Shown here in pieces: positions 1 through 64,000 of a stretch of 64,000 bases of DNA (positions within the stretch are counted from its first letter, which is position 1; each line of letters starts with the position of its first letter). Where the stretch lies: IMG/VR virus record IMGVR_UViG_3300020469_003050, positions 1-64,000 of that record. The stretch is one strand, 5' to 3'. The notes below the pieces were generated by a model, which worked only from the letters and a program-made list of their open reading frames with translations, was not told the origin of the DNA and did not search any database. The position numbers were made by a program, and so were the translations under genes.

Positions 1-192
1 GCACAAGAAGAAGCTGAACGTACATTCGAAGCATTTATGTTGTGGACAAAACGTACATGTCTTGCATTTGGTTTATTTGGTGCAGTAGTTGTTGTAGGTT
101 GTAATAGTGGCGTTGAAACTGGACCTAATGCAACTGGTTCTAAATACAATGGCGAACAGTATAATCCAAGTAATATAAAGGTAGAAAAGTAA
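1..192 (+). CDS. 5'-truncated small membrane protein; weak resemblance to alphaproteobacterial aa3-type cytochrome c oxidase subunit IV
   Basis: Frame 1 is open from base 1 to TAA at 190-192: AQEEAERTFEAFMLWTKRTCLAFGLFGAVVVVGCNSG...VEK; one hydrophobic segment. Confidence 0.5.
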   Translation, partial: AQEEAERTFEAFMLWTKRTCLAFGLFGAVVVVGCNSGVETGPNATGSKYNGEQYNPSNIKVEK

Positions 193-512
193 TGTTAAAA
201 TATGTATTTGTATTTCTACTAATATCAACATCTGCTAATGCTAAGAATTTTATTGTAGAAAAATGTTTTGCAGAATTTGAAAAGTATTCGGATGTTGCTT
301 ATTGTATAGATAGCACTAGAAATGAAAATATAAGAAAAGCAAATGTAGAACAATGGGAGTTTTTGAAGAAGAACCCTCGTTACCGTTTTCCAGGCCAAAG
401 TTTAAACAAGTGTTTTGGTCTTCCAAGAGAATCTAAAATTCATCGTGTAGAATCTACAAATGATAGAACGGTTCTGTATTATAAGAGTTCAATTAAGCCG
501 TGTATACGTTAA
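192..512 (+). CDS. hypothetical secreted protein
   Basis: Signal-peptide-like N-terminus (MLKYVFVFLLISTSANA); 4 Cys; TAATG coupling to the upstream ORF. Confidence 0.7.
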   Translation: MLKYVFVFLLISTSANAKNFIVEKCFAEFEKYSDVAYCIDSTRNENIRKANVEQWEFLKKNPRYRFPGQSLNKCFGLPRESKIHRVESTNDRTVLYYKSSIKPCIR

Positions 513-513
513 G

Positions 514-535
514 AGTCGGGGCGTAAACCCCGACT
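514..535. terminator. hairpin between convergent genes (probable bidirectional terminator)
   Basis: AGTCGGGG-CGTAAA-CCCCGACT perfect 8-bp stem. Confidence 0.75.
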
Positions 536-540
536 AATAA

Positions 541-1050
541 TTAGTTTGCAAGTGGATTGTCTAACGCCCTTTGTAGACGTTTATTCAATCTAGTTTCAAG
601 TTCTTTAAGTTTTAAATCAGTACTAGTACGTAAGCTATCTGCTTTCTGTTCATAGTCTGTAAGTAACTGGTCACGTTTGTTTTCAAAACGTTGGTCAGCT
701 AAATCAATCTGTTCACGTACATTGTCTTCTACTTTGTTAACATCATCTTCTATTGAATCAACAATACGTTCTAATCTAACGATATCATCACGTAATCCGT
801 TTTTAATATCTTTAGAATAGTCTAGTGCTTCATCAAGTTTTGTGTTAACTACTTGTAGGTCTGCTTTAATTCCGCTTAGGTCAGGTGCCTGATAACTTAT
901 TATCTTGGCTTTCATATTTCTATAATCATTATAAAATTCAAAGCCTCCCCATGCGGCGCCACCTAGTGTACTCAGAATTGTTATAACTAAAAATAACTTT
1001 CCGCCAGTGAATTTAACTCCACCTACTTCTACTGTTGTTTTGTCACTCAT
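541..1050 (-). CDS. membrane-anchored coiled-coil protein
   Basis: N-terminal TM helix then heptad-rich helix; GGAG RBS. Confidence 0.75.
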   Translation of the reverse strand: MSDKTTVEVGGVKFTGGKLFLVITILSTLGGAAWGGFEFYNDYRNMKAKIISYQAPDLSGIKADLQVVNTKLDEALDYSKDIKNGLRDDIVRLERIVDSIEDDVNKVEDNVREQIDLADQRFENKRDQLLTDYEQKADSLRTSTDLKLKELETRLNKRLQRALDNPLAN

Positions 1051-1059
1051 AAGTTGCTC

Positions 1060-1389
1060 CTATTTTAATTCAAACTGTATGCCAAATACGACACCAGCCC
1101 TCTCCTCATCTTCAACTGTTGGCATAACGAATAAGTTTTTATATCTTAATCTAGCCATTGGTACAACATCATAGTCGTATCCAGTAGCAATGCCAAGGTC
1201 TAATGACAGATCCTCATCAAGACTATATTTATATGCCCCAATAAGACTCCATCGGTCTAAACTATTATAATAAGTTCCTACAATAGTCTTTTCGGTTTCG
1301 CACATTGCATATGGGTGAAGATTATTGTATTTTCCTTCTAATCCCATATGTGCCGAAAGTGCCAAACCTAATACTATACAATTTAACAT
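1060..1389 (-). CDS. small outer-membrane beta-barrel-like (PagP-like) protein
   Basis: SxH...YNNLHP...GTYYNS...GIATGY pattern, alternating beta strands, aromatic residue near the C-terminus. Confidence 0.5.
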   Translation of the reverse strand: MLNCIVLGLALSAHMGLEGKYNNLHPYAMCETEKTIVGTYYNSLDRWSLIGAYKYSLDEDLSLDLGIATGYDYDVVPMARLRYKNLFVMPTVEDEERAGVVFGIQFELK

Positions 1390-4214
1390 TATTCCATCCC
1401 CTCGTATTGCATATCAACCATTTTCTCATGCAATATCTCATTTGCGAGACCGTTTCTTAGGCCTCTTTGGTTTTCAGGTATCTTTTTATCTTTATAGATT
1501 TCTTCATATTGATAAAATTCTACACCTGGTATATAATACTCCCCATATGCTTTAAAACCTGGTACATAATTTATAAGTGCAGTTATTTGGGCTTGTAATG
1601 CCTGTTGTTGTTCTAATGAAACGGCTTTGCCCATAACATCTGCTAACTCTTTCAATTTGTTTTTGATGATTTCTTTCATCTTTTTTAATTTTGCTTTTCT
1701 TTTTTCTTCTTTAGTCATTTTCTTTTTTGTAGATTTATTTGAAGTAGTTTCTTCTTTATCGGAAGATTTTTCATCTTTCTTATCATCTTTCTTTTCTTCT
1801 TTCTTTTCTTTTTTATCTGACTTTTCTTCCTTTTCTTCTTCTTCTTTTTCTTCTACTTCTTCTTCTGACTCTTCCTCACTTTCTTCATTCTCAGATTCAT
1901 CAGTATTTTCCTCAGATTCATTTTCTTCGTCACTACCTTCATCCTCAGTTGATTCTTCTTCTGTATTTTCTTCTTCTGTGGATTCTTCTTCTGTACTTTC
2001 TTCTGTAGTTTCATTTTCTGTACTTTCATTTTCACTTTCTACTTCAATATCTTCTATTGACTCTGACTCACTTTCTTCTGTCTCTACTTCTACTTCCATT
2101 GTATCATCAGATGTATCTTGTGTTGGAATTTCTATATCGATTTCCATTTCTGCTTCAATTTCCATCTCTAGTTCCATCTCAATTTCTAATTCAAGTTGTT
2201 CTGTAACATCTGGAACAGGAACTTCTATTACTTCTGGTTCTACTGGTGTAATATCTGGTATTTCAACTTCTATTTCTGGTACTGTAATAATTTCTACTCC
2301 GGGTATATTACCAGGAATAGTAACTTCTGGTGCCTCAATAATATTATCAACAACTGAATCACCAGTACCTGTACCATCATCAATAATATCATCTATATCT
2401 GTTTCTACTACAGGTGCAACATAACCTGGACACATTTCATCATATTGTGGGTTTTGTTGACATTGTTGATTGAAGTATGCATCTTGATATCCTGTACATT
2501 GAAAGTTATAAAGTGGATCTAAATCACATTGCTGATTAAAATATGCATCAGCATATCCTGTACAACTTTCATCATACAATGGATTTTGCTCACATTGATA
2601 TGTTAAGAAAGCCGCCGCATATCCAGTACATGAACTATCATATAATGGATTAGATTCACATTGAAGTGTTAAATATGCCGCATCATAACCTGTACATTCT
2701 GAATCATATAAAGGATTGGCAGTACATGCCTGATTGAATATATATGTTGCATATGCTTCTGCATAACCTGTACACATTTGATTGAATAGTGTATTTGAAT
2801 CGCATTGTGTTGTCATGTATGAAGTTTTAAAAAATCTATAAGTCTTACCATTGTCTGGTTGAACAGTATTTCCACTTGCATTTTTTGTATATAAGAACAT
2901 ATGAGTTCCAGTTCCACTACCTTGAACCGAAACACTACTGATAGTTCCATAATCATCAGTACAATTCGTACCTGTACATTCCCATTTCCAGCCACCTGCG
3001 TTTATTTCTGCTTGGTTATAATATAATATCCAATAAAGTGTTGGGTCATTTGCTTTAGTTACTTCAACAAAGTCACTGCCTGCTCCTGCAACGTTTGTAC
3101 CATTGCTTGTTAATTCTGTAATTGCACTACTATAACCTGTACATGAACTATCGTAATGTGCATCTAAGCCACATTGTTGTGCTAAGTAGGCCGCGGCATA
3201 ACCCGTACACCCACTATCATAAAGAGGATTAGCAGTACATTGTTGAGTATAGATTGCTTCTGCATATCCCGGACAAGCCGCATCGTGTGTTGCATCTAAA
3301 CTACATTGTTGATTAAAATAAGCAGTAGCATAACCAGGACAACCTGAATCGTATAAAGCATCAGCGGCACAATTTTGGTCATATTGTTGGGCCGCATATG
3401 CAGTAGCATATCCTGGACAACTTGGATCATATAGTGCAGTATCATTACAAGGATTTGCTCTATAAGTAAACCAAGTTTTTATATCTTTTACGATAGGTCC
3501 GTAGTACCCGTCCCAATTACCTTTATCGTAACCATTAATTCTAAAACGAACATCACCTACTGAATTTGGTGTACGTATTGTTCCTACTTTATCTATGTGA
3601 TTGTAAATTTCTATATTGTCTTCGTGTATCTGCCAGACAGTTGTACCTTCTGCGACTTCATTAGTACTGTGGCTATTACTTGAATTCCATTGATACCATG
3701 TATCCATTGTCCAAGTTTTTGTTTCAACTACATTACCACTAGAATCTGTGACTTCTACAACTACAACTAATTCGTCCCAATATGTATCATCGGTGACTTC
3801 ACCTGTTGTAGTGTTTGCTCTATTGCTGATATTGGCACTACAAAAGTTACCAGGTGTATTGAAACAGTGAATATACTTCCATTGATAGTGAACTTTATCT
3901 ATGCTTACGCCTGTGCCTTGTAGTGCTTGATTGATTGCATAAGAAATAGCAAATGTATTTTGGCACTCTCCCCACCTTATAGTACTTCCAGATCCATAAA
4001 CATATGCGGCAGAAGTGCCTGCAGGACAATTACCAAATGGTTGGCCTATTGTACCATCATCTAAATCTAAGGTATTTGGACTAGTAGTTGTTGGGTTAGT
4101 TGGTGCAGTGGTATCTGATGCGAATACTGTGCTACAGAACGAAAGCCAGAACAGCAAGAATACCGCCGATAGTAAGCCCTTCGACCATTCCTTCTTTAGC
4201 AAGTTTTTTCTCAT
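1389..4214 (-). CDS. large secreted Cys-repeat protein with acidic/Lys-rich stalk
   Basis: Signal peptide; 11 CxxxxxYDxxC[PT]GY-type repeats; E/D-rich then K-rich low-complexity region. Confidence 0.8.
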   Translation of the reverse strand: MRKNLLKKEWSKGLLSAVFLLFWLSFCSTVFASDTTAPTNPTTTSPNTLDLDDGTIGQPFGNCPAGTSAAYVYGSGSTIRWGECQNTFAISYAINQALQGTGVSIDKVHYQWKYIHCFNTPGNFCSANISNRANTTTGEVTDDTYWDELVVVVEVTDSSGNVVETKTWTMDTWYQWNSSNSHSTNEVAEGTTVWQIHEDNIEIYNHIDKVGTIRTPNSVGDVRFRINGYDKGNWDGYYGPIVKDIKTWFTYRANPCNDTALYDPSCPGYATAYAAQQYDQNCAADALYDSGCPGYATAYFNQQCSLDATHDAACPGYAEAIYTQQCTANPLYDSGCTGYAAAYLAQQCGLDAHYDSSCTGYSSAITELTSNGTNVAGAGSDFVEVTKANDPTLYWILYYNQAEINAGGWKWECTGTNCTDDYGTISSVSVQGSGTGTHMFLYTKNASGNTVQPDNGKTYRFFKTSYMTTQCDSNTLFNQMCTGYAEAYATYIFNQACTANPLYDSECTGYDAAYLTLQCESNPLYDSSCTGYAAAFLTYQCEQNPLYDESCTGYADAYFNQQCDLDPLYNFQCTGYQDAYFNQQCQQNPQYDEMCPGYVAPVVETDIDDIIDDGTGTGDSVVDNIIEAPEVTIPGNIPGVEIITVPEIEVEIPDITPVEPEVIEVPVPDVTEQLELEIEMELEMEIEAEMEIDIEIPTQDTSDDTMEVEVETEESESESIEDIEVESENESTENETTEESTEEESTEEENTEEESTEDEGSDEENESEENTDESENEESEEESEEEVEEKEEEEKEEKSDKKEKKEEKKDDKKDEKSSDKEETTSNKSTKKKMTKEEKRKAKLKKMKEIIKNKLKELADVMGKAVSLEQQQALQAQITALINYVPGFKAYGEYYIPGVEFYQYEEIYKDKKIPENQRGLRNGLANEILHEKMVDMQYEGME
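2420..3450 (-). repeat. ~22-aa Cys-pair tandem repeats (5 + 6 copies) flanking an inserted domain
   Basis: e.g. CTANPLYDSGCTGY, CESNPLYDSSCTGY, CEQNPLYDESCTGY; boundaries approximate. Confidence 0.85.
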
Positions 4215-4752
4215 TATCTACATCAACCTTTTTAGGCATCTTTTGTGGATTCTTTTTCCACAATTCGTATGCTTCTTCGCCAATTTTACCATTGTACGGA
4301 CAGGGTGTCCCTGCCATAGCCATAGCATCAAAAACTCTTCGGTCTTGACACATTACTGATACCGCCGCAACCTTCATGCCCATATCGTATAGTGTTTTGG
4401 AAAGTTTAAGTCTTTCACAATTGGCATCCCTGTAGGTTTGACCTGTAGATACTCCTAAAATCTGCGTTTGTACTGCGCCACTAACACCAACAGTACATAA
4501 ATCAGAATTACTTCCACTAATAGAAGGCGATATAGCACTAGGTGGTGGGCTTTTTACAGTTGTATCAGTATCCGTATCAGACTTGACTGTACTATTACTA
4601 GTAGAATCTGTAACGATAGGATCTGCCGCAATCGCAGATGTAGTTAACATGATTCCCAAAAGTAACGCAATGAAAAAGGTCAAAGCGGTAGAGTGGGAAA
4701 GATATTTCCTTTTTAGGCTCATAAGTGTCTCCTCTAAGCCTGACTGCATCAT
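4132..4752 (-). CDS. secreted/membrane-anchored Cys-containing phage protein
   Basis: Signal peptide, PPSAISP...C...CERLKLSKTLYDMGMKVAAVSVMC...GTPCP, C-terminal TM; overlaps the next gene by 83 nt. Confidence 0.75.
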   Translation of the reverse strand: MMQSGLEETLMSLKRKYLSHSTALTFFIALLLGIMLTTSAIAADPIVTDSTSNSTVKSDTDTDTTVKSPPPSAISPSISGSNSDLCTVGVSGAVQTQILGVSTGQTYRDANCERLKLSKTLYDMGMKVAAVSVMCQDRRVFDAMAMAGTPCPYNGKIGEEAYELWKKNPQKMPKKVDVDNEKKLAKEGMVEGLTIGGILAVLAFVL

Positions 4753-4826
4753 AGAATTTCTTCAAACCTTACAGTCAGTAACAAAACCATATATATAATT
4801 TTAAAAATAATTATACTCAATGTTAA

Positions 4827-4834
4827 TATTTATC
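4827..4834 (-). promoter_or_regulatory. T4-like late promoter GATAAATA
   Basis: Upstream of the minus-strand 4752-541 operon. Confidence 0.55.
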
Positions 4835-4956
4835 TAAATGGTTCAAAAATTTGACAATAGGTATTGACTTTTTGGCTTAAATCGTTTATATTTGTATGAA
4901 GTAAATTTGACAGTGATTCTATTCAAAAAATTGACACCGTCAAAAAGTTGTTGCGA

Positions 4957-5034
4957 GGGGGTGCCGTGAAGTTGGAGTTTCACACTGGTCTCCAAAACCA
5001 GTATTAGTAGGTTCGAATCCTATCACCTCTGCCA
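4957..5034 (+). tRNA. tRNA-Trp(CCA)
   Basis: Anticodon arm CTGGT-CTCCAAA-ACCAG, T-loop TTCGAAT, G discriminator, encoded CCA; atypical C at position 8. Confidence 0.85.
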
Positions 5035-5050
5035 ACAAATACCCATTTTG

Positions 5051-5058
5051 TATAAATA
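5051..5058 (+). promoter_or_regulatory. T4-like late promoter TATAAATA
   Basis: Exact T4 gp55 consensus upstream of ORF 5080. Confidence 0.6.
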
Positions 5059-5079
5059 CGACTATAATGGGAGACTCAA

Positions 5080-5508
5080 ATGAATGACCTTAACTCACTA
5101 AGCATGGAATTATCTGATTTTCTTTTACCCTGGATTGGTGTCTTAATATCTTTGGTTGTTGCTATTTGGTTTAAAGATTTTGCTACAGGATTAGCAAAAG
5201 GCTTAAAATTCAAAATGGATCCAGCATTTAATGAAGGCGATGAGGTTCTACTTGATGGCGAACTAGCAATGATTGTAAAGATTGGTGCAAGACAGACAGT
5301 ATTTGGTGTATATTCTGAGAGAGGATATACGTGGAGATATGTTCCAAATGAAAGAATTCCAGTACTAAAACTAGAAAAAGTTATCAAAAAAGACTTACAC
5401 GTTGACACTGATGAGGAAAAAGCACAAAAGATGAAGTCACTTATCGATAAAGTACAAGATGATAAGATAGCCGCTAATTCGCAAGAAATACAAAAATTGA
5501 AGAAATAA
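5080..5508 (+). CDS. MscS (small mechanosensitive channel)-like domain protein, short
   Basis: TM helix then FNEGDEVLLDG...IVKIGARQT...VPN, the MscS beta-domain pattern. Confidence 0.6.
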   Translation: MNDLNSLSMELSDFLLPWIGVLISLVVAIWFKDFATGLAKGLKFKMDPAFNEGDEVLLDGELAMIVKIGARQTVFGVYSERGYTWRYVPNERIPVLKLEKVIKKDLHVDTDEEKAQKMKSLIDKVQDDKIAANSQEIQKLKK

Positions 5509-5511
5509 CAC

Positions 5512-5540
5512 TTGACACCGAGTTTGTTTAATGTTATTAT
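5512..5540 (+). promoter_or_regulatory. sigma70-type promoter
   Basis: TTGACA-N17-TATTAT with TG extension. Confidence 0.7.
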
Positions 5541-5567
5541 TATCTATATAACTCATAGGAGAAACTT

Positions 5568-5780
5568 ATGGATTTAGGTATAAACCCAGGATACATTGCC
5601 GTTTTTTTCGGTTTAGTGTTATTTTATATGGGATATTTAAAAGGTAAAGACGTAGGACGAGAGCAAGGTGCTGGAGGTATGATTGATATGCTTCATCATA
5701 ACGGATATCTCAAAGTAAAAGGTCATACGATTGACGAAAAAGGAAAACCACAAATAGAATTTGCAAAAATAGACGAATAG
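5568..5780 (+). CDS. hypothetical membrane protein
   Basis: AGGAGA RBS; N-terminal TM. Confidence 0.75.
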   Translation: MDLGINPGYIAVFFGLVLFYMGYLKGKDVGREQGAGGMIDMLHHNGYLKVKGHTIDEKGKPQIEFAKIDE

Positions 5781-5788
5781 GAAACAAC

Positions 5789-5986
5789 ATGTCTTTTGAA
5801 ATTATTTACACACCGAGAGTTGAAAATGAAGTAGTAGTTGCTAGATTCGAAACATTAGAAGAGGCAAATGCACATTTAGAAACAATTAGAGAAACAAGAC
5901 CTAATGCATATCGACATCACAGAATTGAAGAAGTCAGAGAGCAAGAGTGGTTAGGTCAAGACAGTGGAATAGAAAATTTCGTATGA
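5789..5986 (+). CDS. hypothetical protein
   Basis: AGGA RBS; tight operon spacing. Confidence 0.7.
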   Translation: MSFEIIYTPRVENEVVVARFETLEEANAHLETIRETRPNAYRHHRIEEVREQEWLGQDSGIENFV

Positions 5987-6402
5987 GTGAAAACAAAGAG
6001 TCTGAGAACTTAGATGCTCTCTTTGAGAGAATGGATAAGTTCTCAAAACAATTCGATTATATCAAACCTTTCGGAAAAGATATCAAAATATATTATTTCA
6101 AACACAGAGAACGTTTGAAAATGACAGTACGTGTTACTGATAACTTTGCTATGACATATTATTGGGATAAAGCAGAGTTTGATGATATGATTGAAAACTG
6201 GCAAAATGAATGGGTTGGAAAAGCAAAGGGTGTTGAAATGTTCATTGGTCCTAAGAATAGAGAAGGACAAAGATTCGTAAGAATATCAGCCGCAGGTAGG
6301 GCATGTCATGAACATAGAGTTCCATTTCGTGCAATGATTCAACTAAAGAAAGAATATTATCATCAACTTAATAATCCAATGCCATGGGACAAAGAGGAAT
6401 AG
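5983..6402 (+). CDS. hypothetical protein
   Basis: ATGA overlap with the upstream stop; ATG 5983 preferred over GTG 5947. Confidence 0.7.
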   Translation: MSENKESENLDALFERMDKFSKQFDYIKPFGKDIKIYYFKHRERLKMTVRVTDNFAMTYYWDKAEFDDMIENWQNEWVGKAKGVEMFIGPKNREGQRFVRISAAGRACHEHRVPFRAMIQLKKEYYHQLNNPMPWDKEE

Positions 6403-6405
6403 GTG

Positions 6406-6434
6406 TTGACAAAGTTTACAAAAGGACTTAAAAT
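6406..6434 (+). promoter_or_regulatory. sigma70-type promoter upstream of clamp loader
   Basis: TTGACA-N17-TAAAAT. Confidence 0.6.
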
Positions 6435-6547
6435 AAATGAAGTTTTAAAAGAAGCGAAATTCCAAAAGGATATCGTATGGCAACCGCCTTTGACAGAAGA
6501 TGAAACTTTAAATGGTAAAGCAAAAGATTTTATAAAAGAAAACGGAG

Positions 6548-7480
6548 TTGAACTTGAAAGAATTATGGGTAGAAAAATACAGACCAAGTAGTATAGGTCA
6601 GTATGTTTTTAGGGACGATAAACAGAAACATCAAGTACAAAGTTGGGTAGAAAGTGGTGCTATACCACATCTATTATTTTCGGGTTCAGCAGGAACAGGT
6701 AAAACTACATTAGCAAAAGTTCTTCTAAAAGAATTACAAGTTGATGATGGTGATGTAATGTTCATCAATGCATCAAGTGAAAATAACGTAGACACAATGC
6801 GTACAAAGATTAATGGATTTGCTAGTTCACTTCCTTTTTCAGGTGATTTTAAATATGTCTTACTAGATGAGGCAGATTATCTATCTCAAAATGCACAAGC
6901 AATTCTACGTAATATGATGGAGACGTATTCTTCAACATGTAGATTTATTCTAACATGTAATTATCCAAACAAAGTTATTCCAGCAATTCATTCACGTTGT
7001 CAAGGTTATCATATTGAAAAACTAGATACGAATGAGTTCACAGCCCGTGTTGCTGAAATTCTTATTACAGAAAACATTCAACCAGATTTAGAAATACTTG
7101 ACGTTTATGTTAGGTCAGCATATCCTGATTTACGTAAATGTATCAATATGGTTCAACAAAATATTGTTGATGGTGCTTTGCAACAACCTGGTCAAGGTGA
7201 AAGTGGTGAGAGTGATTGGATACTTGAATATGTGGCATTGTTTCAGTTAGGTAAAGTAGCAGAGGCACGTAAATTGATTGTATCAAAAGCACGTGCAGAA
7301 GAATATGAAGGAGTGTATCGTAAACTATATGAGAATTTAGATTGGTTTGGCGATGATGAAATGAAAAGAGGTAAAGCATTGATGTGTATACGTGATGGTT
7401 TAGTAAATCATTCACTAGTTGCTGATCCTGAGATTAATCTAAGTGCGACATTATTAGAGTTACAATACATAGCAAAGTAA
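6548..7480 (+). CDS. sliding-clamp loader AAA+ subunit (T4 gp44/RFC small subunit-like)
   Basis: LWVEKYRP, Walker A GSAGTGKT, LLDEADYL, SRC motif; TTG start. Confidence 0.95.
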   Translation: MNLKELWVEKYRPSSIGQYVFRDDKQKHQVQSWVESGAIPHLLFSGSAGTGKTTLAKVLLKELQVDDGDVMFINASSENNVDTMRTKINGFASSLPFSGDFKYVLLDEADYLSQNAQAILRNMMETYSSTCRFILTCNYPNKVIPAIHSRCQGYHIEKLDTNEFTARVAEILITENIQPDLEILDVYVRSAYPDLRKCINMVQQNIVDGALQQPGQGESGESDWILEYVALFQLGKVAEARKLIVSKARAEEYEGVYRKLYENLDWFGDDEMKRGKALMCIRDGLVNHSLVADPEINLSATLLELQYIAK

Positions 7481-7884
7481 TGTACACACCCAAGGTAATT
7501 ATTCCGGAAGGAATACAATCTCAATATAAGTTAATGTTATACAGAATAATCATTGCATTATGTGAGGACAAACAGCCGGTTAATCCGTTTAAGTCTTTAT
7601 ATGATACAGTTGATGGGTTAAGAATAGCATTGAATACAACTAATGATTTGCCCGGTGCTATAAAACATTGGGATACAGAAATATCAGAAGGCAAATACAA
7701 TTACATAATCTTAGGAGATCCCAATCCATCAGGTTATAAAGAAAGTGTTTTACAAAAAGTTATGAATGAATGTTCAAATCCAAGCAGTAGCCTTATCAAT
7801 GATGAGTGGTTTCTAGCAATGATAAATATTACTAATAAAAATAAGTTAGTAGTTAATAAAGACTTAAAGATTACGATAGAATAA
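7480..7884 (+). CDS. hypothetical protein
   Basis: TAATG-coupled ORF. Confidence 0.7.
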   Translation: MYTPKVIIPEGIQSQYKLMLYRIIIALCEDKQPVNPFKSLYDTVDGLRIALNTTNDLPGAIKHWDTEISEGKYNYIILGDPNPSGYKESVLQKVMNECSNPSSSLINDEWFLAMINITNKNKLVVNKDLKITIE

Positions 7885-8222
7885 TGGCAAAGAAAGCATA
7901 TATAGTTTTAGCCCACACGTTTAGACCCGCTGATGGAGAGAATACCTCCATGAAAGATTTTGGTAAAAAGGGAAAATGGACAATGATGGAAGATTGCTAT
8001 TTCGTTACAAGATTACGTAAACGTTATTGGGATCATTCCACAACAATTATCAATCTTACAGATGCTAAGATTGAAAAGAACTCCGCTGAAACAAAAGACT
8101 ATAATAAGATAGTTCAACATGTTATGATTAAGTACCCACAACACTTCAATGCGTTTGTAAAAGAGTGCAAAGAGGGTGGATTAATTAATAAGGGAGCATC
8201 AGAGGAACAACCTACAGAGTAA
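7884..8222 (+). CDS. hypothetical protein
   Basis: TAATG-coupled ORF. Confidence 0.7.
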   Translation: MAKKAYIVLAHTFRPADGENTSMKDFGKKGKWTMMEDCYFVTRLRKRYWDHSTTIINLTDAKIEKNSAETKDYNKIVQHVMIKYPQHFNAFVKECKEGGLINKGASEEQPTE

Positions 8223-8225
8223 TAC

Positions 8226-8669
8226 ATGGCTATTATACATATATATGACTATGAAGACGGCATTCAAGACTTCATCGGTAATATGTTACCGTACGAATAC
8301 AAAACATTTGATTGGGACAAAGACGGGTTCTTTCAATTCGACAAATTAAACTCAGGTGATTACAATATAGTTTGCTTAACTAAGCCATATGATTGTTTAC
8401 AGAATGGTACTAACAAAGGTAAGTATAATGCAGAATCTCCTAAGGAAATGAAGATATGGAGCAGGAGAAACTGGAGATATAACACACAAGATATCAATGA
8501 TGAAATATATAAGTTTTTAACTAAACTAGAAGGCAACTATATTTGTATTCATCCTGATATGATTGAAGAAAAAGTCACAGACCTTTGTGCATATTTAATG
8601 ACTAACCAAGTAAATTTTAAAAAAAGAGAATACAACAAGTTTTATAAAGAACAGATTAATATAAAATGA
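8226..8669 (+). CDS. hypothetical protein
   Basis: Operon-packed ORF. Confidence 0.7.
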   Translation: MAIIHIYDYEDGIQDFIGNMLPYEYKTFDWDKDGFFQFDKLNSGDYNIVCLTKPYDCLQNGTNKGKYNAESPKEMKIWSRRNWRYNTQDINDEIYKFLTKLEGNYICIHPDMIEEKVTDLCAYLMTNQVNFKKREYNKFYKEQINIK

Positions 8670-9106
8670 GTAAAATAATAAGAGATAAGTTTAATGCAGA
8701 ACATAAGATGCCTACAACACAAATTATGGGCACCATATCAGATGCTATTGCTCTCAAAATTAATCAAATGGTTGTTTCAGGTGATACAAGCGAAGCAAAG
8801 ACGATTGTAGACCACCTCAACCAAATACTAAAGACCGATATATCTGATATTAATGCAGATACTTTCCCAGAACCTTTTCAAACTGAATCTAAGATGAATG
8901 TAGATTACACAAATCCAACAGGTTTGTTCTTTCTAGTTACATCAGGTTCAGCAGAAATAAGAGTAGAGGGAAAAAGTTTTCAATTAAATCGTAAAAAGAT
9001 ATTCTTTGTTAACGAAAGATTACCGTATGTTATCTTATCACCAGATAGTAGCAGACTAAATATGATGTCTGCCAAGTTTATGTGGGATAAGAATCTTCAT
9101 GCATAA
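8666..9106 (+). CDS. hypothetical protein, possible cupin-like C-terminal fold
   Basis: LFFLVTSGSAEIRVEGKSFQL beta-rich segment; ATGA overlap. Confidence 0.6.
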   Translation: MSKIIRDKFNAEHKMPTTQIMGTISDAIALKINQMVVSGDTSEAKTIVDHLNQILKTDISDINADTFPEPFQTESKMNVDYTNPTGLFFLVTSGSAEIRVEGKSFQLNRKKIFFVNERLPYVILSPDSSRLNMMSAKFMWDKNLHA

Positions 9107-9335
9107 TAAAGTAGATTTACACGGACTTTTTGTTCATGAAGGTTGGAAACGTTTTCGTAAGTCAACACAAGAGGCATATTTATATGGTCATAAACAAATC
9201 ATCGTTATTGTCGGACATGGAGAAATGTCAAAAGAGTTTGAAAAATGGTGTGAAGCGGATCCTTACGTGAGAGAAACTAGAAGATTAGATAGAAACACAG
9301 GTGCATTCAGAGTAATATTAAAGAAGAAAAAGTAA
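9099..9335 (+). CDS. stand-alone Smr (small MutS-related) domain protein
   Basis: VDLHGL...IIVIVGHG...W...GAFRVILK. Confidence 0.85.
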   Translation: MHNKVDLHGLFVHEGWKRFRKSTQEAYLYGHKQIIVIVGHGEMSKEFEKWCEADPYVRETRRLDRNTGAFRVILKKKK

Positions 9336-10687
9336 TGGCAGATTCAACTAAAACTTATTGCAAATATTTCTTCAATCACATTGCACTTTGGAATGGTAGA
9401 CTAGCAACTCCTTGTTGTAGGTATAGTACTAAACCTGGCTCAGAAACAAAAAGTTTTGCTCACCCATATGAATCTGTAAGAACTTTTAAAGAAACTTTAC
9501 TTTCAGATAAATGGGAGACATTAAGAAAAAACTCATTAGCTGGTATAAAGGATCCTGGTTGTTGGAAATGTTATGAGGAAGAAGAAAAGGGTATATACTC
9601 ATTACGTAATCAAGCAAATGAAGTAATGCTTGACCAGAAAGTTGAAGCAGGATTAACACATGATAGTCAAGGAGATTGGGCAGATGTATTAAAATACGTA
9701 CAATCAACTAAATTAACATATCTTGAAATGAATTTAGGTAACTATTGTAATTTGGCATGTAATATATGTAATTCATCGTTGAGTACGAAATGGGAAGAAG
9801 ATGATAGATGGTTAAAACAAGAAAAAGGTTTCGATAGGGGTGTATTTAAATCTGATACAAAATTAGAAATAGAATATGACAAAGCAGATTATGAACATGT
9901 TAATAGAATAAAGTTTGTTGGTGGTGAACCAATGCTACACCCAAAGTTTTTAAGCATCGTAGACTTTATTATTGAAACAGGCTATTCAAAAAATATAGAG
10001 TTACAAATTTTTACAAATGCAAGTTGGATACCTAAAGATAAAATCATTAGTAGACTATCACAATTTAAAAGAGTAAGAATTTCATTAAGTATTGACGGAA
10101 CCGAGGAAGTAAATGACTATACGAGACATTTAAGTTCTTGGGAAACTGTAAACGCAACCGCCAGAAGGTGGATGGAACTGTCAATGGAGCATGAAGGTAT
10201 CCAAGTAAAATGGGAACCTACTCTGAGTGTGTATAACGCCAATCACATTCCAGAAATGTTTCAGTGGTGGATTGACTTATGCCTAGAAATAAGAGGAGAG
10301 AATATTCAAAAGGCATTATTAATCGACAAGGGAACTGGTATAAACATTTATCTTAATAATGTATTAGACCCTAGTTATCTTCAACCAAAACTTTTTCCTC
10401 ATCATAATAATGGTGAAGGAGATAAAGATTTGTTTAGACGAATTGAGATATGGTTGAATGATATAAAAGATAAGCACTATGAACAAGGTAATCATTGGAA
10501 CATGAGTGCAATACGTATGTTAAAAGAAGTTGTACGTAAAGGTAAATCATTAATAGAGCAAGAGCCAAGCAAAAAAGATATACTTGACTTTCATAAGTAT
10601 TCTGTATTGTTAGACAAACGAAGAGGCAAAGACATTAAGACTGCATTGCCTGAAATGTGGCGCCTTGTAACTAGAGAAAAAGTGTGA
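9335..10687 (+). CDS. radical SAM protein with N-terminal SPASM/twitch-like Cys cluster
   Basis: CNLACNIC, GGEP, TN, SIDG; N-terminal C..PCC..CWKC. Confidence 0.9.
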   Translation: MADSTKTYCKYFFNHIALWNGRLATPCCRYSTKPGSETKSFAHPYESVRTFKETLLSDKWETLRKNSLAGIKDPGCWKCYEEEEKGIYSLRNQANEVMLDQKVEAGLTHDSQGDWADVLKYVQSTKLTYLEMNLGNYCNLACNICNSSLSTKWEEDDRWLKQEKGFDRGVFKSDTKLEIEYDKADYEHVNRIKFVGGEPMLHPKFLSIVDFIIETGYSKNIELQIFTNASWIPKDKIISRLSQFKRVRISLSIDGTEEVNDYTRHLSSWETVNATARRWMELSMEHEGIQVKWEPTLSVYNANHIPEMFQWWIDLCLEIRGENIQKALLIDKGTGINIYLNNVLDPSYLQPKLFPHHNNGEGDKDLFRRIEIWLNDIKDKHYEQGNHWNMSAIRMLKEVVRKGKSLIEQEPSKKDILDFHKYSVLLDKRRGKDIKTALPEMWRLVTREKV

Positions 10688-10693
10688 TTTTAC

Positions 10694-10722
10694 TTGACAA
10701 ATCATATAAGCAGTGCTATACT
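10694..10722 (+). promoter_or_regulatory. sigma70-type promoter
   Basis: TTGACA-N17-TATACT with TG extension. Confidence 0.75.
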
Positions 10723-10754
10723 GTTTAAGTAATCAGAAAGAAAAGTAATCAAAC

Positions 10755-11330
10755 ATGAATAAAATTATTGTGACAGACTGTGACGGAGTCCTCCTCGATT
10801 GGGAAAACTCTTTCTATGAGTGGATGAAATCAAGAGGATATGATGCACATAATGTAGGTGTTTACGACATGGCAGATGTATTTGCTATGAAAAAGAAAGA
10901 AGTAAAAAAGCTGATTAAAGAATTTAATAATAGTTCATGGATGGCTACTCTGCCTGTTCTACGTGATGCAAGAAGTGGTGTTGCTAAACTTGTAGAAGCA
11001 GGATACGAATTTCATTGTGTAACTTCATTGAGTTTAGATGAAAACACAAAAGCATTAAGACAACAGAATTTAGATAATGTATTTGGAAAAGGTGCGTTTA
11101 CTAAACTAGTATGTTTAGATACTGGTGCAGATAAAGACGAAGGACTTGAGCCTTACACTGATACCGGTTATTACTGGATAGAAGATAAAACTGAGAATGC
11201 ACTTTGTGGACTAAAATATGGATTACAACCAATTCTTATTAGTCACCAACACAATTCAGAAATGACAAGTGATGGTATGATTCCAGTTGTTGATACTTGG
11301 GCTGAGATTGTAGATATTATTGTAAAATAA
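10755..11330 (+). CDS. HAD-superfamily phosphatase (5'-nucleotidase-like)
   Basis: DCDGVL motif I, VTS, K, WIEDK motif IV. Confidence 0.85.
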   Translation: MNKIIVTDCDGVLLDWENSFYEWMKSRGYDAHNVGVYDMADVFAMKKKEVKKLIKEFNNSSWMATLPVLRDARSGVAKLVEAGYEFHCVTSLSLDENTKALRQQNLDNVFGKGAFTKLVCLDTGADKDEGLEPYTDTGYYWIEDKTENALCGLKYGLQPILISHQHNSEMTSDGMIPVVDTWAEIVDIIVK

Positions 11331-11350
11331 TGAGGGAGCGAACTCCCTCA
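11331..11350. terminator. hairpin between convergent genes
   Basis: TGAGGGAG-CGAA-CTCCCTCA. Confidence 0.8.
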
Positions 11351-11356
11351 CCACTT

Positions 11357-12097
11357 TTAATCGTCTTCTCCGTAAATTTTTAGAACTTCTGTAACTGCAG
11401 GATGCCTCTCCACATCCATTAAATCAAATCTACTAATACTAATATGATTTAATTTTGCTTTTTCATAATTGTTCACAAGTTCTACAAAATCTGAAAGACC
11501 GTTTTCTGAAAATCCTCTGTCATGTTGCTTTAGGTCGCCGGTTACTATCATCTTTGTATTAACACCTATTCGGGTTAGTAACATCTTCATTTGAGATTTC
11601 GTTGCGTTTTGCATTTCGTCTGCAATGATCCACGAGTTTTCAAATGTACGACCACGCATATATGCTAATGGGGCTATCTCAATCAAATTTTCTGTGAGCA
11701 TCATTTCGATTTGTTGCATCGTAAAATGCTTCTCAAATATATCAAATATAGGCCTAGTCCATGGTGACATCTTTTCGTTTAAATCACCGGGTAAGAACCC
11801 ATGTTGCTCGTCAACTGATACTGCAGGACGAGTTATAACTATTTTTTTCACCTCTCTTTCCATGAATGCTTTTATTCCCATTTGCGTACACAGGAGTGTT
11901 TTACCTGTACCAGCAGGACCAATCGCAAATACAATATTATTATCTGGATTAGCTAACTGATATAGATAGTCTTCTTGTGATACGTTTCTGGGTAAAATAG
12001 TTGGAATTGTTTTTTTATGTAGCGGGATTACACCGTAATCGTTGCTACGGCTCTGTGCTTTGTTGTTATGTTTTTCAACACGTTTTTTTCGTGCCAT
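11357..12097 (-). CDS. phoH: PhoH-family ATPase
   Basis: GPAGTGKT, ITRPAV, GFLPGDL, YMRGRTF, DEMQN, LTRIG, GDLKQHD. Confidence 0.95.
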   Translation of the reverse strand: MARKKRVEKHNNKAQSRSNDYGVIPLHKKTIPTILPRNVSQEDYLYQLANPDNNIVFAIGPAGTGKTLLCTQMGIKAFMEREVKKIVITRPAVSVDEQHGFLPGDLNEKMSPWTRPIFDIFEKHFTMQQIEMMLTENLIEIAPLAYMRGRTFENSWIIADEMQNATKSQMKMLLTRIGVNTKMIVTGDLKQHDRGFSENGLSDFVELVNNYEKAKLNHISISRFDLMDVERHPAVTEVLKIYGEDD

Positions 12098-12224
12098 GTG
12101 TTTTCCTCCTTAAAGAGGGATTTTCAGAATGAGCATTACACTCAATATTACTTATCTTTTTTAGGTTGCAAATAACTAGCAATACTGCTAAAATAAGAAA
12201 ATAAATTTTCTTTGTTACAAAAAA

Positions 12225-12232
12225 GATAAATA
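12225..12232 (+). promoter_or_regulatory. late promoter GATAAATA
   Basis: Motif upstream of the 12261 operon. Confidence 0.6.
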
Positions 12233-12260
12233 GATATGTATGAAGATTATGGAGAAAAGC

Positions 12261-12770
12261 ATGTCAGATGTAAACTCAAATGATATTATTGACAATATAA
12301 GAAATGTCGATAAAAATGGCACATTGTTAGACGTTCTACTTGAATTTGAAAAAGTATTGGACGAAGTTGGCATGTATGCTTATAAGAATTGGTCTAAAGG
12401 TGAAATCGCTATGGGACCAAAGCTATCACGTTATTGGTTACACGTTAAAGTAATGTATCAATATGATGATATGCCTGACCCAAGAGCAGGATTAAGATTA
12501 ACTAAATTAGGCTGTGAAGTCAAATATGAACAAGCAGTACTAAAGACACCAATTACTCCAAAATCGCCAGAAGATTTAGATGGCAATGGTAAACCAAAAC
12601 TGAAATCTGACACAGTTTGGTTAATTGATATTTTAATGCCACGTAAGTTTGTAGATGAGTTTACAGACGAAGAAATGGCAGTTGGTGACATCAAAGTAGA
12701 TACAGAAGCATTAGGTAATGCAGAAGTACAAGGACTTGATGATGCTACCAATCAGCAACAGGATATTTAA
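12261..12770 (+). CDS. hypothetical protein
   Basis: GGAG RBS before ATG 12261 (ORF track start 12240). Confidence 0.75.
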   Translation: MSDVNSNDIIDNIRNVDKNGTLLDVLLEFEKVLDEVGMYAYKNWSKGEIAMGPKLSRYWLHVKVMYQYDDMPDPRAGLRLTKLGCEVKYEQAVLKTPITPKSPEDLDGNGKPKLKSDTVWLIDILMPRKFVDEFTDEEMAVGDIKVDTEALGNAEVQGLDDATNQQQDI

Positions 12771-12772
12771 TT

Positions 12773-13180
12773 ATGAAGTTTGAGCAAATTATAGAAGGCG
12801 TAGGACATAACGATTTGAAAGGTCTAGTATCAAATAGAATTTCAATAGCTGAGTTCGAACCTAAAACAGGAAACGAAGAAGATGTTATTGTTGTAGCATT
12901 CTATGTAAAAGATGATAAACCTGCTCAAGACCTAGCAACATTTATGGAAAAAGGTGTTGTTGATATTTTAGATACCGAAGTATCTCCGAATGCAGACGAT
13001 GATGGTCACTACTTAGTATTTGTTGAAATGAAGAATGAAAACATAATGAAAACTACTTTAGAACTATTAGATGATGTTGCTCGTATTTGCAGTTGTGATG
13101 ATTGGTCACTAGAATTTTATGGTGGCAAAACAGTATCAATAAAAGCAGATGAAATTGAAGGGTATCTAAAAAAGAATTAA
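12773..13180 (+). CDS. hypothetical protein with capsid-targeting-like N-terminus
   Basis: Starts MKFEQIIE. Confidence 0.7.
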   Translation: MKFEQIIEGVGHNDLKGLVSNRISIAEFEPKTGNEEDVIVVAFYVKDDKPAQDLATFMEKGVVDILDTEVSPNADDDGHYLVFVEMKNENIMKTTLELLDDVARICSCDDWSLEFYGGKTVSIKADEIEGYLKKN

Positions 13181-13395
13181 TGGCCAGAGAACCCGCTATG
13201 GAATTTGAAGGTGATGTAGTAGATATCACTCCCGGATGTTTCAAGGTCAAATTAGATAACGGTCATATAATTGATGGTATGTTATCTGGAAAAATGAGAA
13301 AGAATAACATTAAGGTTATTCTGCATGATAGAGTTAAAATTGAAGTGACTCCTTATGATATAACAAAGGGTCGCATAACTTTTAGGTACAAATAA
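13180..13395 (+). CDS. infA: translation initiation factor IF-1
   Basis: EFEGDV...FKVKLDNGH...SGKMRKNNIKVILHDRVKIEVTPYDITKGRITFR. Confidence 0.93.
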   Translation: MAREPAMEFEGDVVDITPGCFKVKLDNGHIIDGMLSGKMRKNNIKVILHDRVKIEVTPYDITKGRITFRYK

Positions 13396-13396
13396 T

Positions 13397-13873
13397 ATGT
13401 TTTTTTATAGAATCAAAAAATATCTAATAATCGCAGGTATTCTAGCCGCGGTTGGATTTGGATTATTTAAGTATTATGAATATACACAGAATCAAATAAG
13501 AATATATGCCGAAAATGCCGCTAGAGCAGAAATGGCTCAACAAGAGACACAAGCCGCTTTAGAGAAAACAATGAAAGACCTAGAGTTAGTACAAGAAAAA
13601 TTTACTAAGGTTACTGAGCAATTTGCGGCGGCTAATGGTCGTGTAAAAGGCTTAGAAAATAAACTAAAAGAACATGATTTACCTTACTTGGCTGAACAAA
13701 AACCAGGATTAATCGATAAAATAGTTGACAAAGGTACTAAAGATATGTTAAGATGTTTAGAAATAGTAAGTGGTTCACCACTAACCGAGGAAGAAATAAA
13801 TGTTACTAAGAAAAGTAAAGCAAATACCACATGTCCTGATATTGCTAACCCTAACTACGTTCCTATTAACTAG
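13397..13873 (+). CDS. probable inner-membrane spanin (Rz-like)
   Basis: N-terminal TM, periplasmic coiled coil, C-terminal Cys; overlaps a downstream lipoprotein gene. Confidence 0.6.
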   Translation: MFFYRIKKYLIIAGILAAVGFGLFKYYEYTQNQIRIYAENAARAEMAQQETQAALEKTMKDLELVQEKFTKVTEQFAAANGRVKGLENKLKEHDLPYLAEQKPGLIDKIVDKGTKDMLRCLEIVSGSPLTEEEINVTKKSKANTTCPDIANPNYVPIN

Positions 13874-14258
13874 TTGCGGGTCAGTTCCAAAATCAGTAAC
13901 ATATACGCCCAAACCAGTTGAGCGGCCTGAGTTAATTTTGCCTGAAACAAAAACATTGAATATGCGTAACGTTGACTTTATTGTAATGACAAGAGAAAAC
14001 GTTGAAGAAGAATTCGCTAAGTTAGAAAAAGACGGTAAAGCCATTGTTATTTTTGGGTTAGATGCAGAAGACTATGAAAAGTTATCATTCAACATAGCAG
14101 ACATTTTAGAATTATTAGACCAACAACAATCAGTCATAGTTGCGTATAGAGAATATTACGAAGAAGCAGATAAGACCCTTGAAGAAATCAATTCACAAAG
14201 CGAAGTAGAAATTGAAGTCGATAAGGAAGATGGCTTTCTTTCTAATTTTCTCAAATGA
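13800..14258 (+). CDS. probable outer-membrane lipoprotein spanin (Rz1-like)
   Basis: Lipobox LTSC followed by Pro-rich segment; overlapped-gene arrangement. Confidence 0.6.
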   Translation: MLLRKVKQIPHVLILLTLTTFLLTSCGSVPKSVTYTPKPVERPELILPETKTLNMRNVDFIVMTRENVEEEFAKLEKDGKAIVIFGLDAEDYEKLSFNIADILELLDQQQSVIVAYREYYEEADKTLEEINSQSEVEIEVDKEDGFLSNFLK

Positions 14259-14641
14259 CAGACAATCCATACTCAGTTTTAAAAATCGATAAATATTCTA
14301 CAACAGATGATATCAGACAGTCTTACAAAAGGCTTATGAAGAAGCATCATCCTGACACTGGTGACGGTGACAGAGAAACATTTGATAAGGTACGACTTGC
14401 TTATATACAGTTAAAAGATAAAAAACCCGATAATGGTGTTGTAAGGACACTCAGCATAACAGTCCCTATAACAAAGCAAGACTTATCTTTAATCTTAGGC
14501 ACTAGACAAACATTCATGTGTCAGGATGTTCCTTTCGATGTAATGGTTCCTTATGAGACTAGAATTAATGATACTATTGTTGTTAAAAAAATACTAGGTG
14601 ACTTGTCACTTAAAATAAAATTCAAGGAAGACAATGAGTAA
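14255..14641 (+). CDS. DnaJ-domain protein
   Basis: NPYSVL...IRQSYKRLMKKHHPD...F..V..AY. Confidence 0.85.
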   Translation: MTDNPYSVLKIDKYSTTDDIRQSYKRLMKKHHPDTGDGDRETFDKVRLAYIQLKDKKPDNGVVRTLSITVPITKQDLSLILGTRQTFMCQDVPFDVMVPYETRINDTIVVKKILGDLSLKIKFKEDNE

Positions 14642-16850
14642 AGCAGATAGAGTAAATGTTTCGATTGAACGTGCCGTACAACATGCAAATTCTTTAGCAC
14701 ATGAATATGTGACACTAGAACATCTTTTATATTCAATTATAGAAGAACAAGATGTTAGCGACATGCTTACGAAAATGAAATGTGACGTTAGATTTATTTT
14801 AGAAGAACTAGAAAAGTATCTAAATGAACGTGATGATATTACAAAAGGTGAAGATAATAGTGTACCTAGAAAAACTCTATCATTAGACCGTGTTTTCAAT
14901 CGTGCAGTAACACAGGTAATCTTTAGTGGTCGTTCTAAACTTCAAGTAAGAGATATATTTGTTTCTCTATTGAGTGAAAATGGTTCTACTGCTTATTACA
15001 TTCTAAAACAATCAGGTGTAACAAGAGATAAAGCAATCGATATTCTAAGAAAAGAATATTACGGTACGCAACAAGGTAGAGACATGGCAGGTCCTCCGGG
15101 TCAAGGAGCACCAGTAAGATTTGAAGACTATTGTTTAGATTTAAATCAACAAGCATTAGACGGAGTAATTGATCCAGTTATTGGACGGGAAGATGAGTTA
15201 ATTGAATTAACAGAGGTACTAGCAAGACGTAAAAAGAATAATGCTATTATTGTAGGTGAACCTGGAGTAGGTAAAACTGCAATAGCAGAAGGTCTTGCAT
15301 TGATGATTGGCGAAGGTCATGTACCAGAGATATTAAAAGACAAAACAGTTTATTCACTAGATGTTACATCGCTTGTAGCAGGTACAAAGTATCGTGGTGA
15401 ATTTGAAGAAAGAGCGAAAGCAGTATTTGACCAACTATCAAGTAAAGATAATGTAATATTATTCATTGATGAAATTCATATGATTATGGGTGCAGGTTCG
15501 GCAGGTGGGTCTAACATAGATATTGCAAACTTATTAAAACCACTGTTAGCAAGTGGTAAATTACATTGTATTGGTGCAACAACAAGTGAAGAATACAGAG
15601 AAAACTTTGAAAAAGATAGAGCATTACAAAGACGTTTTCAAAAACTAGTTATTGAACAACCAAACAAAGAAAATACAAAATTAATTTTGAAAGGCTTGAA
15701 ACAATATTACGAAGCATATCACGAAGTTGAATACACAAACGAGTCTATAGACTTAGCAGTTGAATTAGCAGAAAGATATATGCATGGTAAGTTCAATCCT
15801 GATAGAGCGATTGATGTCCTTGATGTAGCAGGTGCAAGAGCAAAGTTACACAAGCACAAGGGCAAAATTAATAAGGCAGAAATAGAACAAGCTATTTCAA
15901 AAATTACAAGAATTCCTTTAGAAATGATAGATGCAAAACAAAATGCAAACTATGAAAAACTAGAAGAAAATATTAAGACAAAACTATTTGGACAAGACAA
16001 AGCAGTTGGTTCATTAGTTGAATCTATACTCGTATCTAAATCAGGTATGAGAGCAAGAAATAAACCTATTGGTTCATTCTTGTTTGTAGGTCCAACAGGA
16101 ACAGGTAAAACTGAATTGTGTAGACAGTTAGCAGAAAATCTTGATGTTAAACTTAGAAAGTACGATATGTCAGAATACATGGAACAACATTCTGTATCTA
16201 AACTTATCGGTGCCCCTCCAGGGTACGTAGGACACGCCGACGGCGGGGCTGGTGCTGGACAACTAATCAGTGATGTAGATGAAACACCTAATTGTGTTGT
16301 TCTATTAGACGAAGTTGAGAAAGCCCACCCAAGTGTAATGAACCTCTTATTACAAGTTATGGACGATGGTCGTTTGACTAGTTCAACTGGTAAAACAGCA
16401 GACTTTAGCAATGTTATTCTTATAATGACTAGTAACTTAGGAGCGGCACAACAATCTAAGAGTGCTATAGGGTTCACGAATTCAAATGAAGGTGCTTCAT
16501 ACGAAGCAGTTAAGAAATTCTTTACACCAGAGTTTAGAAATAGACTTGACGCAATGGTTGAATTTGTTTCATTAGAACGTGAACATATAGACATGATTGT
16601 TACCAAAACAATCAAAGAAATTAATGAAATGTTATCAGATAAAAATGTAACTATTAAATTATCAGCAAAAGCAAAAACATGGCTGAGAAATAAAGGATAT
16701 CAACCTGATATGGGAGCGAGACCTTTACAACGTGTAGTCAACGATTACATTAAAAAGCCGTTATCAAAAGAAATATTATTTGGTAAACTTGTTGATGGTG
16801 GACTGGTAACTATCAAAATTGTAGATGATAGGATTGAGTTTGTATACTGA
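14634..16850 (+). CDS. clpA: ClpA-type ATP-dependent chaperone/protease subunit
   Basis: Clp N-domain, GEPGVGKT, GPTGTGKT, DMSEYM, LDEVEKAH, IGF loop, GARPL; no ClpB middle domain. Confidence 0.93.
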   Translation: MSKADRVNVSIERAVQHANSLAHEYVTLEHLLYSIIEEQDVSDMLTKMKCDVRFILEELEKYLNERDDITKGEDNSVPRKTLSLDRVFNRAVTQVIFSGRSKLQVRDIFVSLLSENGSTAYYILKQSGVTRDKAIDILRKEYYGTQQGRDMAGPPGQGAPVRFEDYCLDLNQQALDGVIDPVIGREDELIELTEVLARRKKNNAIIVGEPGVGKTAIAEGLALMIGEGHVPEILKDKTVYSLDVTSLVAGTKYRGEFEERAKAVFDQLSSKDNVILFIDEIHMIMGAGSAGGSNIDIANLLKPLLASGKLHCIGATTSEEYRENFEKDRALQRRFQKLVIEQPNKENTKLILKGLKQYYEAYHEVEYTNESIDLAVELAERYMHGKFNPDRAIDVLDVAGARAKLHKHKGKINKAEIEQAISKITRIPLEMIDAKQNANYEKLEENIKTKLFGQDKAVGSLVESILVSKSGMRARNKPIGSFLFVGPTGTGKTELCRQLAENLDVKLRKYDMSEYMEQHSVSKLIGAPPGYVGHADGGAGAGQLISDVDETPNCVVLLDEVEKAHPSVMNLLLQVMDDGRLTSSTGKTADFSNVILIMTSNLGAAQQSKSAIGFTNSNEGASYEAVKKFFTPEFRNRLDAMVEFVSLEREHIDMIVTKTIKEINEMLSDKNVTIKLSAKAKTWLRNKGYQPDMGARPLQRVVNDYIKKPLSKEILFGKLVDGGLVTIKIVDDRIEFVY

Positions 16851-17538
16851 GAAAGTAGCTAAATTATTTTATGGAACACACCCGTACAAAATAACATACA
16901 AAAGACTCTACGGATTTCCAGACAAAGACAGTTTGTTTTTCAAAAGACATTTTGAAAGCAATCCAAACGCAATCAATGAATGGTGGTTTGACATGCCATC
17001 AACAGATGAAGAAAAATCTGTTAGAGTTAATTGTTATAATTTCTTAAGAAAATTTAAAGACATAAAATTCAATAATGGTGCTCATACACATGCTTATTTT
17101 AAGTATAAATCAGACTACGAAGAAGCTAGAAATAGATATGTAGATTTACACAAATCTTACGCTGAACCACTAGTTGAAAATCTCAAAGAAGTATTGGATA
17201 GTTTTGACCGTAGAGTAGAACTAAAAAATAATCTATGGTTCAAAACATACAAATATAAGATAGTATTCAAACCTAACAGAGATTTCATTGACCATACAGG
17301 GCATGATTTATATAAAATGTACGCACATAATACAAATTATAGACTCAACTCTAATATGAAACGATATGACCCTGTCTATTTACGAACACATCAAAAGAAA
17401 AGACATATTCATCACCAATATCAGCTATATGCTATATATTGCCTAGATAAAATCGATGCAGACTTGCTAACTTTCGTTGCAAGTGAGTGTATTGGTACCA
17501 TAACAAAAGCCGTGCTATTAAGTGATTTAGATAAATAA
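16825..17538 (+). CDS. hypothetical protein
   Basis: 237-aa ORF; start uncertain. Confidence 0.7.
   Translation: MIGLSLYTEKVAKLFYGTHPYKITYKRLYGFPDKDSLFFKRHFESNPNAINEWWFDMPSTDEEKSVRVNCYNFLRKFKDIKFNNGAHTHAYFKYKSDYEEARNRYVDLHKSYAEPLVENLKEVLDSFDRRVELKNNLWFKTYKYKIVFKPNRDFIDHTGHDLYKMYAHNTNYRLNSNMKRYDPVYLRTHQKKRHIHHQYQLYAIYCLDKIDADLLTFVASECIGTITKAVLLSDLDK
17530..17537 (+). promoter_or_regulatory. late promoter GATAAATA
   Basis: Heads the structural block. Confidence 0.65.
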
Positions 17539-17593
17539 GTATAGTTATTATTGAACAAACTATACAGGTTAATTACGAAGGGTTGAAGAATAT

Positions 17594-17965
17594 ATGGCAC
17601 GTAAAACAGTTACACTTTTACCACAAACAGGTAGTCTTGAATTAGATACTACTGGAAATGCAGTCCCTGGTGATAGCTATTACGGTTATACAGATGGGAT
17701 ACATACAGTAGCTATTTACGGACAAGCATTATCGGGAAGAGTTAAAATACAAGGAACATTGGCAACTAATCCAACAGAAGATGATTGGTTTGACATACTT
17801 TTTAGCGGATTACCATATAAAGACTACACAAATTTCACAGGAGTTGAAGGCTTCACATTCGTGGCTAACTTAGTTTATTTAAGAGCATCTTTAGATAGAA
17901 CTTCATTGGGTATATCAGATTTTACTCAAGCAGGTTATATAGAGAAAATCTTTTTGAATTACTAA
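17594..17965 (+). CDS. putative virion structural protein
   Basis: Beta-rich; first gene after a late promoter, before fibre genes. Confidence 0.6.
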   Translation: MARKTVTLLPQTGSLELDTTGNAVPGDSYYGYTDGIHTVAIYGQALSGRVKIQGTLATNPTEDDWFDILFSGLPYKDYTNFTGVEGFTFVANLVYLRASLDRTSLGISDFTQAGYIEKIFLNY

Positions 17966-17977
17966 AGGAACACAGAT

Positions 17978-20900
17978 ATGAGCATTAACGCACAACCATT
18001 TAGTCCTACATTTAAACTAGTTGGCAATTTGTCGGATAGCCAAATTTTAGTTTATGATGCTAGTGAAAATGCGTTTGTAAACGCAACTAATACGGGTGCA
18101 ACTGGAGGCGCTGGTTTAACTACTGTACTTAATACAGGTACTGGAGTTGGATTAGGACAGGCTACAGGCACAGCCCTAGAATTAAAAAGTATTATAGCCG
18201 GCACGAATTTAACTATTACAGACAACGGTACTGCATTAGTACTTGATGTAGCAGGAGCCTCACAATCAGGATTAACAGACGGTACAAACTTAGGTACTGG
18301 TCTAGGACTTATAAAAGGCAACAATACAGCAGGAACTACACTTGAAACAAAGAGTATTACAGTTGGAACTGGCCTTTCTATCTCAGAAGCAAATGATACT
18401 CTAACTATTGACTTAACAGCAAATGTCAATGGCATGTTAGAGATTGCAAATAATTTATCCGATGTAGCCGACACTACAACAGCAAGAACAAACTTAGACG
18501 TATATTCAAAAGCAGAAACAGATTCAAAATATATCAGATTAGATGCTCATAGTATTCCTACTGTTGATAATACTTTTGATATAGGTTCTTCATTAAAAAG
18601 ATTTAACGATATTTACGCTGAAACATTCCAAGGTACAGCCTTACTAGCAGACAATCTTACTATTGTAGGTTCTGCACAAGGCGAAGTATTAACATGGAAT
18701 GGTTCAACATGGGTTGCTTCACAACCAACAGGTGGTGGAGGCGGTGGAGGCGCAGGCGTCCCACAAACTCTTTCTTTATTAGGTCAATCACTTACAATAT
18801 CAGGTGGTAACACAATTACATTACCATCATATAATGATGATGACCCATTCGTAAGATTAGACCAATCAACTGTTCCGACAGTAACAAATACATTTGATAT
18901 TGGTTCTGCAACATTCAAATTTAACGACATTTACGCTGAAACTTTTCAAGGTACTGCGGTAGCGGCTGATACTCTTACAGTAACAGGTAACGCAGGACAA
19001 GTTTTAACATATAACGGTAGTCAATGGTTAGCGGCTGACCCACAAGGTGCAGGAGGTGGAGGAAGTTCTACACCACAAACACTTGCATTAAACGGTACAC
19101 AGATAGCAATTTCTTCTGGTAACTCAGTTGACATAGGTTCACTTATCAGTACTGATTATAATAATCTATCTAATAAGCCTACAATACCAGCAGACGTATC
19201 AGACTTAACAGATACAAGTAGTTTACTAGCAGGCACACCACAGAGTTTAACATTAGCTGGAACACAACTTACGATATCAAGTGGTAACACAGTTGATTTC
19301 GCAGGTATGTTTACAGACACAGATAATCAAACATTATCTTTTAATACAGGCACAAACATATTAACAATCGCTAATGGTAATACTGTAGATTTATCAACTC
19401 TAGCAGGCGGTGGCGGTGCATCACAATTAGCTGATTTATCAGATGTAGATGCAGGTGGCGTTGGCGGAATGATGGCTAATGTCCCGCAAAACGGTGAAGT
19501 ATTAACTTGGTCACAAATTAATAGTCAATGGGAACCACAACCTGCTAATTCGGCTGTAACAAGTTCAGATTTAGATATGGGTGGCAATAAAGTTTTATTT
19601 GCTAACGTTTATGCTACATTAGGTGATTTACCAAGTGCAACTACATACCACGGTATGTTTGCTCATGTTCACGCAACCGGCAAAGGATATTTTGCTCATG
19701 CAGGTAACTGGGTACCATTAGCTAATGAAGCCAATATACCGGCAGATGTTTCAGATTTGACAGACACAAATAGTTTACTAGGTGGAGGTTCACAAACTCT
19801 AGCATTAAGCGGAACGCAGTTAACAATTTCAGGACAAAATACAGTTGATTTTGCTGGTATGTTTACAGATACAGATAATCAAACTTTATCATTTAATACT
19901 TCAACCAATATATTAACTATAGCAAATGGTAACACTGTAGACTTATCAAATTTAGCTGGTTCATCAAATGTTCAAACTATTGATGATTTAAGTGACGTTA
20001 CAGTAACAGGCACAACAGATGGTCAGTTCTTAGTATATAATAATACATCAGGTGATTGGGAAAATCAGACAGTAAATATACCTACATCTAACCAAGCACT
20101 TTCTACTACAGATAATGTACAGTTTGCAGGTATTCAATCGACAGGAACAGTTCAGGCTCAAGCATTTGAAGGTAACATATACGATACTAACGGCAATGTT
20201 CTACTTGATAATACAAGTGGCTCAGCAGGGTTCGGTGGTAATATCTCATCAAACGGATCTTCATCATTCTCAGGTACAGTAGATTTCAATGGTGCAACAA
20301 TTCAAAATTTAGATATATCACTAGGTGATTTATCAAACGTAAGTACAGCTACACCAACTACTGGTCATGTTTTAAAATGGACAGGTACAGAATGGTCACC
20401 GGCGGCAGACTCAACTGCTACAGGTGGTGCAGGTATATCTCTAACAGATTTAAGTGCAGGCGTTGGTTTACAATACAATAATACTTTAGGTTTATTCACA
20501 TTAAATGCGGCGATGACTGACTTACTGGATGTAGACACATCAGGTATTACTAACGGTCAAGTTCTAAAATGGAATTCATCAGCAAGTCAATTTGAACCAG
20601 AAAATGAATTTTCAATATCAACAACAGATGATGTAGCAGAAGGTTCTTCAAATTATTACTATACTACAGCAAGATTTGATTCAAATTTCAATTCTAAATC
20701 TACAGATGATTTACCGGGTGGTGCAACAAATCTTTATTACACAGATGCATTAGTAGATAATAGAGTAAACGTATTACTACAAGCTGGTCCAGGTATTAAT
20801 ATTCTACCATCACCGACACCAGGTGCTCCAATTACGATTGAGAACACAAATGTAGGTACTACTTATACAGATGCAGATGCCAGAAACGCAATTTCAGTTT

Positions 20901-22435
20901 CAACAGGCGCGGCATCAGGTAGTGGTGGATTAGCTTACAATAGTTCTACAGGTGCATTTACATTTGCTCCAGCAGATTTATCAAGCTACAGCACATTCAG
21001 TGGTGATTACGATGACTTGACTAATAAACCAAGTATTGTAACATTGAATGCATTAAGTGTTTCAAATGGTACAGCAAATGGCGGTGGGTCATTAGCTTAT
21101 AATAGTGCATCAGGACAATTCACATTTACTCCACCGGATCTTTCAACGTATAGTACATTCGATGGCGACTATAATAACTTAACTAATACACCTTCGTTAT
21201 TCGATGGAGCATATTCATCTTTAACAGGTGCACCTACTATACCAAGTGCATTAAGTGATTTAACTATGCCTTCAGGTACTACTGGTCAAGTTCTTACAAC
21301 TGACGGTTCTGGTAACTTTAGTTTCTCTACTGTATCAGGTGGCGGATCATCATATGGTGACTCAGATGTTGAAACATACATGGGTCAATTTGATTTTCAT
21401 ATCTTACCAGATACAAATGCTACATATGATATTGGTAGTGCAAGTAACAAAATTAGACACTTATTCTTAAGTGATAACTCATTATACATTGGTGACAACA
21501 CTCTTAATACAACAGGTTCAAACTTGATGTTTAACAGCCAAGATGTAATGGACTACACAAATATTAAGAATAAACCAACTATTCCTACAGATGTTGATGA
21601 CTTAACAGATGCAGGTAACTTACTAGGTGGTACATCTTATACAGCAGGTACAGGTTTACAATTAAACACTAACACATTCTCTTTGAATGCAAATATTGGT
21701 GATTTACAAAATGTTTCTGCAACAGCACCAAGTTCAGGTCAAGTTCTATCTTGGACAGGATCAGAGTGGGCACCGGCGGCGGCAGGTGGAACACCAAACT
21801 TATCAAGTTCTTCTGTTGGAGACTTAAACGATGTTAACATTTCAGGTATCTCAGCAGGTCAATACTTAGAATGGGATGGTACTAAATTTGTAGCGGCTTC
21901 GGCAAGTGCGGCAGATTTAACAAGTGAATCAATTACAGAATTATCAGATGTTTCTACAGATACACCAAACAATGGTGATGTATTAACATGGAACAGCGGA
22001 AGCTCATCATATGCACCAGCGGCGCCGTCAGGCGGTGGCGGAGGTGGAGGTGGAACTTCTACTGAACGATTTAAGTTAAACTATGCAACTAATGGTAGCT
22101 TGAGTTCAATCTCAAATGCTTCAACTGGTGTGAGTGCAACAATTTTATCAACTACAGGCGGTGACGTAGAGATTACTTTCTCAGGTCATAGTTATCCGCC
22201 AGCTAATATATTAATATATGGATATGCAAGAGCATCTAACCAATATGTTATCATGCCACTGAACAAAGATATTTCAACTCGTACAGTAGCAGGTGGTGGG
22301 GTAGCTGGTTCTCCGACAGCGTTCGGTTCACTAGGCTCATCAGTAGTAACATTAAAACTTAGAGAAGCAGACACAGGCGCTTCTCGTTCATTTGGTACTG
22401 ATACTCATGCATGGATCATGTTTACAATGATGTAA
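17978..22435 (+). CDS. long tail-fibre-like structural protein
   Basis: G/T/S-rich; repeated L.DL.DV...GQVL.W.G..W units; internal duplications; poly-Gly hinges. Confidence 0.8.
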   Translation: MSINAQPFSPTFKLVGNLSDSQILVYDASENAFVNATNTGATGGAGLTTVLNTGTGVGLGQATGTALELKSIIAGTNLTITDNGTALVLDVAGASQSGLTDGTNLGTGLGLIKGNNTAGTTLETKSITVGTGLSISEANDTLTIDLTANVNGMLEIANNLSDVADTTTARTNLDVYSKAETDSKYIRLDAHSIPTVDNTFDIGSSLKRFNDIYAETFQGTALLADNLTIVGSAQGEVLTWNGSTWVASQPTGGGGGGGAGVPQTLSLLGQSLTISGGNTITLPSYNDDDPFVRLDQSTVPTVTNTFDIGSATFKFNDIYAETFQGTAVAADTLTVTGNAGQVLTYNGSQWLAADPQGAGGGGSSTPQTLALNGTQIAISSGNSVDIGSLISTDYNNLSNKPTIPADVSDLTDTSSLLAGTPQSLTLAGTQLTISSGNTVDFAGMFTDTDNQTLSFNTGTNILTIANGNTVDLSTLAGGGGASQLADLSDVDAGGVGGMMANVPQNGEVLTWSQINSQWEPQPANSAVTSSDLDMGGNKVLFANVYATLGDLPSATTYHGMFAHVHATGKGYFAHAGNWVPLANEANIPADVSDLTDTNSLLGGGSQTLALSGTQLTISGQNTVDFAGMFTDTDNQTLSFNTSTNILTIANGNTVDLSNLAGSSNVQTIDDLSDVTVTGTTDGQFLVYNNTSGDWENQTVNIPTSNQALSTTDNVQFAGIQSTGTVQAQAFEGNIYDTNGNVLLDNTSGSAGFGGNISSNGSSSFSGTVDFNGATIQNLDISLGDLSNVSTATPTTGHVLKWTGTEWSPAADSTATGGAGISLTDLSAGVGLQYNNTLGLFTLNAAMTDLLDVDTSGITNGQVLKWNSSASQFEPENEFSISTTDDVAEGSSNYYYTTARFDSNFNSKSTDDLPGGATNLYYTDALVDNRVNVLLQAGPGINILPSPTPGAPITIENTNVGTTYTDADARNAISVSTGAASGSGGLAYNSSTGAFTFAPADLSSYSTFSGDYDDLTNKPSIVTLNALSVSNGTANGGGSLAYNSASGQFTFTPPDLSTYSTFDGDYNNLTNTPSLFDGAYSSLTGAPTIPSALSDLTMPSGTTGQVLTTDGSGNFSFSTVSGGGSSYGDSDVETYMGQFDFHILPDTNATYDIGSASNKIRHLFLSDNSLYIGDNTLNTTGSNLMFNSQDVMDYTNIKNKPTIPTDVDDLTDAGNLLGGTSYTAGTGLQLNTNTFSLNANIGDLQNVSATAPSSGQVLSWTGSEWAPAAAGGTPNLSSSSVGDLNDVNISGISAGQYLEWDGTKFVAASASAADLTSESITELSDVSTDTPNNGDVLTWNSGSSSYAPAAPSGGGGGGGGTSTERFKLNYATNGSLSSISNASTGVSATILSTTGGDVEITFSGHSYPPANILIYGYARASNQYVIMPLNKDISTRTVAGGGVAGSPTAFGSLGSSVVTLKLREADTGASRSFGTDTHAWIMFTMM

Positions 22436-22452
22436 GAATAGGAATACTTTGA

Positions 22453-24498
22453 ATGGCGATTAATTATAAGACTAGTGCAATCGACCTAAACGTCCCGGCT
22501 AAAGTTCTTCCCTGCAACGTCTTAACAGCAACTCCCTTAGCAAATTGGGAGTACGATGATGGTAAAGGCGACCCATGGTGGGGCGGTGGCGGAAACGCTA
22601 AAGCCTATAGATGGGAAATTAATATGACTGTAACAACAATACAGCATGGTTCTCATTTAACTAGAACAGCAAGACAGTTTAACGGTTATGATATCGTAGT
22701 AGGTGATTTTATCGCAGGTGCGACTGATGGTCGTGCATTACAAATTGTAAGTATTTCTGAAAAAACAGCATTCACAGTAAAATGTCAAGTAGAAGATAGA
22801 CTCAGATACAATACATTCAGAAGTGCATCAGGTACAGGTATATTTAACGTACCAGGTGGTGCAGTAGTATTTCAAATTAATGAAGAAGGTGATCCTATGT
22901 TGGATCCACTACCAACTGGTATCGTTTCAAGTGACTTCTATGCAAACGTAAATTCACGTTTCAAATATTTAAATCCTCAAATGAATTATGTTCTTGAACA
23001 AACAGCTAATGGCTTTGAAGAAGGTGATGTTATTTGTATGGATGCAACAACAGGTGCATTTGAATTAGCGGCACCAGATAATATTGAAAGATTAGTAGGT
23101 ACAGTAACACACCCAGGTCCGGGACCAAATAGATTTTTATTAAGACCAGCTAATGGTGTTATTGATTTCGTTCCAGGTTTACCAGGAAACAAAGGTGACT
23201 TTGTTTATCCTGCAATCGACGGTTCAGGAGATTTAACTTTAACAGATACGGGTGTTGCTATTTTCTTAAAATTAGTAGATGAAGTTCCTAGTACTACACG
23301 TGGAACAGTTATTAATGGTCAAGCAACAGCAGGCGACACCATGAATATTAACGGTGAAGATATTGTTTTTATAACAAGTAGTTTAGGTGTTGTAAGTGTA
23401 CAAAACGCAGTCACAGATATTAATGCAAAAACAGCCGACCATAAAGTAACAGCATCGGCAAGTCCAGCACCAAATGAAATAACATCAGATATTGCAACTT
23501 ATGGTTCAGCATACGGTCTTATTGGTGGGTTTGCACCGTTCTCAGCTTCAATCAATGGTTCAGTAGTAAACTTTAGTACGACAGCGGCAGGACAAGCCGC
23601 ATATGGTATGGCAGTTGCTATTGCAGACGATATGGCCGCAGATATTAATGCGGCAGGTATTACTGATATTACAGCATCAGTAAATGCAGGTAACTTAGTT
23701 ATAAGTCAAGCACAAGGTAGTGCTATAACTATCGTTAATACATCACCAGATGCAAACAATAATAACTTTGCTGGTATGAATTCATGTGCATCGTTAGGAC
23801 TAACTTATGCAGGTAGTTCTAATGTTTTTGTTCTTCAATTAGAAAGAACAGATGGTGGTGAAATTATTCTACAAGATGCAGTTGGTTCAGCAACTAATGA
23901 TTTTGGTATCTTAAGTGGACATACAGGTTCATATGCTGTTGGTCTTAATGTTGAGCAAGGTGTTCGTAAAGCAGGAACTACAGTTGTTTCTAATATAGCG
24001 GCCCGTGATGCTATTCCAGTTAAATTAGCAGGTGATAGTGTTTATATTCTTGATACTGGACAAGGTGAATGGGCTATGCATGTATGGGATGGTACACAAT
24101 GGAATATCGTTGCTACACAAGATAGTGCTTCTACAGATGCAAACTCTTTATCACACACATATACAATGCCAAGTGCATCATTTGGTACTACAGAAGTTGT
24201 AACTCTAGGTCGTATATCAGATAACTCTAGGGTTGTAAGTGTTCTTGTAGAAGTTGTTACACCGTTATCAGGTTATGCGGGTGGTCCTAATAATTTAGTA
24301 CCGTCATTAGAAATAGGTACTGTAGCAGATCCTAGTAGATTTATGACAGAAGACCAAAATGATGTTGAAGGTCAAGGATCATATACAACAACTCCAGACT
24401 TTCATTATGAAGGTACAACTGAACTAGAGATTAAATGTTCACTAGAACATCTAAATGCAAATGCTGGTGAAGTTAAAGTCACAGTAACATACGTATAA
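22453..24498 (+). CDS. putative virion structural protein
   Basis: 681 aa, beta-rich, in the structural operon. Confidence 0.7.
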   Translation: MAINYKTSAIDLNVPAKVLPCNVLTATPLANWEYDDGKGDPWWGGGGNAKAYRWEINMTVTTIQHGSHLTRTARQFNGYDIVVGDFIAGATDGRALQIVSISEKTAFTVKCQVEDRLRYNTFRSASGTGIFNVPGGAVVFQINEEGDPMLDPLPTGIVSSDFYANVNSRFKYLNPQMNYVLEQTANGFEEGDVICMDATTGAFELAAPDNIERLVGTVTHPGPGPNRFLLRPANGVIDFVPGLPGNKGDFVYPAIDGSGDLTLTDTGVAIFLKLVDEVPSTTRGTVINGQATAGDTMNINGEDIVFITSSLGVVSVQNAVTDINAKTADHKVTASASPAPNEITSDIATYGSAYGLIGGFAPFSASINGSVVNFSTTAAGQAAYGMAVAIADDMAADINAAGITDITASVNAGNLVISQAQGSAITIVNTSPDANNNNFAGMNSCASLGLTYAGSSNVFVLQLERTDGGEIILQDAVGSATNDFGILSGHTGSYAVGLNVEQGVRKAGTTVVSNIAARDAIPVKLAGDSVYILDTGQGEWAMHVWDGTQWNIVATQDSASTDANSLSHTYTMPSASFGTTEVVTLGRISDNSRVVSVLVEVVTPLSGYAGGPNNLVPSLEIGTVADPSRFMTEDQNDVEGQGSYTTTPDFHYEGTTELEIKCSLEHLNANAGEVKVTVTYV

Positions 24499-24527
24499 AC
24501 TACGTATAAAACATAATTAATCTAACA

Positions 24528-24535
24528 GCTAAATA
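24528..24535 (+). promoter_or_regulatory. late promoter variant GCTAAATA
   Basis: TAAATA core ~180 nt upstream of ORF 24714. Confidence 0.5.
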
Positions 24536-24713
24536 CAATCAGTAAGAGTTTTACCGGGCTTCATGCCTGATGTTCTTAATCTCTTATCATTACTGATGTT
24601 TCTTCCGGTAATTACATTTCAAATAAAATTGAGAAAATATAGATGGGCGTATTGTATATTCAATATTATATGTCTTAACCTTAATAGCTATTAAATTCTA
24701 AGGAGAAACTAAA

Positions 24714-27700
24714 ATGGCTGACATTAAAAACTTTGGTATCCGTGGTATTGGTGCTGATGTTCAGTTCGGTAAGTCGGGCGGTCGTGTTGTTTATGATTCA
24801 GGTAATTCCCTGTTCAAAGTAACAACTGACGGTACTACACTTGGCAACATGAACGTAGCAACTCCTACAGCGGACAACCATGCGGCAAACAAAAGCTATG
24901 TTGATTCAGTAGCACAAGGTCTTGATGTAAAAGACTCAGTGCGTGTTGCTTCAACTGGTACTGTCAATATCGGCACTCCAGCATCGTCAATGGACGGTGT
25001 TAACTTGAATGCTGGTGACAGAATCCTTCTAAAGGATCAAACAACTCAAACCGAAAACGGTATCTACGAATATGATTCAGGTGGTCTTACAAGAGCATCC
25101 GACATGGACGCGGCTGGCGAATTCGTCGGTGCATTCTTCTTTGTTGAAGAAGGTACTGTAAACTCAGACCAAGGTTACGTAATGACTACTGATGGACCAA
25201 TTACAGTTGGATCATCAAACATTGTGTTTACTAAATTTACTGGTACAGGTCAAATCACTGCTGGTGACGCCTTATCAAAATCAGGTAATACTCTAAACGT
25301 AAACGTTGATGGTACTTACATTATGGTTGATGGTTCAGACGAACTAACAATCAAAGGTACAACAACAACTGGTCAAGCACTATTATCAGATGGTTCAGGC
25401 GGCGTGGCTTATGGCGCAGTTAACCTAACATCATCAGATGCAGTGTCAGGTGCTCTAGGCTTAGCCAACGGTGGCTTAGGTGTAGATGCATCACAAACAT
25501 CAGGTAAAGGTACTGCAAGAACAAACTTGGGTCTTGGAACAATTTCAACTCAAGATGCTAACGCAGTAGCAATCACTGGTGGTACTGTAGACCTATCAGG
25601 TGGAACTTTAACTCTAGCAAACGACCAATTATCAGGTGATGTTATCTCTGGTGGTACAATCGACGGTGCTAACCTACAAGGTGGTGCTGGTGTATCTATC
25701 TCTCAGTATGACATAACTGTTGGTGCTGGTAAAACACTAGACGTTGACGGTACACTAGACGTAGACGGTGCGGCTGGTTCTGCAATAGACAACGTAATCA
25801 TCGGTGCAACTACATCGGCGGCAGGTACATTCTCAACAATGACAACTGATGCGGCTGATATTAACGGTGGTAACATTGATGCAACAGTTATTGGTGCTAC
25901 AACGGCGGCTAATGCCACTTTTGCAGATGCTAACGTAACTGGTAAATTATATGTTGACGAAATCGAAGCATACACTACTAATGGCGACATTACTTTCAAC
26001 TCACTAATCGTTACAACTCAAGGTATTAACGTTGCTGGTGCAGGCATCTCAGGTGCAGGTTCTACAACAACTGATACTCTAGTAGTTGATACAATCAGTG
26101 AAAAAACTGTAGGTAACGGCGTAGTAATTGATGGTGTAACGCTAAAAGATGCCGGTGTTGCGGCAACGGGTGTTTCTACATTCGCTGACTTAACAGCAAC
26201 AACAGCCGATATCAATGCTGGTACAGTAGACAACACTGTAATAGGTGCTTCTACATCAGCGGCTGGTACGTTCTCAACTATGACTACAGCAGGTGCGGCA
26301 ATTTCAGGCGGCACAATCGCAGGTACGGCAATCGATATGACTGGTCAAACTTTGACTTTTGATAACGATGCTATTTCAGGCGACAAAATCGATGGCGGAA
26401 CAATTTCTGACTTCGCTTCAACAGGTATCGATGATAACGCAACTTCAACACAGATAACAGTTACAGATACTGCCGTAACAATGGCAGGGGACGCAATCGT
26501 TACAGGTGACTTGACAGTTAACGGTACATTGACATCTATCAACACAACTAATACTGAAATCACTGACAACTCAATCGTTTTAAACAACGGTGAAACAGCG
26601 GCAGGCGTAACAGCCGGTACAGCTGGTCTTGAGATTGACAGAGGTACAGCCGACAATGCGACATTCCAGTGGAATGAAACAGATGATAGATTTGAACTAA
26701 AAGTAGGCACTGCATTAGGTGACTTATTAATTGGTTCACAGGTCATGGACGCTATCTCAGTTGATACAATCAACGAGAAGACAAATGGCGCTGGCATCAC
26801 TTTCGCAGACGCAGTATCAGGATCAGATGCAACATTCTCTGGTTCAGTTTCAGTAGACACTATTAGTGAAAACTCCGTAGGTAACGGTGTTGCAATCGAT
26901 GGTGCATCTATTAAAGACGGTGTTCTAACTGGTGGCGTAACTCTAGGCGCGGCAGACACAGCAGATTTATCAGCTGGTACGCTAGTTCTAGCAAACGACC
27001 AAATCTCAGGTGACAAAATTGAAGGTGGTACAATTAATGCTATCACAATCAACACAATGACATCTGGTACAGTAGATATCGACGGCGGTGCAATCGACGG
27101 AACAACAATCGGTGGTGGTACATCAGCGGCTGGTACGTTCTCAACATTAACTTCTGACTCAGTTGACTTAAATGGTGGTGCTATTGACGGCGCAACAATT
27201 GGTGCAAACGCATCAGCGGCGGCAACTTTCACAACTATGGCAACAGACAGTGCAGATATCAACGGTGGCGCTATTGATGGTACAATTATCGGTGGTACAA
27301 CTCCAGCGGCAGTAACAGCTTCAACGCTAAATTCTGCTAACGCACAAATCACAGGTGGTGCAATTTCAGGTGCAAACTTGACTTCATCAGTTGTTGATTT
27401 CGATGGTGGTGCTATTGATGGGACAATTATCGGTGCGGCTACTTCGGCGGCTGGTACTTTCTCTACGCTAACATCAAATAACGTAACACTAACAGGTGGT
27501 ACAGCTTCATTGGCTACAGTAACAGCAACAGCCCTAAACTCAGGCAATGCTACAATTACTGGTGGTTCAATCGCAGGTACAGATGTTGACATGAGCGGTC
27601 AAACTCTAACATTAGATGCTGACTCAATCAATGGTGACAAAGTACATGGCGGTTCAATCTCAGCGGCTAACTTAGCTGGTACAACAGGTAATACTATCGG

Positions 27701-29495
27701 TGGTTTTGACATCACAGTTGGCGCAGGCAAAACATTAGACGTATCTTCAGGTACTCTAACTCTTGCGGCAGACCAAATCTCTGGTGACTCAATCGACGGT
27801 GGAACTATCTCTGACTTTGCTTCAACAGGTATTGATGATAATGCTACAGCAACTAAAATCACATTAGATGATACAGATGCTACATTCGGTGTTAACATTG
27901 ATGCAGGTACAAACACTCTTGATGCTGGTGCTTCAACTCTAGCTTCATTGACAGTTTCAGGCAATGCAGTTGTAAACGGTGACTTAACAGTTTCAGGTTC
28001 AGTAACTACTACTCTATCAGAAACAGTAAACATCGAAGACAACACTATTGTTCTAAACTCAAATGAAACTGGTGCTCCATCACAAGACGGTGGTATCGAA
28101 GTAAATCGTGGTACTTCTGACAACGCAACTGTTCTTTGGAACGAAACAACAGATGCTTTCGAAATGAAAGTAGGAACTGCGGCGGCTGATTTAACAGTCA
28201 ACGACTTAACAGTTTCAGAAATCACACTAACTAACGAACTTCCATTAGATATGGGTGGTACGCATACTGATACATCAGGTTTTGCGGCAGACTCATTAAT
28301 GGTTATGAGTGGTTCAGCAGGTGTATCTGAAATGGCTAAAGGCTCTAACTCAACAGTACTTAAAGTAAATGGTTCTGGTGCGTTAGGTTATGCTCAAGTT
28401 GATTTAACAGCAGACGTAACAGGAACTATGCCAATCGCTAACGGTGGTACAGGCTTAACTTCTGCAAGTTCAGACAACATGGTTATGACTTCTGACGGTT
28501 CTGCTTTTGCAATGGAATATGTGCAACAAGTAAGAAACTCATCAGGTGTTAAAGTTGTTGATGCGGCTAACGCCTCATCTGGAACTGCTGAATTCCTAGA
28601 CTTAACTAACGCGGCAGGCAAGTTAACACTTACAGCCAAAAACGCATCAGGTTCAGGCTCAGTAGATATGTATCTACAAGGTCAGAACGGTGGTGACGTT
28701 TACATCGTAGGTCAATCAGGTGAAGCCCTAATTCAGGGTGAGGCTGATGCTGACTTAACTGTATCAGGTGGTGATTCATCAGCTGGTGCGGCAGGTGACT
28801 TGGTACTTAAAGGTGGTAACGGTTCTGCTTCTGGTGATTCAGGCGCAGTTGTTATCAAAGGCGGTAACGGCGGCTCTGCTGACGGTAACGTTCAAATTAC
28901 AAGTGCAGATGACGAGGCTATCGCTACATTTACTGCTACAGCAAGTGCAGTTGATAACTTTGAATTCCACAATGGTACTGGCGGTGTAGAACTTCATTCA
29001 GAAGGTACTACAGCGGACATTAACATTACACTAGCACCAAAAGGTGACGGTCTTGTATTAGCTCCAAGTTCATACGACATGTCAGGTGGCGGAAACAAAG
29101 CATTCGCAACCAAAGACTATGTTGATGGTGCGGCGGCTGGTTCCGTTGACTTTGGTGTACGTAGAGTGGCATTCGCGGCGAACGGTTCTTCATCGTTTGC
29201 TATCGGTACTGTAGCTAACGTTTCAGGCAAAGCATACTACGTTTCTAGAATCACTGCTAAAGTGACTACAGCATTCGTAGGCGCAGATGAGTTAACTGTC
29301 TCAGACGGTACAAACTCACTAGTAGGTGTTAATGATGTGGATCTATCAGAAGGTGGTATCTACGTTATAGACCTAGGGTATGAAACAGCAACGGCAGGTG
29401 GTGCAACACTGACAGCTTCTATCGGTAACGGTGGATCTGCGGCGTCTCCATCAACTGGTAATGTTGTGGTAACAGCGGAGTACAAACAAATCTAA
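24714..29495 (+). CDS. large repetitive fibre/structural protein
   Basis: Many (I/L)xGGxIDGTxIG repeats, duplicated blocks, strong AAGGAG RBS. Confidence 0.8.
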   Translation: MADIKNFGIRGIGADVQFGKSGGRVVYDSGNSLFKVTTDGTTLGNMNVATPTADNHAANKSYVDSVAQGLDVKDSVRVASTGTVNIGTPASSMDGVNLNAGDRILLKDQTTQTENGIYEYDSGGLTRASDMDAAGEFVGAFFFVEEGTVNSDQGYVMTTDGPITVGSSNIVFTKFTGTGQITAGDALSKSGNTLNVNVDGTYIMVDGSDELTIKGTTTTGQALLSDGSGGVAYGAVNLTSSDAVSGALGLANGGLGVDASQTSGKGTARTNLGLGTISTQDANAVAITGGTVDLSGGTLTLANDQLSGDVISGGTIDGANLQGGAGVSISQYDITVGAGKTLDVDGTLDVDGAAGSAIDNVIIGATTSAAGTFSTMTTDAADINGGNIDATVIGATTAANATFADANVTGKLYVDEIEAYTTNGDITFNSLIVTTQGINVAGAGISGAGSTTTDTLVVDTISEKTVGNGVVIDGVTLKDAGVAATGVSTFADLTATTADINAGTVDNTVIGASTSAAGTFSTMTTAGAAISGGTIAGTAIDMTGQTLTFDNDAISGDKIDGGTISDFASTGIDDNATSTQITVTDTAVTMAGDAIVTGDLTVNGTLTSINTTNTEITDNSIVLNNGETAAGVTAGTAGLEIDRGTADNATFQWNETDDRFELKVGTALGDLLIGSQVMDAISVDTINEKTNGAGITFADAVSGSDATFSGSVSVDTISENSVGNGVAIDGASIKDGVLTGGVTLGAADTADLSAGTLVLANDQISGDKIEGGTINAITINTMTSGTVDIDGGAIDGTTIGGGTSAAGTFSTLTSDSVDLNGGAIDGATIGANASAAATFTTMATDSADINGGAIDGTIIGGTTPAAVTASTLNSANAQITGGAISGANLTSSVVDFDGGAIDGTIIGAATSAAGTFSTLTSNNVTLTGGTASLATVTATALNSGNATITGGSIAGTDVDMSGQTLTLDADSINGDKVHGGSISAANLAGTTGNTIGGFDITVGAGKTLDVSSGTLTLAADQISGDSIDGGTISDFASTGIDDNATATKITLDDTDATFGVNIDAGTNTLDAGASTLASLTVSGNAVVNGDLTVSGSVTTTLSETVNIEDNTIVLNSNETGAPSQDGGIEVNRGTSDNATVLWNETTDAFEMKVGTAAADLTVNDLTVSEITLTNELPLDMGGTHTDTSGFAADSLMVMSGSAGVSEMAKGSNSTVLKVNGSGALGYAQVDLTADVTGTMPIANGGTGLTSASSDNMVMTSDGSAFAMEYVQQVRNSSGVKVVDAANASSGTAEFLDLTNAAGKLTLTAKNASGSGSVDMYLQGQNGGDVYIVGQSGEALIQGEADADLTVSGGDSSAGAAGDLVLKGGNGSASGDSGAVVIKGGNGGSADGNVQITSADDEAIATFTATASAVDNFEFHNGTGGVELHSEGTTADINITLAPKGDGLVLAPSSYDMSGGGNKAFATKDYVDGAAAGSVDFGVRRVAFAANGSSSFAIGTVANVSGKAYYVSRITAKVTTAFVGADELTVSDGTNSLVGVNDVDLSEGGIYVIDLGYETATAGGATLTASIGNGGSAASPSTGNVVVTAEYKQI

Positions 29496-29520
29496 TTTGT
29501 TTAATACTTAATACACTTAT

Positions 29521-29552
29521 AGAGGGAGCCGAGAAATCGGCTCTCTTTTTTT
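29521..29552 (+). terminator. intrinsic terminator
   Basis: AGAGGGAGCCGA-GAAA-TCGGCTCTCT followed by T run. Confidence 0.9.
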
Positions 29553-29570
29553 ACCTCTACAGCATATTTT

Positions 29571-29578
29571 GATAAATA
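29571..29578 (+). promoter_or_regulatory. late promoter GATAAATA
   Basis: Directly after the terminator. Confidence 0.65.
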
Positions 29579-29647
29579 GATAAGTAACAATATAACTTAA
29601 CGACAGTGAGAAATCGCTGACTTTAAAAACAGAACGTTGAGGGAAAA

Positions 29648-30445
29648 ATGGCAGTAGTATTAAACGCAAAAGGTACCAGTGTACCTTACTTTAAGATAGG
29701 TAAAACAGGCATCACGCTCTTTCAGGGCGGTAACGATCCTCACGCTACTTTAGGATATCCAGTCGCAGAACATGATATCTGGATAGACACTAACGATAAA
29801 ACAGTAAAATTCAGAACAGGATCAGCTACCTGGGATCCAATAGCAGACAATTTAGACGATTTAACAGACGTAGATTTAACAGGTCTAGCTGATGGTAATT
29901 TTCTAAGATATAATTCATCAACATCAAATTGGGAAGTACACGAAGTAGCTGGCGGTCTTGCTAGTGATTGGGGAAGTATTGCACAAAATCCAATAACATT
30001 TGATGGATATACTGGTGATATTTGGACAGTTAATACAACATCTAATACAGCGGCCTTCAATGGTAACGTTTCTATGACTGGTGATTTATCAGTAACAGGT
30101 GATGCAACTATATCTGGTAATCTTACATTCGGTAATGCAGATACAGATACAGTGGCACTATCGGCAGAAATTATTTCAAACATTATTCCCGATGCTGATG
30201 CAACTTATGATTTAGGTTCAAGTACTAAAACTTGGAATGATGTTTATGCATCAGGTACAGTTGGTTCGTCGGCTACAGGCGCTTTGCAATTTCCAGTAGG
30301 AACAACCGCAGAAAGGCCTGGATCAGCAACATCAGGTATGGTTAGATTTAATTCAACTACTAGTAGATTTGAAGGCTATAACGGTAGTAATTGGATTAAT
30401 ATTGATATACCAGATGATTGGGGCTCAGTAGCGGATACTCCGTAA
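29648..30445 (+). CDS. fibre-like structural protein
   Basis: LDDLTDV unit; PVGTTAERP...GMVRFNSTTSRFEGYNGSNW fibre motif. Confidence 0.75.
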   Translation: MAVVLNAKGTSVPYFKIGKTGITLFQGGNDPHATLGYPVAEHDIWIDTNDKTVKFRTGSATWDPIADNLDDLTDVDLTGLADGNFLRYNSSTSNWEVHEVAGGLASDWGSIAQNPITFDGYTGDIWTVNTTSNTAAFNGNVSMTGDLSVTGDATISGNLTFGNADTDTVALSAEIISNIIPDADATYDLGSSTKTWNDVYASGTVGSSATGALQFPVGTTAERPGSATSGMVRFNSTTSRFEGYNGSNWINIDIPDDWGSVADTP

Positions 30446-31041
30446 TGATTTATCCAGTAGTCTTTTGGCCTGGTTCTTATGGGAGTGTAGTTTGTCACTT
30501 TATAAATCTACACAAAAATTTCTATCAATTACCTCACGCCTTTACACCAACAGAATTCGGAATTGCAAGACAATTAGATGGTCCTTTTCATATAGGTAAA
30601 GACGGTAGTTTTTTAATTAATAAGAAAAGTAGAAGACCTTTAAATTCATATGTTAAAAGCATTATTGATACTTACGATATTGCAGTTAAAACTACCACTC
30701 CCCATGAAGTACTTGAACTAGATGATTTTTCAAATGTTAAACCTATAGTTGTTATTCCAAATTTAGCAAATCTGCAATGGCGTATAGAAGATAAAAACGA
30801 ACATCTTCATGCACCACTATCTATGCCGACAAGACATGAATATAAACAATGGTTAAAAGATATAGAAAGTTATGAACACTTTAAATTAAATATCGATGAT
30901 TTTTGGTCTTGGGCGGAGATGCGAGATGCTAAAAATTTAGATAAATCTTACTTAAAACTATGTGAATATATAGATAGCGAACCCAGACCCACAGTAGGTC
31001 TTGATATCTCAAGAATAGAGTGGTTCGTTGTCGGTGAATAG
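30445..31041 (+). CDS. hypothetical protein, possible sulfotransferase-like P-loop fold
   Basis: N-terminal VVFWPGSYGS; TAATG coupling. Confidence 0.55.
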   Translation: MIYPVVFWPGSYGSVVCHFINLHKNFYQLPHAFTPTEFGIARQLDGPFHIGKDGSFLINKKSRRPLNSYVKSIIDTYDIAVKTTTPHEVLELDDFSNVKPIVVIPNLANLQWRIEDKNEHLHAPLSMPTRHEYKQWLKDIESYEHFKLNIDDFWSWAEMRDAKNLDKSYLKLCEYIDSEPRPTVGLDISRIEWFVVGE

Positions 31042-31291
31042 TAAAGATATATTTGAAATACTACAAGAGTGGTATAAAGAACGTAAACGTCATAAAGACA
31101 AATCCTTTAAACAATGGCTTAAACATGTAGGCGGTCTATGGGTGTCCAAAGAAGAATGGGCTAAATTAGGTCGTTGGGAAACATGGAAACAACCAGCAAA
31201 AGATACCGGAAAAGGCATCGGAAAGATGTTTTTAACTAAATTACTCACAGTAATAATCATTATAATTATCGCTACACTGTTCAATCTCTAA
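31028..31291 (+). CDS. hypothetical protein with C-terminal TM
   Basis: Hydrophobic C-terminus. Confidence 0.6.
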   Translation: MSVNSKDIFEILQEWYKERKRHKDKSFKQWLKHVGGLWVSKEEWAKLGRWETWKQPAKDTGKGIGKMFLTKLLTVIIIIIIATLFNL

Positions 31292-31310
31292 CATTTCGCC
31301 TTCCTCAAAT

Positions 31311-31318
31311 GATAAATA
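31311..31318 (+). promoter_or_regulatory. late promoter GATAAATA
   Basis: Lies between the anti-SD and SD of ORF 31360. Confidence 0.65.
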
Positions 31319-31359
31319 CATATGATGAGAGTATTAACAACAAGGCGAGGAACATTATA

Positions 31360-31686
31360 ATGAATATAGAAAGAGTAATATGGCATGCGCCAGAGTATTT
31401 TAGCAGATGGAGATTGTTTCCTAGAGCATTTATTTCAATGTACATTTATCTTTTGTACGATGTTACGCAATGGTTTATGGCACTACCAGACCCAAATACT
31501 CAACAAGCAGGTCTTGTATCTGTAATCGTAGGTGCTGGAGCGGCATGGTTCGGTTTATACGTTAATTCAAGTTCAAGTAAATTTGAACAAGTTGAAGTAC
31601 GTAGTGGATCAACGACAGTAAAAGCATCAGATAGCAGAGATACAGTAAAAGAAAAAGCAGAGGCAAAAGGCCCTAAGGAATACTAG
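31360..31686 (+). CDS. two-TM membrane protein (holin-like candidate)
   Basis: GAGGA RBS; two TM helices and charged C-terminal tail. Confidence 0.55.
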   Translation: MNIERVIWHAPEYFSRWRLFPRAFISMYIYLLYDVTQWFMALPDPNTQQAGLVSVIVGAGAAWFGLYVNSSSSKFEQVEVRSGSTTVKASDSRDTVKEKAEAKGPKEY

Positions 31687-31695
31687 GAAAAGATA

Positions 31696-32151
31696 ATGGC
31701 AAACTTTAAACATCACATAAGATTAATGATGAAAGAAGAATGGAACAAACACGATATTAAAGGTGTTATTACTGTTCTTAAGAAAGCTATTGCCAATATA
31801 TTTGAGCCAAGAGAAGATGGTACCGCAGTAGTCTATCATATGATGGACGATTTTCATGTATACGATTTTCGTATGAATAGAGCGGTAACAGAAGCCGAAG
31901 CAGAAGTGGTGCTAAAATTATTACAAAACTGGACTGATAAAGATTTTACTATGGAAATTACTACTAGTGAAAAATTTGACATTCCAGAGGGTGAGACCGA
32001 AATAGATTTATCTTCAATACGACACAATAGATGGGTTTCTAGTCGTGTTGCTGAAGGATGGAGATATGGTCTACGATTTGACGAAGAGGAAAAAACCGAT
32101 CCCAGATTACGACCGTATCATGAATTAACGGAAAAGCTGAAAAGTCTATGA
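31696..32151 (+). CDS. RyR-domain protein
   Basis: HNRW...EGWRYG..FDEEEKTDPRLRPYHELTE. Confidence 0.75.
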   Translation: MANFKHHIRLMMKEEWNKHDIKGVITVLKKAIANIFEPREDGTAVVYHMMDDFHVYDFRMNRAVTEAEAEVVLKLLQNWTDKDFTMEITTSEKFDIPEGETEIDLSSIRHNRWVSSRVAEGWRYGLRFDEEEKTDPRLRPYHELTEKLKSL

Positions 32152-32160
32152 TTTTTCGAC

Positions 32161-32189
32161 TTGACTTTAGTTGAAAAATGATATATTAT
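32161..32189 (+). promoter_or_regulatory. sigma70-type promoter
   Basis: TTGACT-N17-TATTAT. Confidence 0.65.
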
Positions 32190-32208
32190 TAGAGTATAGG
32201 TATATAAA

Positions 32209-32748
32209 ATGTCTGGAATAAAACGAATATATGGTCTTGAAGAAAAGAACTACTACAAGTTCTTTGGTATTGATGAAAAGCAAGGGATAAGTGTACGTAG
32301 TCTTACGACACATTATAAGAAGATTCTAACAATCCTTAAGAAGGATACATCATTTACAGGACAAGACAGATTAGCATTTGCCAACAGGGCTTTCGAAACC
32401 TTGGCAGATCCTATTGCCCGTGCAAGATATTTACTTGAATTAAAAGGTCATGAAAATGATTTCAGAGACGGTGTTAGACCTGATGATATGGTTTTCATTA
32501 ATCAACTAAAACATCAACTTGAGGAACAAACTACAAGCGAAGATGTTATCTCTTTTATTGAAGAATTAAAAGACCAAACTCAGTTTATTAAAGACCAAAT
32601 AGAACAAAGCATTGATACATATCAGAATTACAAAACTGCTAGTGGATTATTGAATAGATTTTACGAAATATCAGAAATTCACCAAGAAGCAAAATCGAAA
32701 CAAGAAAAGATTGAGGAGGGGATAACCTATGTTGTATTTAACAGATAA
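32209..32748 (+). CDS. HscB-like Fe-S co-chaperone (HPD motif absent)
   Basis: NYYKFFGI...NRAFETLADPIARARYLLELKG; adjacent to iscA. Confidence 0.75.
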   Translation: MSGIKRIYGLEEKNYYKFFGIDEKQGISVRSLTTHYKKILTILKKDTSFTGQDRLAFANRAFETLADPIARARYLLELKGHENDFRDGVRPDDMVFINQLKHQLEEQTTSEDVISFIEELKDQTQFIKDQIEQSIDTYQNYKTASGLLNRFYEISEIHQEAKSKQEKIEEGITYVVFNR

Positions 32749-33058
32749 TTCCACAACAAGAATTAAAAAATGGTTATCTCAGAACCCAGGTAAAAAAGCA
32801 AGATTAAGTATAAAAACAGCCGGGTGTACTGGTTTCATGTATGAAGTTCTACTTGACGAAAAATTCAATATAGAAGATGACTTTGCTATTAAATACGATG
32901 ACTTTGACATTCTCGTAGAACATAAATATTTTCACACTATTGACGGAGCAACATTGGATTATGTTACTGATACTAAGAGTATGAGTTCGCATTTTGAACT
33001 TGTAAGTAATCCAAATGAAAAAGCACGTTGTGGATGTGGAGAGAGTTTTACGGTATGA
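32729..33058 (+). CDS. A-type Fe-S carrier (IscA/SufA family)
   Basis: GCTGFMY...LDY...NPNEKARCGCGESF. Confidence 0.9.
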   Translation: MLYLTDNSTTRIKKWLSQNPGKKARLSIKTAGCTGFMYEVLLDEKFNIEDDFAIKYDDFDILVEHKYFHTIDGATLDYVTDTKSMSSHFELVSNPNEKARCGCGESFTV

Positions 33059-33777
33059 ATGAGAGATTAAACATAGAAAAACACGCAATAAATCAAGCAC
33101 GTAGATGCCAAAGGAACTGGGACCTTTCTAAAGAAGTAGATGAAGAACACATAAATCATTGGATTTATCTAGCAACTACGGCACCATCAAAACAAGATGA
33201 AAGTTTTTTTGATTTATATGTAGTTACTGATAGAACAAAATTAGATTATCTCTACAAGGAACATTCATGGGGATTTACAATGTTGCCTGGTATGAAAGAT
33301 TGGGTCGGAAGAAACCCACAAATGGGAGCAAACTGTTTGTTTGTTTTCAATAGAAAGATGAATGAAGAAGAAATTCGTAATAACGAAAAAGATGGAAGTG
33401 TAAGAGATCCAAATGCTTCAAGTAGATGGGACAATGCATTTACATCGATTGGTATAGCAAGTGGCATAGTAGCCTTTAGTGCAAGTATGATGGGTTATGT
33501 TACTGGTTATGGTAAGAATTTTGGTTACATTGAAGAACCAAAACACAGTCAAGATGTATGGGGTGAAGTTCTCGGCATTAAGAAAGAAGATAACAACTTG
33601 ACATATAGTTTGGGAATTGGTTACCCAGATGAAAGCCTTCAATGGTATCAAAGTAAAGATAATAACGAATATCTAACAGGAGGGCCTGTTAACTATTCAA
33701 TCCAGTCTACTGATACTGATTTAAAATATTCAACATATTCTAAATTAGCCAGAGACATAAAGGTGTGGCGAGTATGA
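33055..33777 (+). CDS. nitroreductase-family protein
   Basis: RRCQRNW, APSKQ, SIGIASG, LGIGYP. Confidence 0.75.
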   Translation: MNERLNIEKHAINQARRCQRNWDLSKEVDEEHINHWIYLATTAPSKQDESFFDLYVVTDRTKLDYLYKEHSWGFTMLPGMKDWVGRNPQMGANCLFVFNRKMNEEEIRNNEKDGSVRDPNASSRWDNAFTSIGIASGIVAFSASMMGYVTGYGKNFGYIEEPKHSQDVWGEVLGIKKEDNNLTYSLGIGYPDESLQWYQSKDNNEYLTGGPVNYSIQSTDTDLKYSTYSKLARDIKVWRV

Positions 33778-34097
33778 TTTTTACAGAAAAAGCGGCTACG
33801 AGAGTAGAAGAAATTATAAAAGAACAGGGTGAATCTTCTGGTACGGCATTAAGAGTGTTCGTAGAAGGAGGAGGTTGCCATGGGTTCAGTTACGGTTTTG
33901 GTTTTGAAAAAGACCTTAAAGATGATGATAGTATCTATGAAACTAATGGCGTGAAGTTAGTAGTAGATAGTATGTCAATCATGTATCTAGCAGATGCAAA
34001 AGTAGATTATATCTCTAGCCTACAAGGCGACAGATTTGTAATCGATAACCCAGGAGCACAAACTACATGTGGATGTGGTTCTAGCTTCTCAGTATAA
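33774..34097 (+). CDS. A-type Fe-S carrier (ErpA-like)
   Basis: LRVFVEGGGCHGFSYGF...VDSMS...DNPGAQTTCGCGSSF. Confidence 0.92.
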   Translation: MIFTEKAATRVEEIIKEQGESSGTALRVFVEGGGCHGFSYGFGFEKDLKDDDSIYETNGVKLVVDSMSIMYLADAKVDYISSLQGDRFVIDNPGAQTTCGCGSSFSV

Positions 34098-34123
34098 TCA
34101 ACCAGAGGACGAAAGAAAAAATA

Positions 34124-34363
34124 ATGGAAGTAAAAGATAAAGTGTATGAAATAACTGCACGAAAAATGAAACGGCAGGTCTCTGACTTGAATGATGATAC
34201 CAATCTAAAGAAAGATTTGGGTGCTGATAGTATCGATACAGTTGAAATTGTATTTGAAGTAGAAGAATTCTATAAAATTGCTATTCCAGATGAATACGCA
34301 GAAACTATCAATACTATTGGTGATGCAGTCAAGTGTGTAGAGGATATGCTAAAAAATCAATAG
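34124..34363 (+). CDS. acpP: acyl carrier protein
   Basis: DLGADSIDTVEIV..VEE...IPDE.AE.I.TIGDA; phosphopantetheine Ser present. Confidence 0.9.
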   Translation: MEVKDKVYEITARKMKRQVSDLNDDTNLKKDLGADSIDTVEIVFEVEEFYKIAIPDEYAETINTIGDAVKCVEDMLKNQ

Positions 34364-34372
34364 GATGATATT

Positions 34373-34825
34373 ATGTCGAAAACTCTAAGGTGGTGGTTGT
34401 TCTTTTGTATATCACTAACAATCATGGGAATATCTCATTATTTCGGATTGTTTTATGAATTATATGAAAAGGACGTAACTAAGATTAGCTTTGGTATCAT
34501 AGGCTTGTATATATTTACAAGTTTGTATATCGGTAAGTTAACGATGGATTATAAAGAAGGTGAAAACATCGATTCCGGATTAGGTGTCGGTTGGTTCATA
34601 TCAGAAAGTATGTTGGCGTTAGGTATGATAGGTACCGTAGCAGGATTTATTCTGATGTTAGGTTCAAGTTTTGAAGGATTAGATGTAGATGATACTGCAA
34701 GTCTAAAAGAAACTCTAACAGATATGGCTATGGGTATGAGTACTGCATTGTATACGACACTTACGGGTCTTATATTCAGTCAGTTTACTAAGATACAGTT
34801 AGTCAACCTTGAGAGTCGTGACTGA
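34373..34825 (+). CDS. MotA/TolQ/ExbB proton-channel family protein
   Basis: LGMIGTVAGFI...GMSTALYTTLTGL. Confidence 0.85.
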   Translation: MSKTLRWWLFFCISLTIMGISHYFGLFYELYEKDVTKISFGIIGLYIFTSLYIGKLTMDYKEGENIDSGLGVGWFISESMLALGMIGTVAGFILMLGSSFEGLDVDDTASLKETLTDMAMGMSTALYTTLTGLIFSQFTKIQLVNLESRD

Positions 34826-35460
34826 TGAACAAAAACAAATACAAAAGCACAGTAGGATTTACAGACTTACTATTCAATCTATTAGTAGGTTTCGTATTTT
34901 TATTCATAATCGCTTTTATATTAATCAATCCAATAACTAAAAAAGCAGATGTACCTAAAAAAGCAGAGTACATGATTGTAATTGAATGGCCTACAGTAGT
35001 AACGGATGATATTGACTTATGGGTTAAAGATCCTGCAGGCAATACAGTTTCTTTTATAAAGAAAGAAAATGGTTTTATGAATCTTGAAAAAGATGATTTG
35101 GGACATTCAAATGATACGACTGTAGATGAATACGGTAATAGAAAAGTAATTTATATCAATAGAGAAGTAATCACATTACGTGGTATTATAAAAGGAAGAT
35201 ATCAAGTAGCCGCTCACGTATATGCAATGAGACCTTGGGAAGTAAAAAAGAATATTGAAAAGAAAGATTTGATAATTAAAGTAAAAGTTATTAAAATAAA
35301 TCCTTATAGAGAAGTATACATTGGTGAGAAAAACTACGAATTTAAAGGTCAACAAATACCATTAGTTAACTTTTGGCTAGACAAAGATGGGAAATTTGTT
35401 AAATACAATACGTTAGATAATAATATCATAACGAGAAAGGCAAGTAGCGGCGGACTTTAA
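34825..35460 (+). CDS. ExbD/MotB-like anchored protein with YfaP/DUF2135-like periplasmic domain
   Basis: GFTDLLF TM with Asp; EWP...DIDLWVKDP...DD...E...G.YQV..HVY. Confidence 0.6.
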   Translation: MNKNKYKSTVGFTDLLFNLLVGFVFLFIIAFILINPITKKADVPKKAEYMIVIEWPTVVTDDIDLWVKDPAGNTVSFIKKENGFMNLEKDDLGHSNDTTVDEYGNRKVIYINREVITLRGIIKGRYQVAAHVYAMRPWEVKKNIEKKDLIIKVKVIKINPYREVYIGEKNYEFKGQQIPLVNFWLDKDGKFVKYNTLDNNIITRKASSGGL

Positions 35461-35484
35461 TCCGCTCATACATGGAGACGTTAA

Positions 35485-36186
35485 ATGTTATATTCAGTAG
35501 AGTTAGCACCATTATTCATTTCGATGTTCTTTTTGGCATGTGTTATTCTTTGGTTTGCAATAAAAAATCACAGAAACGCATTACTACTAGGACTGGTTAT
35601 ACCTTTAACACTGGCAACTGTAGTTATTAGCTACATGTCGGTAGATAGAATACTAGGTTATCCTATCAATGCAAATATAAAGCCAGACTCAGTTTATCTT
35701 TCTCACTTAGAATCACCTGACAGTAAAAGTATATATGTATGGATAGTTGAACCAGGAAGTGACAAACCACGTGCAGTAACTATACCAAATACCAAAAATA
35801 ATAAAAAACAAATGCAAGATGCTAAAAATAAAACAGAAGAAGGCATCAAGCAACAAATGGCACCAGTATCTGAAATTTTAAATGAAGCTGAAATGAAAGG
35901 TAGAGGTATGACAAAAGGTGGTGAGTTTGCTACATATGATTTTAGAATAGGTGGTGGAAGTTTAAAAGGTATTAATCCTAGATTAGGTCTCCCTCCAGAA
36001 GAAGATCCTGATGAAGAACAAAAACAAAACCCTCCTCCAAATGTAAGTGCATTAGATTTTGAAACTGATGAATCAGTTGCAATGGCCCAGCCAGTAGTTC
36101 CTTATTCAGACTTACCAGAAATGCCTGTCGATACAGATGATGCGACAAATATTGACCACTCAGTAGATGAACATACTGATTTTTAG
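35485..36186 (+). CDS. membrane protein with Pro/acidic C-terminal region
   Basis: Two N-terminal TMs; third gene of the ExbB-like module. Confidence 0.7.
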   Translation: MLYSVELAPLFISMFFLACVILWFAIKNHRNALLLGLVIPLTLATVVISYMSVDRILGYPINANIKPDSVYLSHLESPDSKSIYVWIVEPGSDKPRAVTIPNTKNNKKQMQDAKNKTEEGIKQQMAPVSEILNEAEMKGRGMTKGGEFATYDFRIGGGSLKGINPRLGLPPEEDPDEEQKQNPPPNVSALDFETDESVAMAQPVVPYSDLPEMPVDTDDATNIDHSVDEHTDF

Positions 36187-36188
36187 CA

Positions 36189-36217
36189 TTGACACTGCAA
36201 CGAATCTGTGTTATTAT
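36189..36217 (+). promoter_or_regulatory. sigma70-type promoter with CGAATC box
   Basis: TTGACA-N6-CGAATC-N5-TATTAT. Confidence 0.7.
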
Positions 36218-36255
36218 TATTAACAATGAGAAAACATTTTACGAGGCGTTCAGGT

Positions 36256-36411
36256 ATGTATCAACTAAACTTAAAAGAACTTTCAGTAAAAGAATTACTA
36301 AAAGAATTTTACAGAATACGACATAAAGGTTCACCTTCACACGAAGATTTAATGAAGTGGCTGGAAGTCTATTCCGAACTATCTTATCGGAAAATTAAAA
36401 TAGAAGAATAA
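36256..36411 (+). CDS. hypothetical protein
   Basis: Short ORF after the promoter; start uncertain. Confidence 0.5.
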   Translation: MYQLNLKELSVKELLKEFYRIRHKGSPSHEDLMKWLEVYSELSYRKIKIEE

Positions 36412-36419
36412 ATATATGT

Positions 36420-36689
36420 ATGTTATACGTCATACTATTCTTTTGTGGAGTTTTAGTTGCTATGGTTATTAGTGCAGTTTGGATGCATGAAAAATCATAT
36501 AGTATACCTAAAATTGCACCTGATCCAATGGAACAAAGAGTAGCAGATATCAAAAATAGAATCGAAGCAGTACAAGAGAAATTCAAATCACCTACTTTAA
36601 AAGAAATAGAAAAACAATCTACGCAACAACATCGAAATGCAGAAATGGATGAAATGCGAAGAAAGTTAATGCCAAAAAGTGTTTCTTGA
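36420..36689 (+). CDS. hypothetical membrane-anchored protein
   Basis: N-terminal TM plus helical tail. Confidence 0.65.
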   Translation: MLYVILFFCGVLVAMVISAVWMHEKSYSIPKIAPDPMEQRVADIKNRIEAVQEKFKSPTLKEIEKQSTQQHRNAEMDEMRRKLMPKSVS

Positions 36690-36772
36690 AATCTACGTTC
36701 AGTAATGAACATATAAGACAAGAGCGGGTTGTTACGAAATAAACACGTAAGGGGTCACGGTTAGCCCCTTAA

Positions 36773-36780
36773 GATAAATA
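36773..36780 (+). promoter_or_regulatory. late promoter GATAAATA
   Basis: Upstream of tRNA-Thr. Confidence 0.55.
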
Positions 36781-36799
36781 TACACGTAGTTAATAATGT

Positions 36800-36874
36800 G
36801 CTGATGTGGCTCAACGGTAGAGCAACTGATTTGTAATCAGTAGGTTGGAGGTTCGATTCCTTTCATCAGCACCA
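36800..36874 (+). tRNA. tRNA-Thr(TGT)
   Basis: GCTGATG/CATCAGC acceptor, ACTGA-TTTGTAA-TCAGT, TTCGATT, ACCA. Confidence 0.95.
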
Positions 36875-36892
36875 CAACAAGAAAGGTAAATA

Positions 36893-37111
36893 ATGAAGCC
36901 AGGCGAAGCAATAATCCTAGCCGCACGTAAACAAGCGGAAGGTGAAATAGCGGTTCATCTAGCAAACATACAAGTCTATCAAACTATGCCAGCAGGTATT
37001 GGTGAACATTCAGATGTTACCGAGGCAGTGATTGAAGAACTTAATAAACTAGCGGCCGCTTATGACAGATTAGAAATGATTGAAAAATATTTCACAACTA
37101 AATCTGAATAA
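36893..37111 (+). CDS. hypothetical protein
   Basis: PAGIGEHSD motif; AAGG RBS. Confidence 0.75.
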   Translation: MKPGEAIILAARKQAEGEIAVHLANIQVYQTMPAGIGEHSDVTEAVIEELNKLAAAYDRLEMIEKYFTTKSE

Positions 37112-37120
37112 CAAAATTTA

Positions 37121-37204
37121 GCCCATGTGGTGAAATTGGTAGACACGCAGGTTTTAGGTACCTGTTCTTACGGAGTGGGGGTTCAAGTCCCTCCATGGGC
37201 ACCA
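37121..37204 (+). tRNA. tRNA-Leu(TAG)
   Basis: GCCCATG/CATGGGC, CAGGT-TTTAGGT-ACCTG, long variable arm, ACCA. Confidence 0.95.
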
Positions 37205-37238
37205 TCTTTAGACTTAACTTAATATAAGGAAAAACTAA

Positions 37239-37703
37239 ATGAAACTTAATACACTTACCACCGGATTAATATATCCTGCATTATATTTTGCTATGTTTAT
37301 AGCATTGTTTGTAGTGCCTGCATTCGCAGATGATATGACTATCGAAATGTTGAACAAACGTGACGATGGTGCTAAGATGGTTTACAGTGAGGATATCGCA
37401 AACATTGACGTAGGCGATACAATTACTTGGGTACCAACATCAAAAGGTCATAATGTACAATTCATTGCTGGACCAGATGGTTGGGATATTCCAAAGAAAT
37501 CAAAAAACAACAAAGAAGTTGCAATCACTTTTGACGTACCAGGCGTATATCTATATCAGTGTACACCACATGCAACAATGGGTATGATTGCTATTGTAAT
37601 GGTAGCAGAAGGTGGCGAAGTCCCACTAAATGATATCAGCAAAGCAAAGGTCAGAGGCAAGAGCAAAAAGAAACTAAAAGAATTGCTTGATGAACTATCT
37701 TAA
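37239..37703 (+). CDS. pseudoazurin-like blue copper protein
   Basis: Signal peptide; GHNV and YQCTPHATMGM type-1 Cu ligands; IEMLN...MVY...GDTITW. Confidence 0.88.
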   Translation: MKLNTLTTGLIYPALYFAMFIALFVVPAFADDMTIEMLNKRDDGAKMVYSEDIANIDVGDTITWVPTSKGHNVQFIAGPDGWDIPKKSKNNKEVAITFDVPGVYLYQCTPHATMGMIAIVMVAEGGEVPLNDISKAKVRGKSKKKLKELLDELS

Positions 37704-38103
37704 ACGCATAAGTGAAAAACTACCGGAGTTCTGTTTGTCTCATTGGCTATACAGAATTCCCTTAGCCATTGTGTTTATTCAACAAGGTCTAAGTAAGTTT
37801 CCAGTAACATTGGAAGGGGCTGAGTCTTTTGACTTGCCCTACATTGTTTGGTGGGTTGTTGCTTATGGGGAACTAGGCGCAGGTCTAGGTCTACTCGTAG
37901 GCGGAGCATTCAACACAGATTATATACGTTGGATAGGAGACCTAATTACACGTTTCTCAGGTATTACAATCTGTTGTATAATGACAGGTGTTATCTGGGT
38001 AGGCGAACCTGAAAGTCTACTAGACGTAATTCTATATGATAACTTTCACGTATTTCTATGGGTAGGTGGGTTATTCTTTGCACTAAGAGGTAATAGAGGC
38101 TAA
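37690..38103 (+). CDS. DoxX-family membrane protein
   Basis: RIPLAIVFIQQGLSK...ELGAGLGLLVG...TRFSG. Confidence 0.8.
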   Translation: MNYLKRISEKLPEFCLSHWLYRIPLAIVFIQQGLSKFPVTLEGAESFDLPYIVWWVVAYGELGAGLGLLVGGAFNTDYIRWIGDLITRFSGITICCIMTGVIWVGEPESLLDVILYDNFHVFLWVGGLFFALRGNRG

Positions 38104-38112
38104 ATAGAATGT

Positions 38113-38403
38113 ATGGCGAGAATTGGACGTAAACGGGTCCTGCAATGGATCAAAGAAGACTACAACACTAACCCGATAAGATTTACTACAGAGGTTAGTG
38201 GGATGACCTTAAACTTAATGGCCGCAATAATATTAATGTGGTACAGCCCAAATCCTCCAATGTTTTGGGCTTACATTTTCTTCATACTAGCTAGTGGATT
38301 ATTAATGGTGGCGGCTTTTAGTCGTAAATCATTTGGATTTACTTTTATGTATATCGTTTATTTGATGATAGATGGTATAGGTTTTCTAAAAACTCTAATT
38401 TGA
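38113..38403 (+). CDS. hypothetical 3-TM membrane protein
   Basis: Three hydrophobic segments. Confidence 0.7.
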   Translation: MARIGRKRVLQWIKEDYNTNPIRFTTEVSGMTLNLMAAIILMWYSPNPPMFWAYIFFILASGLLMVAAFSRKSFGFTFMYIVYLMIDGIGFLKTLI

Positions 38404-38574
38404 TTATTTTTTCTTAGCGACTGAACCCTTGTTCCGTCCTTTTTTTATAACGTAGTCTTGTGTGCCATTTGCACCGGTCTCTACTTCTTTTCTTAAAAAT
38501 CTTGCAAGTAATTTTTCTTTTGTATCACGTAATACTTTAGCAGTGTATCCTGTAAGTGATTTAGTATCTCTCAT
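38404..38574 (-). CDS. small basic protein (56 aa, not in the ORF track)
   Basis: AAGGA RBS; MRDTKSLTGYTAKVLRDTKEKLLARFLRKEVETGANGTQDYVIKKGRNKGSVAKKK. Confidence 0.7.
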   Translation of the reverse strand: MRDTKSLTGYTAKVLRDTKEKLLARFLRKEVETGANGTQDYVIKKGRNKGSVAKKK

Positions 38575-38586
38575 AAATTCCTTGTA

Positions 38587-38856
38587 TTAATCTTCATCGT
38601 ATGTGGTAACACCTGAACGATTAGCACCACTAGTATCTCTTTCATTAATATCAGACATTTCTTGTCTAAACGCAACACAGTCTGCCTCTGTTGCAAAAGA
38701 GATTTTAGTGTACTCTCCGCCTAGACTTGATAAAATATCTCTTTCTAGTATTTTACCTTCATCTACATAACGGTCATAAATTACCTGTGCTTCATCTGAG
38801 CATTGGTTACCGTTCTCGTTAGTACCTTCATTTTTAAATCTTAGTATATGTGGCAT
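38587..38856 (-). CDS. hypothetical protein
   Basis: GGGAG RBS; minus-strand GATAAATA at 38879-38886. Confidence 0.7.
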   Translation of the reverse strand: MPHILRFKNEGTNENGNQCSDEAQVIYDRYVDEGKILERDILSSLGGEYTKISFATEADCVAFRQEMSDINERDTSGANRSGVTTYDED

Positions 38857-38890
38857 CTTTATCTCCCTAATATACTACTATTTATCTATT

Positions 38891-39310
38891 TTATGCTACA
38901 GTGATAGCAAAACGCCAATCTGTAATATTTCTTACTGTATGATGTGTGTTTACTGACAGTTTATACCATTCTTCTTTAGGTAAAATGACAGTATCTATTG
39001 GATTTTGTGAAGTTTTTTCTTCAAACCAGCATGTCTCAACATTATCTCCTCCTGGAGATATGATATAGTTTATTGCAAAATCTCTGCCTCTATCGATATG
39101 CACTGGTATATCTTCTGTTAATGTTTGATATCTAAACTTAGTACAATCGGGGAATAAGGGTTGTAGATATTCTCTTAACTCAGATTGACATTCATGTATT
39201 GTATAATTCTTACTTTTACCACCAAATATATTTTCAAGTTTTAATACTTCATACATTGGTAATATTAAATTATCTGGTACCTTTGGTAAGTCTAATTTGG
39301 TGTAGTTCAT
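38891..39310 (-). CDS. cupin/2OG-Fe(II) oxygenase-like protein
   Basis: HID...H metal triad, terminal R. Confidence 0.6.
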   Translation of the reverse strand: MNYTKLDLPKVPDNLILPMYEVLKLENIFGGKSKNYTIHECQSELREYLQPLFPDCTKFRYQTLTEDIPVHIDRGRDFAINYIISPGGDNVETCWFEEKTSQNPIDTVILPKEEWYKLSVNTHHTVRNITDWRFAITVA

Positions 39311-39987
39311 AATAGTAACTCTTTCAACGTTGGTATACTATCAGTGCTTAATGAAATAAAAAATTGATATACGTTATCACCGATAGAACTTGCATCATGT
39401 ATTACATGTGTATCTGTTATATATAATCTACCTGCTTCTATATCTTTTTCTCTTACTAAATCATATGATAGATTACCCTCTGCCACTTCTCTTGGACTGG
39501 CTGTTTTTCTATCTTTATCAAATTGAAATATCATATTATCTGGATCATTGGTTCCCCATAGTCTAATAATATCACTAGGTATTTTAGTATCTGTATGTGG
39601 TTTAAAATGTCCAGTAGTATGCCACTTTAATATAGCACTTCTATACATAAAAGGTTTAATTGGTTCAAGAGGATCAAAGCATGATTCTGATAACATTGGA
39701 GTAGGTGAAGTACATTTCGGGTCACGTACTTTATCTTCTTCTTTCTTTCCTTCGTTCCATTGATTTAATGGATAACATATAGGTTCTGGATTGTTGAACA
39801 TATCTCCGTTTAAATTAACGAGAGGAGCTCCATATCTTGGATATTCAGTGTGTTTAGTACCCCAACGTCTAAATGCATATCTGTATTCATGCATTTGTTC
39901 TTCAAACAAATTTACATCAATTTTCATATCAAGAGGTTGTAATACAGTTGGATGAAACTTATTATATTCTTCTAGTCCTAATGACAT
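39307..39987 (-). CDS. 2OG-Fe(II) oxygenase-like (Asp/Asn beta-hydroxylase-type) protein
   Basis: RSAIL...GHFKPHTD...IRL...GRLYITDT...H. Confidence 0.6.
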   Translation of the reverse strand: MSLGLEEYNKFHPTVLQPLDMKIDVNLFEEQMHEYRYAFRRWGTKHTEYPRYGAPLVNLNGDMFNNPEPICYPLNQWNEGKKEEDKVRDPKCTSPTPMLSESCFDPLEPIKPFMYRSAILKWHTTGHFKPHTDTKIPSDIIRLWGTNDPDNMIFQFDKDRKTASPREVAEGNLSYDLVREKDIEAGRLYITDTHVIHDASSIGDNVYQFFISLSTDSIPTLKELLL

Positions 39988-40002
39988 TTCGTGTCCTTTA
40001 CA

Positions 40003-40590
40003 TTAATAGTAACCGAAAGCCCAATACTTCTCTTTACACCACCAACATTCTTTACATGGTCTAGGCAGACTTTCACTTTCACAACTGATAGTTAAGTTTG
40101 CTAGGTCTTGTAAATTATGTTCGTTATATAATTCTGCTACCGTTTGTTTAGTACTATTTATAAACGGACGATAATGATATACCCCATGTGATGAGATTAC
40201 TCTAATTTCTCGCTTTTTGTCTCTACTTTCATCACGTCCTTCTGTCATTAATTCAGAGGGATTAAGTGTCATACCAGTTAAGATACCTGATGCTTGATGT
40301 TTATTAATAAGTCTATCTCTAGTTTTGGTTCTGTTGTTTCGTGCTTCATTTCTGTCTTTATAGTATCCAATATAATGTTCTTCAATTCTGTTTGGAAATC
40401 TTGCATGTAACCAATTCGTAATTGCTATTACATTAAATAGATTATAGTAATTTAAAGATTGATGACATACACTACTTAAGACCAGCTTTGTATTTGGTAA
40501 CTCTTTTAGAACTAGATAAGAGAGCAACGCACTATCAAGTCCGCCACTCAACATCATTACATATGTTCCAGAGTTAGGTATGTCTTTCAT
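40003..40590 (-). CDS. QueC-like PP-loop ATPase
   Basis: LSGGLDS PP-loop; TISC...PCKECWWCKE Zn motif. Confidence 0.75.
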   Translation of the reverse strand: MKDIPNSGTYVMMLSGGLDSALLSYLVLKELPNTKLVLSSVCHQSLNYYNLFNVIAITNWLHARFPNRIEEHYIGYYKDRNEARNNRTKTRDRLINKHQASGILTGMTLNPSELMTEGRDESRDKKREIRVISSHGVYHYRPFINSTKQTVAELYNEHNLQDLANLTISCESESLPRPCKECWWCKEKYWAFGYY

Positions 40591-41291
40591 TATTTTATAC
40601 CAGTAAAACTACGATGTACTGTGTTATCCAGAACTTTTTTATAATCTTTGTTCTTAGTTAAATCTTTCAATTTAGAATCTTGTGAAATTAATTCTTCTTC
40701 ACTTCTAAATTCAGATGGTAGACCAAGTTTTTCAAACACTTCATATATTGATAGTTGTTGTAAATCAAAGAAGTTTTCTATATTTGTATTTTCTATATTA
40801 ATTTGTTTAATCATACGTGCATCATTTTCGTACCAATCATAATGTGGATACGATATATCCCAACCACCTACTTTGTTTCTCCACCAATCAAAACAAAAAT
40901 CAGATGGCATATACACAGCCATAATCTTTGATTTTGGAAATAAGTCTTGTAGTAAAGGAAGATGATATGCAAACCAATGACTTTTTATTATCTTAACACC
41001 ATAGTTAAAATCTTTATATGGCTTTTTGAATTCTTTTATAATTTCATCTTTTGTCATATCTTGTAGATTATCAAATCTTTGACCTTGATTATGATATGGA
41101 CCCCAATAAGCACCTCGATGCCAACCATACTGTTTTGTTTTACCATTAGGTGTAACATAGTCTCTGGCGTATTCTAGTTCGCTTCTTTCATCACTAATAT
41201 TAATATTTGGATTAGTACTAATAGCACGTAAGGTGCCACTCCATCTACTTCCAGGAGCACCCGTTGCCAATATTAAATCTTGTCCGTCCAT
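40590..41291 (-). CDS. P-loop sulfotransferase/kinase-like protein
   Basis: TGAPGSRWS, IIKSH; paralog of 42364-43077. Confidence 0.55.
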   Translation of the reverse strand: MDGQDLILATGAPGSRWSGTLRAISTNPNINISDERSELEYARDYVTPNGKTKQYGWHRGAYWGPYHNQGQRFDNLQDMTKDEIIKEFKKPYKDFNYGVKIIKSHWFAYHLPLLQDLFPKSKIMAVYMPSDFCFDWWRNKVGGWDISYPHYDWYENDARMIKQINIENTNIENFFDLQQLSIYEVFEKLGLPSEFRSEEELISQDSKLKDLTKNKDYKKVLDNTVHRSFTGIK

Positions 41292-42364
41292 AATTTTTCT
41301 CTGCTATTGTGTGATAGAACTTTTTTAAGTGCTAGTTTAGAACTTATACCATCGAATTGTAAATTGCAGTGGTCGTTCCCATAGCATATTGTATCTTCTG
41401 GTAATCTCCATAAGAAGTCTATTGCATTTTGATAACTCTGTTTACTTGTCTTTAGTAAGTTACTTGGTATTCTTTTTAATGCTCCGTCCCACCATATTAT
41501 TCCTTGTCCATTAGTATCAATAGAACTAATATCTTTTATATTCATTCTATGCCACTTATGATTTAAACTTTTGTATTTGTTCCAGTGTTCTTGCCATTTG
41601 TCTCCAAAATGATTCTGTACATCTTCCCATACGACTTTCCATTTTCTATCTTCACTAGTAAATTTCTTTCTATTCCAAAGTGACATACTAGGAAATTTAT
41701 TGTTAAGATGTTCTATCCATGATTCAAAATCATTTCCATCCCAATTTTCAATAGTATACTTGTGAACATGAAGACTTATCTTTGAGATATCGACATGATG
41801 TATTACAGACTTCTCATTAAACCCATGATGGTCTAATATACAGTTAATGAAAAATCCACTACTTACTGTTATTGCCCAATCAACTGGCTTAGTTACATTT
41901 CCGTAATTTGGTATTTCATTGTGCATTAGATATGTAATATTACTATCATCAATTAAACTTGTTAAAATGATATCATGGCTATTATAAAATTCTTCTGCAC
42001 TATCTGTGTTTAACTTGTGAATAAACTTTGCTTTTACATGGGTTGTACCTTCGCCCAATGGTTTATGAAACCAAACATCATCACTAAAATGTATATACTC
42101 ATGCTTTGATGCTTCTATCATTTCTTTATAATGATGTTCATATGCACCCCACAAGAATATAGTTCCAGCATTAACAACCATAACAATATCATAGTCATGT
42201 AAGTAAGTGTAACTGTCCATTACATAATAATCAACTTGATTTTCTGTTGGTAATCTATTACATTCTTGATAATCTAAACTTAATTGTGTGTAATTTAGAG
42301 CAATCTTATCGTGGTGTTCATTTCCATTTTTAAGTACAACGATTGCATATTTTAGTTTTGTCAT
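41273..42364 (-). CDS. hypothetical protein
   Basis: 363-aa ORF within the cassette. Confidence 0.7.
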   Translation of the reverse strand: MTKLKYAIVVLKNGNEHHDKIALNYTQLSLDYQECNRLPTENQVDYYVMDSYTYLHDYDIVMVVNAGTIFLWGAYEHHYKEMIEASKHEYIHFSDDVWFHKPLGEGTTHVKAKFIHKLNTDSAEEFYNSHDIILTSLIDDSNITYLMHNEIPNYGNVTKPVDWAITVSSGFFINCILDHHGFNEKSVIHHVDISKISLHVHKYTIENWDGNDFESWIEHLNNKFPSMSLWNRKKFTSEDRKWKVVWEDVQNHFGDKWQEHWNKYKSLNHKWHRMNIKDISSIDTNGQGIIWWDGALKRIPSNLLKTSKQSYQNAIDFLWRLPEDTICYGNDHCNLQFDGISSKLALKKVLSHNSREKLWTDKI

Positions 42365-43077
42365 TATAATCTTTCATCTATCCTATCAAAGTTATAATAA
42401 GCAATATGAGTGTCTAACGTAACGTCCCTACTAGGATCATTCTTTTCGAAGAAATAACCTTCTATACTTTTTATAAATCTATTCTCACTATCAGTTATAT
42501 CCCAATAGTCTTTCCAATGTTTACTTGTTGCAGTATGTACTGTTAAGTTTCTGTTAAATATCCATTGTCTAGCATCTTTAGTTTCTTCTTTAATATATTC
42601 ACGTGCAGTTTCTTCATCTTTGTAATGATTATGATACTTTGGATAAGTTATATCGAAGCCCCCTGCTCCGAACCAACCTCTGTAACAACTTTCAATTGGT
42701 CTGAATACAATCATTATTTTACTTTTAGGAAAAGTCTCTGCAATGAAATCTAAATTGTTAGATATCATATGTGATTTTACAATTCTATATTCAGTTGGCT
42801 TTTCTTCTTTCCAGGCTTTGTCTATTTCATTTAAGATTTCTTGTTTTGTAAACTTATTAATCTCATGCCAGCCTTCACCTAGTTCCATACCTGTACCGAA
42901 ATAACTTCCTAAGTGTTGTGCCTTATTAAACTTAGTTGGGTGAGTATATTCTCTATCTGCATTTCTATCAGTAGTATTGATGTTAATCTTTTTTGTCATA
43001 GACAATACATTACTGACTGCACTCCATTTACTTCCAGGAGCACCTGTGAAAAATATCAATTTACTTTCATCTACCAT
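42364..43077 (-). CDS. P-loop sulfotransferase/kinase-like protein
   Basis: TGAPGSKWS, IVKSH, FPKSKIM, GGFDITYPKY. Confidence 0.55.
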   Translation of the reverse strand: MVDESKLIFFTGAPGSKWSAVSNVLSMTKKININTTDRNADREYTHPTKFNKAQHLGSYFGTGMELGEGWHEINKFTKQEILNEIDKAWKEEKPTEYRIVKSHMISNNLDFIAETFPKSKIMIVFRPIESCYRGWFGAGGFDITYPKYHNHYKDEETAREYIKEETKDARQWIFNRNLTVHTATSKHWKDYWDITDSENRFIKSIEGYFFEKNDPSRDVTLDTHIAYYNFDRIDERL

Positions 43078-43864
43078 CTAAAAATCTCTTTATTCTTCGC
43101 CATTTACTATATCTATTTGGCGAAATAGTTAATACGTTATCATGGCTATAAGATTCTCTATCCCAACTTCTTTCTGCAATAGGAGAGTATACATGTTCCC
43201 AATATTCATCATCGTATTTGTCCATGTACTTTGTTTTATATTTATCCCACGCCCATATATCTCTTACAGTAAAATCAGAACCTAACTCTTTTGATATAGT
43301 TTGCAGTTTTTTACCGTATACAGTATTCTCTCCTCCTACCCATTTCATTTTAACATGACCTGGGAATAGTGCAGTAGTTTCTGTATATCTTGAGGCGATA
43401 GTATAATCATCACCTATTAGATTTATTATCTTTGCTTTAGGAAATCTTTTATTTAATTTAATCGGGTGTTCATGTGTACAGAAAACTAATCTATTCTTCT
43501 TCATTAATTCTCGACCACCCATCTTTTCAAAACGTGGATAGAAGAATCTATTGTAATAATATTCTTCATCAGGTATAAAATCTTTTACGTAATCATGTAG
43601 TGGAGGTAAAGCACCTTTTGGTACTAATCTATCATAGTGATATTTACTTGCATATCTTTGTCTGATATCTGTATGTTTGAAATGAATGTTCCAAGGATTA
43701 ATTCCATTATCTTTATGACTATACCAATGTATATCAGGTAGACAAGATATTACACGACCTACTCTGTGTCCTTTGTTTCCTTGTTCAAATGATATGAATA
43801 TTAATCTACTACCGTCTAACACTCTTTCTTCCCATATAATAATAGTGACCATCTTCTTTTGCAA
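43067..43864 (-). CDS. hypothetical protein, possible sulfotransferase-like fold
   Basis: FISFEQGNKGH, TH, FPKAKII; start uncertain. Confidence 0.5.
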   Translation of the reverse strand: MQKKMVTIIIWEERVLDGSRLIFISFEQGNKGHRVGRVISCLPDIHWYSHKDNGINPWNIHFKHTDIRQRYASKYHYDRLVPKGALPPLHDYVKDFIPDEEYYYNRFFYPRFEKMGGRELMKKNRLVFCTHEHPIKLNKRFPKAKIINLIGDDYTIASRYTETTALFPGHVKMKWVGGENTVYGKKLQTISKELGSDFTVRDIWAWDKYKTKYMDKYDDEYWEHVYSPIAERSWDRESYSHDNVLTISPNRYSKWRRIKRFLDGR

Positions 43865-44519
43865 CTATGTCGCCTGTAGCAAACCAATCGTCATAAACAC
43901 ATATGTCACCTTTTACATATAGTTCACCATCGACAATCTTTGTATCACAATGAGTTTCACTACCCATTATTGTTTCTGTTGTCTGTACTTTTATACCAGG
44001 CACAAATGTTCTATTGATTGCAACTGGACCAACTTCTGTCATACCCCAATTAACAATAAAGATTGCACCTCTATCAATAAAGTTTTGTATAATGCCACTT
44101 TGTACTCTGTCACTGCCACACATAATGATTTTATCTTCTAAGTTTAGACTATCGAAACTCTTTGTCTTCATTATCGCTCTTGCCATATCAGGTGTTAAGT
44201 GACTGTGCGTAAAATCTTTTATCTTTCTTACCCAAGAAAATGCATTAAACTTTTCTACTTCAATTTCTGCATTGACTTCATAACCTGGTAATGTTTGTGC
44301 CAGTAATCCACCTGCATGTTTTAATGTACATACGGTTAATATCTTACTGTCCTTATCTATGCCTTGCACTTCTCTAGCAATAGCATTCGCATATCTTAAC
44401 TTTTCTGGTGGCTGAAAGATATTCTTAGGAGTACCTGTTGAACCACTACTTTGTAGTATACAGCCCTCCATAATCATATCATCAAATTCGTTTTTAGTTA
44501 TACTGTCTTCTAATTTCAT
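43809..44519 (-). CDS. compact AMP-dependent ligase (ANL adenylation family)
   Basis: SSGSTGTPK, WGMTE, GEL, TGD, GR motifs; only 236 aa. Confidence 0.8.
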   Translation of the reverse strand: MKLEDSITKNEFDDMIMEGCILQSSGSTGTPKNIFQPPEKLRYANAIAREVQGIDKDSKILTVCTLKHAGGLLAQTLPGYEVNAEIEVEKFNAFSWVRKIKDFTHSHLTPDMARAIMKTKSFDSLNLEDKIIMCGSDRVQSGIIQNFIDRGAIFIVNWGMTEVGPVAINRTFVPGIKVQTTETIMGSETHCDTKIVDGELYVKGDICVYDDWFATGDIVAKEDGHYYYMGRKSVRR

Positions 44520-45033
44520 TATATTTTTCTACGTTTAATATCCATGTGTTTTGATTAACACTAAAAATTTCACTTACACCTAAGTTCTTAACTAGGTCTA
44601 TCTTTTCTAAATGATAAAATGTTTTATCAATTCTATTCATCTTTCCACTTGCATCATGTTCAGTATTTGTAGTGATATAAATGAATAGGTTATCTAAATC
44701 TGTTTCTTTACTTGATGCATAATCTATTTGATATGGTAGCTGACTATGAAAGCAATAACTTTGCATGTGATGTCTATTCAACCCTATCTTTTTACTTTCA
44801 GTCTGTACACCTCTAAACAATGCTCTCCACCCATTAGCCCATGGATGTATTCCGCTGACACTAACCATACGTTCATCAACGTAGGTTGCATGCCACATAC
44901 CACCTTGTTCTAAACACCAATCAAACTTCATATCTTCCAATGTGCTATTATTGTTGAAGCCTTTTGCTTCACATGTTTTTAGAAAGTTTTCAAGTTCGGG
45001 TGTTACTATATGTAGTTCCTTAGTAATAATCAT
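44494..45033 (-). CDS. putative GNAT-like acyltransferase
   Basis: Weak: VSVSGI strand, RALFRG; ATG 45033 preferred over TTG 45042. Confidence 0.4.
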   Translation of the reverse strand: MIITKELHIVTPELENFLKTCEAKGFNNNSTLEDMKFDWCLEQGGMWHATYVDERMVSVSGIHPWANGWRALFRGVQTESKKIGLNRHHMQSYCFHSQLPYQIDYASSKETDLDNLFIYITTNTEHDASGKMNRIDKTFYHLEKIDLVKNLGVSEIFSVNQNTWILNVEKYNEIRRQYN

Positions 45034-45044
45034 GCTTGACAATA

Positions 45045-45052
45045 TATTTATA
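45045..45052 (-). promoter_or_regulatory. late promoter TATAAATA heading the reverse cassette
   Basis: Exact consensus on the minus strand just upstream of ATG 45033. Confidence 0.55.
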
Positions 45053-45095
45053 TACTGATATTATACATGATAAATAATACGAAGTCAATAGAAAA

Positions 45096-45170
45096 GCGGG
45101 CGTAACTCAGTGGTAGAGTCCCTCGTTGCCAACGAGGTTGTCGTGAGTTCGAATCTCATCGCCCGCTCCA
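45096..45170 (+). tRNA. tRNA-Gly(GCC)
   Basis: GCGGGCG/CGCCCGC, CCTCG-TTGCCAA-CGAGG, TCCA. Confidence 0.96.
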
Positions 45171-45177
45171 TTTCTAA

Positions 45178-45253
45178 GGGGCATTAGCTCAGTTGGGAGA
45201 GCGCCTGATTTGCATTCAGGAGGTCGTGGGTTCGACTCCCTCATGCTCCACCA
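45178..45253 (+). tRNA. tRNA-Ala(TGC)
   Basis: GGGGCAT/ATGCTCC with G3:U70, CCTGA-TTTGCAT-TCAGG, ACCA. Confidence 0.96.
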
Positions 45254-45273
45254 TAACATAAAAGGAGAGGAAT

Positions 45274-45468
45274 ATGGTATGGATACTCATATGGTTACAA
45301 TTAGCAGGAAATCAAAACATGGACTATTATCACATAGACACGTTTGATACATTAGATGCCTGTGTAGAAGAATTATCAACGGCCTCAGTCTTAGTTACTC
45401 ACAAAAATGCAACAATAGACTGTATTCCCGTAAAAACAACAAGAGAAGTAGAAATTCAAGTCAAATAA
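45274..45468 (+). CDS. hypothetical small protein
   Basis: Strong RBS AGGAGAGG; two Cys. Confidence 0.7.
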   Translation: MVWILIWLQLAGNQNMDYYHIDTFDTLDACVEELSTASVLVTHKNATIDCIPVKTTREVEIQVK

Positions 45469-45471
45469 GTA

Positions 45472-45501
45472 TTGACTTTTACTACTAAAGTATGATATAA
45501 T
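45472..45501 (+). promoter_or_regulatory. sigma70-type promoter
   Basis: TTGACT-N18-TATAAT with TG extension. Confidence 0.65.
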
Positions 45502-45527
45502 TTACTCTTAATAATCATTAGATTATT

Positions 45528-45604
45528 GGGGGTGTAGTTCAGTTGGTTAGAACGCTTGCCTGTCACGCAAGAGGCCGAGGGTTCGAGTCCCTTCACTCCC
45601 GCCA
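45528..45604 (+). tRNA. tRNA-Asp(GTC)
   Basis: CTTGC-CTGTCAC-GCAAG, TTCGAGT, GCCA. Confidence 0.95.
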
Positions 45605-45637
45605 AAAAATATAAGAAATGTCTAAGGAGGACAATTT

Positions 45638-47125
45638 ATGAACATAACATTAATGCTACTATTCATTGTAGCCGTAGGATTTGTAGCCTACAAGTCTAAA
45701 GGGGATAATTACTTTCTGACAACATCAGATAGCAATATGAACCTTGGGCTTTCTTATGGAGCAACGTTAATTTCAACGTCTGCTATCATAGGCTTTGGAG
45801 GTCTAGCTGGTTGGATTGGATTTTCTATTCCACTCACAATGATTATTCCATTTGTGGGTCTTATATATCTTGCGACTGTTTATATAGGTCCAAAGGTATA
45901 CAAAGCTAACAAGAAAATTAAAGCCAAAACGTATATTGAAATGATTGGTAAACATTATAACACACCAATGATTTCAAAATTACTAGCACTCATTACTGTG
46001 GGATTAATTCCATTCTATTGTGTTGCAGTTCTTATAGGTGTCGGTAAATTTATTACTGCATTTACAGGAATTGACTTTACTTTAGCAGTAGTTGGTTTTA
46101 GTATTCTAGTTTTTGGAACTATCGCATACGGTGGAATGAGTTCTGTACTTAAAAATGATATGGTACAAGGTGTCATTGTCATTGCAGGGTCACTTGTCGT
46201 ATTAGCAATCACAGTATTCGTGCATATGCAGGCTCCCGGTTTTTGGGATAACTTATCAGATGCATGGTTACTAGTACCAGAAGATGATGGATTGCGTAAA
46301 CTTAGTTTTACAGGATTTACTAGCTGGCCAGAGTTTTGGTCTAGAGGCTGGTTAATGATTACTACATTATTAGTATTCACTATTCCAGTAGGACTTATCA
46401 CTTTGCCTCAACTACAAACACGTTGGATGATGGCTAAAGATGAAAAGAGTTTTAAAACTATTGCAAATTGGGGTGTTATTATCCCAGGTCTAGCAATCAT
46501 AACGTTTATGTTAGCGGCAATCTCTGCCAACTCATATACGTTTGCTACAGAAGGTATGACAGTTGCACAAGCGGCTGGAGGAACTGCTAGTATTGTTCCT
46601 TATTGGATTAAGACAGGGTTCCCAGCATGGGTTTCTAGTGCTTTATTCTTAACTATTTTGGCGGCGGCGTTTACAACTCTTAATAGTTTGATGCATTTGT
46701 TATCAACAACAATAGCCAATGATATTATATCTACAAAGACACCAAGTCTTAAAGTAGCATATGGTTCGATGGTTGCAGTTATTTTACTAGCACTTTGGAT
46801 GACAATTCAATTCAATGGGCAAATGGCAATTATTGCACGTGCTACTGCATTATACTTTGGTATCATTGGTGCAAGTATGTTACCACTAGTCATTGGAATG
46901 GCAAGAGGACTATCTAATGGTCGTCATGCACTTGCAAGTTTTATTGGTGGTGCAGTAACAAGTATCGGTTGGGTACTATTCGTACACTTCAAAGAATCAA
47001 AGTTGTTCACTGGTATCACATATGATATTGGTGTGTATAACTTTGTTGAACCAATCGTTCCTGGTTTAATTGTATCTGGTGTAATCTTTATTGCACTAAC
47101 ATATATTAGACCAACAATCAAATAA
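45638..47125 (+). CDS. sodium:solute symporter (SSS family)
   Basis: ~13 TMs; ISTSAIIG.GG, YGGMSSV..ND..QG, LPQL..R, AAAFTT.NS. Confidence 0.88.
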   Translation: MNITLMLLFIVAVGFVAYKSKGDNYFLTTSDSNMNLGLSYGATLISTSAIIGFGGLAGWIGFSIPLTMIIPFVGLIYLATVYIGPKVYKANKKIKAKTYIEMIGKHYNTPMISKLLALITVGLIPFYCVAVLIGVGKFITAFTGIDFTLAVVGFSILVFGTIAYGGMSSVLKNDMVQGVIVIAGSLVVLAITVFVHMQAPGFWDNLSDAWLLVPEDDGLRKLSFTGFTSWPEFWSRGWLMITTLLVFTIPVGLITLPQLQTRWMMAKDEKSFKTIANWGVIIPGLAIITFMLAAISANSYTFATEGMTVAQAAGGTASIVPYWIKTGFPAWVSSALFLTILAAAFTTLNSLMHLLSTTIANDIISTKTPSLKVAYGSMVAVILLALWMTIQFNGQMAIIARATALYFGIIGASMLPLVIGMARGLSNGRHALASFIGGAVTSIGWVLFVHFKESKLFTGITYDIGVYNFVEPIVPGLIVSGVIFIALTYIRPTIK

Positions 47126-47132
47126 AGAAATG

Positions 47133-47158
47133 ATGCTCTCCTAGAAATAGGGGAGCAT
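47133..47158 (+). terminator. hairpin terminator
   Basis: ATGCTCTCCTA-GAAA-TAGGGGAGCAT. Confidence 0.75.
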
Positions 47159-47163
47159 TTCCA

Positions 47164-47171
47164 TATAAATA
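47164..47171 (+). promoter_or_regulatory. late promoter TATAAATA
   Basis: Exact consensus upstream of iscU. Confidence 0.6.
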
Positions 47172-47197
47172 CTATATTATCACTACACATAAAAGAT

Positions 47198-47578
47198 ATG
47201 GCATACAGTAAAAAAGTAATGGACCATTATAACAATCCACGTAATGTAGGTCGTTTCGATCCCAGTGTAGATAAAGTTGGAACTGGGATGGTAGGAGCGC
47301 CGGCATGTGGTGACGTAATGCGTTTACAGATACAAGTTGAAGACGGAGTTATAAAAGATGCTAAATTTAAAACTTATGGTTGCGGAAGTGCAATAGCAAG
47401 TTCAAGTTTAGTAACTGAAATGGTTAAGGGTAAGACATTGAAAGAGGCTCAAGAAATTAAAAACATGGACATAGTAGATGAGTTATCTTTACCTCCAGTA
47501 AAAATACATTGCAGTGTTTTAGCCGAAGATGCGATTAAATCCGCAATAGAAGATTTTAAAAGAAAGTACCACAGATAA
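47198..47578 (+). CDS. iscU: Fe-S cluster scaffold IscU
   Basis: YS.KVMDHY.NPRNVG, GAPACGD, FKTYGCGSA, LPPVKIHCS. Confidence 0.96.
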   Translation: MAYSKKVMDHYNNPRNVGRFDPSVDKVGTGMVGAPACGDVMRLQIQVEDGVIKDAKFKTYGCGSAIASSSLVTEMVKGKTLKEAQEIKNMDIVDELSLPPVKIHCSVLAEDAIKSAIEDFKRKYHR

Positions 47579-48144
47579 TGTATATAAAGTATTATGAGAA
47601 CCCGTTCCCCCATGCAATTATAGATAACTTTTTACCTCAAGAGTTATACGATAGAATTAAGACAAACATGGAAACTTACCCAGGTGGTTTATCTGGGCTA
47701 CCAGAAACAGATGAAATAAGAAAACATTTTGGTAATGAGTTAGAAAAGATACGTAATACTTTACTTGAACAAGTACCAAATGCATCAGCAAAAGAAATGA
47801 CACCTAATGATTATATCATATGGGCAAATAGACAGTATCCACATGCTGAATATAAGAATCATAATGATTCTCCTTGGAAACGATTATCAACAGTATTATA
47901 TGTTGGTAAGTTCAATCAAGGTACAGTATTCCACGAAAGTAGTGATCCAAAAGCAAGAATTGTTGGAAACGTAGAATGGAAAGAAAATAGAGCAATGTCA
48001 TTTGTTCCATCTACATCTAGTCACCATTCATATGCAAATAAACGCAAACATTTCAGAGATACAGTACTAATAAACATGGGTTCTGTAAAAGACATAAAAA
48101 GAGAGAAAAATAGCAAGCCTTTTAGCACTATTTTGAACAAATAA
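47578..48144 (+). CDS. 2OG-Fe(II) oxygenase
   Basis: PFPH.IIDNFLP, HND, GT, SHH, R. Confidence 0.75.
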   Translation: MYIKYYENPFPHAIIDNFLPQELYDRIKTNMETYPGGLSGLPETDEIRKHFGNELEKIRNTLLEQVPNASAKEMTPNDYIIWANRQYPHAEYKNHNDSPWKRLSTVLYVGKFNQGTVFHESSDPKARIVGNVEWKENRAMSFVPSTSSHHSYANKRKHFRDTVLINMGSVKDIKREKNSKPFSTILNK

Positions 48145-48159
48145 ATCATACCTAAAAAC

Positions 48160-48189
48160 TTGACATATCTCCGAATCGTGTTATATTAT
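48160..48189 (+). promoter_or_regulatory. early promoter with CGAATCG box
   Basis: TTGACA-N6-CGAATCG-TGT-TATATT. Confidence 0.75.
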
Positions 48190-48211
48190 ATACATGATGA
48201 AGGAGAAAGTT

Positions 48212-48682
48212 ATGAACAAATATGTTATCGAAACTGCTATCCGTGAAAACTATGCCGCTCATAATTCAGATTGGGACGGTGAGAGTTCTTATTGGAAGAA
48301 CAAAGGTGGTAGCACCTATGTTGTCGAAGCCAGCAGTTATGATGAGGCTTCATCTGTTATAGATTTAGTTACATCTTCAAACAATGCATACGAAGAAAAC
48401 TTCTTTGATTGTTATCAAGTTGATGGTAACTTTGAGTCAGAATTTGTAAAATCACAAAAAGAGTACGACCCAAAAGGTTGGGAAACATTATACCTTGATA
48501 ATGTTATTCGTAAGAATAGCAAAGGCGATTGGTATATGAAACGTGGTTATATCGTTGGTGGATTCCAGGAAGGAACAGAATATGAACATCTTATTGGTAA
48601 GTTTGTTGGTAATGTTGATAACCTTAGTACAGGCGAATGCGTCCTTAAAATTGAAGGCGATACCCGTACAAGTCTAGTTTAA
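48212..48682 (+). CDS. hypothetical early protein
   Basis: AAGGAG RBS; ENY...YWKNKGGSTYVV. Confidence 0.8.
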   Translation: MNKYVIETAIRENYAAHNSDWDGESSYWKNKGGSTYVVEASSYDEASSVIDLVTSSNNAYEENFFDCYQVDGNFESEFVKSQKEYDPKGWETLYLDNVIRKNSKGDWYMKRGYIVGGFQEGTEYEHLIGKFVGNVDNLSTGECVLKIEGDTRTSLV

Positions 48683-48695
48683 TATAGGAGATATA

Positions 48696-48878
48696 ATGAT
48701 TACATTTACGTTTAAAGCATATGGTAAGACTTTCAAAGCAAAAGCAGAGAAAGGTCTTGATGTTATGGAGAAAGCAAATAAAGAATTGCTTTGGTCTAAT
48801 CCTGTTTCAAAAGACGGTGCTTGGTTCGAAGAAGGCACGACAGGATATAAGTGGGTAGAAGGTAATTTTTTCGACTAA
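48696..48878 (+). CDS. hypothetical early protein
   Basis: AGGAG RBS. Confidence 0.75.
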   Translation: MITFTFKAYGKTFKAKAEKGLDVMEKANKELLWSNPVSKDGAWFEEGTTGYKWVEGNFFD

Positions 48879-48881
48879 AAC

Positions 48882-48909
48882 TTGACAATATCACGAATCG
48901 TGCTATATT
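48882..48909 (+). promoter_or_regulatory. early promoter with CGAATCG box
   Basis: TTGACA-N6-CGAATCG-TGC-TATATT. Confidence 0.75.
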
Positions 48910-48941
48910 AGTTAAGTAATCAAGAGAAGGAGAGAATCATT

Positions 48942-49337
48942 ATGACACAGTTTGACAAAGAAAAATTTCATTATCACGGTGGATACTTAATGTATCACGG
49001 TACATATGAAGGTCAGCCTTCATATGAAGAAGTTTATGGCAAAGATAAAATTCATCCTTCACGTATTGGAATGCCAGTAGAACTATTCATTGCTCGTTTC
49101 AAGTACGTATTTTTTCAAGGTGCTTTTAAGAACTTCCTAGTTAAAAACTTCACAGTTGAAGAATTTGCTGAAGGTTACAAAGCTGGTAAGTCACCATTAG
49201 ACATGCTAGAGGCAAAAGGTTTTATGACTCCTCAAGCAAAGAAATTGTGTAAGCAAAACGGTATGAAGCCTACACAAGAGAACTATAAAATTTGCATTCG
49301 TGCTATGTCAGAAAAATATATAAACGAGGCCGCATAA
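48942..49337 (+). CDS. hypothetical early protein
   Basis: AAGGAG RBS; FIARFKY...FLVKNFTVEE. Confidence 0.8.
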   Translation: MTQFDKEKFHYHGGYLMYHGTYEGQPSYEEVYGKDKIHPSRIGMPVELFIARFKYVFFQGAFKNFLVKNFTVEEFAEGYKAGKSPLDMLEAKGFMTPQAKKLCKQNGMKPTQENYKICIRAMSEKYINEAA

Positions 49338-49534
49338 TGATTAGAATTTTTAATAGTGCTTATTATAGCGATACTGGTGAAGAACGTCTAATACCAATGG
49401 ACGAGGCTAGTATCATAGAACAGAAAATAGATGCAAAGGGTCGTCCTTTTATATTCTTTGAGCATAAAGATTATCCGTTAGGTGGTCTACGTGCTTGGTT
49501 TGACGGCACTTATTGGCAGTGTGATTTAGACTAG
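49337..49534 (+). CDS. hypothetical protein
   Basis: TAATG coupling. Confidence 0.7.
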   Translation: MIRIFNSAYYSDTGEERLIPMDEASIIEQKIDAKGRPFIFFEHKDYPLGGLRAWFDGTYWQCDLD

Positions 49535-49542
49535 GAGGCGAT

Positions 49543-49671
49543 ATGCAACATCCAAATAACATAAAATTTACTAAAAGTACTATCTTTGGCCTATTACTTA
49601 CAGGTCTTATGATTTCAGCGAATATATACTATTTCTTTAATCCAACTCTGAAAGTTACTGAATTCTTTTAA
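49543..49671 (+). CDS. small single-TM protein (42 aa, not in the ORF track)
   Basis: AGGAGG RBS; MQHPNNIKFTKSTIFGLLLTGLMISANIYYFFNPTLKVTEFF. Confidence 0.6.
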   Translation: MQHPNNIKFTKSTIFGLLLTGLMISANIYYFFNPTLKVTEFF

Positions 49672-49703
49672 TAGCTTGTTTTGATTCCTTTCAAGCACAA
49701 CTT

Positions 49704-49730
49704 GGCCCACTCCGTGTGGGTCTTTTTTTT
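49704..49730 (+). terminator. intrinsic terminator
   Basis: GGCCCAC-TCCGT-GTGGGTC followed by T8. Confidence 0.85.
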
Positions 49731-49738
49731 AATTTAAA

Positions 49739-49746
49739 GATAAATA
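49739..49746 (+). promoter_or_regulatory. late promoter GATAAATA
   Basis: Heads the 49776-56065 block. Confidence 0.65.
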
Positions 49747-49775
49747 CACATAGCAGTTAATTATAGGAACAAAAC

Positions 49776-50894
49776 ATGAGACTATACGACTTATTTGAGA
49801 ACGAAAATACTAATCTTGTTGTGATTTATCCAGGAAGATTTCACCCATTTCACATTGGGCACGGGAAAGTATTCAAGTATCTAAAGCAAAAATACAAAGG
49901 CGCACAGGTGTTTATAGCATCTTCTGATAAAACAGATAATCATAAGTCACCTTTTACATTCCAAGAGAAGAAAAAGATGATGCAATTAGCTGGAGTAGAC
50001 CCTAATTCTATCGTTCAGTGTAAAGTTCCTTATGTTGCTACAGAGATTACAGATAGATTTGACCCAGATAAAACAGTAATAGTTTATGCAGTATCAGAGA
50101 AAGATATGGCAGAAGACCCTAGATTTAACTTTCCAGACGTTGGTATGGCTCTATTAACTAGAGGTGCTAAGAAAGGTCAACCTGCTCACATGCAGAAATG
50201 GCCAGGTATGAAGAATGCAAAACCATTACGTGACCATTCATATATTACTACAGTTCCTACATTTAAGTTTACACTTAGAGGAAAAGCAATCAATAGTGCT
50301 ACACAAATTCGTGACATGATTGCTAAAGCAGACGAGTCACAATTAGAACAGATTTTACAAGATTTATATGGCAATCCTAATATTCCAAAAGACGTAATGC
50401 AGTTGTTTCAAAACAAATTACAAAGCGGTATTACAAGTGAAAATTGGGAAGAGCCATCATTATACGAAGCGATAATGGAAGCCCAACTTACACACGATGT
50501 TGAAGAAAAGATTACTAAGAGAACACCAATGGGTGATGTAGTAAAAGATTTCTACAAAAGTGATGCTCCCCAATTTAAGGGTAAGAGCAAAGCAAAACGT
50601 AGACAGATGGCTATAGCGGCCAAACTATCTAAAATGGATGAAAAGGAAGATGATGCAGATTTACTAAAAGGGTTCGACCCAAAAACTGCAAGAGCATTGG
50701 TTCATTTAAAAACTAAATATCCACAAGCAGACAATGTGTTATCAGCCTTACTAGCAGATGTAGAAAAGAACGAAAGAGACGGTGATAAGACCGACTTCAA
50801 ACACGAACAAGAATTATCAAAACTAACAAAAGCGATAGAAGTATTGCAAAAAGAAATAAAAGTTTTGAAAAACACACAAGGAAAAATAAAATGA
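49776..50894 (+). CDS. HIGH-motif nucleotidyltransferase (cytidylyltransferase/NMNAT-like) plus appended small modules
   Basis: YPGRFHPFHIGH, PFTFQEK, SATQIR; N-terminus MRLYDLFE. Confidence 0.8.
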   Translation: MRLYDLFENENTNLVVIYPGRFHPFHIGHGKVFKYLKQKYKGAQVFIASSDKTDNHKSPFTFQEKKKMMQLAGVDPNSIVQCKVPYVATEITDRFDPDKTVIVYAVSEKDMAEDPRFNFPDVGMALLTRGAKKGQPAHMQKWPGMKNAKPLRDHSYITTVPTFKFTLRGKAINSATQIRDMIAKADESQLEQILQDLYGNPNIPKDVMQLFQNKLQSGITSENWEEPSLYEAIMEAQLTHDVEEKITKRTPMGDVVKDFYKSDAPQFKGKSKAKRRQMAIAAKLSKMDEKEDDADLLKGFDPKTARALVHLKTKYPQADNVLSALLADVEKNERDGDKTDFKHEQELSKLTKAIEVLQKEIKVLKNTQGKIK

Positions 50895-52399
50895 GATTAG
50901 ATGAAGTAGAACAACCGATAACTAATGCTCAGTTAAATGCTTTAGAGAAAGCACTAGACAAATTATTCGCTAGTCTTAATATCGATGTAGAATTTACTAG
51001 GCATTTTATTGATAGAGCAAATGATGACCGTAATGGTAATCCAATTACAATGTCAGAATTAGTAAACATGTTTAGAAAAGAATACAGACGTTGGGGCAAA
51101 CCTATTGCACAAATGGGCCCTGATGCTGAGGCAGTAATGAAAGACTTAGAAAGCGATATCAATATTCCTTTTGTATTGAAGTGGGACAGAGACAACGAAG
51201 AATTAGACTTAGTTGCTAAAACTGTTATGCGTAAAAAGAATTTTAAAACATCTAATAAAGAATTTCCTGTAGAGTCTAAAACATATAATACTATGTCAAA
51301 TGTAGGCAAAGCAAAGTATGTTGTAAACTTTCATGATGGAGAGAAAACACATAAAGATGGTTCTCGTTTCTATGACATGAGTACTTTTAAGAATGCAAAA
51401 GACTTAGAAAGTTTTGAGAAACAATTAAAATCAAAAGGGTATGTAAAAGAAACAAAAGTAGAAGAAATGCCAATACCAAAATCTACAATGTACGGACTTG
51501 TTATTGATGGTGAGTATGTTGCTAAAGGCTCAAAAGAAAAAATGAGAAGTATGCAAAAACAAAAAGGTGGAACAGTTTATAATGCTCCTGGTAAAAAAGT
51601 GGGAGATAAAGAAGGTACTGTTAAAGAAGATGAAACACCTAAACCAATGAGAAGAATTTCTGATGAAGAAAAACTTGCAGTGTTCAATGAACTAAAAGCA
51701 GGTGATACTGTACATCTTTGGTATGACTCAGCATTTAAACGTGGTGAGAAGTATAAGCCATTTAAAATGGGTAGACGTACTAAGTCAGAGAAATATAATC
51801 TATCAAAATTTTCAATGCAACAAATCAGTGCAGAAGGTATTCCAGCAGGCGTTAAATTTTTCTTATACAAAAGAGGCGACAAAGTATCTCTAGCAATGGG
51901 TGATATGGCCGCTACTCTAGTTGATATGCAGACAGACTTAGGTGAATACAAAATCAGTAGCAATAAACCTCTATCTAGTTTAGGTGGTTATGGTAATAAG
52001 AAACTTGCTAAGAAACAACCAGCAGTAGGTGATGGTATGTCAGAAGATGAAGTTTCAGAAGATGATTTTTATTTAATCGTAGAATATGAAAAAGGTAAGC
52101 CTGTTAAACAATCTGATCCTTTAAGAGTATTAGATAACTTAGCCGCACGTAATGACAATATGCCTTTCCCAATTAAGTTTAAAGATGGTGGAGACATTAA
52201 AGTTACACCTGAACTTGCAAAAAGATTTACAATGGCGTATCATGATATAGCAAGACCAGAACAAAAAGAAATGATTAAACAATATCTAAGAACTAAAGAA
52301 GGTTTCATGAAAATTGTAAAACAAATGCAATTAAAAAAGCCTGACTTTGGCAAAAATGCAGGCGCAAATATGGCCAGCTTAGATAGAAATGTTGCATAA
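50891..52399 (+). CDS. multi-module putative internal head protein
   Basis: MRLDEVE start; modules separated by PVE, VEE, VKE, LGE, VSE. Confidence 0.65.
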   Translation: MRLDEVEQPITNAQLNALEKALDKLFASLNIDVEFTRHFIDRANDDRNGNPITMSELVNMFRKEYRRWGKPIAQMGPDAEAVMKDLESDINIPFVLKWDRDNEELDLVAKTVMRKKNFKTSNKEFPVESKTYNTMSNVGKAKYVVNFHDGEKTHKDGSRFYDMSTFKNAKDLESFEKQLKSKGYVKETKVEEMPIPKSTMYGLVIDGEYVAKGSKEKMRSMQKQKGGTVYNAPGKKVGDKEGTVKEDETPKPMRRISDEEKLAVFNELKAGDTVHLWYDSAFKRGEKYKPFKMGRRTKSEKYNLSKFSMQQISAEGIPAGVKFFLYKRGDKVSLAMGDMAATLVDMQTDLGEYKISSNKPLSSLGGYGNKKLAKKQPAVGDGMSEDEVSEDDFYLIVEYEKGKPVKQSDPLRVLDNLAARNDNMPFPIKFKDGGDIKVTPELAKRFTMAYHDIARPEQKEMIKQYLRTKEGFMKIVKQMQLKKPDFGKNAGANMASLDRNVA

Positions 52400-52414
52400 T
52401 TAGGATTGTTTTAA

Positions 52415-55400
52415 ATGCGATTGCACGAATTTAAAATAGAAAAGCCCAAACCAGAAGATACTATGGGTATCACTAGAGACAAAATGCCTCAAGTGAAATC
52501 TACAGATTATGATGCATATAAATCTTATCTTAAAAAGAATGGTGTCACATTAAGACCACAAGTAGTACATGCAAAAGATTTAAAACCAGTACAATCAGAA
52601 TTTTCAGACCAAGGCGTTGAAAGACAATTAAACAAGAATAGAGAAAATGATGGACAGAACCCAAAACCTCTACTAGCAAGTAGTGACGATTGGATTATAG
52701 ATGGTCATCATAGATGGTTAGCCGCTTTAAACTCAAATAGAAACGTAAGTATTTTACGTGCAAATGTTGATGTGCATGAACTTTTATCCTTGACTTTAAA
52801 ATTTCCTAGTGTATACTTCAAAGATATCTACACAGAAGAGGAAGAGTCAATGGACGTGATTCAAAAAGCAGAGAAGTTTGCACAAGAGGCACACAAAGAC
52901 CATCAGAGAAAGTACACTGGTGATCCTTATTATGTCCATTTAGATGAAGTTAGAAACATAGTAAAACAAGCAGGCGGTACTGTAGAACAACAAGCGGCCG
53001 CTTTATTACATGATACAGTTGAAGATACAAGTGTTACACCAGTAGATGTAACAAGAGAATTTGGTCCTAAGATTGCTAAACTAGTTGTTGAACTTACTGA
53101 TGTAAGTAAACCAGAAGACGGTAATAGAAAAACACGTAAAGCAATCGATAGAGATAAACTAGCAGGTGTTAGTGCAGAAGCACAAACAGTTAAGTATGCA
53201 GACTTGATAAGCAATGGCAGAGACATAGGTAAAAATGACCCTAAGTTTGCTAAAGTGTATCATGCTGAAAAGGCAGATTTGCTAAGAGTTATGACAAAGG
53301 GTAATCAGAATTTAAGAAAACAAGCTATCGCATTATTACCTGATGAATTAAAATCAGTAGTAGGTGAGGCGTTTGGCAGAGCAAACTTTAACAAGCAATT
53401 AAAAAGAAAAGGCATCGATGTAGATAAGATGCATTCAGATAATGTTAAAGATGCTGAGGCATCTAAGAAAAGAAGTAAAGATGCAGAAGATGATTTAAAA
53501 GCATTTAGAAAAAAGCATGGCATAAAAGAAGAAACACCTTTCGGTTTACTTTCTCGTAAGATGAGTCATGTAATTAATAAAAAAGCATATATGAATATGG
53601 CACAGATGATGCATAAGATACTTACAAGAAAGTATAAAGAAACTAATGGTAAGTTAAGACATTCACTTGCCTATTATGCACAAATGTTAGCAATGCAAAC
53701 AAACAACAAAATAAACTATCGTGAACTTGAAAAAGAATACCTTGATATGTTTGGTAACGCAATGTTTGAAAACTCAGTTAAAGAGTCTTTAAACGAAGAA
53801 GCACTAAATGTTAAATCTATTATTACTCCTGCTATTCGTAAACTAGATAAAGTATTTAAAAAGAATAAACACGAAGTAAGAATTGTTGGTGGTGCAGTAA
53901 GAGATATCGCATTAGGTAAAGAGCCAAAAGATATTGACTTTGCCACAGATGCTACACCAGATGAAATGATTGCTATGCTTGATAAAGAAGGCATAAGACA
54001 TATTCCTACAGGTATAGAACATGGTACAATAACTGCGGTTATTGATGGAGAAGATTTTGAAATAACAACTTTACGTGCAGATACAAATACAGATGGTAGA
54101 CATGCTGATGTAGAATTTGTACGTTCATGGGAAGAAGATGCTAAACGTAGAGATTTAACATATAACGCAATGTCAATGGACATGGACGGTACAGTACATG
54201 ATTACAATGGTGGTATGGACGATTTACAAGATAAAGTAAGTAGGTTCGTAGGGGATCCAGAAGAAAGAATTAAAGAAGATTATTTGCGTATCTTAAGATA
54301 CTTTAGATTTCAATCTAAGTTAGATAGTCCAAAGTGGGACGATACTACATTAAATGCAATCAAAGATAATGCAGACGGTATGACAGGTTTATCTGTTGAA
54401 AGAATTTGGCAAGAAATGGGCAAATTGTTAATGGGTTCAAGTGCCAAAGAAGCACTTGAGTGGATGAACAAGACAGGCGTATCAAGTAAGATTGGACTTG
54501 AAGGTATCAATCCAGCTAAACTAGGTGAGCCTACAGGACCTATTATTGCACTTGCAAGAATGCTAGACAGTAGTGGTATTGCAAGAGATTGGAAGATGAG
54601 CAATTACGATAGAGAAATGTTTGACTTCTTAATCAAGCACAAAGGTGAAAACATAAATTCAAAACAAGCACAAGATATGATTATCAATGGTGCATCACAA
54701 GACCATTTACTTGCATGGGCAAACATGCATGGTAAGAATGATGTATATGATGCAGTACACGGATTTGAACAACCAGACTTCCCAATCAATGGTAAAGACT
54801 TACTAGCAAGAGGTTATGTAGCTGGTCCTAATCTTGGTAAGATGATTGCTGATTTAAAAGATGAGTGGATGAAATCTAACTATAAACTAAGCAAAGAACA
54901 ACTACTAAGCAAAGTTCCAGTTAGAGAAAATGCACTATTCGAAGCGGTTGCTAGATTTATGACAGGACATGGTATTACTTACAAAGGTAAGAAGTATGAT
55001 GAAATGAATGTAGAAGTAGTAGGTGTTGATAATGAAAAGAGACAATATCAAGTAATGATATTTGATCCAGAAGAATTACGTGGTGTAAATGTTATGATGA
55101 GTGCAAGATTTATGCACAGAGGCCCATGGGTTAAGACAAAGATACCTGATTACATGGGAGCAATAGAAAAAGGTTTAGATAAAGATAAGACAGATGAATG
55201 GATAGTTCCTGTTGGACAAGCAATAGCACATGGCGCCAGAATGGCGGCACCTCATGTAGCGAAGTTTCTGAGAAATGACCCTGCACCTAAGATAGCAGGT
55301 GGAGTTACATCAACAGGTGCGGCATATAATTGGGCAAAAAATAAGTACGATAGTTTTAAGAATAAGAAAAGTACAAAGCCAACAACGACAACAGAAGCAG

Positions 55401-56065
55401 AGACATCTACACCAGATGTATATGTTGATATGGACGGTGTGTTAGTTGATTTCTTCAATGAATGGGCTAGACTAGTTGGCGTTAAGTCATACAGAGATAT
55501 ACCAAAGAAAGATATAGGCAAAGCATTAAAGAAGATTGTTAGTACTCCAAACTTCTGGGAAGACTTGCCAACATTAGCAGGTTACAAAGATTTGCTACAA
55601 ACAATTAAGGCTGTAAAAGGCAAATACAAAATATTGAGTTCCCCTCTAGCAAATGATCCTAACGTAGATCCTGGCAAAAGAGAGTGGGTGAGAAAACATT
55701 TAAACTTCTTTAAACCAGAGCAAGTTATCATTGACCATAATAAATCAAAATATGCAAAGAAACAAGACGGTAGTCCGAACTTGTTAATTGATGATTTTGG
55801 TAAGAATGTCGATGCATGGCAATCAGCTGGTGGTATCGCAATTAAACATCACACAACAACTACTGCAAATACAGTACAAGCAATTAAGAAAGTATTCAGT
55901 ATAAAAGATGTTAAAGAAGCGGCTGGCGTAGGTAGAGTTATACCTGGCATAAATACCACAGTTGACGTAGGTCCCAACGAAATTACTAAACAAGCTAAAA
56001 AGTTTGGTAATGATGTAGATAAAGATGGGAAACCTAAGAAGCTACTGCGTACAAAGAAAAAATGA
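52415..56065 (+). CDS. multidomain protein: ParB/Srx-like + HD (Mesh1/SpoT-type) + CCA-adding tRNA nucleotidyltransferase + HAD 5'-nucleotidase-like
   Basis: IIDGHHRW; AH..QRK..PY..H...LLHDTVEDT...VKYAD..SN; VGGAVRD..DIDF, RRDLTYNAM, EDYLRILRYFRF; DMDGVL...LLIDD. Confidence 0.9.
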   Translation: MRLHEFKIEKPKPEDTMGITRDKMPQVKSTDYDAYKSYLKKNGVTLRPQVVHAKDLKPVQSEFSDQGVERQLNKNRENDGQNPKPLLASSDDWIIDGHHRWLAALNSNRNVSILRANVDVHELLSLTLKFPSVYFKDIYTEEEESMDVIQKAEKFAQEAHKDHQRKYTGDPYYVHLDEVRNIVKQAGGTVEQQAAALLHDTVEDTSVTPVDVTREFGPKIAKLVVELTDVSKPEDGNRKTRKAIDRDKLAGVSAEAQTVKYADLISNGRDIGKNDPKFAKVYHAEKADLLRVMTKGNQNLRKQAIALLPDELKSVVGEAFGRANFNKQLKRKGIDVDKMHSDNVKDAEASKKRSKDAEDDLKAFRKKHGIKEETPFGLLSRKMSHVINKKAYMNMAQMMHKILTRKYKETNGKLRHSLAYYAQMLAMQTNNKINYRELEKEYLDMFGNAMFENSVKESLNEEALNVKSIITPAIRKLDKVFKKNKHEVRIVGGAVRDIALGKEPKDIDFATDATPDEMIAMLDKEGIRHIPTGIEHGTITAVIDGEDFEITTLRADTNTDGRHADVEFVRSWEEDAKRRDLTYNAMSMDMDGTVHDYNGGMDDLQDKVSRFVGDPEERIKEDYLRILRYFRFQSKLDSPKWDDTTLNAIKDNADGMTGLSVERIWQEMGKLLMGSSAKEALEWMNKTGVSSKIGLEGINPAKLGEPTGPIIALARMLDSSGIARDWKMSNYDREMFDFLIKHKGENINSKQAQDMIINGASQDHLLAWANMHGKNDVYDAVHGFEQPDFPINGKDLLARGYVAGPNLGKMIADLKDEWMKSNYKLSKEQLLSKVPVRENALFEAVARFMTGHGITYKGKKYDEMNVEVVGVDNEKRQYQVMIFDPEELRGVNVMMSARFMHRGPWVKTKIPDYMGAIEKGLDKDKTDEWIVPVGQAIAHGARMAAPHVAKFLRNDPAPKIAGGVTSTGAAYNWAKNKYDSFKNKKSTKPTTTTEAETSTPDVYVDMDGVLVDFFNEWARLVGVKSYRDIPKKDIGKALKKIVSTPNFWEDLPTLAGYKDLLQTIKAVKGKYKILSSPLANDPNVDPGKREWVRKHLNFFKPEQVIIDHNKSKYAKKQDGSPNLLIDDFGKNVDAWQSAGGIAIKHHTTTTANTVQAIKKVFSIKDVKEAAGVGRVIPGINTTVDVGPNEITKQAKKFGNDVDKDGKPKKLLRTKKK

Positions 56066-57384
56066 ATGAAATAAATCCAAATCTTCATAATTTATATAAT
56101 ACGATGTGTTTCAAAAACTGGAACGACATTATTATATCCTTACCTCAAAGAACTGTTAAGTGGTGTTGTAAAACTCAATACACTAACAAACAAATGGAAG
56201 AACTTACGTTTGATTACAATACACTTACAGAAGATTTCTTATTCAATCACCCTATACTTCAAAAAAGAAAGTACGACTTAAGTGGAGGTACACGTAGTCC
56301 TGATTGCGTAGGTTGTTGGCGAACAGAAGATGCTGGTGGCAGTAGTGTAAGAACTGAATATAATAAGAATTTTGATTATCGTTTAAAAAGACAATATCAA
56401 AAAGCAGGTAATCACCCTAATTTAGCAAAACAGTTCCATAGAGATATGATGGAACATGATAACTTTAAATTCATTGAAATAGAACTAACAAACAAATGTA
56501 ATATGGCATGTGTTTATTGTTGGGGAGGTTCTAGTACTCGTTGGCAGAAAGAATTAGGTCAAAGATTTCCAGATACAGATGATGCAATGTTTGATAAGAC
56601 ACTAGAGATATTAAACGGATATTGGGATAAGAAACTTGTAGGTCAAGGTCATGTTAATTTTAGTTTGCTAGGTGGTGAGCCATTCTTTACTGACCATATG
56701 TTTAGATTTATTGAAAACTTTATGATGAATATTAACGACACACATAGGGAAGGACAGATAGTAGTAATTACAGTTACAACTAATTTAAACTTTCCTAAAA
56801 AGAAATTTGATAAATTTATTGAACTAGTAAATCGAACACCAAATATACGTTATGAAATGCAACTATCGGGTGAAGCATTACATAGACAGAGTGAGTTAAT
56901 TAGGTGGGGATTAGACTTTGCTAAATGGGACGAGAATTTAGATTTATTCTTTGAGAAATCAAAAGAAATAGATAATTTAGTATTGGGATTTGGTTGTGCC
57001 CATAACAGTTTAAGTCTTCCTTATTTTAAAGACTTCTTAGTATATCTTAATGACAAGATAAACAAATATGATTATGATAAGACAATATTAATGCATCAAA
57101 ATTGGGTAGATAATCCAGAGCATTTAGCGATAGATTCATTAGAGCCTCATCATGCAGATACAGTACAAGAACAAATAGAGTATTTTAAGAATATGTCTGG
57201 TAATTTTTATAAGAAACAAAGATATATTGGATTAATGAATACAATGAAAGACTTAGTAGCGAGTGAAGTACCAGAAAAGACTAAGTTACTTGCTCAAAAA
57301 CAGTTTAAAATGCTAGAGGATAGAAGAAAAATCTCATATTCAGAGCATTTCCCTCACTTCAATGAACTAGTAAATTTAAAATAA
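56062..57384 (+). CDS. radical SAM protein with N-terminal Cys cluster
   Basis: CNMACVYC, GGEP, TTN; N-terminal C..WCC..CVGC. Confidence 0.9.
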   Translation: MNEINPNLHNLYNTMCFKNWNDIIISLPQRTVKWCCKTQYTNKQMEELTFDYNTLTEDFLFNHPILQKRKYDLSGGTRSPDCVGCWRTEDAGGSSVRTEYNKNFDYRLKRQYQKAGNHPNLAKQFHRDMMEHDNFKFIEIELTNKCNMACVYCWGGSSTRWQKELGQRFPDTDDAMFDKTLEILNGYWDKKLVGQGHVNFSLLGGEPFFTDHMFRFIENFMMNINDTHREGQIVVITVTTNLNFPKKKFDKFIELVNRTPNIRYEMQLSGEALHRQSELIRWGLDFAKWDENLDLFFEKSKEIDNLVLGFGCAHNSLSLPYFKDFLVYLNDKINKYDYDKTILMHQNWVDNPEHLAIDSLEPHHADTVQEQIEYFKNMSGNFYKKQRYIGLMNTMKDLVASEVPEKTKLLAQKQFKMLEDRRKISYSEHFPHFNELVNLK

Positions 57385-57395
57385 TTAATTAATTT

Positions 57396-57403
57396 GATAA
57401 ATA
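57396..57403 (+). promoter_or_regulatory. late promoter GATAAATA
   Basis: 5 nt before ATG 57409 (near-leaderless). Confidence 0.6.
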
Positions 57404-57408
57404 GTATT

Positions 57409-57645
57409 ATGAAAATAAACGAATTATTAGGTGAAAATTTTAGTGGTAGTTTCGCTAGTGTGGCATTTCCAATGACACCGGGAACGAAGGCTAAAGATGC
57501 CAGAAAGGCAGTAGATCCTTTTGGGTATCTAACACCTAAGAATAAAAAGAAACAAGAGAACTATAAGATGGGTTTTTCTGCCGATGTAGGTAACTTAGTT
57601 TATAATAAGCCTGTCAAGAGTCCAATGATTAAGAGAGCAAAATAA
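57409..57645 (+). CDS. small putative internal head protein
   Basis: MKINELLGE N-terminus. Confidence 0.65.
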   Translation: MKINELLGENFSGSFASVAFPMTPGTKAKDARKAVDPFGYLTPKNKKKQENYKMGFSADVGNLVYNKPVKSPMIKRAK

Positions 57646-59525
57646 TGAAACTTACACAATTAACCGAGAGTTTTGTAATCAATAACGATGAGTTTGAAGA
57701 TTACTTAAACCGTGGTACGGAACAACTCAAAACAGAATTAGAAGGTGGCAAGAATGCCCGTGATGCAATACATGATATTGCACAGACATTTTCAAGCCAA
57801 CATAATAAATCATACGAAGCATATGAACGTATGTCAGATAGTCTAGCGGCTAGAATGCACACACTAGATTTAGGTGGTGGTGAAAGTCTTCCTGCAATGG
57901 CTCCTGAAGTTCCAGCAATGGATCCTGAAGCACCAAGTGATATGGACATGTCTCCAGAACAACCAGATATGGATGTGGCTCCAGAACAACCAGGTATGGA
58001 TATGGAAACACCAGATGCAGAAGAAATGCCAAACGATGAAGAAATGGCAGACTATGATGCGGTAATGGCGAATAAGCCTGATGATACAGAAGAAAGTATC
58101 GAAGAATCTTCAACTGCTCTTAAAAATAAAGAAGATTATATGGCTAAACGTAAAGCATTACAAGATATTCAGATGGACCCTGACACAAGTAAAAACGAAG
58201 AACTTAAAAAAGAATTAATGCGTAGAAAAGCAGAACTTGAAGACCAAGCAAAAGCAATGGGTATTAAAGAAGGCACTATGATTGGTGGCTTAATGAAATA
58301 TGATGGTCAACCAGAAGAAGAATATTCTGAGGCTGTTGCAAAATATAATGAGTTTATGTCTAAACCTCGTCCAGCGAGTGAAGAAACAAGTGACATGATT
58401 ATGGGATTTGTTTTTGATGATGAACTATTAGATGATATGTACGTTGCACAAGACGAAGGTAACAAAGATGTTAGACCTATGGTTGCTAAGAGAATGGAAG
58501 AACTTGGTCATGCAAATGAATCAGTTTCAGAAGCAGATGAAAAACCATACATTTGTGTACATGCTGATAAAGGCAAACACGAATGTCATGCGACTTCTTC
58601 ATACGGAGCGGCTAAAAAGGCGGCTGAACATTGGGGAATGAAATCAACTGCTGGTATCGATGCAAATTTGGCAGTAGAAGAATCAGCAATGATTGAAGAA
58701 GGTGCAATGGATACTCTAAAGAAAATTGTAGCAGACAAACAAAACATGCCTGTTAAATTTGATGATGGTCAGATGAAAGTAGATTTATTTACTGCATCGG
58801 CTGTTACACAAGTTTATGATAAAGTAAACGATGCTAACAGAGAAAAAATTGACAACATGCTAAAAACTAAAGCTGGTATGCTTAAGATTGCAGACTTTGC
58901 CTTAGGTTCTATGAAAGAAGGCAAACTAGATACTGCTATGAACGTAGCAAAGAAAGTAGGTCAAGTAGCTGGTAAAGTTAAACAAGGCGCTGACATGGCT
59001 AAGAAAGGTATTGATACTGCAAAAGCTATAGGTAAATCTGGTCCTGCTCAAGCGGCTGGTGGAATTATCGGTAAAGTAGCAAAAGCCGTTGGTGCTGGTA
59101 TACAAAATAAGGCATCAGATTTAACTGGTGGACAAATCAAAAAGTCTAAAGTAAAAGTATTCAATGCAGACGATGTAGCAGACAGAATTGTTAACAATTC
59201 GGCTAGAATTGCAATGTCAGAGTACAATGAATTCTACAAAGAACTAGATAAAGCGGCTAAGCAAGGTAAGAAAGCTGGTGACTCTATCTCAGTTGGTGGT
59301 AAGAACATCAAACTAAAATCTAATCCAAAGAAAATGTCAGACCTAACTGACTCAGACTTTGTAAAGATTGATGCACTTGCACAGAAAGTAAATGAATTGG
59401 CTCCATTAGCCCCATTAGCGGGTGCGGCGGCAAGAGCCATTGGTGGAAAAGTTATCAAAAAAGCGATTAAGGCAAGTCCAGGTGCAAAGTTTGTCAGTGC
59501 AATGACAGGCGGAAATAAAGAATAA
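57645..59525 (+). CDS. multi-module putative internal head/core protein
   Basis: MKLTQLTE start; M/P/D/E-rich linker; modules separated by IEE, IKE, VSE, VEE, MKE, MSE, VNE. Confidence 0.65.
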   Translation: MKLTQLTESFVINNDEFEDYLNRGTEQLKTELEGGKNARDAIHDIAQTFSSQHNKSYEAYERMSDSLAARMHTLDLGGGESLPAMAPEVPAMDPEAPSDMDMSPEQPDMDVAPEQPGMDMETPDAEEMPNDEEMADYDAVMANKPDDTEESIEESSTALKNKEDYMAKRKALQDIQMDPDTSKNEELKKELMRRKAELEDQAKAMGIKEGTMIGGLMKYDGQPEEEYSEAVAKYNEFMSKPRPASEETSDMIMGFVFDDELLDDMYVAQDEGNKDVRPMVAKRMEELGHANESVSEADEKPYICVHADKGKHECHATSSYGAAKKAAEHWGMKSTAGIDANLAVEESAMIEEGAMDTLKKIVADKQNMPVKFDDGQMKVDLFTASAVTQVYDKVNDANREKIDNMLKTKAGMLKIADFALGSMKEGKLDTAMNVAKKVGQVAGKVKQGADMAKKGIDTAKAIGKSGPAQAAGGIIGKVAKAVGAGIQNKASDLTGGQIKKSKVKVFNADDVADRIVNNSARIAMSEYNEFYKELDKAAKQGKKAGDSISVGGKNIKLKSNPKKMSDLTDSDFVKIDALAQKVNELAPLAPLAGAAARAIGGKVIKKAIKASPGAKFVSAMTGGNKE

Positions 59526-59539
59526 TTTCAAAATAACTA

Positions 59540-59568
59540 TTGACTTTCGTAGTCACTTAATGTATTAT
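59540..59568 (+). promoter_or_regulatory. sigma70-type promoter for replication genes
   Basis: TTGACT-N17-TATTAT. Confidence 0.7.
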
Positions 59569-59569
59569 T

Positions 59570-59602
59570 AAAGAGTGTTTCAGAAATGGGACACTCTTTT
59601 TT
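59570..59602 (+). terminator. intrinsic terminator
   Basis: AAAGAGTGTTT...GGACACTCTTT followed by T run. Confidence 0.65.
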
Positions 59603-59621
59603 AACCTAAGGAGGTGACTAT

Positions 59622-59882
59622 ATGTCAATAGATACATTAAGTACAGAAGACAAAGCTAAGTTAAAGCAATTAGTAGATGAGGGATGCTCAGTACTACAAG
59701 AAGTTGACGACCTAAAAGGTGGTCTACGTGATACAGTTAAAGCAATCGCTGATGAGTTTGATATCAAACCAGGTGTTCTAAATAAAGCGATTAGCCTAGC
59801 ACATAAGGCAAAACTAACAGAAGCAAAACAAGACTTTGCTGATGTTGAGGAAGTGTTAGAGACTGTAGGACGTACCCTATAA
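59622..59882 (+). CDS. T4 DsbA-like small dsDNA-binding protein
   Basis: All-helical; KLKQLVDEG...DLK...TVKAIADEFDIKPGVLNKAI; sits before the DNA polymerase. Confidence 0.55.
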   Translation: MSIDTLSTEDKAKLKQLVDEGCSVLQEVDDLKGGLRDTVKAIADEFDIKPGVLNKAISLAHKAKLTEAKQDFADVEEVLETVGRTL

Positions 59883-62672
59883 ATGAGTTATGTAGACGCC
59901 TATTACAACAGAGATAAAGACATTGTTCAAGTCATAGAACGTGTCAATGGAAAACGTGTCTATAACGACTTCCCTGCATGGCGTACATTTTATGTCAAAG
60001 ATCCTAGAGGACAACACACTAGTATTCATGGTGACAAAGTACGTGAGATTAAATGCAAACGATTAAAAGATTTACACAAAGAGCGAAGAATAAACTCAGG
60101 TAAATCACTATACGAAAGCGATATCAAACCAGAAGTAAGATGTTTAAGTGAGAACTACAACGGTGTAGATTCTCCAAAGCTACATGTTGCGTTTTTTGAT
60201 ATCGAGGTAGACTTTGATGCAGATAAGGGATTTGCTCCTCCAGAGGATCCCTTTATGCCTATCACTGCAATTACTGTTTATCTACAGTGGTTAGATAAAC
60301 TAGTTACGTTTGCTATCCCTCCTAAGCATATGCAAGAAGGAGAAGGTCTAGAGGAAGCAGAACGAATCTGTAAACAATTCGATGATACATTTTTATATCT
60401 TGACGAAGTAGATATGTTAAATGACTTCATTGCATTAATTGATGATGCAGATGTTGTATCTGGTTGGAACTCAGAAGGTTTTGATATCCCATATACAGTT
60501 AGACGTATTACTCGTATGATGAGTAAATCACATACACGTAAACTTTGTTTGTGGGATTTACTTCCACACGAAAGACGGGTAGTTAAGTATGGTAGAGAAC
60601 AAATCACATATGACTTGTCAGGTCGTATTCACTTAGACTATCTTGAACTTTATCGTAAGTATACATATCATGAAATGCATTCATATTCACTTGATGCTAT
60701 TGGTGAGTATGAACTTGGTGAAAACAAAGTTCCATATGATGGAACTCTTGACCAATTATACAACAGAGATTTTTACAAGTACATTGAATATAACAGACAA
60801 GACGTTGCACTACTAGGCAACTTAGATAAAAAATTACAATTCATTGACTTAGCAAATGAGATTGCACACGACAACACAGTTAATATCAAAACAACTATGG
60901 GTGCAGTTGCAGTTACAGAACAAGCGATTATTAATGAGGCACATCGTAGAGATATGGTCGTGCCTGATAGAAAAGCTAAAGATTGGGGAGAAGATGATAT
61001 CGAACCAACTGATGCAGAACTAGAAGAAGCAGAGAAACAAAAAGCCGCAGGTGCTTTTGTGGCAAATCCAAAGACAGGTATTCAACGATGGGTATCAGGT
61101 ATTGATATCAATTCACTTTATCCTTCAATCATTCGTGCATTGAATATGTCTCCAGAAACTATTGTTGCACAACTTGAGCCAACTCTAACAGAGAAGATGA
61201 TTGGTGATAGAATTGCACATGGTAGACGAAATGGTAGTAAAGGTTTCGGTGCGGCTCAGGCTTGGGAAGATACGTTTAGTGCAGAAGAATTCAGACTAGT
61301 CAATGAAAAAGATAAGACAGAAAAGATTAATCTTAAATTAGAGTCAGGCGAAGTAGCAGACATGACTGGTGCAGAGATACATAACTTAGTATTTCATAGC
61401 GACTTGCAATGGGCTATTACTGCCAATGGCACTGTTCTTAAACAAGACGTACAAGGTATCATTCCTAGTTTATTAGAACGTTGGTATGCTGAACGTAAGA
61501 TACTACAAACGAACAAGAAGAAAGCTATTGAAGAAGGTGATAAAGAAAAGATTGCGTTCTGGGATAAACGACAACTAGTTAAAAAGATTAACTTGAATAG
61601 TTTGTATGGTGCGATTCTAAATCCAGGGTGTCGTTTCTATGATAAACGTATTGGTCAGAGTACAACTCTATCTGGTCGTTGTATCACAAGACATATGGGT
61701 GCTAAAACTAATGAAGTAATTGCTGGTACTTATGACTACAAAGGCGAGTCCATCATCTATGGCGATACAGATAGTATCTATTATTCTATGTATCCTGTTT
61801 ACAAGGAAGACATTGATGAAGGTAAGATTGAATGGACTAGAGAAAAAGTTATTGAACTGTATGATGAGATTGCAAATCAAGTCAATGCAAGTTTCCCTGA
61901 CTTTATGAAAGACTTCTTTAATTCTCCACGTAAGCAAGGTGAAATTATTGCGGCAGGTCGAGAGAACTGTGCAAGTATGGGTATCTTTATTAAGAAGAAA
62001 CGTTATGCAATGCTTATTTTTGATGATGAGGGTGTAAGAAAAGACGTAGATGGTAAACCTGGTAAAGTAAAAGCTATGGGTCTCGACTTGAAACGTAGTG
62101 ATACTCCTGATTATATGCAGAACTTTTTGAGTGATGTTCTTGTTAAAATTTTAACAGACGGAACGGAACAAGACGTAATCGAAATGGTTAAAGAGTTTAA
62201 AAAAGAATTCAGAGCAAAGCCTGGTTGGGAAAAGGGTACTCCTAAACGTGTTAACAATCTTACTATGTATAGAAATAAAGTAAAAAAGATTGCAAAGCAA
62301 CAAGGCAAAGATTTCAAACTAGAAGGCGAAGATAATAAGAAAGATAAAATTCATTTGCCAGGTCATGTCAGTGCGGCTTTGAATTGGAATACATTACGTG
62401 AACTTCATGCAGACAAATACTCTATTGAGATTGTTGATGGTATGAAAACTATTGTATGTAAACTAAAACCTAATGCGTTAAAAATGACAAGTGTTGCATA
62501 TCCAATTGATGAAAAACGTATCCCTGAATGGTTTCAAGAACTTCCTTTTGATGATGAGTTAATGGAAGCAACAATCATTGATAAGAAACTAGATAATCTT
62601 ATTGGTGTTCTTAAGTGGGACCTAAGTGATGCTGATGCATCTGAACAATTTACAAATCTATTTGAGTTTTAA
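59883..62672 (+). CDS. family B DNA polymerase (gp43-like)
   Basis: FFDIE, GWNSEGFD, YNRQD, DINSLYPS, KINLNSLYG, YGDTDS, KKRY. Confidence 0.97.
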   Translation: MSYVDAYYNRDKDIVQVIERVNGKRVYNDFPAWRTFYVKDPRGQHTSIHGDKVREIKCKRLKDLHKERRINSGKSLYESDIKPEVRCLSENYNGVDSPKLHVAFFDIEVDFDADKGFAPPEDPFMPITAITVYLQWLDKLVTFAIPPKHMQEGEGLEEAERICKQFDDTFLYLDEVDMLNDFIALIDDADVVSGWNSEGFDIPYTVRRITRMMSKSHTRKLCLWDLLPHERRVVKYGREQITYDLSGRIHLDYLELYRKYTYHEMHSYSLDAIGEYELGENKVPYDGTLDQLYNRDFYKYIEYNRQDVALLGNLDKKLQFIDLANEIAHDNTVNIKTTMGAVAVTEQAIINEAHRRDMVVPDRKAKDWGEDDIEPTDAELEEAEKQKAAGAFVANPKTGIQRWVSGIDINSLYPSIIRALNMSPETIVAQLEPTLTEKMIGDRIAHGRRNGSKGFGAAQAWEDTFSAEEFRLVNEKDKTEKINLKLESGEVADMTGAEIHNLVFHSDLQWAITANGTVLKQDVQGIIPSLLERWYAERKILQTNKKKAIEEGDKEKIAFWDKRQLVKKINLNSLYGAILNPGCRFYDKRIGQSTTLSGRCITRHMGAKTNEVIAGTYDYKGESIIYGDTDSIYYSMYPVYKEDIDEGKIEWTREKVIELYDEIANQVNASFPDFMKDFFNSPRKQGEIIAAGRENCASMGIFIKKKRYAMLIFDDEGVRKDVDGKPGKVKAMGLDLKRSDTPDYMQNFLSDVLVKILTDGTEQDVIEMVKEFKKEFRAKPGWEKGTPKRVNNLTMYRNKVKKIAKQQGKDFKLEGEDNKKDKIHLPGHVSAALNWNTLRELHADKYSIEIVDGMKTIVCKLKPNALKMTSVAYPIDEKRIPEWFQELPFDDELMEATIIDKKLDNLIGVLKWDLSDADASEQFTNLFEF

Positions 62673-63455
62673 ATGTGTAAAGTAGGAATAGTCGGGTCTA
62701 GTTATAGTGTAGGCAGACATCATAATTATGAAACTAAAGAAAACAATTTAGCATTGCCTTTCGAAGAATGGCTAAATCAATACACAACTAATATAAAGTT
62801 TTTTAATTCTGCTTGTTCAAGCAAAGGTACAGAACTTTACCTAAATAAGATTGTGTACTTAAAAGAAAAACATGACATTGATATTTTATTAATGGAGTTA
62901 GTAAACAATAGGTCACAGTTGAACTTTAAATGTCTTAGTCAACCTTATAAAAGAATAGAAGAAGTAAGTGATATGTCTGTTATCGAAGATGATGTGTATA
63001 GAGATTCAGCATCTATGTATGAATTTATGAGAGCATTAACGCAAGATATGGAAGAAGACTGGTTTGCAAAAACTAAGAAGGCTTTTATGTATTGGAAAGA
63101 AACACAAGAACAAATGGCTGTAAGCAATATGTCATTAGAATTTTGGGGTATGTTAGATGTATATCAAGCAATCAAACTATGTAAACTATTGAATATAAAA
63201 GTTGTAACATGGCATAAGTCTTGGGACTTTTTTGTTCATCCAGGCTTTAAATCAATGTTGGGTGATTCACTGTATGTAGATTTTAATGGTAAGAATGCAC
63301 ACGATTATTACGCAGAAAAGTATGGTGAAGAAAAAATACTTTGTGATGAAACACACTTTAATGACTTTGCCAATGAAGAAATGGTAAGAGACTTTATTGC
63401 ACCTGTATTAGAAAGAGCAAAAAAGATTGTTAATGTTAACAGGATGTCAAGGTAA
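62673..63455 (+). CDS. hypothetical protein, possible SGNH-hydrolase-like
   Basis: GSSYS near the N-terminus, DxxH (DETH) near the C-terminus. Confidence 0.5.
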   Translation: MCKVGIVGSSYSVGRHHNYETKENNLALPFEEWLNQYTTNIKFFNSACSSKGTELYLNKIVYLKEKHDIDILLMELVNNRSQLNFKCLSQPYKRIEEVSDMSVIEDDVYRDSASMYEFMRALTQDMEEDWFAKTKKAFMYWKETQEQMAVSNMSLEFWGMLDVYQAIKLCKLLNIKVVTWHKSWDFFVHPGFKSMLGDSLYVDFNGKNAHDYYAEKYGEEKILCDETHFNDFANEEMVRDFIAPVLERAKKIVNVNRMSR

Positions 63456-64000
63456 TGTCATACACTGAACTAATAAATCGTAGAGCAACTAATGAGTCTT
63501 CTGATGAATGTTACACTCCAGAAGACCAAGTTATGCCTTTACTCAAATACTTGGATAAGGAGAAAACTTATTATGAAGCGACTAGTGAAAGAAGTGGTAG
63601 CATTGTGTCGGGATTTCGAAAATTCGGTTATTCTATTGTGCCTTCTGGCTCTAGGGATTTCTTTGATTGTACACGGAGTGATGTCTTTGATGGCATTATA
63701 ACAAATCCACCGTATAGTAAGAAAGACCAGTTTTTAGAACACTGCTATTCTTTAGAAAAACCCTTTGCATTATTACTTCCTGTTACAAGTTTTCAGGGTG
63801 CGAAGCGAGGGAAGATGTTTATGGACAAGGGAATGTCTGCACTTGTGTATAACTATAGGATAGATTTTACTGGAAAAGGATCACCTACTTTTGGGAATGC
63901 TTGGTTTATATGGGGTTTTATGCCTCCTAATCAAATACATTGGGTAGATAATCCAGTAGCAGGAAAAGTTAAAAAGAGTATTGACATTGGTATTGATTAG
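63455..64000 (+). CDS. small N6-adenine methyltransferase-like protein
   Basis: DECYTP, DFF, IITNPPYS (motif IV), ALLLP; TAG stop at the window end. Confidence 0.75.
   Translation: MSYTELINRRATNESSDECYTPEDQVMPLLKYLDKEKTYYEATSERSGSIVSGFRKFGYSIVPSGSRDFFDCTRSDVFDGIITNPPYSKKDQFLEHCYSLEKPFALLLPVTSFQGAKRGKMFMDKGMSALVYNYRIDFTGKGSPTFGNAWFIWGFMPPNQIHWVDNPVAGKVKKSIDIGID

Follow-up and report, generated by a model that had tools for sequence, protein, structure and literature searches.

Purging of restriction sites with a GG/CC exemption in the genome of a marine jumbo phage

Avoidance of restriction sites is an established anti-restriction strategy of phages (PMC6286503). Recognition sites of Type II systems are strongly under-represented relative to compositional expectation, they are removed by synonymous substitutions, and the pattern depends on lineage. 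Classic cases include the Staphylococcus phages that lack GATC. Protection by methylation of short motifs is found in large viruses such as the chloroviruses, whose M.CviPI and M.CviPII recognize GC and CCD, respectively, and marine myovirus-like genomes frequently carry m4C at short CC/GG-containing motifs, including RGCY, CCWGG, and GGWCC (PMC8919816). The Bacillus phages SPR, phi3T, and rho11s encode multispecific cytosine methyltransferases. Among the host systems, the pentamer GCWGC is the recognition sequence of TseI, ApeKI, and BbvI-type restriction-modification systems, which occur in Archaea, Thermus, Bacteroidota, and Chloroflexi.

Here we analyzed a stretch of 64,000 nucleotides (the window), which comprises bases 1–64000 of the complete 342,607-bp genome of an uncultured marine jumbo myovirus of the T4 superfamily (IMG/VR record IMGVR_UViG_3300020469_003050). 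The initial annotation had proposed, from inspection by eye, that GCWGC is avoided throughout the window so that Ala-Ala pairs are forced into GCG or GCC codons, that AAGCTT and WGATCW are scarce, and that a host restriction system recognizing GCWGC is responsible, giving a host fingerprint. The observation holds and is stronger than first described. The interpretation is only partly supported.

Absence of GCWGC and other sites

Exhaustive counting revealed no GCAGC, GCTGC, AAGCTT, or WGATCW in the window, which contains 79 GCGGC and 26 GCCGC. GCWGC is absent from the whole genome as well. To determine the expected number, a per-gene synonymous-codon shuffle, a kind of null proposed in the initial annotation, was performed with 100 replicates, keeping every protein and the codon usage of each gene. 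GCWGC is present 0 times against 80.1±4.3 expected in the window (minimum 69) and 0 times against 312±8 in the genome (minimum 290), and the two strands (GCAGC and GCTGC) are purged equally. AAGCTT is 0 against 13.9 in the window and 82 in the genome, and WGATCW is 0 against 64 and 365. In contrast, GCSGC is enriched as compensation (411 against 124), whereas the control GAATTC is unremarkable (122 against 126).

The clearing is achieved almost entirely by synonymous choice, in all three reading frames. When the next codon is not Ala, the genome uses GCA 3712, GCT 1702, GCC 437, and GCG 346 times, so that GCA and GCT make up 87% of these codons. In the 370 Ala-Ala pairs, the first codon is GCG 248, GCC 122, GCA 0, and GCT 0 times (76, 23, 0, and 0 in the window). 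After xGC only AGT, TCN, or TGT occur, and in xxG-[Gln/Leu]-Cxx only CAA and non-CTG Leu codons occur. All nine Ala-Ala examples given in the initial annotation read GCGGC or GCCGC. One correction is needed, as the GATC rule is HGATCD (0 against 525±19) rather than WGATCW. All 295 GATC in the genome are GGATC or GATCC.

GCWGC is therefore not a single diagnostic signal but one of about 25 purged motifs. These are GATC, GCGC, CGCG, GCWGC, CGWCG, GAGCT, GACGC, CTGAAG, CTCTTC, AAGCTT, TCTAGA, CAATTG, CTGCAG, CAGCTG, GWGCWC, GCATGC, GCTAGC, GACGTC, CGTACG, CGTCTC, CACGAG, and others. Most match restriction specificities: in addition to TseI and ApeKI, they correspond to HindIII, XbaI, MfeI, PstI, PvuII, Hpy99I, HgaI, Eco57I, EarI, HgiAI, BsmBI, and so on, and GATC and CGCG are methylated motifs in marine prokaryotes (PMC8919816). 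The features of the window are as follows.

1–64000 (no strand): whole window, without GCWGC, AAGCTT, or exposed GATC, GCGC, CGCG, CGWCG, CTGAAG, CAATTG, CTGCAG, CAGCTG, or GWGCWC (see below for exposed and overlapped copies).
2611–2619 (minus): Ala-Ala example within the ORF 1389–4214 (minus), reading GCCGCCGCA on the plus strand, which is of the GCGGC type on the coding strand.
13625–13633 (plus): Ala run written GCG-GCG-GCT, where GCA or GCT in the first two codons would create GCWGC.
29244–29249 (no strand): one of six surviving TCTAGA copies in the genome (copies in the window at 29244, 46340, and 60347); this purge is incomplete (6/108).
45178–45253 (plus): tRNA-Ala gene with one of only three exposed GAGCT copies in the genome (at 45186), probably retained because of RNA constraint.
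59883–62672 (plus): family B DNA polymerase (PolB), used as the marker to find relatives.
62673–63455 (plus): P0001, a 260-residue protein with a predicted SGNH/GDSL hydrolase fold, inserted between PolB and P0002.
63455–64000 (plus): P0002, a 181-residue DNA-methyltransferase-like protein with a TNPPYS motif.

Survival of sites that overlap GG/CC

For nearly all of the purged motifs, a copy survives only if its end base belongs to a GG/CC dinucleotide, more precisely to the first two C of a C run (the last two G of a G run on the other strand). Such overlapped copies are tolerated at roughly the expected frequency. Pooled over 24 motifs, exposed copies are 28 against 1878 expected, and overlapped copies are 776 against 1087. 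In the window, exposed copies against expectation (overlapped copies in parentheses) are 0/65 for GCWGC (0/15), 0/94 for GATC (55/66), 0/16 for GCGC (25/27), 0/14 for CGCG (7/11), 0/18 for CGWCG (8/10), 0/24 for CTGAAG (6/15), 0/21 for CAATTG (4/10), and 0/14 for AAGCTT. Flank tables show GCGC only as GGCGC or GCGCC and CGCG only as CCGCG or CGCGG. All 21 CAATTG, 16 CTGCAG, 16 CAGCTG, 31 CGWCG, 11 GTGCAC, and 6 CGTACG survivors have a flank that forms GG/CC. GCWGC is the exception, because it is purged even when overlapped (0/75). Rescue is partial for some other motifs (CAATTG 0.40 and GAGCT 0.19), and it is also absent for GCTAGC and GACGTC, where numbers are small. Neither the exemption nor the exceptional behavior of GCWGC had been recognized in the initial annotation.

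Motifs that contain GG/CC are themselves not avoided. Among 896 hexamers with GG/CC, only the two that contain GCWGC have an observed/expected ratio below 0.1, whereas 33 of 1140 hexamers without GG/CC do. The position of the dinucleotide is also important. Sites starting with C are 173/265 when preceded by exactly one C, but 0/30 when preceded by CC, and sites merely adjacent to CC or GG are 3/57 and 9/51. If a mark is responsible, protection therefore needs the marked base inside the site.

To examine whether the rule is an artefact of the method, the same analysis was applied to Thermus phage phiYS40 and SUP05 phage Lau218. Both purge their own motifs with no GG/CC rescue, so the rule is not an artefact of the method.

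Lineages and candidate genes

The polymerase (phrog_262, E 5e-193; PF00136) is 48% identical to that of Sinorhizobium phage Phosso and 42–45% identical to those of Atu_ph07 and GAP32-type phages, and it identified 543 relatives in IMG/VR. A megablast search of a tail-fibre gene against GenBank phages gave no match. Comparison of clades A, B, and C shows that the exemption is a family trait, whereas the target list depends on lineage. In clade B, GCWGC is exposed 0/125 and overlapped 37/47, GATC is 0/378 and 0/134, and AGCT is 0/395. Clade C does not avoid GCWGC. The clades also differ in CAATTG and CTGAAG, but all keep AAGCTT at or near zero (a single copy in clade C2). Such switching of avoidance between related lineages is what selection by varying host restriction systems predicts. 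However, phages with 74–78% identical DNA polymerase already have a different motif list, so that as a host fingerprint the list is real but changes quickly and is not specific to any taxon. Attempts to identify the host gave nothing usable: the symporter has no close bacterial relative, RpiB is at most 49% identical to proteins of mixed phyla, no DsrC was found, and the survey of marine jumbo phages in PMC9123017 gives no host for this kind of phage.

P0002 is the only recognizable DNA-methyltransferase-like gene found in the genome (phrog_799 "DNA methyltransferase", E 2e-30; weak PF07669 hit). It is predicted to have a gamma-class amino-methyltransferase core with no target-recognition domain. 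The structural model has a pLDDT of 84, and Foldseek matches it to HsdM, M.TaqI, PacII, and TrmM, the best single match being a tRNA methyltransferase. It is conserved at 64–90% identity directly after PolB in clades A, B, and C, and it is a candidate, unproven source of a protective mark. Its fold is typical of adenine-N6 or tRNA enzymes, and adenine methylation cannot explain the rescue of GGCGC or CCGCG, which contain no A. In addition, two phages with P0002 homologues (47% and 37% identity) lack the rule, and a link between this family and the rule is not supported by Lau218 or phiYS40.

P0001 occurs only in the lineage that purges GCWGC completely, is absent from clades B and C, and evolves fast. 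It has no Pfam, PHROG, or NCBIfam hit, but contains an invariant GSS...G...N...DxxH signature. The model (pLDDT 93) matches TesA and acetylesterases with Foldseek, which led us to reject P0001 as a nuclease or specificity subunit.

Other modification pathways were searched for in the genome. Profile searches gave no C5, Dam, N4/N6, or HsdM-type methyltransferase, with no hits to PF00145, PF02086, or PF02384, and the only PF01555 match, at 97 kb, was below threshold and lies in a radical-SAM gene. For 7-deazaguanine (DpdA/TGT), no PF01702 hit was found. No dCMP-hydroxymethylase pathway for hmC or glucosyl-hmC was seen, as the single thymidylate-synthase homologue scores 338 bits as a canonical ThyA and sits next to DHFR. 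The searches for Tet/JBP and for MT-A70 (PF05063) gave no hits but are uninformative, because their controls also found nothing (none of 14 control genomes for MT-A70). Regular-expression screens for methyltransferase motifs found only P0002 and one other small ORF (313476–314012). A 626-residue protein with an LDLGGG string (57645–59525) has no Pfam, PHROG, PDB, or Atlas match.

Interpretation and comparison with known systems

We consider it most likely (probability about 0.6) that the phage avoids the restriction sites of its host population and that its DNA in addition carries a modification directed at GG/CC. The depletion, its synonymous nature, the exemption, and its variation among clades are shown by the sequence counts, whereas selection by host restriction systems is inferred from these statistics and from the comparison of lineages, and the modified base, its presence in virion DNA, the restriction enzymes, and the host are inferred or hypothetical. 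In this view, phage DNA would be marked, by an enzyme of the phage or of the host, on the first two base pairs of a C run (context DCC/GGH), and the mark would block most restriction enzymes when it lies inside their site, so that purging is needed only where the mark cannot reach. In the lineage of the window, the GCWGC-specific nuclease would not be blocked by a mark on the outer base pair, so that every GCWGC had to go, whereas in a sister lineage the mark would protect GCWGC but not GATC. Such enzyme-dependent sensitivity is plausible, because different GCWGC systems protect different cytosines, the second cytosine for M.ApeKI (PMC8557920) and position 2 in Prevotella intermedia (PMC5608340). 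No enzyme that marks both C of DCC is known to us. A more specific possibility, which is tentative and slightly less likely than not, is that this cosmopolitan family carries a previously undescribed modification of these cytosines or their paired guanines, blocking well over a dozen specificities and made by an enzyme not recognizable as a cytosine or guanine modifier, possibly P0002. A phosphorothioate at CpsC/GpsG was considered because the rule centers on the C-C step, but was set aside by reasoning alone, since most of the enzymes concerned cut inside the site and not at the flank linkage.

Several alternatives appear unlikely. The exemption could reflect flank-sensitive or longer recognition by host enzymes, such as HGATCD, rather than a modification, and the lack of an identified modification enzyme and the flank effects on cleavage rate shown by restriction enzymes are compatible with this. 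However, more than 15 unrelated specificities, palindromic and asymmetric and of 4 to 6 bp, would all need the same rule, including the detail of the first two C of a run, and no motif containing GG/CC would have to be a target. Moreover, GATC and GCWGC swap between clades A and B, and phiYS40 and Lau218 show no such flank rule. It is equally unlikely that the purge is driven mainly by modification-dependent (Type IV) nucleases, against which sites marked by host methyltransferases would be a liability in the next host. The motif list fits methyltransferase specificities as well as endonuclease specificities, GATC and CGCG are the commonest methylated motifs in marine prokaryote MAGs (PMC8919816), and orphan GCWGC methyltransferases exist. 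Nevertheless, this reading does not explain the exemption without again invoking a blocking mark, and it needs both a methylating host and a Type IV host for each of about 25 motifs, so that classical avoidance is simpler (PMC6286503).

A GCWGC-specific nuclease made by the phage itself, for example to degrade host DNA, would explain the lack of rescue of GCWGC in the lineage that carries P0001 next to the methyltransferase, but is very unlikely. P0001 is predicted to fold as an esterase with the Ser-Gly-Asn-His signature, clade B purges all exposed GCWGC without P0001, and no restriction-endonuclease-like gene was recognized among the minority of the roughly 415 ORFs that were scanned. A by-product of composition, codon bias, dipeptide content, or mutation bias is effectively refuted, although the genome is AT-rich (35.6% GC) and CpG-containing words are generally low. 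Besides the codon shuffle and the three-fold enrichment of GCSGC, a maximal-order Markov model expects 203 GCWGC, and relatives with the same GC content and 76–78% identical polymerase carry 31–56 GCWGC per 13–23-kb locus.

Compared with restriction-site avoidance described earlier, the scale is larger, with about 25 motifs driven to zero or near zero in 343 kb, which implies that pelagic hosts expose their phages to a very broad and fast-changing set of restriction systems. The avoidance is also conditional, which to our knowledge has not been described. It lets the specificity of an inferred modification be read from genome statistics without methylome data, and predicts a mark at DCC/GGH that blocks Sau3AI-, HhaI-, BstUI-, PstI-, PvuII-, and MfeI-type enzymes. 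The swap of rescued motifs between sister lineages shows how one can infer which variant of an isospecific enzyme a phage population faces. If the mark exists and comes from P0002, it would define a new class of broad-spectrum anti-restriction modification and would be a useful reagent.

The avoided pentamer is exactly the recognition sequence of the TseI, ApeKI, and BbvI-type systems, but their distribution does not point to one host taxon. As in the short-motif methylation of large viruses, a very frequent, short C/G-rich context would be marked and would shield many different restriction sites at once. The inferred context is DCC/GGH with both positions protective, which differs from CCD with the first C methylated. 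The CCD model was rejected, because GATCCN is rescued for every N including C (22/39), and sites starting with C are not rescued when preceded by CC although they contain a CCD. The enzymes of the Bacillus phages recognize complete sites (GGCC, CCGG, CCWGG, GCNGC, and GAGCTC) and belong to the C5 family, which is absent here, but in both cases one phage function would give protection from several host restriction systems that share CC/GG-containing sites.

Genome and gene content

The window is bases 1-64000 of a virus record from IMG/VR. The record is a single contig of 342,607 bp with direct terminal repeats, and it is rated 100% complete by CheckV. The GC content is 35.6%. The large ORFs encode tail-fibre and head-decoration proteins, a ClpB-like ATPase and PhoH, several radical-SAM proteins, a CCA-adding-enzyme fusion and a family B DNA polymerase. 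The polymerase is 48% identical to that of Sinorhizobium phage Phosso, and 42-45% identical to that of Atu_ph07 and of the GAP32/CBB-type jumbo myoviruses. IMG/VR holds 543 contigs that encode a relative of the polymerase, of which the best 80 were retrieved. Judging by the IMG sample numbers, these appear to come from marine water-column metagenomes. The genome is therefore that of an uncultured, probably widespread and marine, T4-superfamily jumbo phage with no known host.

The features of the window and of its neighborhood that bear on the analysis, or that were observed alongside it, are as follows.

4957-5034, 36800-36874, 37121-37204 and 45096-45604: six tRNA genes (Trp, Thr, Leu, Gly, Ala, Asp) in the first 64 kb.
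9335-10687 (+): a radical-SAM protein.
45638-47125 (+): a phage-encoded sodium:solute symporter (PF00474, E 9e-19), beside the tRNA genes at 45096-45604.
52415-56065 (+): a 1216-aa fusion protein that combines an HD (RelA/SpoT-type HD_4) phosphohydrolase, a CCA-adding/poly(A)-polymerase-family nucleotidyltransferase and an NT5C 5'-deoxynucleotidase domain.
56062-57384 (+): a further radical-SAM protein, just upstream of the polymerase module, conserved in clades A, B and C3 of the relatives described below but absent from C1 and C2.
57645-59525 (+): a 626-aa protein directly upstream of the polymerase, with no match in Pfam, PHROGs, PDB sequences or the ESM Atlas; only its N-terminal part is conserved in clades B and C.
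62673-63455 (+): P0001, a hydrolase with a predicted SGNH/GDSL fold, between the polymerase and the small methyltransferase-like gene.
63455-64000: P0002, a 181-aa DNA-methyltransferase-like protein.
92172-101793 of the whole genome (8172-17793 of the extracted stretch L083), outside the window: a gene cluster of DHFR, ThyA and RpiB, then on the minus strand two Asp/Arg beta-hydroxylase-like proteins, an aminotransferase-like protein, three radical-SAM enzymes (two with SPASM domains) and a 533-aa unknown. It looks like a peptide- or small-molecule-modification cassette.

Avoidance of GCWGC and other motifs

The initial annotation had reported, from inspection by eye, that GCWGC appeared to be absent from the window, that Ala-Ala pairs were consequently written with GCG or GCC, and that AAGCTT and WGATCW also looked scarce. 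Exhaustive counting confirms this observation. The window contains no GCAGC, GCTGC, AAGCTT or WGATCW, but it has 105 GCSGC, and the whole genome also has no GCWGC. To obtain an expectation, 415 ORFs covering 93.5% of the genome were called, and synonymous codons were shuffled within each gene among positions encoding the same amino acid, so that every protein and the codon usage of each gene were kept. In 100 shuffles, GCWGC averaged 312±8 in the genome (minimum 290) and 80±4 in the window (minimum 69). AAGCTT averaged 82 and WGATCW averaged 365, both against 0 observed. GCSGC is enriched, with 411 observed against 124 expected, whereas control palindromes such as GAATTC (122 against 126) are unremarkable. 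A maximal-order Markov model gives an expectation of 203 for GCWGC.

The codon-level description is also correct. Ala codons that are not followed by Ala are GCA (60%), GCT (27%), GCC (7%) and GCG (6%), but in all 370 Ala-Ala pairs, 99 of which are in the window, the first codon is GCG or GCC. The other two reading frames are cleared as well. After a codon ending in GC, Ser and Cys are never encoded by AGC or TGC, and between xxG and Cxx, Gln is always CAA and Leu is never CTG.

GCWGC is one of many motifs that have been purged. When all 4- to 7-mers were ranked against the shuffle, a long list of words was found at or near zero, which includes GATC, GCGC, CGCG, GCWGC, CGWCG, GAGCT, GACGC, CTGAAG, CTCTTC, AAGCTT, TCTAGA, CAATTG, CTGCAG, CAGCTG, GAGCAC/GTGCAC (that is, GWGCWC), GCAAGC, CACAGC, CACGAG, CACGTC, CGTCTC, GCATGC, GCTAGC, GACGTC and CGTACG. 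Most of these are recognition sequences of familiar restriction-enzyme prototypes. GCWGC is documented as the specificity of TseI and ApeKI. Many other palindromes are not avoided, for example GAATTC, CATATG, GATATC, ATGCAT, TGTACA, GTAC, CATG and CTAG. The pattern is therefore a discrete list of targets and not a general aversion to palindromes.

Exemption of copies that overlap GG or CC

Flank tables revealed an unexpected rule. The 295 surviving GATC are all GGATC or GATCC (HGATCD is 0 against 525 expected), the 91 GCGC are all GGCGC or GCGCC, and the 31 CGCG are all CCGCG or CGCGG. The tolerated forms occur at about the expected frequency. The same holds for longer motifs, because every surviving copy of CAATTG (21 of 21), CTGCAG (16 of 16), CAGCTG (16 of 16), CGWCG (31 of 31), GTGCAC (11 of 11) and CGTACG (6 of 6) has a flank that turns its end base into GG or CC.

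A copy was defined as exposed if none of its bases belongs to a GG or CC dinucleotide. On this definition, the observed/expected counts of exposed and overlapped copies are 0/523 and 295/380 for GATC, 0/81 and 91/105 for GCGC, 0/67 and 31/45 for CGCG, 0/94 and 31/41 for CGWCG, 0/121 and 42/78 for CTGAAG, 0/92 and 21/53 for CAATTG, 0/45 and 16/31 for CTGCAG, and 0/35 and 16/22 for CAGCTG. Summed over the 24 motifs other than GCWGC, there are 28 exposed copies against 1878 expected and 776 overlapped copies against 1087 expected. The few exposed survivors in the window comprise one GAGCT at 45186, inside the tRNA-Ala gene at 45178-45253, and copies at 29244, 46340, 60347, 22001, 16548, 26808 and 4335; the three TCTAGA, two GACGC, one GAGCT and one CTCTTC show no clustering.

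Consistent with this rule, no motif that contains GG or CC is avoided. Of 896 such hexamers with an expectation of at least 12, only GCTGCC and GCAGCC fall below an observed/expected ratio of 0.1, and they do so because they contain GCWGC. Of the 1140 hexamers without GG or CC, 33 fall below 0.1.

The rule has a finer structure. A site starting with C is rescued when it is preceded by exactly one C (173/265) but never when it is preceded by CC (0/30). A site ending in C is rescued by a following C whatever comes next, as seen for GATCCN (A, 115/154; C, 22/39; G, 22/31; T, 99/124). A site that merely abuts CC or GG without sharing a base is not rescued (3/57 and 9/51). The protected positions are therefore the first two C of a C run, or equivalently the last two G of a G run, and protection requires the protected base pair to lie inside the recognition site. 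This excludes a CCD-type (M.CviPII-like) pattern.

GCWGC is the exception in this genome, as it is absent even when it is flanked to give GG or CC (0/75 overlapped). The initial annotation had thus picked the one motif for which avoidance is unconditional, which is why the absence looked so clean by eye.

Relatives, candidate sources of the inferred mark and comparison with other systems

The loci around the polymerase fall into three groups. Clade A (polymerase at least 88% identical) repeats the profile of the window, with GCWGC at 0/73 exposed and 0/24 overlapped and GATC at 0/177 and 90/106. Clade B (about 74-76% identical; loci L025-L043, L049-L051 and L058) is a sister lineage with a different purge list. 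It also has no exposed GCWGC (0/125) but tolerates overlapped copies (37/47), and it has no GATC at all (0/378 exposed and 0/134 overlapped; 0/512 together) and no AGCT at all (0/395), whereas CAATTG and CTGAAG are not avoided. Clade C (76-78% identical) carries GCWGC, and most of it GCGC, at or near expected levels, with GATC only partly depleted. It still lacks AAGCTT (one copy in one sub-clade) and GACGTC almost entirely, and where it does avoid a site the rule shows again (CTGCAG 1/11 exposed against 16/14 overlapped in C3). The exemption rule is thus a trait of the family, while the target list turns over between lineages. This is the behavior expected if the targets are set by changing host restriction repertoires and the exemption is set by something constant.

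To identify what could make the inferred mark, six-frame family searches of the genome were performed. These found no C5 methyltransferase, no Dam, no HsdM-type enzyme, no PF01555 enzyme (the one weak hit is a radical-SAM protein) and no DpdA/TGT. Searches for MT-A70 and Tet/JBP also returned nothing, but as their controls gave no hit in any control genome, these two results say nothing about absence. The single thymidylate-synthase homologue is a canonical ThyA next to DHFR, so there is no sign of an hmC pathway.

The only DNA-methyltransferase-like gene is P0002, which has invariant DECYTP and TNPPYS motifs and matches phrog_799 (DNA methyltransferase) at E 2e-30. Its model (pLDDT 84) resembles the catalytic cores of HsdM, M.TaqI, PacII and the tRNA enzyme TrmM, and has no target-recognition domain. 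P0002 is conserved at 64-90% identity immediately downstream of the polymerase in clades A, B and C, and its roughly 290 homologues are unnamed metagenomic proteins. It is a reasonable candidate because it is the one conserved methyltransferase of the family, but the link is unproven. The fold class is typical of adenine-N6 or RNA enzymes, adenine methylation cannot rescue GGCGC or CCGCG, and the phages Lau218 and phiYS40, which carry homologues (47% and 37% identity), lack the rule. A methyltransferase shared by all hosts would be an equally possible source.

P0001 lies between the polymerase and P0002 only in clade A, and it evolves fast (53-100% identity), diverging much faster than its neighbors. 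We tested whether it could be a GCWGC nuclease. This reading was rejected, as P0001 has the invariant Ser-Gly-Asn-Asp/His blocks and the predicted fold of SGNH/GDSL esterases.

The search for the host did not lead to an identification. The sodium:solute symporter has no close bacterial relative in the GTDB representative genomes, RpiB is at most 49% identical to proteins from mixed phyla, and no DsrC is present in the genome. A published survey of marine jumbo phages gives no host for this type. GCWGC systems, which the initial annotation had taken to give a host fingerprint, are taxonomically scattered. The motif list is a fingerprint of the defense repertoire the phage has met, but on present data it does not point to a taxon.

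Taken together, the interpretation put forward in the initial annotation is supported in part, in that selection by restriction is well supported but is an incomplete account. The more interesting result is that the avoidance is conditional. The depletion of the motifs, the exemption and the variation of the target list among clades are established by counting, whereas the cause has been inferred: the conditional avoidance implies a GG/CC-directed protective feature of the phage DNA, most simply a base modification at DCC/GGH, and this rests on statistics alone.

The same analysis was applied to two unrelated phages that also purge sites strongly, and neither shows a GG/CC rescue. The SUP05 podophage Lau218 (L085) purges GTAC (0/38 exposed, 0/36 overlapped) and CTAG (1/69, 0/24) and partly avoids CCGG and GGACC. 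Thermus phage phiYS40 (L166-L167) purges GAGAC (0/49, 0/20), CACTG (0/27, 0/17), GTCAC and CGCG, with ACGT strongly reduced. The rule is therefore not produced by the method.

The swap in behavior of GCWGC and GATC between clades may be viewed in the light of isospecific enzymes, which differ in which modified positions block them. For GCWGC, M.ApeKI methylates the second cytosine, whereas the Prevotella intermedia enzyme methylates position 2, so systems exist whose protection depends on different C positions. By inference, a mark on the outer base pair would then block one type (clade B hosts) and not the other (clade A hosts).

Follow-up and report, generated by a model that had tools for sequence, protein, structure and literature searches.

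The nine-gene block described here is a real enzyme module of a 343-kb marine T4-like phage, and the pair formed by its two-domain protein F3 and its QueC-like protein F4 is the probable functional heart of that module. The block lies within the window, i.e., the 64,000 nucleotides at positions 1 to 64,000 of the IMG/VR record IMGVR_UViG_3300020469_003050, and comprises, in the 5' to 3' direction, F7, F6, F5, F2-A, F3, F2-B, F4, a 226-aa protein and a 139-aa protein (Table 1). The genes are tightly packed, with seven junctions overlapping by 1–26 nt and the remaining one leaving a gap of 15 nt. The initial annotation, made from the sequence alone, had placed the block correctly; it spoke of eight genes but listed nine, which is the number of enzyme-sized ORFs counted here, and the enzyme classes it assigned are essentially right, as judged from profile, fold and motif evidence.

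Table 1. Features of the cassette and related genes (window coordinates unless given in kb of the genome).
Feature	Position	Strand	Basis or remark
Cassette, nine enzyme-sized genes	38891-45033	-	ORF calls
F7, GNAT-fold protein, ~179 aa	44494..45033	-	Atlas model fold match
F6, truncated ANL adenylation core, 236 aa	43809..44519	-	PF00501
F5, distant sulfotransferase-fold/P-loop-like protein, up to 265 aa	43067..43864	-	hhalign
F2-A, sulfotransferase-fold protein, 237 aa	42364..43077	-	TGAPGSxWS motif, fold match
F3, two-domain protein, 363 aa	41273..42364	-	AF2 model folds
F2-B, second sulfotransferase-fold paralog, 233 aa	40590..41291	-	Paralogy to F2-A
F4, QueC-family PP-loop ATP pyrophosphatase, 195 aa	40003..40590	-	PF06508, phrog_1550
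Probable Fe(II)/2OG-type oxygenase, 226 aa, accessory	39307..39987	-	H131-x-D133...H197
Accessory protein, 139 aa	38891..39310	-	HxD...H motif only
Small ORF, 89 aa	38587-38856	-	3' end of block
Small ORF, 56 aa	38404-38574	-	3' end of block
TATAAATA motif	45045..45052	-	12 nt upstream of ATG 45033
Candidate sigma-70-like promoter TTGACT-17-TATAAT	45060..45088	-	11/12 consensus positions
ACP	34124-34363
Nitroreductase-family flavoprotein	33028..33777	+	PF00881
Radical SAM proteins (two)	9335-10687, 56062-57384
FolE, QueE-like gene, MetK	70.5-73.4 kb of genome
QueD	228.5 kb of genome

The cassette is conserved across many uncultured phages, whose marker protein shares only 34–60% identity. Among 21 lineages, defined by F3 identities below 80% between them, neighbours within ±10 kb of F3 included the GNAT protein in 17, the ANL protein in 17, F5 in 18, F2 in 17 and F4 in 15 cases; F3 immediately neighbours F4 in 13 of the 21 lineages, and F2 in as many. 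Because the seven-gene core thus stays together in most of these divergent lineages, the grouping goes beyond chance, and the cassette is a set of functionally linked genes rather than of unrelated accessory genes—a claim of the initial annotation that this synteny comparison upholds. In one lineage (P0269), F3 and F4 are fused into a single 559-aa protein, of which four full-length members were retrieved from JGI, ENA and Logan. The C-terminal domain of F3 is also found fused to an Asp/Arg-hydroxylase (in both orders), to a GNAT protein and to RibD_C.

F3, the protein initially left as “unknown”, turns out to be the best-conserved partner of F4 and the key to the module. A Pfam search returned no match, whereas its AF2 model (pLDDT 88.6) predicts a nucleotidyltransferase/GT-A-like N-domain (residues 1–140; IspD, CMP-sialate synthetase and GT-A folds at Z 7–8 in VIA-align) and a class-I N-methyltransferase-like C-domain (residues 141–356; 6ulo_B at Z 10.8, INMT/PNMT at Z 8.7–8.9); Foldseek likewise retrieves NNMT/PNMT (E about 1e-3). 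Two high-GC bacterial contigs carry the F3 C-domain next to GTP cyclohydrolase II, RibD_C, a WD40 protein and a canonical Stf0-like sulfotransferase; L060, one of these contigs, additionally has a GNAT gene, an aminotransferase and an ANL-PCP-TE gene. This layout resembles that of toxoflavin clusters, which comprise ToxB, ToxE, ToxC and the N-methyltransferase ToxA. The bacterial sulfotransferases share no detectable homology with F2 or F5.

F4 marginally passes the PF06508 (QueC) gathering score (25.9 bits at a cut-off of 22, E 8e-6) and matches phrog_1550 (E 4e-10), and most of its relatives carry a precomputed PF06508 match. Its SGGxDS (ATP) and C(x)8CxxCxxC (zinc) motifs are invariant; however, of the canonical QueC signatures YxQxHxxE, VPxRN, YPDC and Y189, only the arginine of VPxRN is retained. 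Y35, Y131 and Y189 (E. coli numbering), which are essential for preQ0 synthesis, have no counterpart, so that, of four residues with a demonstrated essential role, three are missing. Judged from these positions, F4 appears to be a QueC-family enzyme with a remodelled substrate pocket. With Cap9 it shares a “CE” motif, a PF(x)4K motif and the minimal Cap9 length, but the residues through which canonical QueC and Cap9 contact 7-carboxy-7-deazaguanine are missing from it; QatC lacks them as well, yet uses that substrate. F4 is never found beside queD or queE, the hallmark context of canonical QueC.

As noted initially, the window contains no queD, queE, folE or dpdA; FolE, a QueE-like enzyme and QueD are encoded elsewhere in the genome. 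FolE occurs in 8/8 other cassette-bearing viral records, which are not eight independent observations because these phages are mutually related. A FolE/QueE-like pair lies 8–9 kb from F3 at four loci (lineages L021/L048/L049), and the distance between QueD and the F3-F4 fusion is 10 kb. FolE is also present in lineages (G003 and G008) in which F4 is not seen on the contig and, therefore, does not track F4. A full-length canonical QueC was not found in the genome or the eight other records, where PF06508 matches are weak and partial and mostly cover, like that of F4 itself, the zinc-motif region at the C-terminus; TGT/DpdA was found neither in the complete genome nor in the eight related records.

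The F2 family comprises at least 914 clusters. F2-B is 34% identical to F2-A and 59% identical to its ortholog in L014; TGAPGSxWS is invariant in both paralogs, and F2-B retains all invariant alignment columns. The AF2 model of F2-A (pLDDT 88) is best matched in VIA-align by the tyrosylprotein sulfotransferases TPST1/2 (Z 9.0–9.5), followed by Stf9/Stf1 (Z 8.0–8.3), an olefin-synthase ST domain (Z 7.5) and P-loop kinases (Z 6–7), and in BFVD by a “Sulfotransferase family” protein of an uncultured phage (E 2e-18). F5 (true start near 43822–43852, as orthologs suggest) has no sequence match in Pfam or PDB and is linked to the F2 paralogs by hhalign only (probability 78%, E 1.7e-5), in an alignment spanning the P-loop and the “H...FP.aK” strand. 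Both F2 and F5 fall below every Pfam sulfotransferase threshold—F2-A reaches Sulfotransfer_3 weakly, at E 1e-3 and below the gathering score—and the 3'-phosphate-binding motif is not conserved in either.

F7 has no Pfam match, and its Atlas model (pLDDT 0.73) resembles GNAT acetyltransferases (TM 0.61–0.71); the ORF caller extends the gene to a TTG at 45042 (ORF 44494-45042), while the real start is most likely the ATG at 45033. F6 matches PF00501 above the gathering score (E 1e-13) over profile positions 167–378 of 384. It lacks the first ~165 ANL residues, so that only ~20 residues precede the SSGTTGxPK loop, and stops at the GR hinge, hence without an ANL C-terminal domain; its motifs are invariant in the family alignment. 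The best NCBIfam matches are fatty-acyl ligases, long-chain ones among them, and MenE-type ligases, which are family matches that do not discriminate between substrates. In the 226-aa protein, H131, D133 and H197 are invariant even in distant relatives, and hhalign relates it to Asp/Arg-hydroxylase-like phage proteins (72%, E 3e-5). The 139-aa protein keeps H71, D73 and H124 in four sequences and finds no support from Pfam, PDB or hhalign. Both recur within the cassette of lineage L038-L040, the former at another position and the latter between F5 and F2.

The cassette is preceded by TATAAATA, the T4 late-promoter consensus. The motif is present where it had been reported, but it is not enriched in the window (6 copies observed versus a chance expectation of 9.7 ± 3.3; three of these copies sit 12–27 nt 5' of gene starts), and the proposed “late” expression built upon it is thus not borne out. 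The TTGACT-17-TATAAT element directly 5' of the first cassette gene is a stronger promoter candidate, yet a candidate only, because promoter-like sites across the region do not exceed shuffle expectation. At the opposite end, the small ORFs once considered possible substrates have homologs in near-identical relatives only (e.g., L003) and do not stay with the cassette elsewhere; being lineage-specific, they are unlikely substrates. The only conserved small ORF beside the cassette in other lineages encodes DUF6356, a small transmembrane protein lying between GNAT and ANL in 14/21 lineages and absent from the window cassette.

Of the related genes reported elsewhere in the window, the ACP, the nitroreductase and the two radical SAM proteins were recovered, while neither PF13640 nor PF05118 retrieved “another 2OG oxygenase”. 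The nitroreductase probably belongs to the cassette pathway, though separated here, with homologs lying within or adjoining the cassette in L014, L020 and L039. MetK (SAM synthetase), two IscA copies and IscU, all phage-encoded, suggest heavy SAM and Fe-S chemistry.

From the observed gene order, fold classes, motifs, synteny and fusions, we infer every substrate and reaction of the following scheme. Tentatively, we favour a cassette that tailors a GTP-derived N-heterocycle, possibly 7-carboxy-7-deazaguanine, decorated by F4, F3 and the ANL, GNAT, sulfotransferase-fold and HxD...H proteins. The phage FolE, QueD and QueE-like enzymes would make 7-carboxy-7-deazaguanine, the leading candidate substrate; F4 would adenylate a carboxylate, leading to an amide-type product; F3 may transfer a methyl group or another moiety derived from SAM; an acyl or aminoacyl group could be placed onto an amine by the ANL core together with the GNAT protein; the sulfotransferase-fold proteins might add sulfate, possibly phosphate; and the HxD...H proteins would hydroxylate. 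The initially proposed activation, acylation, hydroxylation and sulfation or phosphorylation of some substrate in general fits. We favour this reading because the cassette is co-conserved, F3 and F4 are fused and the F3 C-domain occurs in toxoflavin-like bacterial clusters, and because FolE, QueD and QueE-like enzymes are present with no full-length canonical QueC, alongside the F2, F3 and F7 folds and the supply genes. Since TGT/DpdA is missing, the pathway probably yields a free metabolite or a conjugate and not a base exchanged into DNA. Against it stand the missing 7-carboxy-7-deazaguanine contacts in F4, the failure of FolE to track F4, the sub-threshold Pfam scores and unconserved 3'-phosphate-binding motif of F2 and F5, and the lack of homology between these and the bacterial sulfotransferases.

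Acyl or lipid chemistry is also indicated, namely by DUF6356 between GNAT and ANL and by a second ANL/GNAT-like pair at 82–88.5 kb, where the GNAT-like paralog accompanies a FadD-like full-length ANL protein, a ketosynthase, a fatty-acid desaturase and a halogenase. An acylated membrane lipid or lipid-like metabolite is, accordingly, a somewhat unlikely but appreciable alternative, in which the ANL core would activate a fatty or hydroxy acid, the GNAT protein would N-acylate at the membrane with DUF6356 as anchor, LpxO/OlsC-type hydroxylases, sulfotransferases and the N-methyltransferase-like protein would decorate, and F4 would amidate a head-group carboxylate. The fatty-acyl ligase matches of F6, the ACP, the Stf and olefin-synthase matches of F2, one DUF6356 copy beside a class-3 lipase and Asp_Arg_Hydrox genes adjoining GNAT in several lineages agree with it, this family including lipid hydroxylases. 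However, it leaves the F3-F4 fusion and the bacterial pairing of the F3 C-domain with GTP cyclohydrolase and RibD_C unexplained, the window cassette lacks DUF6356, and the ANL matches cannot tell substrates apart. Rather unlikely is the modification of proteins or peptides (a RiPP-like product, virion or host proteins), in which TPST-like sulfation, AspH-like hydroxylation and acylation by the GNAT protein would be joined by F4, linking a carboxylate to a protein amine in the manner of Cap9/QatC, and by the many peptide-maturase-like radical SAM enzymes of the phage. The TPST matches of F2, the Cap9 features of F4, the resemblance of the radical SAM paralogs to twitch/SPASM peptide-maturase models and the contiguity of the cassette with a radical SAM operon in L012 and L017 speak for it; yet no conserved precursor-like small ORF adjoins the cassette, the proposed ones being lineage-specific, a CD-NTase or QatB-like partner was not detected, the TPST scores exceed those of P-loop kinases only moderately, and in bacteria the F3 C-domain occurs in small-molecule clusters.

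Because FolE, QueE-like and QueD genes exist elsewhere in the genome, the refuting scenario named at the outset, i.e., that the QueC-like enzyme simply makes preQ0 with distant partners, needed testing. F4 would then be a divergent QueC completing FolE-QueD-QueE for DNA or tRNA modification, with its neighbours doing unrelated jobs. The partners are real, a full-length canonical QueC is otherwise lacking and the Pfam matches of F4 and its relatives agree, but the three missing essential residues and the absence of TGT/DpdA disfavour this scenario, as do the F3-F4 adjacency and fusion and the separation from queD/queE, and we consider it improbable. Pyrimidine DNA hypermodification, in which the P-loop proteins would phosphorylate bases, as kinases of 5-hydroxymethyluracil pathways do, and the side chain would be built by the other enzymes, is very improbable: ThyA or ThyX, DHFR and a small kinase adjoin the cassette in several relatives, but not in the window phage; the 5-hmdU DNA kinase is a weak BFVD match to the F2-A model (E 0.03, TM 0.29); F2 lacks a canonical Walker A lysine motif; and the phage ThyA matches Thymidylat_synt over its full length (E 2e-101), which does not distinguish a hydroxymethylase.

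For none of the module proteins has a close relative been characterised. The GTP-derived heterocycle is our preferred substrate, and the cassette is probably one dispersed part of a large pathway of the natural-product type that the phage encodes.

Nine tightly coupled minus-strand genes make up a cassette that we tentatively read as a tailoring pathway for a GTP-derived heterocycle, the interpretation ranked first among those weighed here; we infer every reaction step from fold and motif evidence, drawn from sequences and predicted models. The surrounding source record comprises 342,607 bp with direct terminal repeats and was judged complete. It has a GC content of ~34% and encodes, within the window, six tRNA genes, a T4-type DNA polymerase with clamp loader, a Lon-like protease, a tail fibre, and a head-decoration protein. 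On the basis of genome size and completeness, together with the T4-type polymerase, the clamp loader and the tail and head genes, this phage of seawater metagenomes is a T4-like jumbo myovirus. The standard genetic code sufficed for the ORFs, and an alternative code was not needed.

Features of the cassette and further genes of the phage, with positions in the 342.6-kb record
Feature	Position	Strand	Length	Order of transcription	Assignment or content
F7	44494-45033	minus	~179 aa	1	GNAT-fold protein; Atlas model resembles GNAT acetyltransferases
F6	43809-44519	minus	236 aa	2	Truncated ANL core, SSGTTGxPK loop to GR hinge
F5	43067-43864	minus	up to 265 aa	3	Distant sulfotransferase-fold/P-loop-like; hhalign link to F2 (78%, E 1.7e-5)
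F2-A	42364-43077	minus	237 aa	4	Sulfotransferase-fold paralog of F2-B, invariant TGAPGSxWS
F3	41273-42364	minus	363 aa	5	Two-domain protein; AF2 model pLDDT 88.6
F2-B	40590-41291	minus	233 aa	6	Sulfotransferase-fold paralog of F2-A, invariant TGAPGSxWS
F4	40003-40590	minus	195 aa	7	QueC-family PP-loop protein (PF06508 family)
226-aa protein	39307-39987	minus	226 aa	8	Invariant HxD...H; candidate Fe(II)/2-oxoglutarate oxygenase
139-aa protein	38891-39310	minus	139 aa	9	HxD...H motif alone
Two small ORFs	38404-38856		89 aa, 56 aa		
Candidate promoter	directly upstream of cassette	minus			TTGACT-17-TATAAT, 11/12 consensus positions
tRNA-Gly, tRNA-Ala, tRNA-Asp(GTC)	45096-45253, 45528-45604				Between cassette promoter and symporter
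ORF across tRNA genes	45107-45259		50 aa		Translation artefact
RyR-domain gene, MotA/ExbB-like channel, plastocyanin/azurin-family copper protein, DoxX, divergent sodium:solute symporter	31696-32151, 34373-34825, 37239-37703, 37687-38103, 45638-47125				Accessory genes around the cassette
Two IscA-like genes, one NifU/IscU gene	32729-33058, 33765-34097, 47198-47578				Fe-S assembly
Radical SAM genes in the window	9335-10687, 56062-57384				Recognised by the NCBIfam model 'twitch domain-containing radical SAM'
Examples of further radical SAM sites	94007-106775, 137439-147873, 208229-209353, 245321-246295, 302964-304406				
Fusion protein	52415-56065		1216 aa		Metal-dependent phosphohydrolase, tRNA nucleotidyltransferase and 5'-3' deoxyribonucleotidase-like region
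FolE	70523-71200				
QueE-like gene	71202-72098				Clustered with FolE and SAM synthetase
SAM synthetase (MetK)	72223-73371				
Second small cluster	82103-88550 (L024:2103-8550)				Full-length FadD-like ANL, tryptophan-halogenase-family flavin halogenase (E 4e-88), two unknowns, paralog of the cassette GNAT-like gene, fatty-acid desaturase, beta-ketoacyl synthase
QueD	228547-228993				
TctA transporter	297588-299096				
NodU/TobZ-type carbamoyltransferase homolog, small weakly APS-kinase-like kinase, purine/uridine phosphorylase-family protein, class-3 lipase	111940-113505, 300659-301150, 301811-302524, 304457-305704				Distant candidate pathway genes

The cassette runs from the ATG at 45033 to 38891, followed by the two small ORFs down to 38404; seven of its eight junctions overlap by 1-26 nt, and the remaining gap measures 15 nt. 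Nine ORFs are thus confirmed, in agreement with the list in the initial annotation and not with its stated total of eight. One flank is occupied by a convergent plus-strand gene, the other by tRNA-Gly, tRNA-Ala and tRNA-Asp and the divergent sodium:solute symporter. The motif TATAAATA, reported earlier ahead of the cassette, is present 12 nt before its start codon; its proposed role as a recurring late promoter is unsupported, the motif being unenriched in the window (6 copies vs. 9.7 +/- 3.3 expected). Among the deposited phage genomes in INPHARED, no nucleotide match was found, nor any tblastn match for F3, F6, F4 or F7, and those for F2 were limited to two unannotated 'Marine virus AG-345-D19' records. 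A literature search for jumbo-phage radical SAM or sulfotransferase clusters returned nothing relevant.

With the F3 family as marker, neighbourhoods from assemblies and IMG/VR yielded 32 loci in 21 lineages (F3 identity <80% between lineages). Within +/-10 kb of F3, F5 is found in 18 of the 21 lineages, the GNAT, ANL and F2 genes in 17 each, and F4 in 15; contig ends account for several of the absences. The genes, which had been read from the sequence as a small biosynthetic cluster, are hence conserved together in most of the 21 lineages, with the counts overstating independence because the related phages form one clade. Gene order varies by lineage, and three sub-modules persist, i.e., GNAT-(DUF6356)-ANL-F5, F2-F3, and F3-F4. 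DUF6356, a small transmembrane protein with a single, uninformative mention in the literature, lies between GNAT and ANL in most lineages; the window cassette is without it, and two copies are located elsewhere in the genome, one of them adjoining the class-3 lipase gene far from the window. The 226-aa and 139-aa genes recur, at other positions, inside the cassette of lineage L038-L040. Recurrent extras comprise Asp/Arg hydroxylase, nitroreductase, ~370-aa radical SAM, B12-radical SAM methylase-like, carbamoyltransferase, and small kinase genes. A radical SAM operon directly adjoins the cassette at two loci (L012 and L017); in this genome, its counterpart lies at 94-107 kb and also contains two Asp/Arg hydroxylases, an aminotransferase-like gene, and a 533-aa F3 C-domain protein.

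The QueC-like protein F4 combines family hallmarks with a divergent substrate pocket. Its SGGxDS ATP loop is invariant in the family alignments A6 and A10, and the cysteines of the zinc motif C(x)8CxxCxxC (C170, C179, C182 and C185) are likewise invariant, their spacing in the window protein being exactly x8-x2-x2. An alignment with E. coli QueC shows SGGxDS, K165 and the zinc motif to be retained in the F4 family, which lacks the substrate-pocket motifs YxQxHxxE and YPDC and has VPxRN reduced to its Arg; the RD following YPDC in E. coli QueC aligns with conserved F4 residues. The canonical QueC signature was defined in a 2026 study, in which Y35, R99, Y131 and Y189 proved essential by mutagenesis (PMC13329287). 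Because Y35, Y131 and Y189 have no counterpart in F4, with a Glu at the Y189 position, the protein is, as judged from its sequence, outside canonical QueC (preQ0 synthase). 7-Carboxy-7-deazaguanine stays plausible as its substrate by analogy, because QatC, which is without the same motifs, still uses it (PMC13329287); by analogy, too, F4 would be expected to adenylate a carboxylate and to pass it to a nitrogen nucleophile.

Like the QueC family at large (canonical QueC, Cap9 and QatC), F4 has SGGxDS, C(x)8CxxCxxC and a conserved P...K, but it differs in having no neighbouring queD/queE, CD-NTase or qatABD, its fixed partner being F3. In the lineages examined, it adjoins F3 and the sulfotransferase-fold genes rather than queD/queE, and in this genome the QueE-like gene and QueD are 30 kb and 188 kb away, respectively. 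Cap9 of type IV CBASS is similar in the 'SCE'/'CE' motif, in PF(x)4K (P142...K148), and in length (195 aa in F4 vs. ~185 aa), and the F4 profile matches the Cap9 structure 9nto (E 5e-4); the motifs Y/FxQ(x)5E and YxDC, which Cap9 has retained, are, however, missing from the F4 alignment A6, and the Pfam results for the cassette include no Cap9-type CD-NTase. QueC-like proteins also occur as tandem paralogs (L012:19426-21068) and, in one cluster (P0151, 503 aa), as a head-to-tail double-domain fusion.

For its partner F3, structure comparison of the predicted model suggests a nucleotidyltransferase/GT-A-like N-domain (Z 7-8) and a C-domain that is closest to an uncharacterised Leptospira protein (VIA Z 10.8) and near the N-methyltransferases INMT and PNMT (VIA Z 8.7-8.9) and NNMT. 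A TVSSGFF loop and D192 are invariant at the places expected of a class I methyltransferase, without a sequence-family match; at the sequence level, the C-domain matches neither Pfam families nor solved structures. When the model was compared with Atlas and BFVD, all matches were uncharacterised viral proteins. PDB-sequence profile searches were blank or returned noise for F3, as they did for F2, F5, and the 226-aa and 139-aa proteins. A profile search of 1.84 billion representatives found full-length F3 to be rare (~nine clusters) and its C-domain to form ~270 clusters at 50% identity, mostly C-terminal in 430-520-aa proteins. In one cluster (P0269, 559 aa), F3 and the QueC-like protein are fused; its four full-length members derive from three sources, the 59-kb viral contig of L037 included. 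Further fusion partners of the C-domain are RibD_C, a GNAT domain, and, in both orders, Asp/Arg hydroxylase. These natural fusions tie F3 independently to three other enzyme classes of the cassette. On a distant viral contig (L006:9134-12072), adjacent 483-aa and 496-aa F3 C-domain proteins are situated amid at least six radical SAM genes.

The F2 model (AF2, pLDDT 88) points to a sulfotransferase fold, as the top seven VIA matches are all sulfotransferases (Z 7.3-9.5); tyrosylprotein sulfotransferases (Z 9.0-9.5) rank ahead of mycobacterial Stf enzymes and the olefin-synthase sulfotransferase domain, and these ahead of P-loop kinases (Z 6-7). BFVD returned a phage protein annotated 'Sulfotransferase family' (E 2e-18). 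In Pfam, F2-A reached 19.9 bits for Sulfotransfer_3 against a cut-off of 27, and neither F2-B nor F5 had a sulfotransferase match. F2 shares two features with PAPS-dependent sulfotransferases, an N-terminal loop for phosphate binding that follows strand 1 and, at the location of their 3'-phosphate motif, a strand-helix element; the loop itself reads GAPGSxWS instead of PKSGTT/PRSGTT, and its basic residue varies, one member having Q there. Conservation is lacking for the Arg...Ser 3'-phosphate motif: the B paralogs have lost the Arg after the central strand, and the invariant residues are instead Cys131 and Trp135. A PAPS supply of the phage's own was considered and rejected, given that the genome contains no ATP sulfurylase and that similarity to APS kinase is weak in the 163-aa kinase at 300659-301150; a CysD/CysH-type PAPS_reduct match was not found besides a weak one on F4. 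The donor for the sulfotransferase-fold proteins could be ATP.

The ANL protein F6 scores 51 bits with PF00501 (cut-off 29.9) over profile positions 167-378 of 384, AMP-binding_C has no match on it, and ten of ten orthologs are 223-247 aa long. As in the ANL superfamily, motifs A3 (SSGTTGxPK), A5 (NWGMTE.GP), A7 (TGD) and A8 (GR) are invariant in alignment A3 of the family, but F6 is missing ~165 residues at the start and, together with the catalytic A10 lysine, the entire C-terminal domain. The truncated core may work in trans, because it is invariably paired with the GNAT-fold gene; a co-fold of the two proteins scored 0.00 without control runs and is evidence in neither direction. The GNAT assignment of F7 comes from a predicted model of moderate confidence (Atlas, TM 0.61-0.71 to nine GNAT clusters); Pfam and NCBIfam gave no match, and the family alignment shows LFRGxQ and YITTN...DxSGKM as conserved elements. 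The 226-aa protein has a weak profile link to Asp/Arg-hydroxylase (AspH-like) proteins (hhalign 72%). Another 2OG oxygenase, reported earlier for the window, was not found there, and the 89-aa and 56-aa ORFs, proposed as possible substrates, do not hold up as conserved partners, being confined to near-identical relatives.

Genes for GTP-derived precursors are encoded outside the window, with FolE present in all eight other cassette-bearing viral records. At four loci of the L021, L048 and L049 lineages, a FolE/QueE-like pair lies 8-9 kb from F3, and QueD was found 10 kb from the F3-F4 fusion gene. In neither the complete genome nor the eight other records was a full-length canonical QueC match found. 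DpdA/TGT (PF01702) is likewise absent from the complete 342.6-kb genome and the eight related viral records, the same profile having been detected in 14 of 14 control genomes. Phage 7-deazaguanine DNA modification, which relies on preQ0 and DpdA, shares FolE, QueD, QueE-like and QueC-family genes with this phage; here, however, DpdA/TGT is missing, and the QueC-family member is non-canonical and set amid tailoring enzymes which those systems lack.

A related gene content is seen on two high-GC bacterial contigs carrying the F3 C-domain (L059 and L060, 58-60% GC), where it belongs to uncharacterised toxoflavin-like clusters (L059:1484-7391 and L060:1071-14641). The first comprises a ferritin-like gene, GTP cyclohydrolase II, a RibD_C-F3C fusion, a WD40 protein, a canonical Stf0-type sulfotransferase, and SelO; the second comprises a sulfotransferase, a WD40 protein, GTP cyclohydrolase II, a sugar kinase, an aminotransferase, a GNAT-F3C fusion, a PLP enzyme, an F420-ligase-like gene, and an ANL-PCP-TE gene. 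Toxoflavin biosynthesis involves cyclohydrolase II (ToxB), a RibD-type reductase (ToxE), the WD-repeat protein ToxC, and an N-methyltransferase (ToxA), the position of which is occupied in the bacterial clusters by the F3 C-domain. At the level of enzyme classes, these clusters and the phage cassette have in common a GTP cyclohydrolase with the F3 domain, sulfotransferase, GNAT, and ANL. In contrast to the toxoflavin type, the phages use cyclohydrolase I (FolE), QueD and a QueE-like protein, not cyclohydrolase II and RibD, and the phage cassette showed neither a WD40 nor a ToxD-like gene; moreover, the bacterial-contig sulfotransferases have no detectable homology to F2 or F5.

Beyond the cassette, ~17 radical SAM proteins are encoded in the genome, many of them in tandem operons, and the phage Fe-S assembly genes and MetK presumably feed these enzymes.

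The strongest rival to the tailoring of a GTP-derived heterocycle is an acylated, membrane-associated lipid-type product. It draws on the second ANL and GNAT-like pair at 82-88.5 kb, which is accompanied by a flavin halogenase, a desaturase and a ketosynthase, on the ACP encoded in the window, and on the membrane protein usually found between GNAT and ANL. Protein or peptide modification is ranked after the lipid-type product; a RiPP-type version would call for a precursor, but clustering of ORFs of <=130 aa in the 32 loci revealed no such gene conserved beside the modifying enzymes, and DUF6356 is the sole small ORF family tracking with the cassette. Plain preQ0 supply and pyrimidine DNA hypermodification are also placed behind the lipid-type product. 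The former had been named in the initial annotation as the outcome that would overturn the cluster reading, should the QueC-like enzyme have partners elsewhere; FolE, the QueE-like gene and QueD are such partners, whereas F4 itself is non-canonical.

Within the first-ranked reading, i.e., the tailoring of a GTP-derived heterocycle, a more specific scheme is conceivable, albeit doubtful in its full form: starting from 7-carboxy-7-deazaguanine made by the phage, or from a related heterocycle derived from GTP, a QueC-family ligase physically coupled to a nucleotide-binding/N-methyltransferase-like protein would give rise to a compound or conjugate that carries sulfate, acyl, methyl and hydroxyl groups. 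If this is true, the phage would make a natural product or nucleobase conjugate for infection that is independent of any DNA transglycosylase, and such a pathway in marine T4-like jumbo phages would be so far undescribed.

Phage-encoded biosynthetic clusters of this size are rare, and the family of each core cassette protein is without a characterised member; these families can be large (at least 914 sequence clusters in metagenomes for the sulfotransferase-fold proteins, and 172 clusters for the QueC-like clade). Owing to the F3-QueC-like fusion and the toxoflavin-like contexts in bacteria, the question lends itself to direct tests in vitro. With the product solved, several large 'dark' families would gain a function together, phages would join the recently recognised cases in which the QueC scaffold has been repurposed, and chemistry that abundant ocean phages impose on their hosts would come to light.

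What the first reader, a model, noticed from the sequence alone, without database searches (positions are those of the whole stretch)
48160..48909. Early promoters carry a fixed-position CGAATC(G) box, matching a CcrM/GcrA-type site
Seen: three promoters (36189, 48160, 48882) share TTGACA-N6-CGAATC, and two extend to AAACTTGACA-N6-CGAATCGTGYTATATTA. Established: GANTC is the alphaproteobacterial CcrM methylation site, and GcrA activates sigma70 promoters at methylated YGAKTCG-type sites (reverse complement here CGATTCG). Inference: a class of early genes is wired to host- or phage-encoded GcrA and methylation state, pointing to an alphaproteobacterial host.
Basis: partly seen in the sequence, partly recalled or inferred. 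Interest (0 to 1): 0.6.

Follow-up and report, generated by a model that had tools for sequence, protein, structure and literature searches.

The report
Phage promoters with fixed GANTC box
A widespread marine jumbo phage drives about twenty genes from near-consensus host-type promoters that all carry a GANTC box at one fixed spot, the spot where the alphaproteobacterial cell-cycle factor GcrA grips methylated DNA on RNA polymerase; this suggests, but does not prove, that the phage ties its gene expression to its host's methylation and cell-cycle machinery.

Summary
TTGACA-N6-CGAATC occurs 3 times in the window and 10 times in the 342.6-kb phage genome, always on the + strand, with none in the control. 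About 27 promoters share AACTTGACA plus an extended -10 (TGnTATAnT). Twenty of these carry NGANTCN at exactly spacer position 7. Across relatives in marine viromes, 56 of 70 box-blind promoters have GANTC in that register, and all 44 distinct boxes fit the published GcrA preference YGAKTCK. The register and strand are identical to the promoter on which GcrA was visualised by cryo-EM (TTGACA-N6-CG(m6A)ATC). GANTC is the most depleted comparable word in coding DNA (O/E 0.54) but not in intergenic DNA (1.03), as in CcrM-bearing bacteria. An unrelated small phage, akin to Pelagibacter phages, shares both the promoter and the GANTC depletion.

Gaps remain. The phage encodes neither GcrA nor a CcrM-type or other detectable DNA methyltransferase. 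The host is unidentified. Cultured SAR11, OM43, Sinorhizobium and Agrobacterium phages lack the box. "Early" timing and transcription starts are not shown.

Verdict: a host-factor-dependent promoter class, most likely GcrA/CcrM-type (about 0.5). It is a new variant of a known mechanism.

The parts
36189..36217 (+). Box promoter P36189. -35 TTGACA 36189-36194; N6; box CGAATC 36201-36206 (GANTC 36202-36206); TGTGT with extended -10 TG at 36209-36210; -10 TATTAT 36212-36217; 17-bp spacer.
   Evidence: The register is the same as the GcrA cryo-EM scaffold TTGACA-N6-CGAATC-N5-TATAAT.
36226..37204 (+). Likely transcription unit of P36189: small ORFs 36226/36256-36411 and 36420-36689, then tRNA-Thr 36800-36874 and tRNA-Leu 37121-37204.
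   Evidence: There is no terminator-like site in between. That these form one transcription unit is inferred, not shown.
48156..48187 (+). Box promoter P48160. AAAC context; -35 TTGACA 48160-48165; N6; box CGAATC 48172-48177; G; TG 48179-48180; -10 TATATT 48182-48187; 16-bp spacer.
48188..48211 (+). Conserved start and leader region (aTATACATgAT, family consensus TATACATAAT) followed by the Shine-Dalgarno AAGGAG.
   Evidence: The leader is conserved across family members. Its role is unknown, and the transcription start is inferred only.
48212..48682 (+). ORF of 156 aa of unknown function, the first gene behind P48160.
   Evidence: No PHROG match.
48696..48878 (+). ORF of 60 aa of unknown function. 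The stretch 48681-48877 is skipped in one contig of a related strain, so this is a present/absent cassette bounded by the next promoter copy.
48878..48909 (+). Box promoter P48882. AAAC context; -35 TTGACA 48882-48887; N6; box CGAATC 48894-48899; G; TG; -10 TATATT 48904-48909; 16-bp spacer.
   Evidence: Assembly contigs break here because the promoter is repeated.
48942..49337 (+). ORF of 131 aa (phrog_22119, unknown function), the first gene behind P48882.

Best explanation
These are host-RNA-polymerase (sigma70-type) promoters of a marine jumbo phage. A GANTC site is built into the -35/-10 spacer at a fixed position, with GAATC at about -21 to -17. The most likely mechanism is as follows. 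The host's CcrM-type enzyme methylates the adenines of GANTC. The host's GcrA, riding on sigma70 region 2, binds the methylated box on the face of the spacer opposite RNA polymerase. This stabilises polymerase binding and open-complex formation. A class of non-late phage genes would then be expressed most strongly when the host has GcrA and the phage DNA carries the mark.

Shown here: the promoter family, the fixed box, the degeneracy of its flanks, its conservation across relatives, the genome-wide GANTC bias, and the absence of phage-encoded GcrA and DNA methyltransferases. Inferred: promoter activity and start site, methylation, GcrA binding, host identity and timing.
For: (1) Family and fixed register. 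In G000 about 27 AACTTGACA promoters lie on the + strand in intergenic DNA, 34-60 nt before ORFs, and 20 carry NGANTCN at spacer position 7.
(2) Conservation in relatives. In 70 distinct clade promoters collected without specifying the box, GANTC starts at +13 in 56 and at +12 in 3. A second peak at +6 (6 promoters) occurs in either orientation. Background is about 0.2 per position. N6 varies freely while the box does not.
(3) Flanks. All 44 distinct boxes (CGAATCG/A, AGAATCA, CGATTCG) fit YGAKTCK on one strand, where 8 of 32 contexts would do so by chance. The published GcrA motif is TGATTCG or YGAKTCK.
(4) Geometry. GcrA sites in activated promoters are narrowly centred around -20. The cryo-EM scaffold with GcrA bound reads TTGACA-CCCGGG-CG(m6A)ATC-CCTGC-TATAAT on the non-template strand. 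That is the same N6 register and the same strand as the phage box, and the same 17-bp spacer as P36189.
(5) GANTC bias. GANTC is the most depleted of 16 XYNY'X' words (O/E 0.58-0.66). It is also the lowest of 24 comparable words in coding DNA (0.54) yet stands at 1.03 in intergenic DNA. This mirrors CcrM-bearing Alphaproteobacteria.
(6) Host rather than phage factor. An unrelated small tailed phage (L020 type: TerL, SPP1-type portal, HK97-fold capsid) uses the same promoter. Its only detected protein similarity to G000 is a generic fibre-repeat domain, with no candidate shared regulator. It also depletes GANTC (O/E 0.64), unlike cultured pelagiphages (1.04 and 0.78).
(7) Host class hints. The nearest cultured relatives of the jumbo phage by DNA polymerase are Sinorhizobium phage Phosso (48%) and Agrobacterium phage Atu_ph07 (45%). 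The small phage's capsid matches only Pelagibacter phages well (56-59%).
(8) Distribution of the factors. GcrA is widespread in the class, found over the family cut-off in 195 of 301 sampled species, including genomes of 0.9-1.4 Mb. CcrM is reported even in SAR11.
Against: The host is unknown, and no direct link (CRISPR, prophage, single cell) was found.

The promoter pattern is absent from the GTDB species genomes, and a looser composite is absent from 301 alphaproteobacterial genomes.

Cultured phages of GcrA/CcrM hosts do not use the box. Phosso and Atu_ph07 have 0-1 hits, equal to the control. Pelagibacter phages HTVC026P, HTVC111P and HTVC008M have none. No cultured phage matches the promoter by blastn.

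G000 lacks the near-total GCNGC avoidance seen in two cultured SAR11 phages, so those SAR11 strains are unlikely hosts.

The purine after the box can also be explained by the RTG preference of extended -10 promoters (own knowledge), so one of the two flank matches is not independent.

Depletion of GANTC in coding DNA is context-independent (0.63 against 0.58). That fits any GANTC-specific enzyme, including a HinfI-type restriction system.

The near-identity of the whole 45-nt promoter between the two phage lineages suggests recent transfer rather than independent selection.

There is no transcription-start or methylation data. RNA-library contigs cover the region but cannot show starts.
Confidence: 0.5

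Rival explanations
1. The box is the site of some other protein or polymerase contact. It could be an operator for a phage-encoded or non-GcrA host regulator, or a lineage-specific core-promoter spacer element read by RNA polymerase itself. On this view the resemblance to the GcrA site is coincidental.
For: A conserved spacer box is not unique to this clade. Another marine phage (L212/L213) has a repeated promoter family with a different spacer box, ACCGGT, at about the same place. About 7 of 27 family promoters work without a box, or at least exist without one. Cultured phages of alphaproteobacteria lack the box. The conserved leader TATACATAAT shows that more than sigma70 and GcrA requirements are conserved.
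Against: The conserved unit is the palindrome-with-N, GANTC. The centre flips between A and T, and a second GANTC occurs in either orientation, as expected for a GANTC reader. Flanks, strand and register coincide with the GcrA site in several independent respects. GANTC is singled out genome-wide. No small protein is shared between the two phage lineages that share the promoter, although only parts of the small phage contigs were held.
Confidence: 0.2
2. The host is not an alphaproteobacterium but carries a GANTC-specific restriction-modification system or orphan methyltransferase (HinfI/CcrM-like). The phage avoids GANTC because of restriction. The promoter box is a methylation-sensitive switch read by polymerase or another factor, as with Dam sites in some coliphage and transposon promoters.
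For: GANTC depletion in coding DNA is independent of the GcrA-preferred context. CcrM homologues occur sporadically outside Alphaproteobacteria. GATC and CGCG are also strongly depleted (O/E 0.25 and 0.27), which shows that restriction avoidance shapes this genome. Most cultured members of the wider Rak2/GAP32 group infect Gammaproteobacteria. The phage IscU is of gammaproteobacterial type, although it circulates among phages.
Against: A phage under GANTC restriction should purge the site from promoters too, not fix it at one position in about 20 promoters. The flank degeneracy and the exact GcrA geometry are left unexplained. The nearest cultured relatives of both lineages are phages of Alphaproteobacteria.
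Confidence: 0.15
3. The box has no function of its own. The whole roughly 45-nt promoter-plus-leader is a mobile cassette copied within and between co-infecting phages, and the box is conserved by recent common descent.
For: Promoters in the unrelated small phage are almost identical over their whole length to some G000 copies. Cassette-like gain and loss occurs next to promoter copies. Many copies in G000 share N6 variants such as AATATAG and AAATAG.
Against: Within the clade (protein identity down to about 55%), N6 and the upstream flank diverge freely while the box stays. Box information content is comparable with that of the -35 and -10. Changes in the box are confined to forms that keep GANTC and the YGAKTCK flanks (44 of 44). 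Shifted or second GANTC sites recur.
Confidence: 0.1

Closest known systems
GcrA-activated, CcrM-methylated sigma70 promoters of Caulobacter crescentus (e.g. PcsM, PmipZ; Haakonsen 2015 PMC4647560; Wu 2023 PMC9976885)
   Same: Sigma70-type promoter. GANTC lies in the -35/-10 spacer centred near -20. Flanks fit YGAKTCK. The register is identical (TTGACA-N6-CGAATC) and on the same strand as the scaffold in the GcrA-RNAP cryo-EM structure. The genome shows GANTC depleted in coding DNA but not in intergenic DNA.
   Different: Here the promoters sit in a phage, not in a cell-cycle regulon. They are near-consensus (TTGACA plus extended -10), whereas cellular GcrA targets are usually weak promoters. 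The box position is rigid in about 20 copies. Methylation, GcrA binding and host are untested.
Host CtrA-controlled promoters in phages of Alphaproteobacteria (Mascolo 2022, PMC9437464); phiCbK-like phages encoding GcrA homologues; Sinorhizobium phages encoding CcrM analogues
   Same: A phage wires its transcription to a host cell-cycle regulator of Alphaproteobacteria.
   Different: That work found CtrA sites but no signal for GcrA sites in phage genomes. Here the candidate regulator is GcrA, the site sits inside the core promoter, and the phage encodes neither GcrA nor CcrM.
T4 middle promoters (MotA box) and other phage promoter classes with an extra fixed element in a sigma70 promoter (own knowledge)
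   Same: A phage promoter class defined by a sigma70 -10 element plus a fixed-position extra box read by a sigma70-associated factor.
   Different: The MotA box replaces the -35 and is read by phage-encoded MotA/AsiA. Here the -35 is intact, the box lies in the spacer, and no phage factor is evident.
Methylation-sensitive promoters with Dam GATC sites (IS10 pIN, phage P1 cre, Mu mom; own knowledge)
   Same: An adenine-methylation site inside or next to promoter elements makes expression depend on methylation state.
   Different: Different site (GATC), different hosts (Gammaproteobacteria), single promoters rather than a roughly 20-member family, and no sigma70 cofactor.

Membership tests
GcrA/CcrM-dependent sigma70 promoter | Sigma70-type -35 and -10 elements | tested here: met
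   TTGACA, 16-17 bp spacer, TGnTATAnT. Each site scores 11 of 12 with TG and is the best site in its region. The family consensus is given.
GcrA/CcrM-dependent sigma70 promoter | GANTC site centred at about -20 (spacer) or at +2 to +30 | tested here: met
   GANTC starts at +13 from the first T of TTGACA in 56 of 70 clade promoters. This puts GAATC at about -21 to -17 if the start lies 7 nt after the -10. The start site is inferred, not measured.
GcrA/CcrM-dependent sigma70 promoter | Flanks of the site fit the GcrA preference YGAKTCK | tested here: met
   44 of 44 distinct boxes fit, where chance would give 8 of 32 contexts. Caveat: the 3' purine may also reflect the extended -10.
GcrA/CcrM-dependent sigma70 promoter | Adenines of the GANTC are N6-methylated by a CcrM-type enzyme | not testable with these tools
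   No methylome data. The phage has no PF01555, PF02086 or PF00145 methyltransferase. The PF05063 test was uninformative.
GcrA/CcrM-dependent sigma70 promoter | GcrA present (host- or phage-encoded) and required for activation | tested here: inconclusive
   Phage-encoded GcrA is absent. The host is unknown. GcrA is present over the cut-off in 195 of 301 sampled alphaproteobacterial species (one of them, G044, is unpublished, and the claim does not depend on it). Activation was not testable.
GcrA/CcrM-dependent sigma70 promoter | Genome context of a CcrM organism: GANTC under-represented overall and in coding DNA, tolerated or enriched in intergenic DNA | tested here: met
   O/E is 0.54 in coding DNA (lowest of 24 words) and 1.03 in intergenic DNA. 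GANTC is the lowest of 16 words overall.
Phage early promoter class | Expressed early, from host polymerase, and distinct from late promoters | tested here: inconclusive
   The box class is distinct from a late-like tGATAAATAca class. That class precedes fibre genes next to the capsid gene and 39 genes in all. Box promoters drive small ORFs, tRNAs, MoxR/VWA, AAA, FG-GAP, a lyase and a cell-wall hydrolase. There is no timing data.

The most novel reading that the evidence does not exclude
A cosmopolitan, uncultured marine jumbo phage clade, together with an unrelated small phage of the same host, gates its host-polymerase-dependent gene class epigenetically. The promoters would fire fully only when the incoming or replicating phage DNA carries CcrM methylation at the built-in GANTC box and the host is in the GcrA-rich phase. 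Infection would then be timed to the host cell cycle, and the mark inherited from the previous host cell would act as a licence. As a corollary, the box would be a sequence signature that assigns uncultured marine phages to GcrA/CcrM-bearing alphaproteobacterial hosts.
Probability: 0.3. Interest if true: 0.8.

Novelty: new variant of a known kind. Interest (0 to 1): 0.62.

Why it matters
If true, this would be the first phage promoter family hard-wired to the GcrA/CcrM epigenetic module, a system so far studied as a bacterial cell-cycle device. A previous scan of alphaproteobacterial phages found CtrA sites but no GcrA signal. It would show that abundant ocean phages read their host's methylation and cell-cycle state. 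It would offer a simple motif for assigning hosts to uncultured marine phages. It would also provide near-consensus, naturally optimised GcrA-box promoters for testing how far GcrA activation depends on methylation and spacing.

Tried and rejected
1. Phage-encoded GcrA or CcrM. No PF07750 match. The two weak PF01555 signals are a radical-SAM/SPASM enzyme and a sugar C-methyltransferase. No PF02086 or PF00145 match. The PF05063 test was uninformative.
2. Host from auxiliary genes. The Na+:solute symporter is clade-specific, with cellular homologues at only about 33%. IscU looked like a gene of an abundant bacterium, but its 83-85% homologues lie on related jumbo-phage contigs. The nearest cellular IscU homologues are gammaproteobacterial. 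Neither gene gives a host signal.
3. Host from promoter twins. The strict promoter pattern is absent from GTDB species genomes, and a looser composite is absent from 301 alphaproteobacterial genomes.
4. Cultured phages. Megablast of the region found nothing, and blastn of the promoter found nothing. Phosso, Atu_ph07 and RaK2 lack the box, as do HTVC026P and HTVC111P and HTVC008M, Melnitz and C48C1.
5. Shared receptor-binding fibre as a host link. The shared domain is a generic YadA-like repeat of many marine phages, so this lead was rejected.
6. Transcript starts from metatranscriptomes. Only assembled contigs were available. They break at the repeated promoter and cannot show starts.
7. Other lineages with single box matches (RNA ligase/Pnk phage, primase-helicase phage, RNR contig). 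A few chance hits are expected for 17 specified bases, so these were not used.
8. SAR11 as the specific host. It is weakened by the absence of the box in cultured pelagiphages and by a different restriction-avoidance profile: GCNGC is nearly absent in the two podoviral pelagiphages examined but stands at O/E 1.29 in G000.
9. The literature on marine jumbo phages gave no host for this group.

Full report
WHAT THE WINDOW IS. The window is the first 64 kb of a 342,607-bp viral record with 34.8% GC. It has a 93-bp exact end repeat, and IMG/VR classes it as having direct terminal repeats. By DNA polymerase and capsid it belongs to the Rak2/GAP32/Atu_ph07-type jumbo myophages. The best cultured polymerase matches are Sinorhizobium phage Phosso (48%) and Agrobacterium phage Atu_ph07 (45%), followed by enterobacterial, Xanthomonas and Vibrio jumbo phages (41-43%). 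The capsid gene lies at 194.5 kb. Near-identical DNA is present in marine, seawater and viral metagenomes; the 20 runs that hold it, metatranscriptomes among them, come from 14 studies. So this is a cosmopolitan, uncultured marine phage.

TTGACA-N6-CGAATC is present at 36189, 48160 and 48882. The longer shared string AAACTTGACA-N6-CGAATCGTGYTATATTA is at 48156 and 48878. Genome-wide the 12-base pattern occurs 10 times on the + strand, never on the - strand and never for the reversed control. The consensus scan ranks the three window sites as the best sigma70-like matches locally. Each scores 11 of 12 and has a TG extended -10. The spacer is 16 bp (48160, 48882) or 17 bp (36189).

ANATOMY OF THE FAMILY. 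About 27 sites in the genome share AACTTGACA followed by TGnTATAnT. All real-looking ones are on the + strand, in intergenic DNA, 34-60 nt before an ORF with a strong Shine-Dalgarno sequence. Twenty carry NGANTCN at exactly spacer position 7. The box varies only as CGAATC, AGAATC, CGATTC or TGATTC, followed by G or A. Seven family members have no GANTC there. Downstream of the -10 a leader, tATACATAAT or ATTAAGTAATCA, is also conserved.

A scan of IMG/VR that left the box unspecified recovered 70 distinct promoters from contigs of this clade. GANTC starts at +13 (counted from the first T of TTGACA) in 56 of them and at +12 in 3. A second site at +6, in either orientation, occurs in 6. Elsewhere the rate is about 0.2 per position. 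N6 and the upstream flank vary freely among relatives whose proteins are only 55-100% identical, whereas the box is as informative as the -35 and -10. The box is therefore under selection, and the conserved unit is GANTC.

COMPARISON WITH THE GcrA SITE. Haakonsen et al. derived TGATTCG, or more broadly YGAKTCK, as the GcrA preference among methylated GANTC sites. In directly regulated promoters they found the sites narrowly centred around -20 or spread from +2 to +30. Read on the other strand, the phage box CGAATC(G/A) is (C/T)GATTCG. All 44 distinct in-register boxes of the clade fit YGAKTCK on one strand, although only 8 of the 32 NGANTCN contexts do. One caveat applies: the purine after the box also fits the RTG preference of extended -10 promoters (own knowledge).

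Wu et al. solved the GcrA-RNAP-sigma70-promoter complex on a scaffold whose non-template strand reads TTGACA-CCCGGG-CG(m6A)ATC-CCTGC-TATAAT, with the GcrA DNA-binding domain on the spacer site. Its 17-bp spacer equals that of window promoter 36189; the other two window promoters are one base shorter. With the usual 7-nt distance from the -10 to the start, GAATC lies at about -21 to -17, against -22 to -18 in the scaffold. So sequence, degeneracy, strand and geometry all agree with a site on which GcrA can contact both DNA and sigma70.

GENOME-WIDE BEHAVIOUR OF GANTC. GANTC is the most depleted of the 16 XYNY'X' words (O/E 0.58 by dinucleotide model, 0.66 by maximal-order Markov model). Split by compartment, it has the lowest O/E of 24 comparable pentanucleotides in coding DNA (0.54) but 1.03 in intergenic DNA, the largest contrast of all the words. 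Gonzalez et al. reported the same asymmetry for CcrM-bearing Alphaproteobacteria. The coding depletion does not depend on the GcrA-preferred context (0.63 against 0.58). The pressure therefore acts on GANTC as such, which fits CcrM but would equally fit a HinfI-type restriction system.

WHO SUPPLIES THE FACTORS. The phage has no GcrA. Its two sub-threshold PF01555 signals are a radical-SAM/SPASM protein and a sugar C-methyltransferase. There is no Dam-class or C5 methyltransferase, and the MT-A70 test was uninformative.

A HOST FACTOR RATHER THAN A PHAGE FACTOR. Of the box-carrying contigs, most are syntenic relatives of G000. Nine loci (L017, L020, L060, L091, L097, L237, L271, L276, L303) belong to a different phage. 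L020 encodes a 425-aa terminase, an SPP1-type portal, an HK97-fold capsid protein and a tape measure. L091 has five box promoters in 7 kb. At blastp sensitivity the two lineages share no small protein. The only shared element is a generic YadA-like fibre repeat that many marine phages have. The small phage also depletes GANTC (O/E 0.64), unlike the cultured pelagiphages HTVC026P (1.04) and HTVC111P (0.78). Two unrelated phages thus share the promoter and the GANTC bias. This points to a common host and a host-encoded reader. However, the near-identity of the whole promoter suggests transfer between co-infecting phages rather than independent invention.

HOST: STILL OPEN. Points in favour of an alphaproteobacterium:
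- the nearest cultured relatives of the jumbo phage are Phosso and Atu_ph07;
- the small phage's capsid matches only Pelagibacter phages well (56-59%), and its terminase matches Pelagibacter and Komagataeibacter phages best among those with named hosts;
- GcrA is over the cut-off in 195 of 301 sampled alphaproteobacterial species, including many genomes of 0.9-1.4 Mb (one genome, G044, is unpublished and the tally does not depend on it);
- SAR11 has a CcrM homologue.

Points against, or neutral:
- Phosso, Atu_ph07 and RaK2 lack the box;
- so do HTVC026P, HTVC111P, HTVC008M, the OM43 phage Melnitz and phage C48C1;
- no cultured phage matches the promoter;
- no genome in the GTDB set holds the promoter;
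- the two podoviral pelagiphages examined almost lack GCNGC and GGNCC, whereas G000 has GCNGC at O/E 1.29, so those SAR11 strains are unlikely hosts;
- the auxiliary genes tried (symporter, IscU) gave no host signal.

I conclude that an alphaproteobacterial host is plausible and is favoured mainly by the promoter itself. It is not demonstrated.

IS THE CLASS 'EARLY'? A second upstream motif, tGATAAATAca, resembles the T4-type late promoter. It precedes 39 genes, including the fibre-like ORFs next to the capsid gene, and is concentrated at 200-300 kb. The box class never precedes these genes. It drives small ORFs of unknown function, tRNA-Thr and tRNA-Leu (window), a MoxR-type AAA ATPase and its VWA partner, another AAA ATPase, an FG-GAP protein, a polysaccharide lyase and a cell-wall hydrolase. 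A box-less member drives a DNA ligase. So it is a separate, host-sigma70-type, non-late class. Early timing is a reasonable inference but no more than that. RNA-library contigs cover the region but cannot show starts or strand.

VERDICT. The finding is a real promoter family with a selected, fixed GANTC box. The best explanation, at about 0.5, is activation through a host GcrA/CcrM-type system. The rivals are another box-binding factor or polymerase element (0.2), a GANTC methylation or restriction system in a non-alphaproteobacterial host (0.15), and hitch-hiking in a mobile promoter cassette (0.1). I found no report of phage promoters built around GcrA boxes. A dedicated scan of alphaproteobacterial phages reported CtrA sites but no GcrA signal. 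I rate it a new variant of a known kind, of moderate to high interest.

Noticed in passing
L212:3110-5500 and L213:3988-5450 (ENA marine contigs; L212 is from a 177-kb contig): Another marine phage has six closely spaced sigma70-like promoters of the form GGTTGACA...ACCGGT...TG(C/T)TATAnT. They carry a different conserved palindromic box (ACCGGT) in the spacer, where G000 has GANTC. Spacer boxes may be a general device of such phages.
   Followed up: no
whole genome G000 (e.g. upstream of window ORFs 7884, 12240, 17594, 29648, 49776): A second promoter-like class, tGATAAATAca, lies upstream of 39 genes (12.7-fold enriched) and resembles the T4-type late promoter TATAAATA. It precedes the fibre-like ORFs after the capsid gene.
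   Followed up: partly
whole genome G000: GATC (O/E 0.25) and CGCG (0.27) are strongly depleted, and AGCT, GCGC and GGCC stand at about 0.55. This looks like a restriction-avoidance profile. It differs from cultured SAR11 phages, which almost lack GCNGC and GGNCC.
   Followed up: partly
window 48681-48877: One metatranscriptome contig of a related strain joins 48680 directly to 48878, skipping the 60-aa ORF. This is a gene cassette present or absent between strains, bounded by a promoter copy. Contigs of several runs break at the promoter repeat.
   Followed up: no
window 45638-47125 and 47198-47578: The phage encodes a Na+:solute symporter (SSF family) set among tRNA genes, and an IscU/NifU-like Fe-S scaffold. 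Both are conserved in related marine jumbo phages (43-95% and 83-100%). Cellular IscU homologues are gammaproteobacterial in type.
   Followed up: partly
G000 80842, 169063, 337736; L011, L023, L109, L119: Some box promoters carry a second GANTC immediately after the -35 (spacer positions 1-5), in either orientation. With the main box it sometimes forms a GATTC..GAATC palindrome.
   Followed up: partly
window 52415-56065: A 1,216-aa ORF fuses an HD domain, a poly(A) polymerase/CCA-adding head domain and a 5'-nucleotidase (NT5C) domain. It is flanked by NMNAT-like and radical-SAM genes.
   Followed up: no
window 57645-59525: Residues 346-424 of this 626-aa ORF are 55% identical to a hypothetical protein of the OM43 phage Melnitz. 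There were no other cultured-phage matches.
   Followed up: no
G000 ends (1-93 and 342515-342607): The 'direct terminal repeat' is only 93 bp of exact overlap. It may be an assembly overlap of a circularly permuted or circular map rather than a true terminal repeat.
   Followed up: no
L109 (IMGVR_UViG_2778261477_000012, 26.6 kb): A contig about 96% identical at the protein level to G000 167-170 kb comes from a record whose numbering looks to me (own knowledge of IMG numbering) like a genome or single-cell entry rather than a metagenome. It could hold a host clue but could not be resolved here.
   Followed up: no
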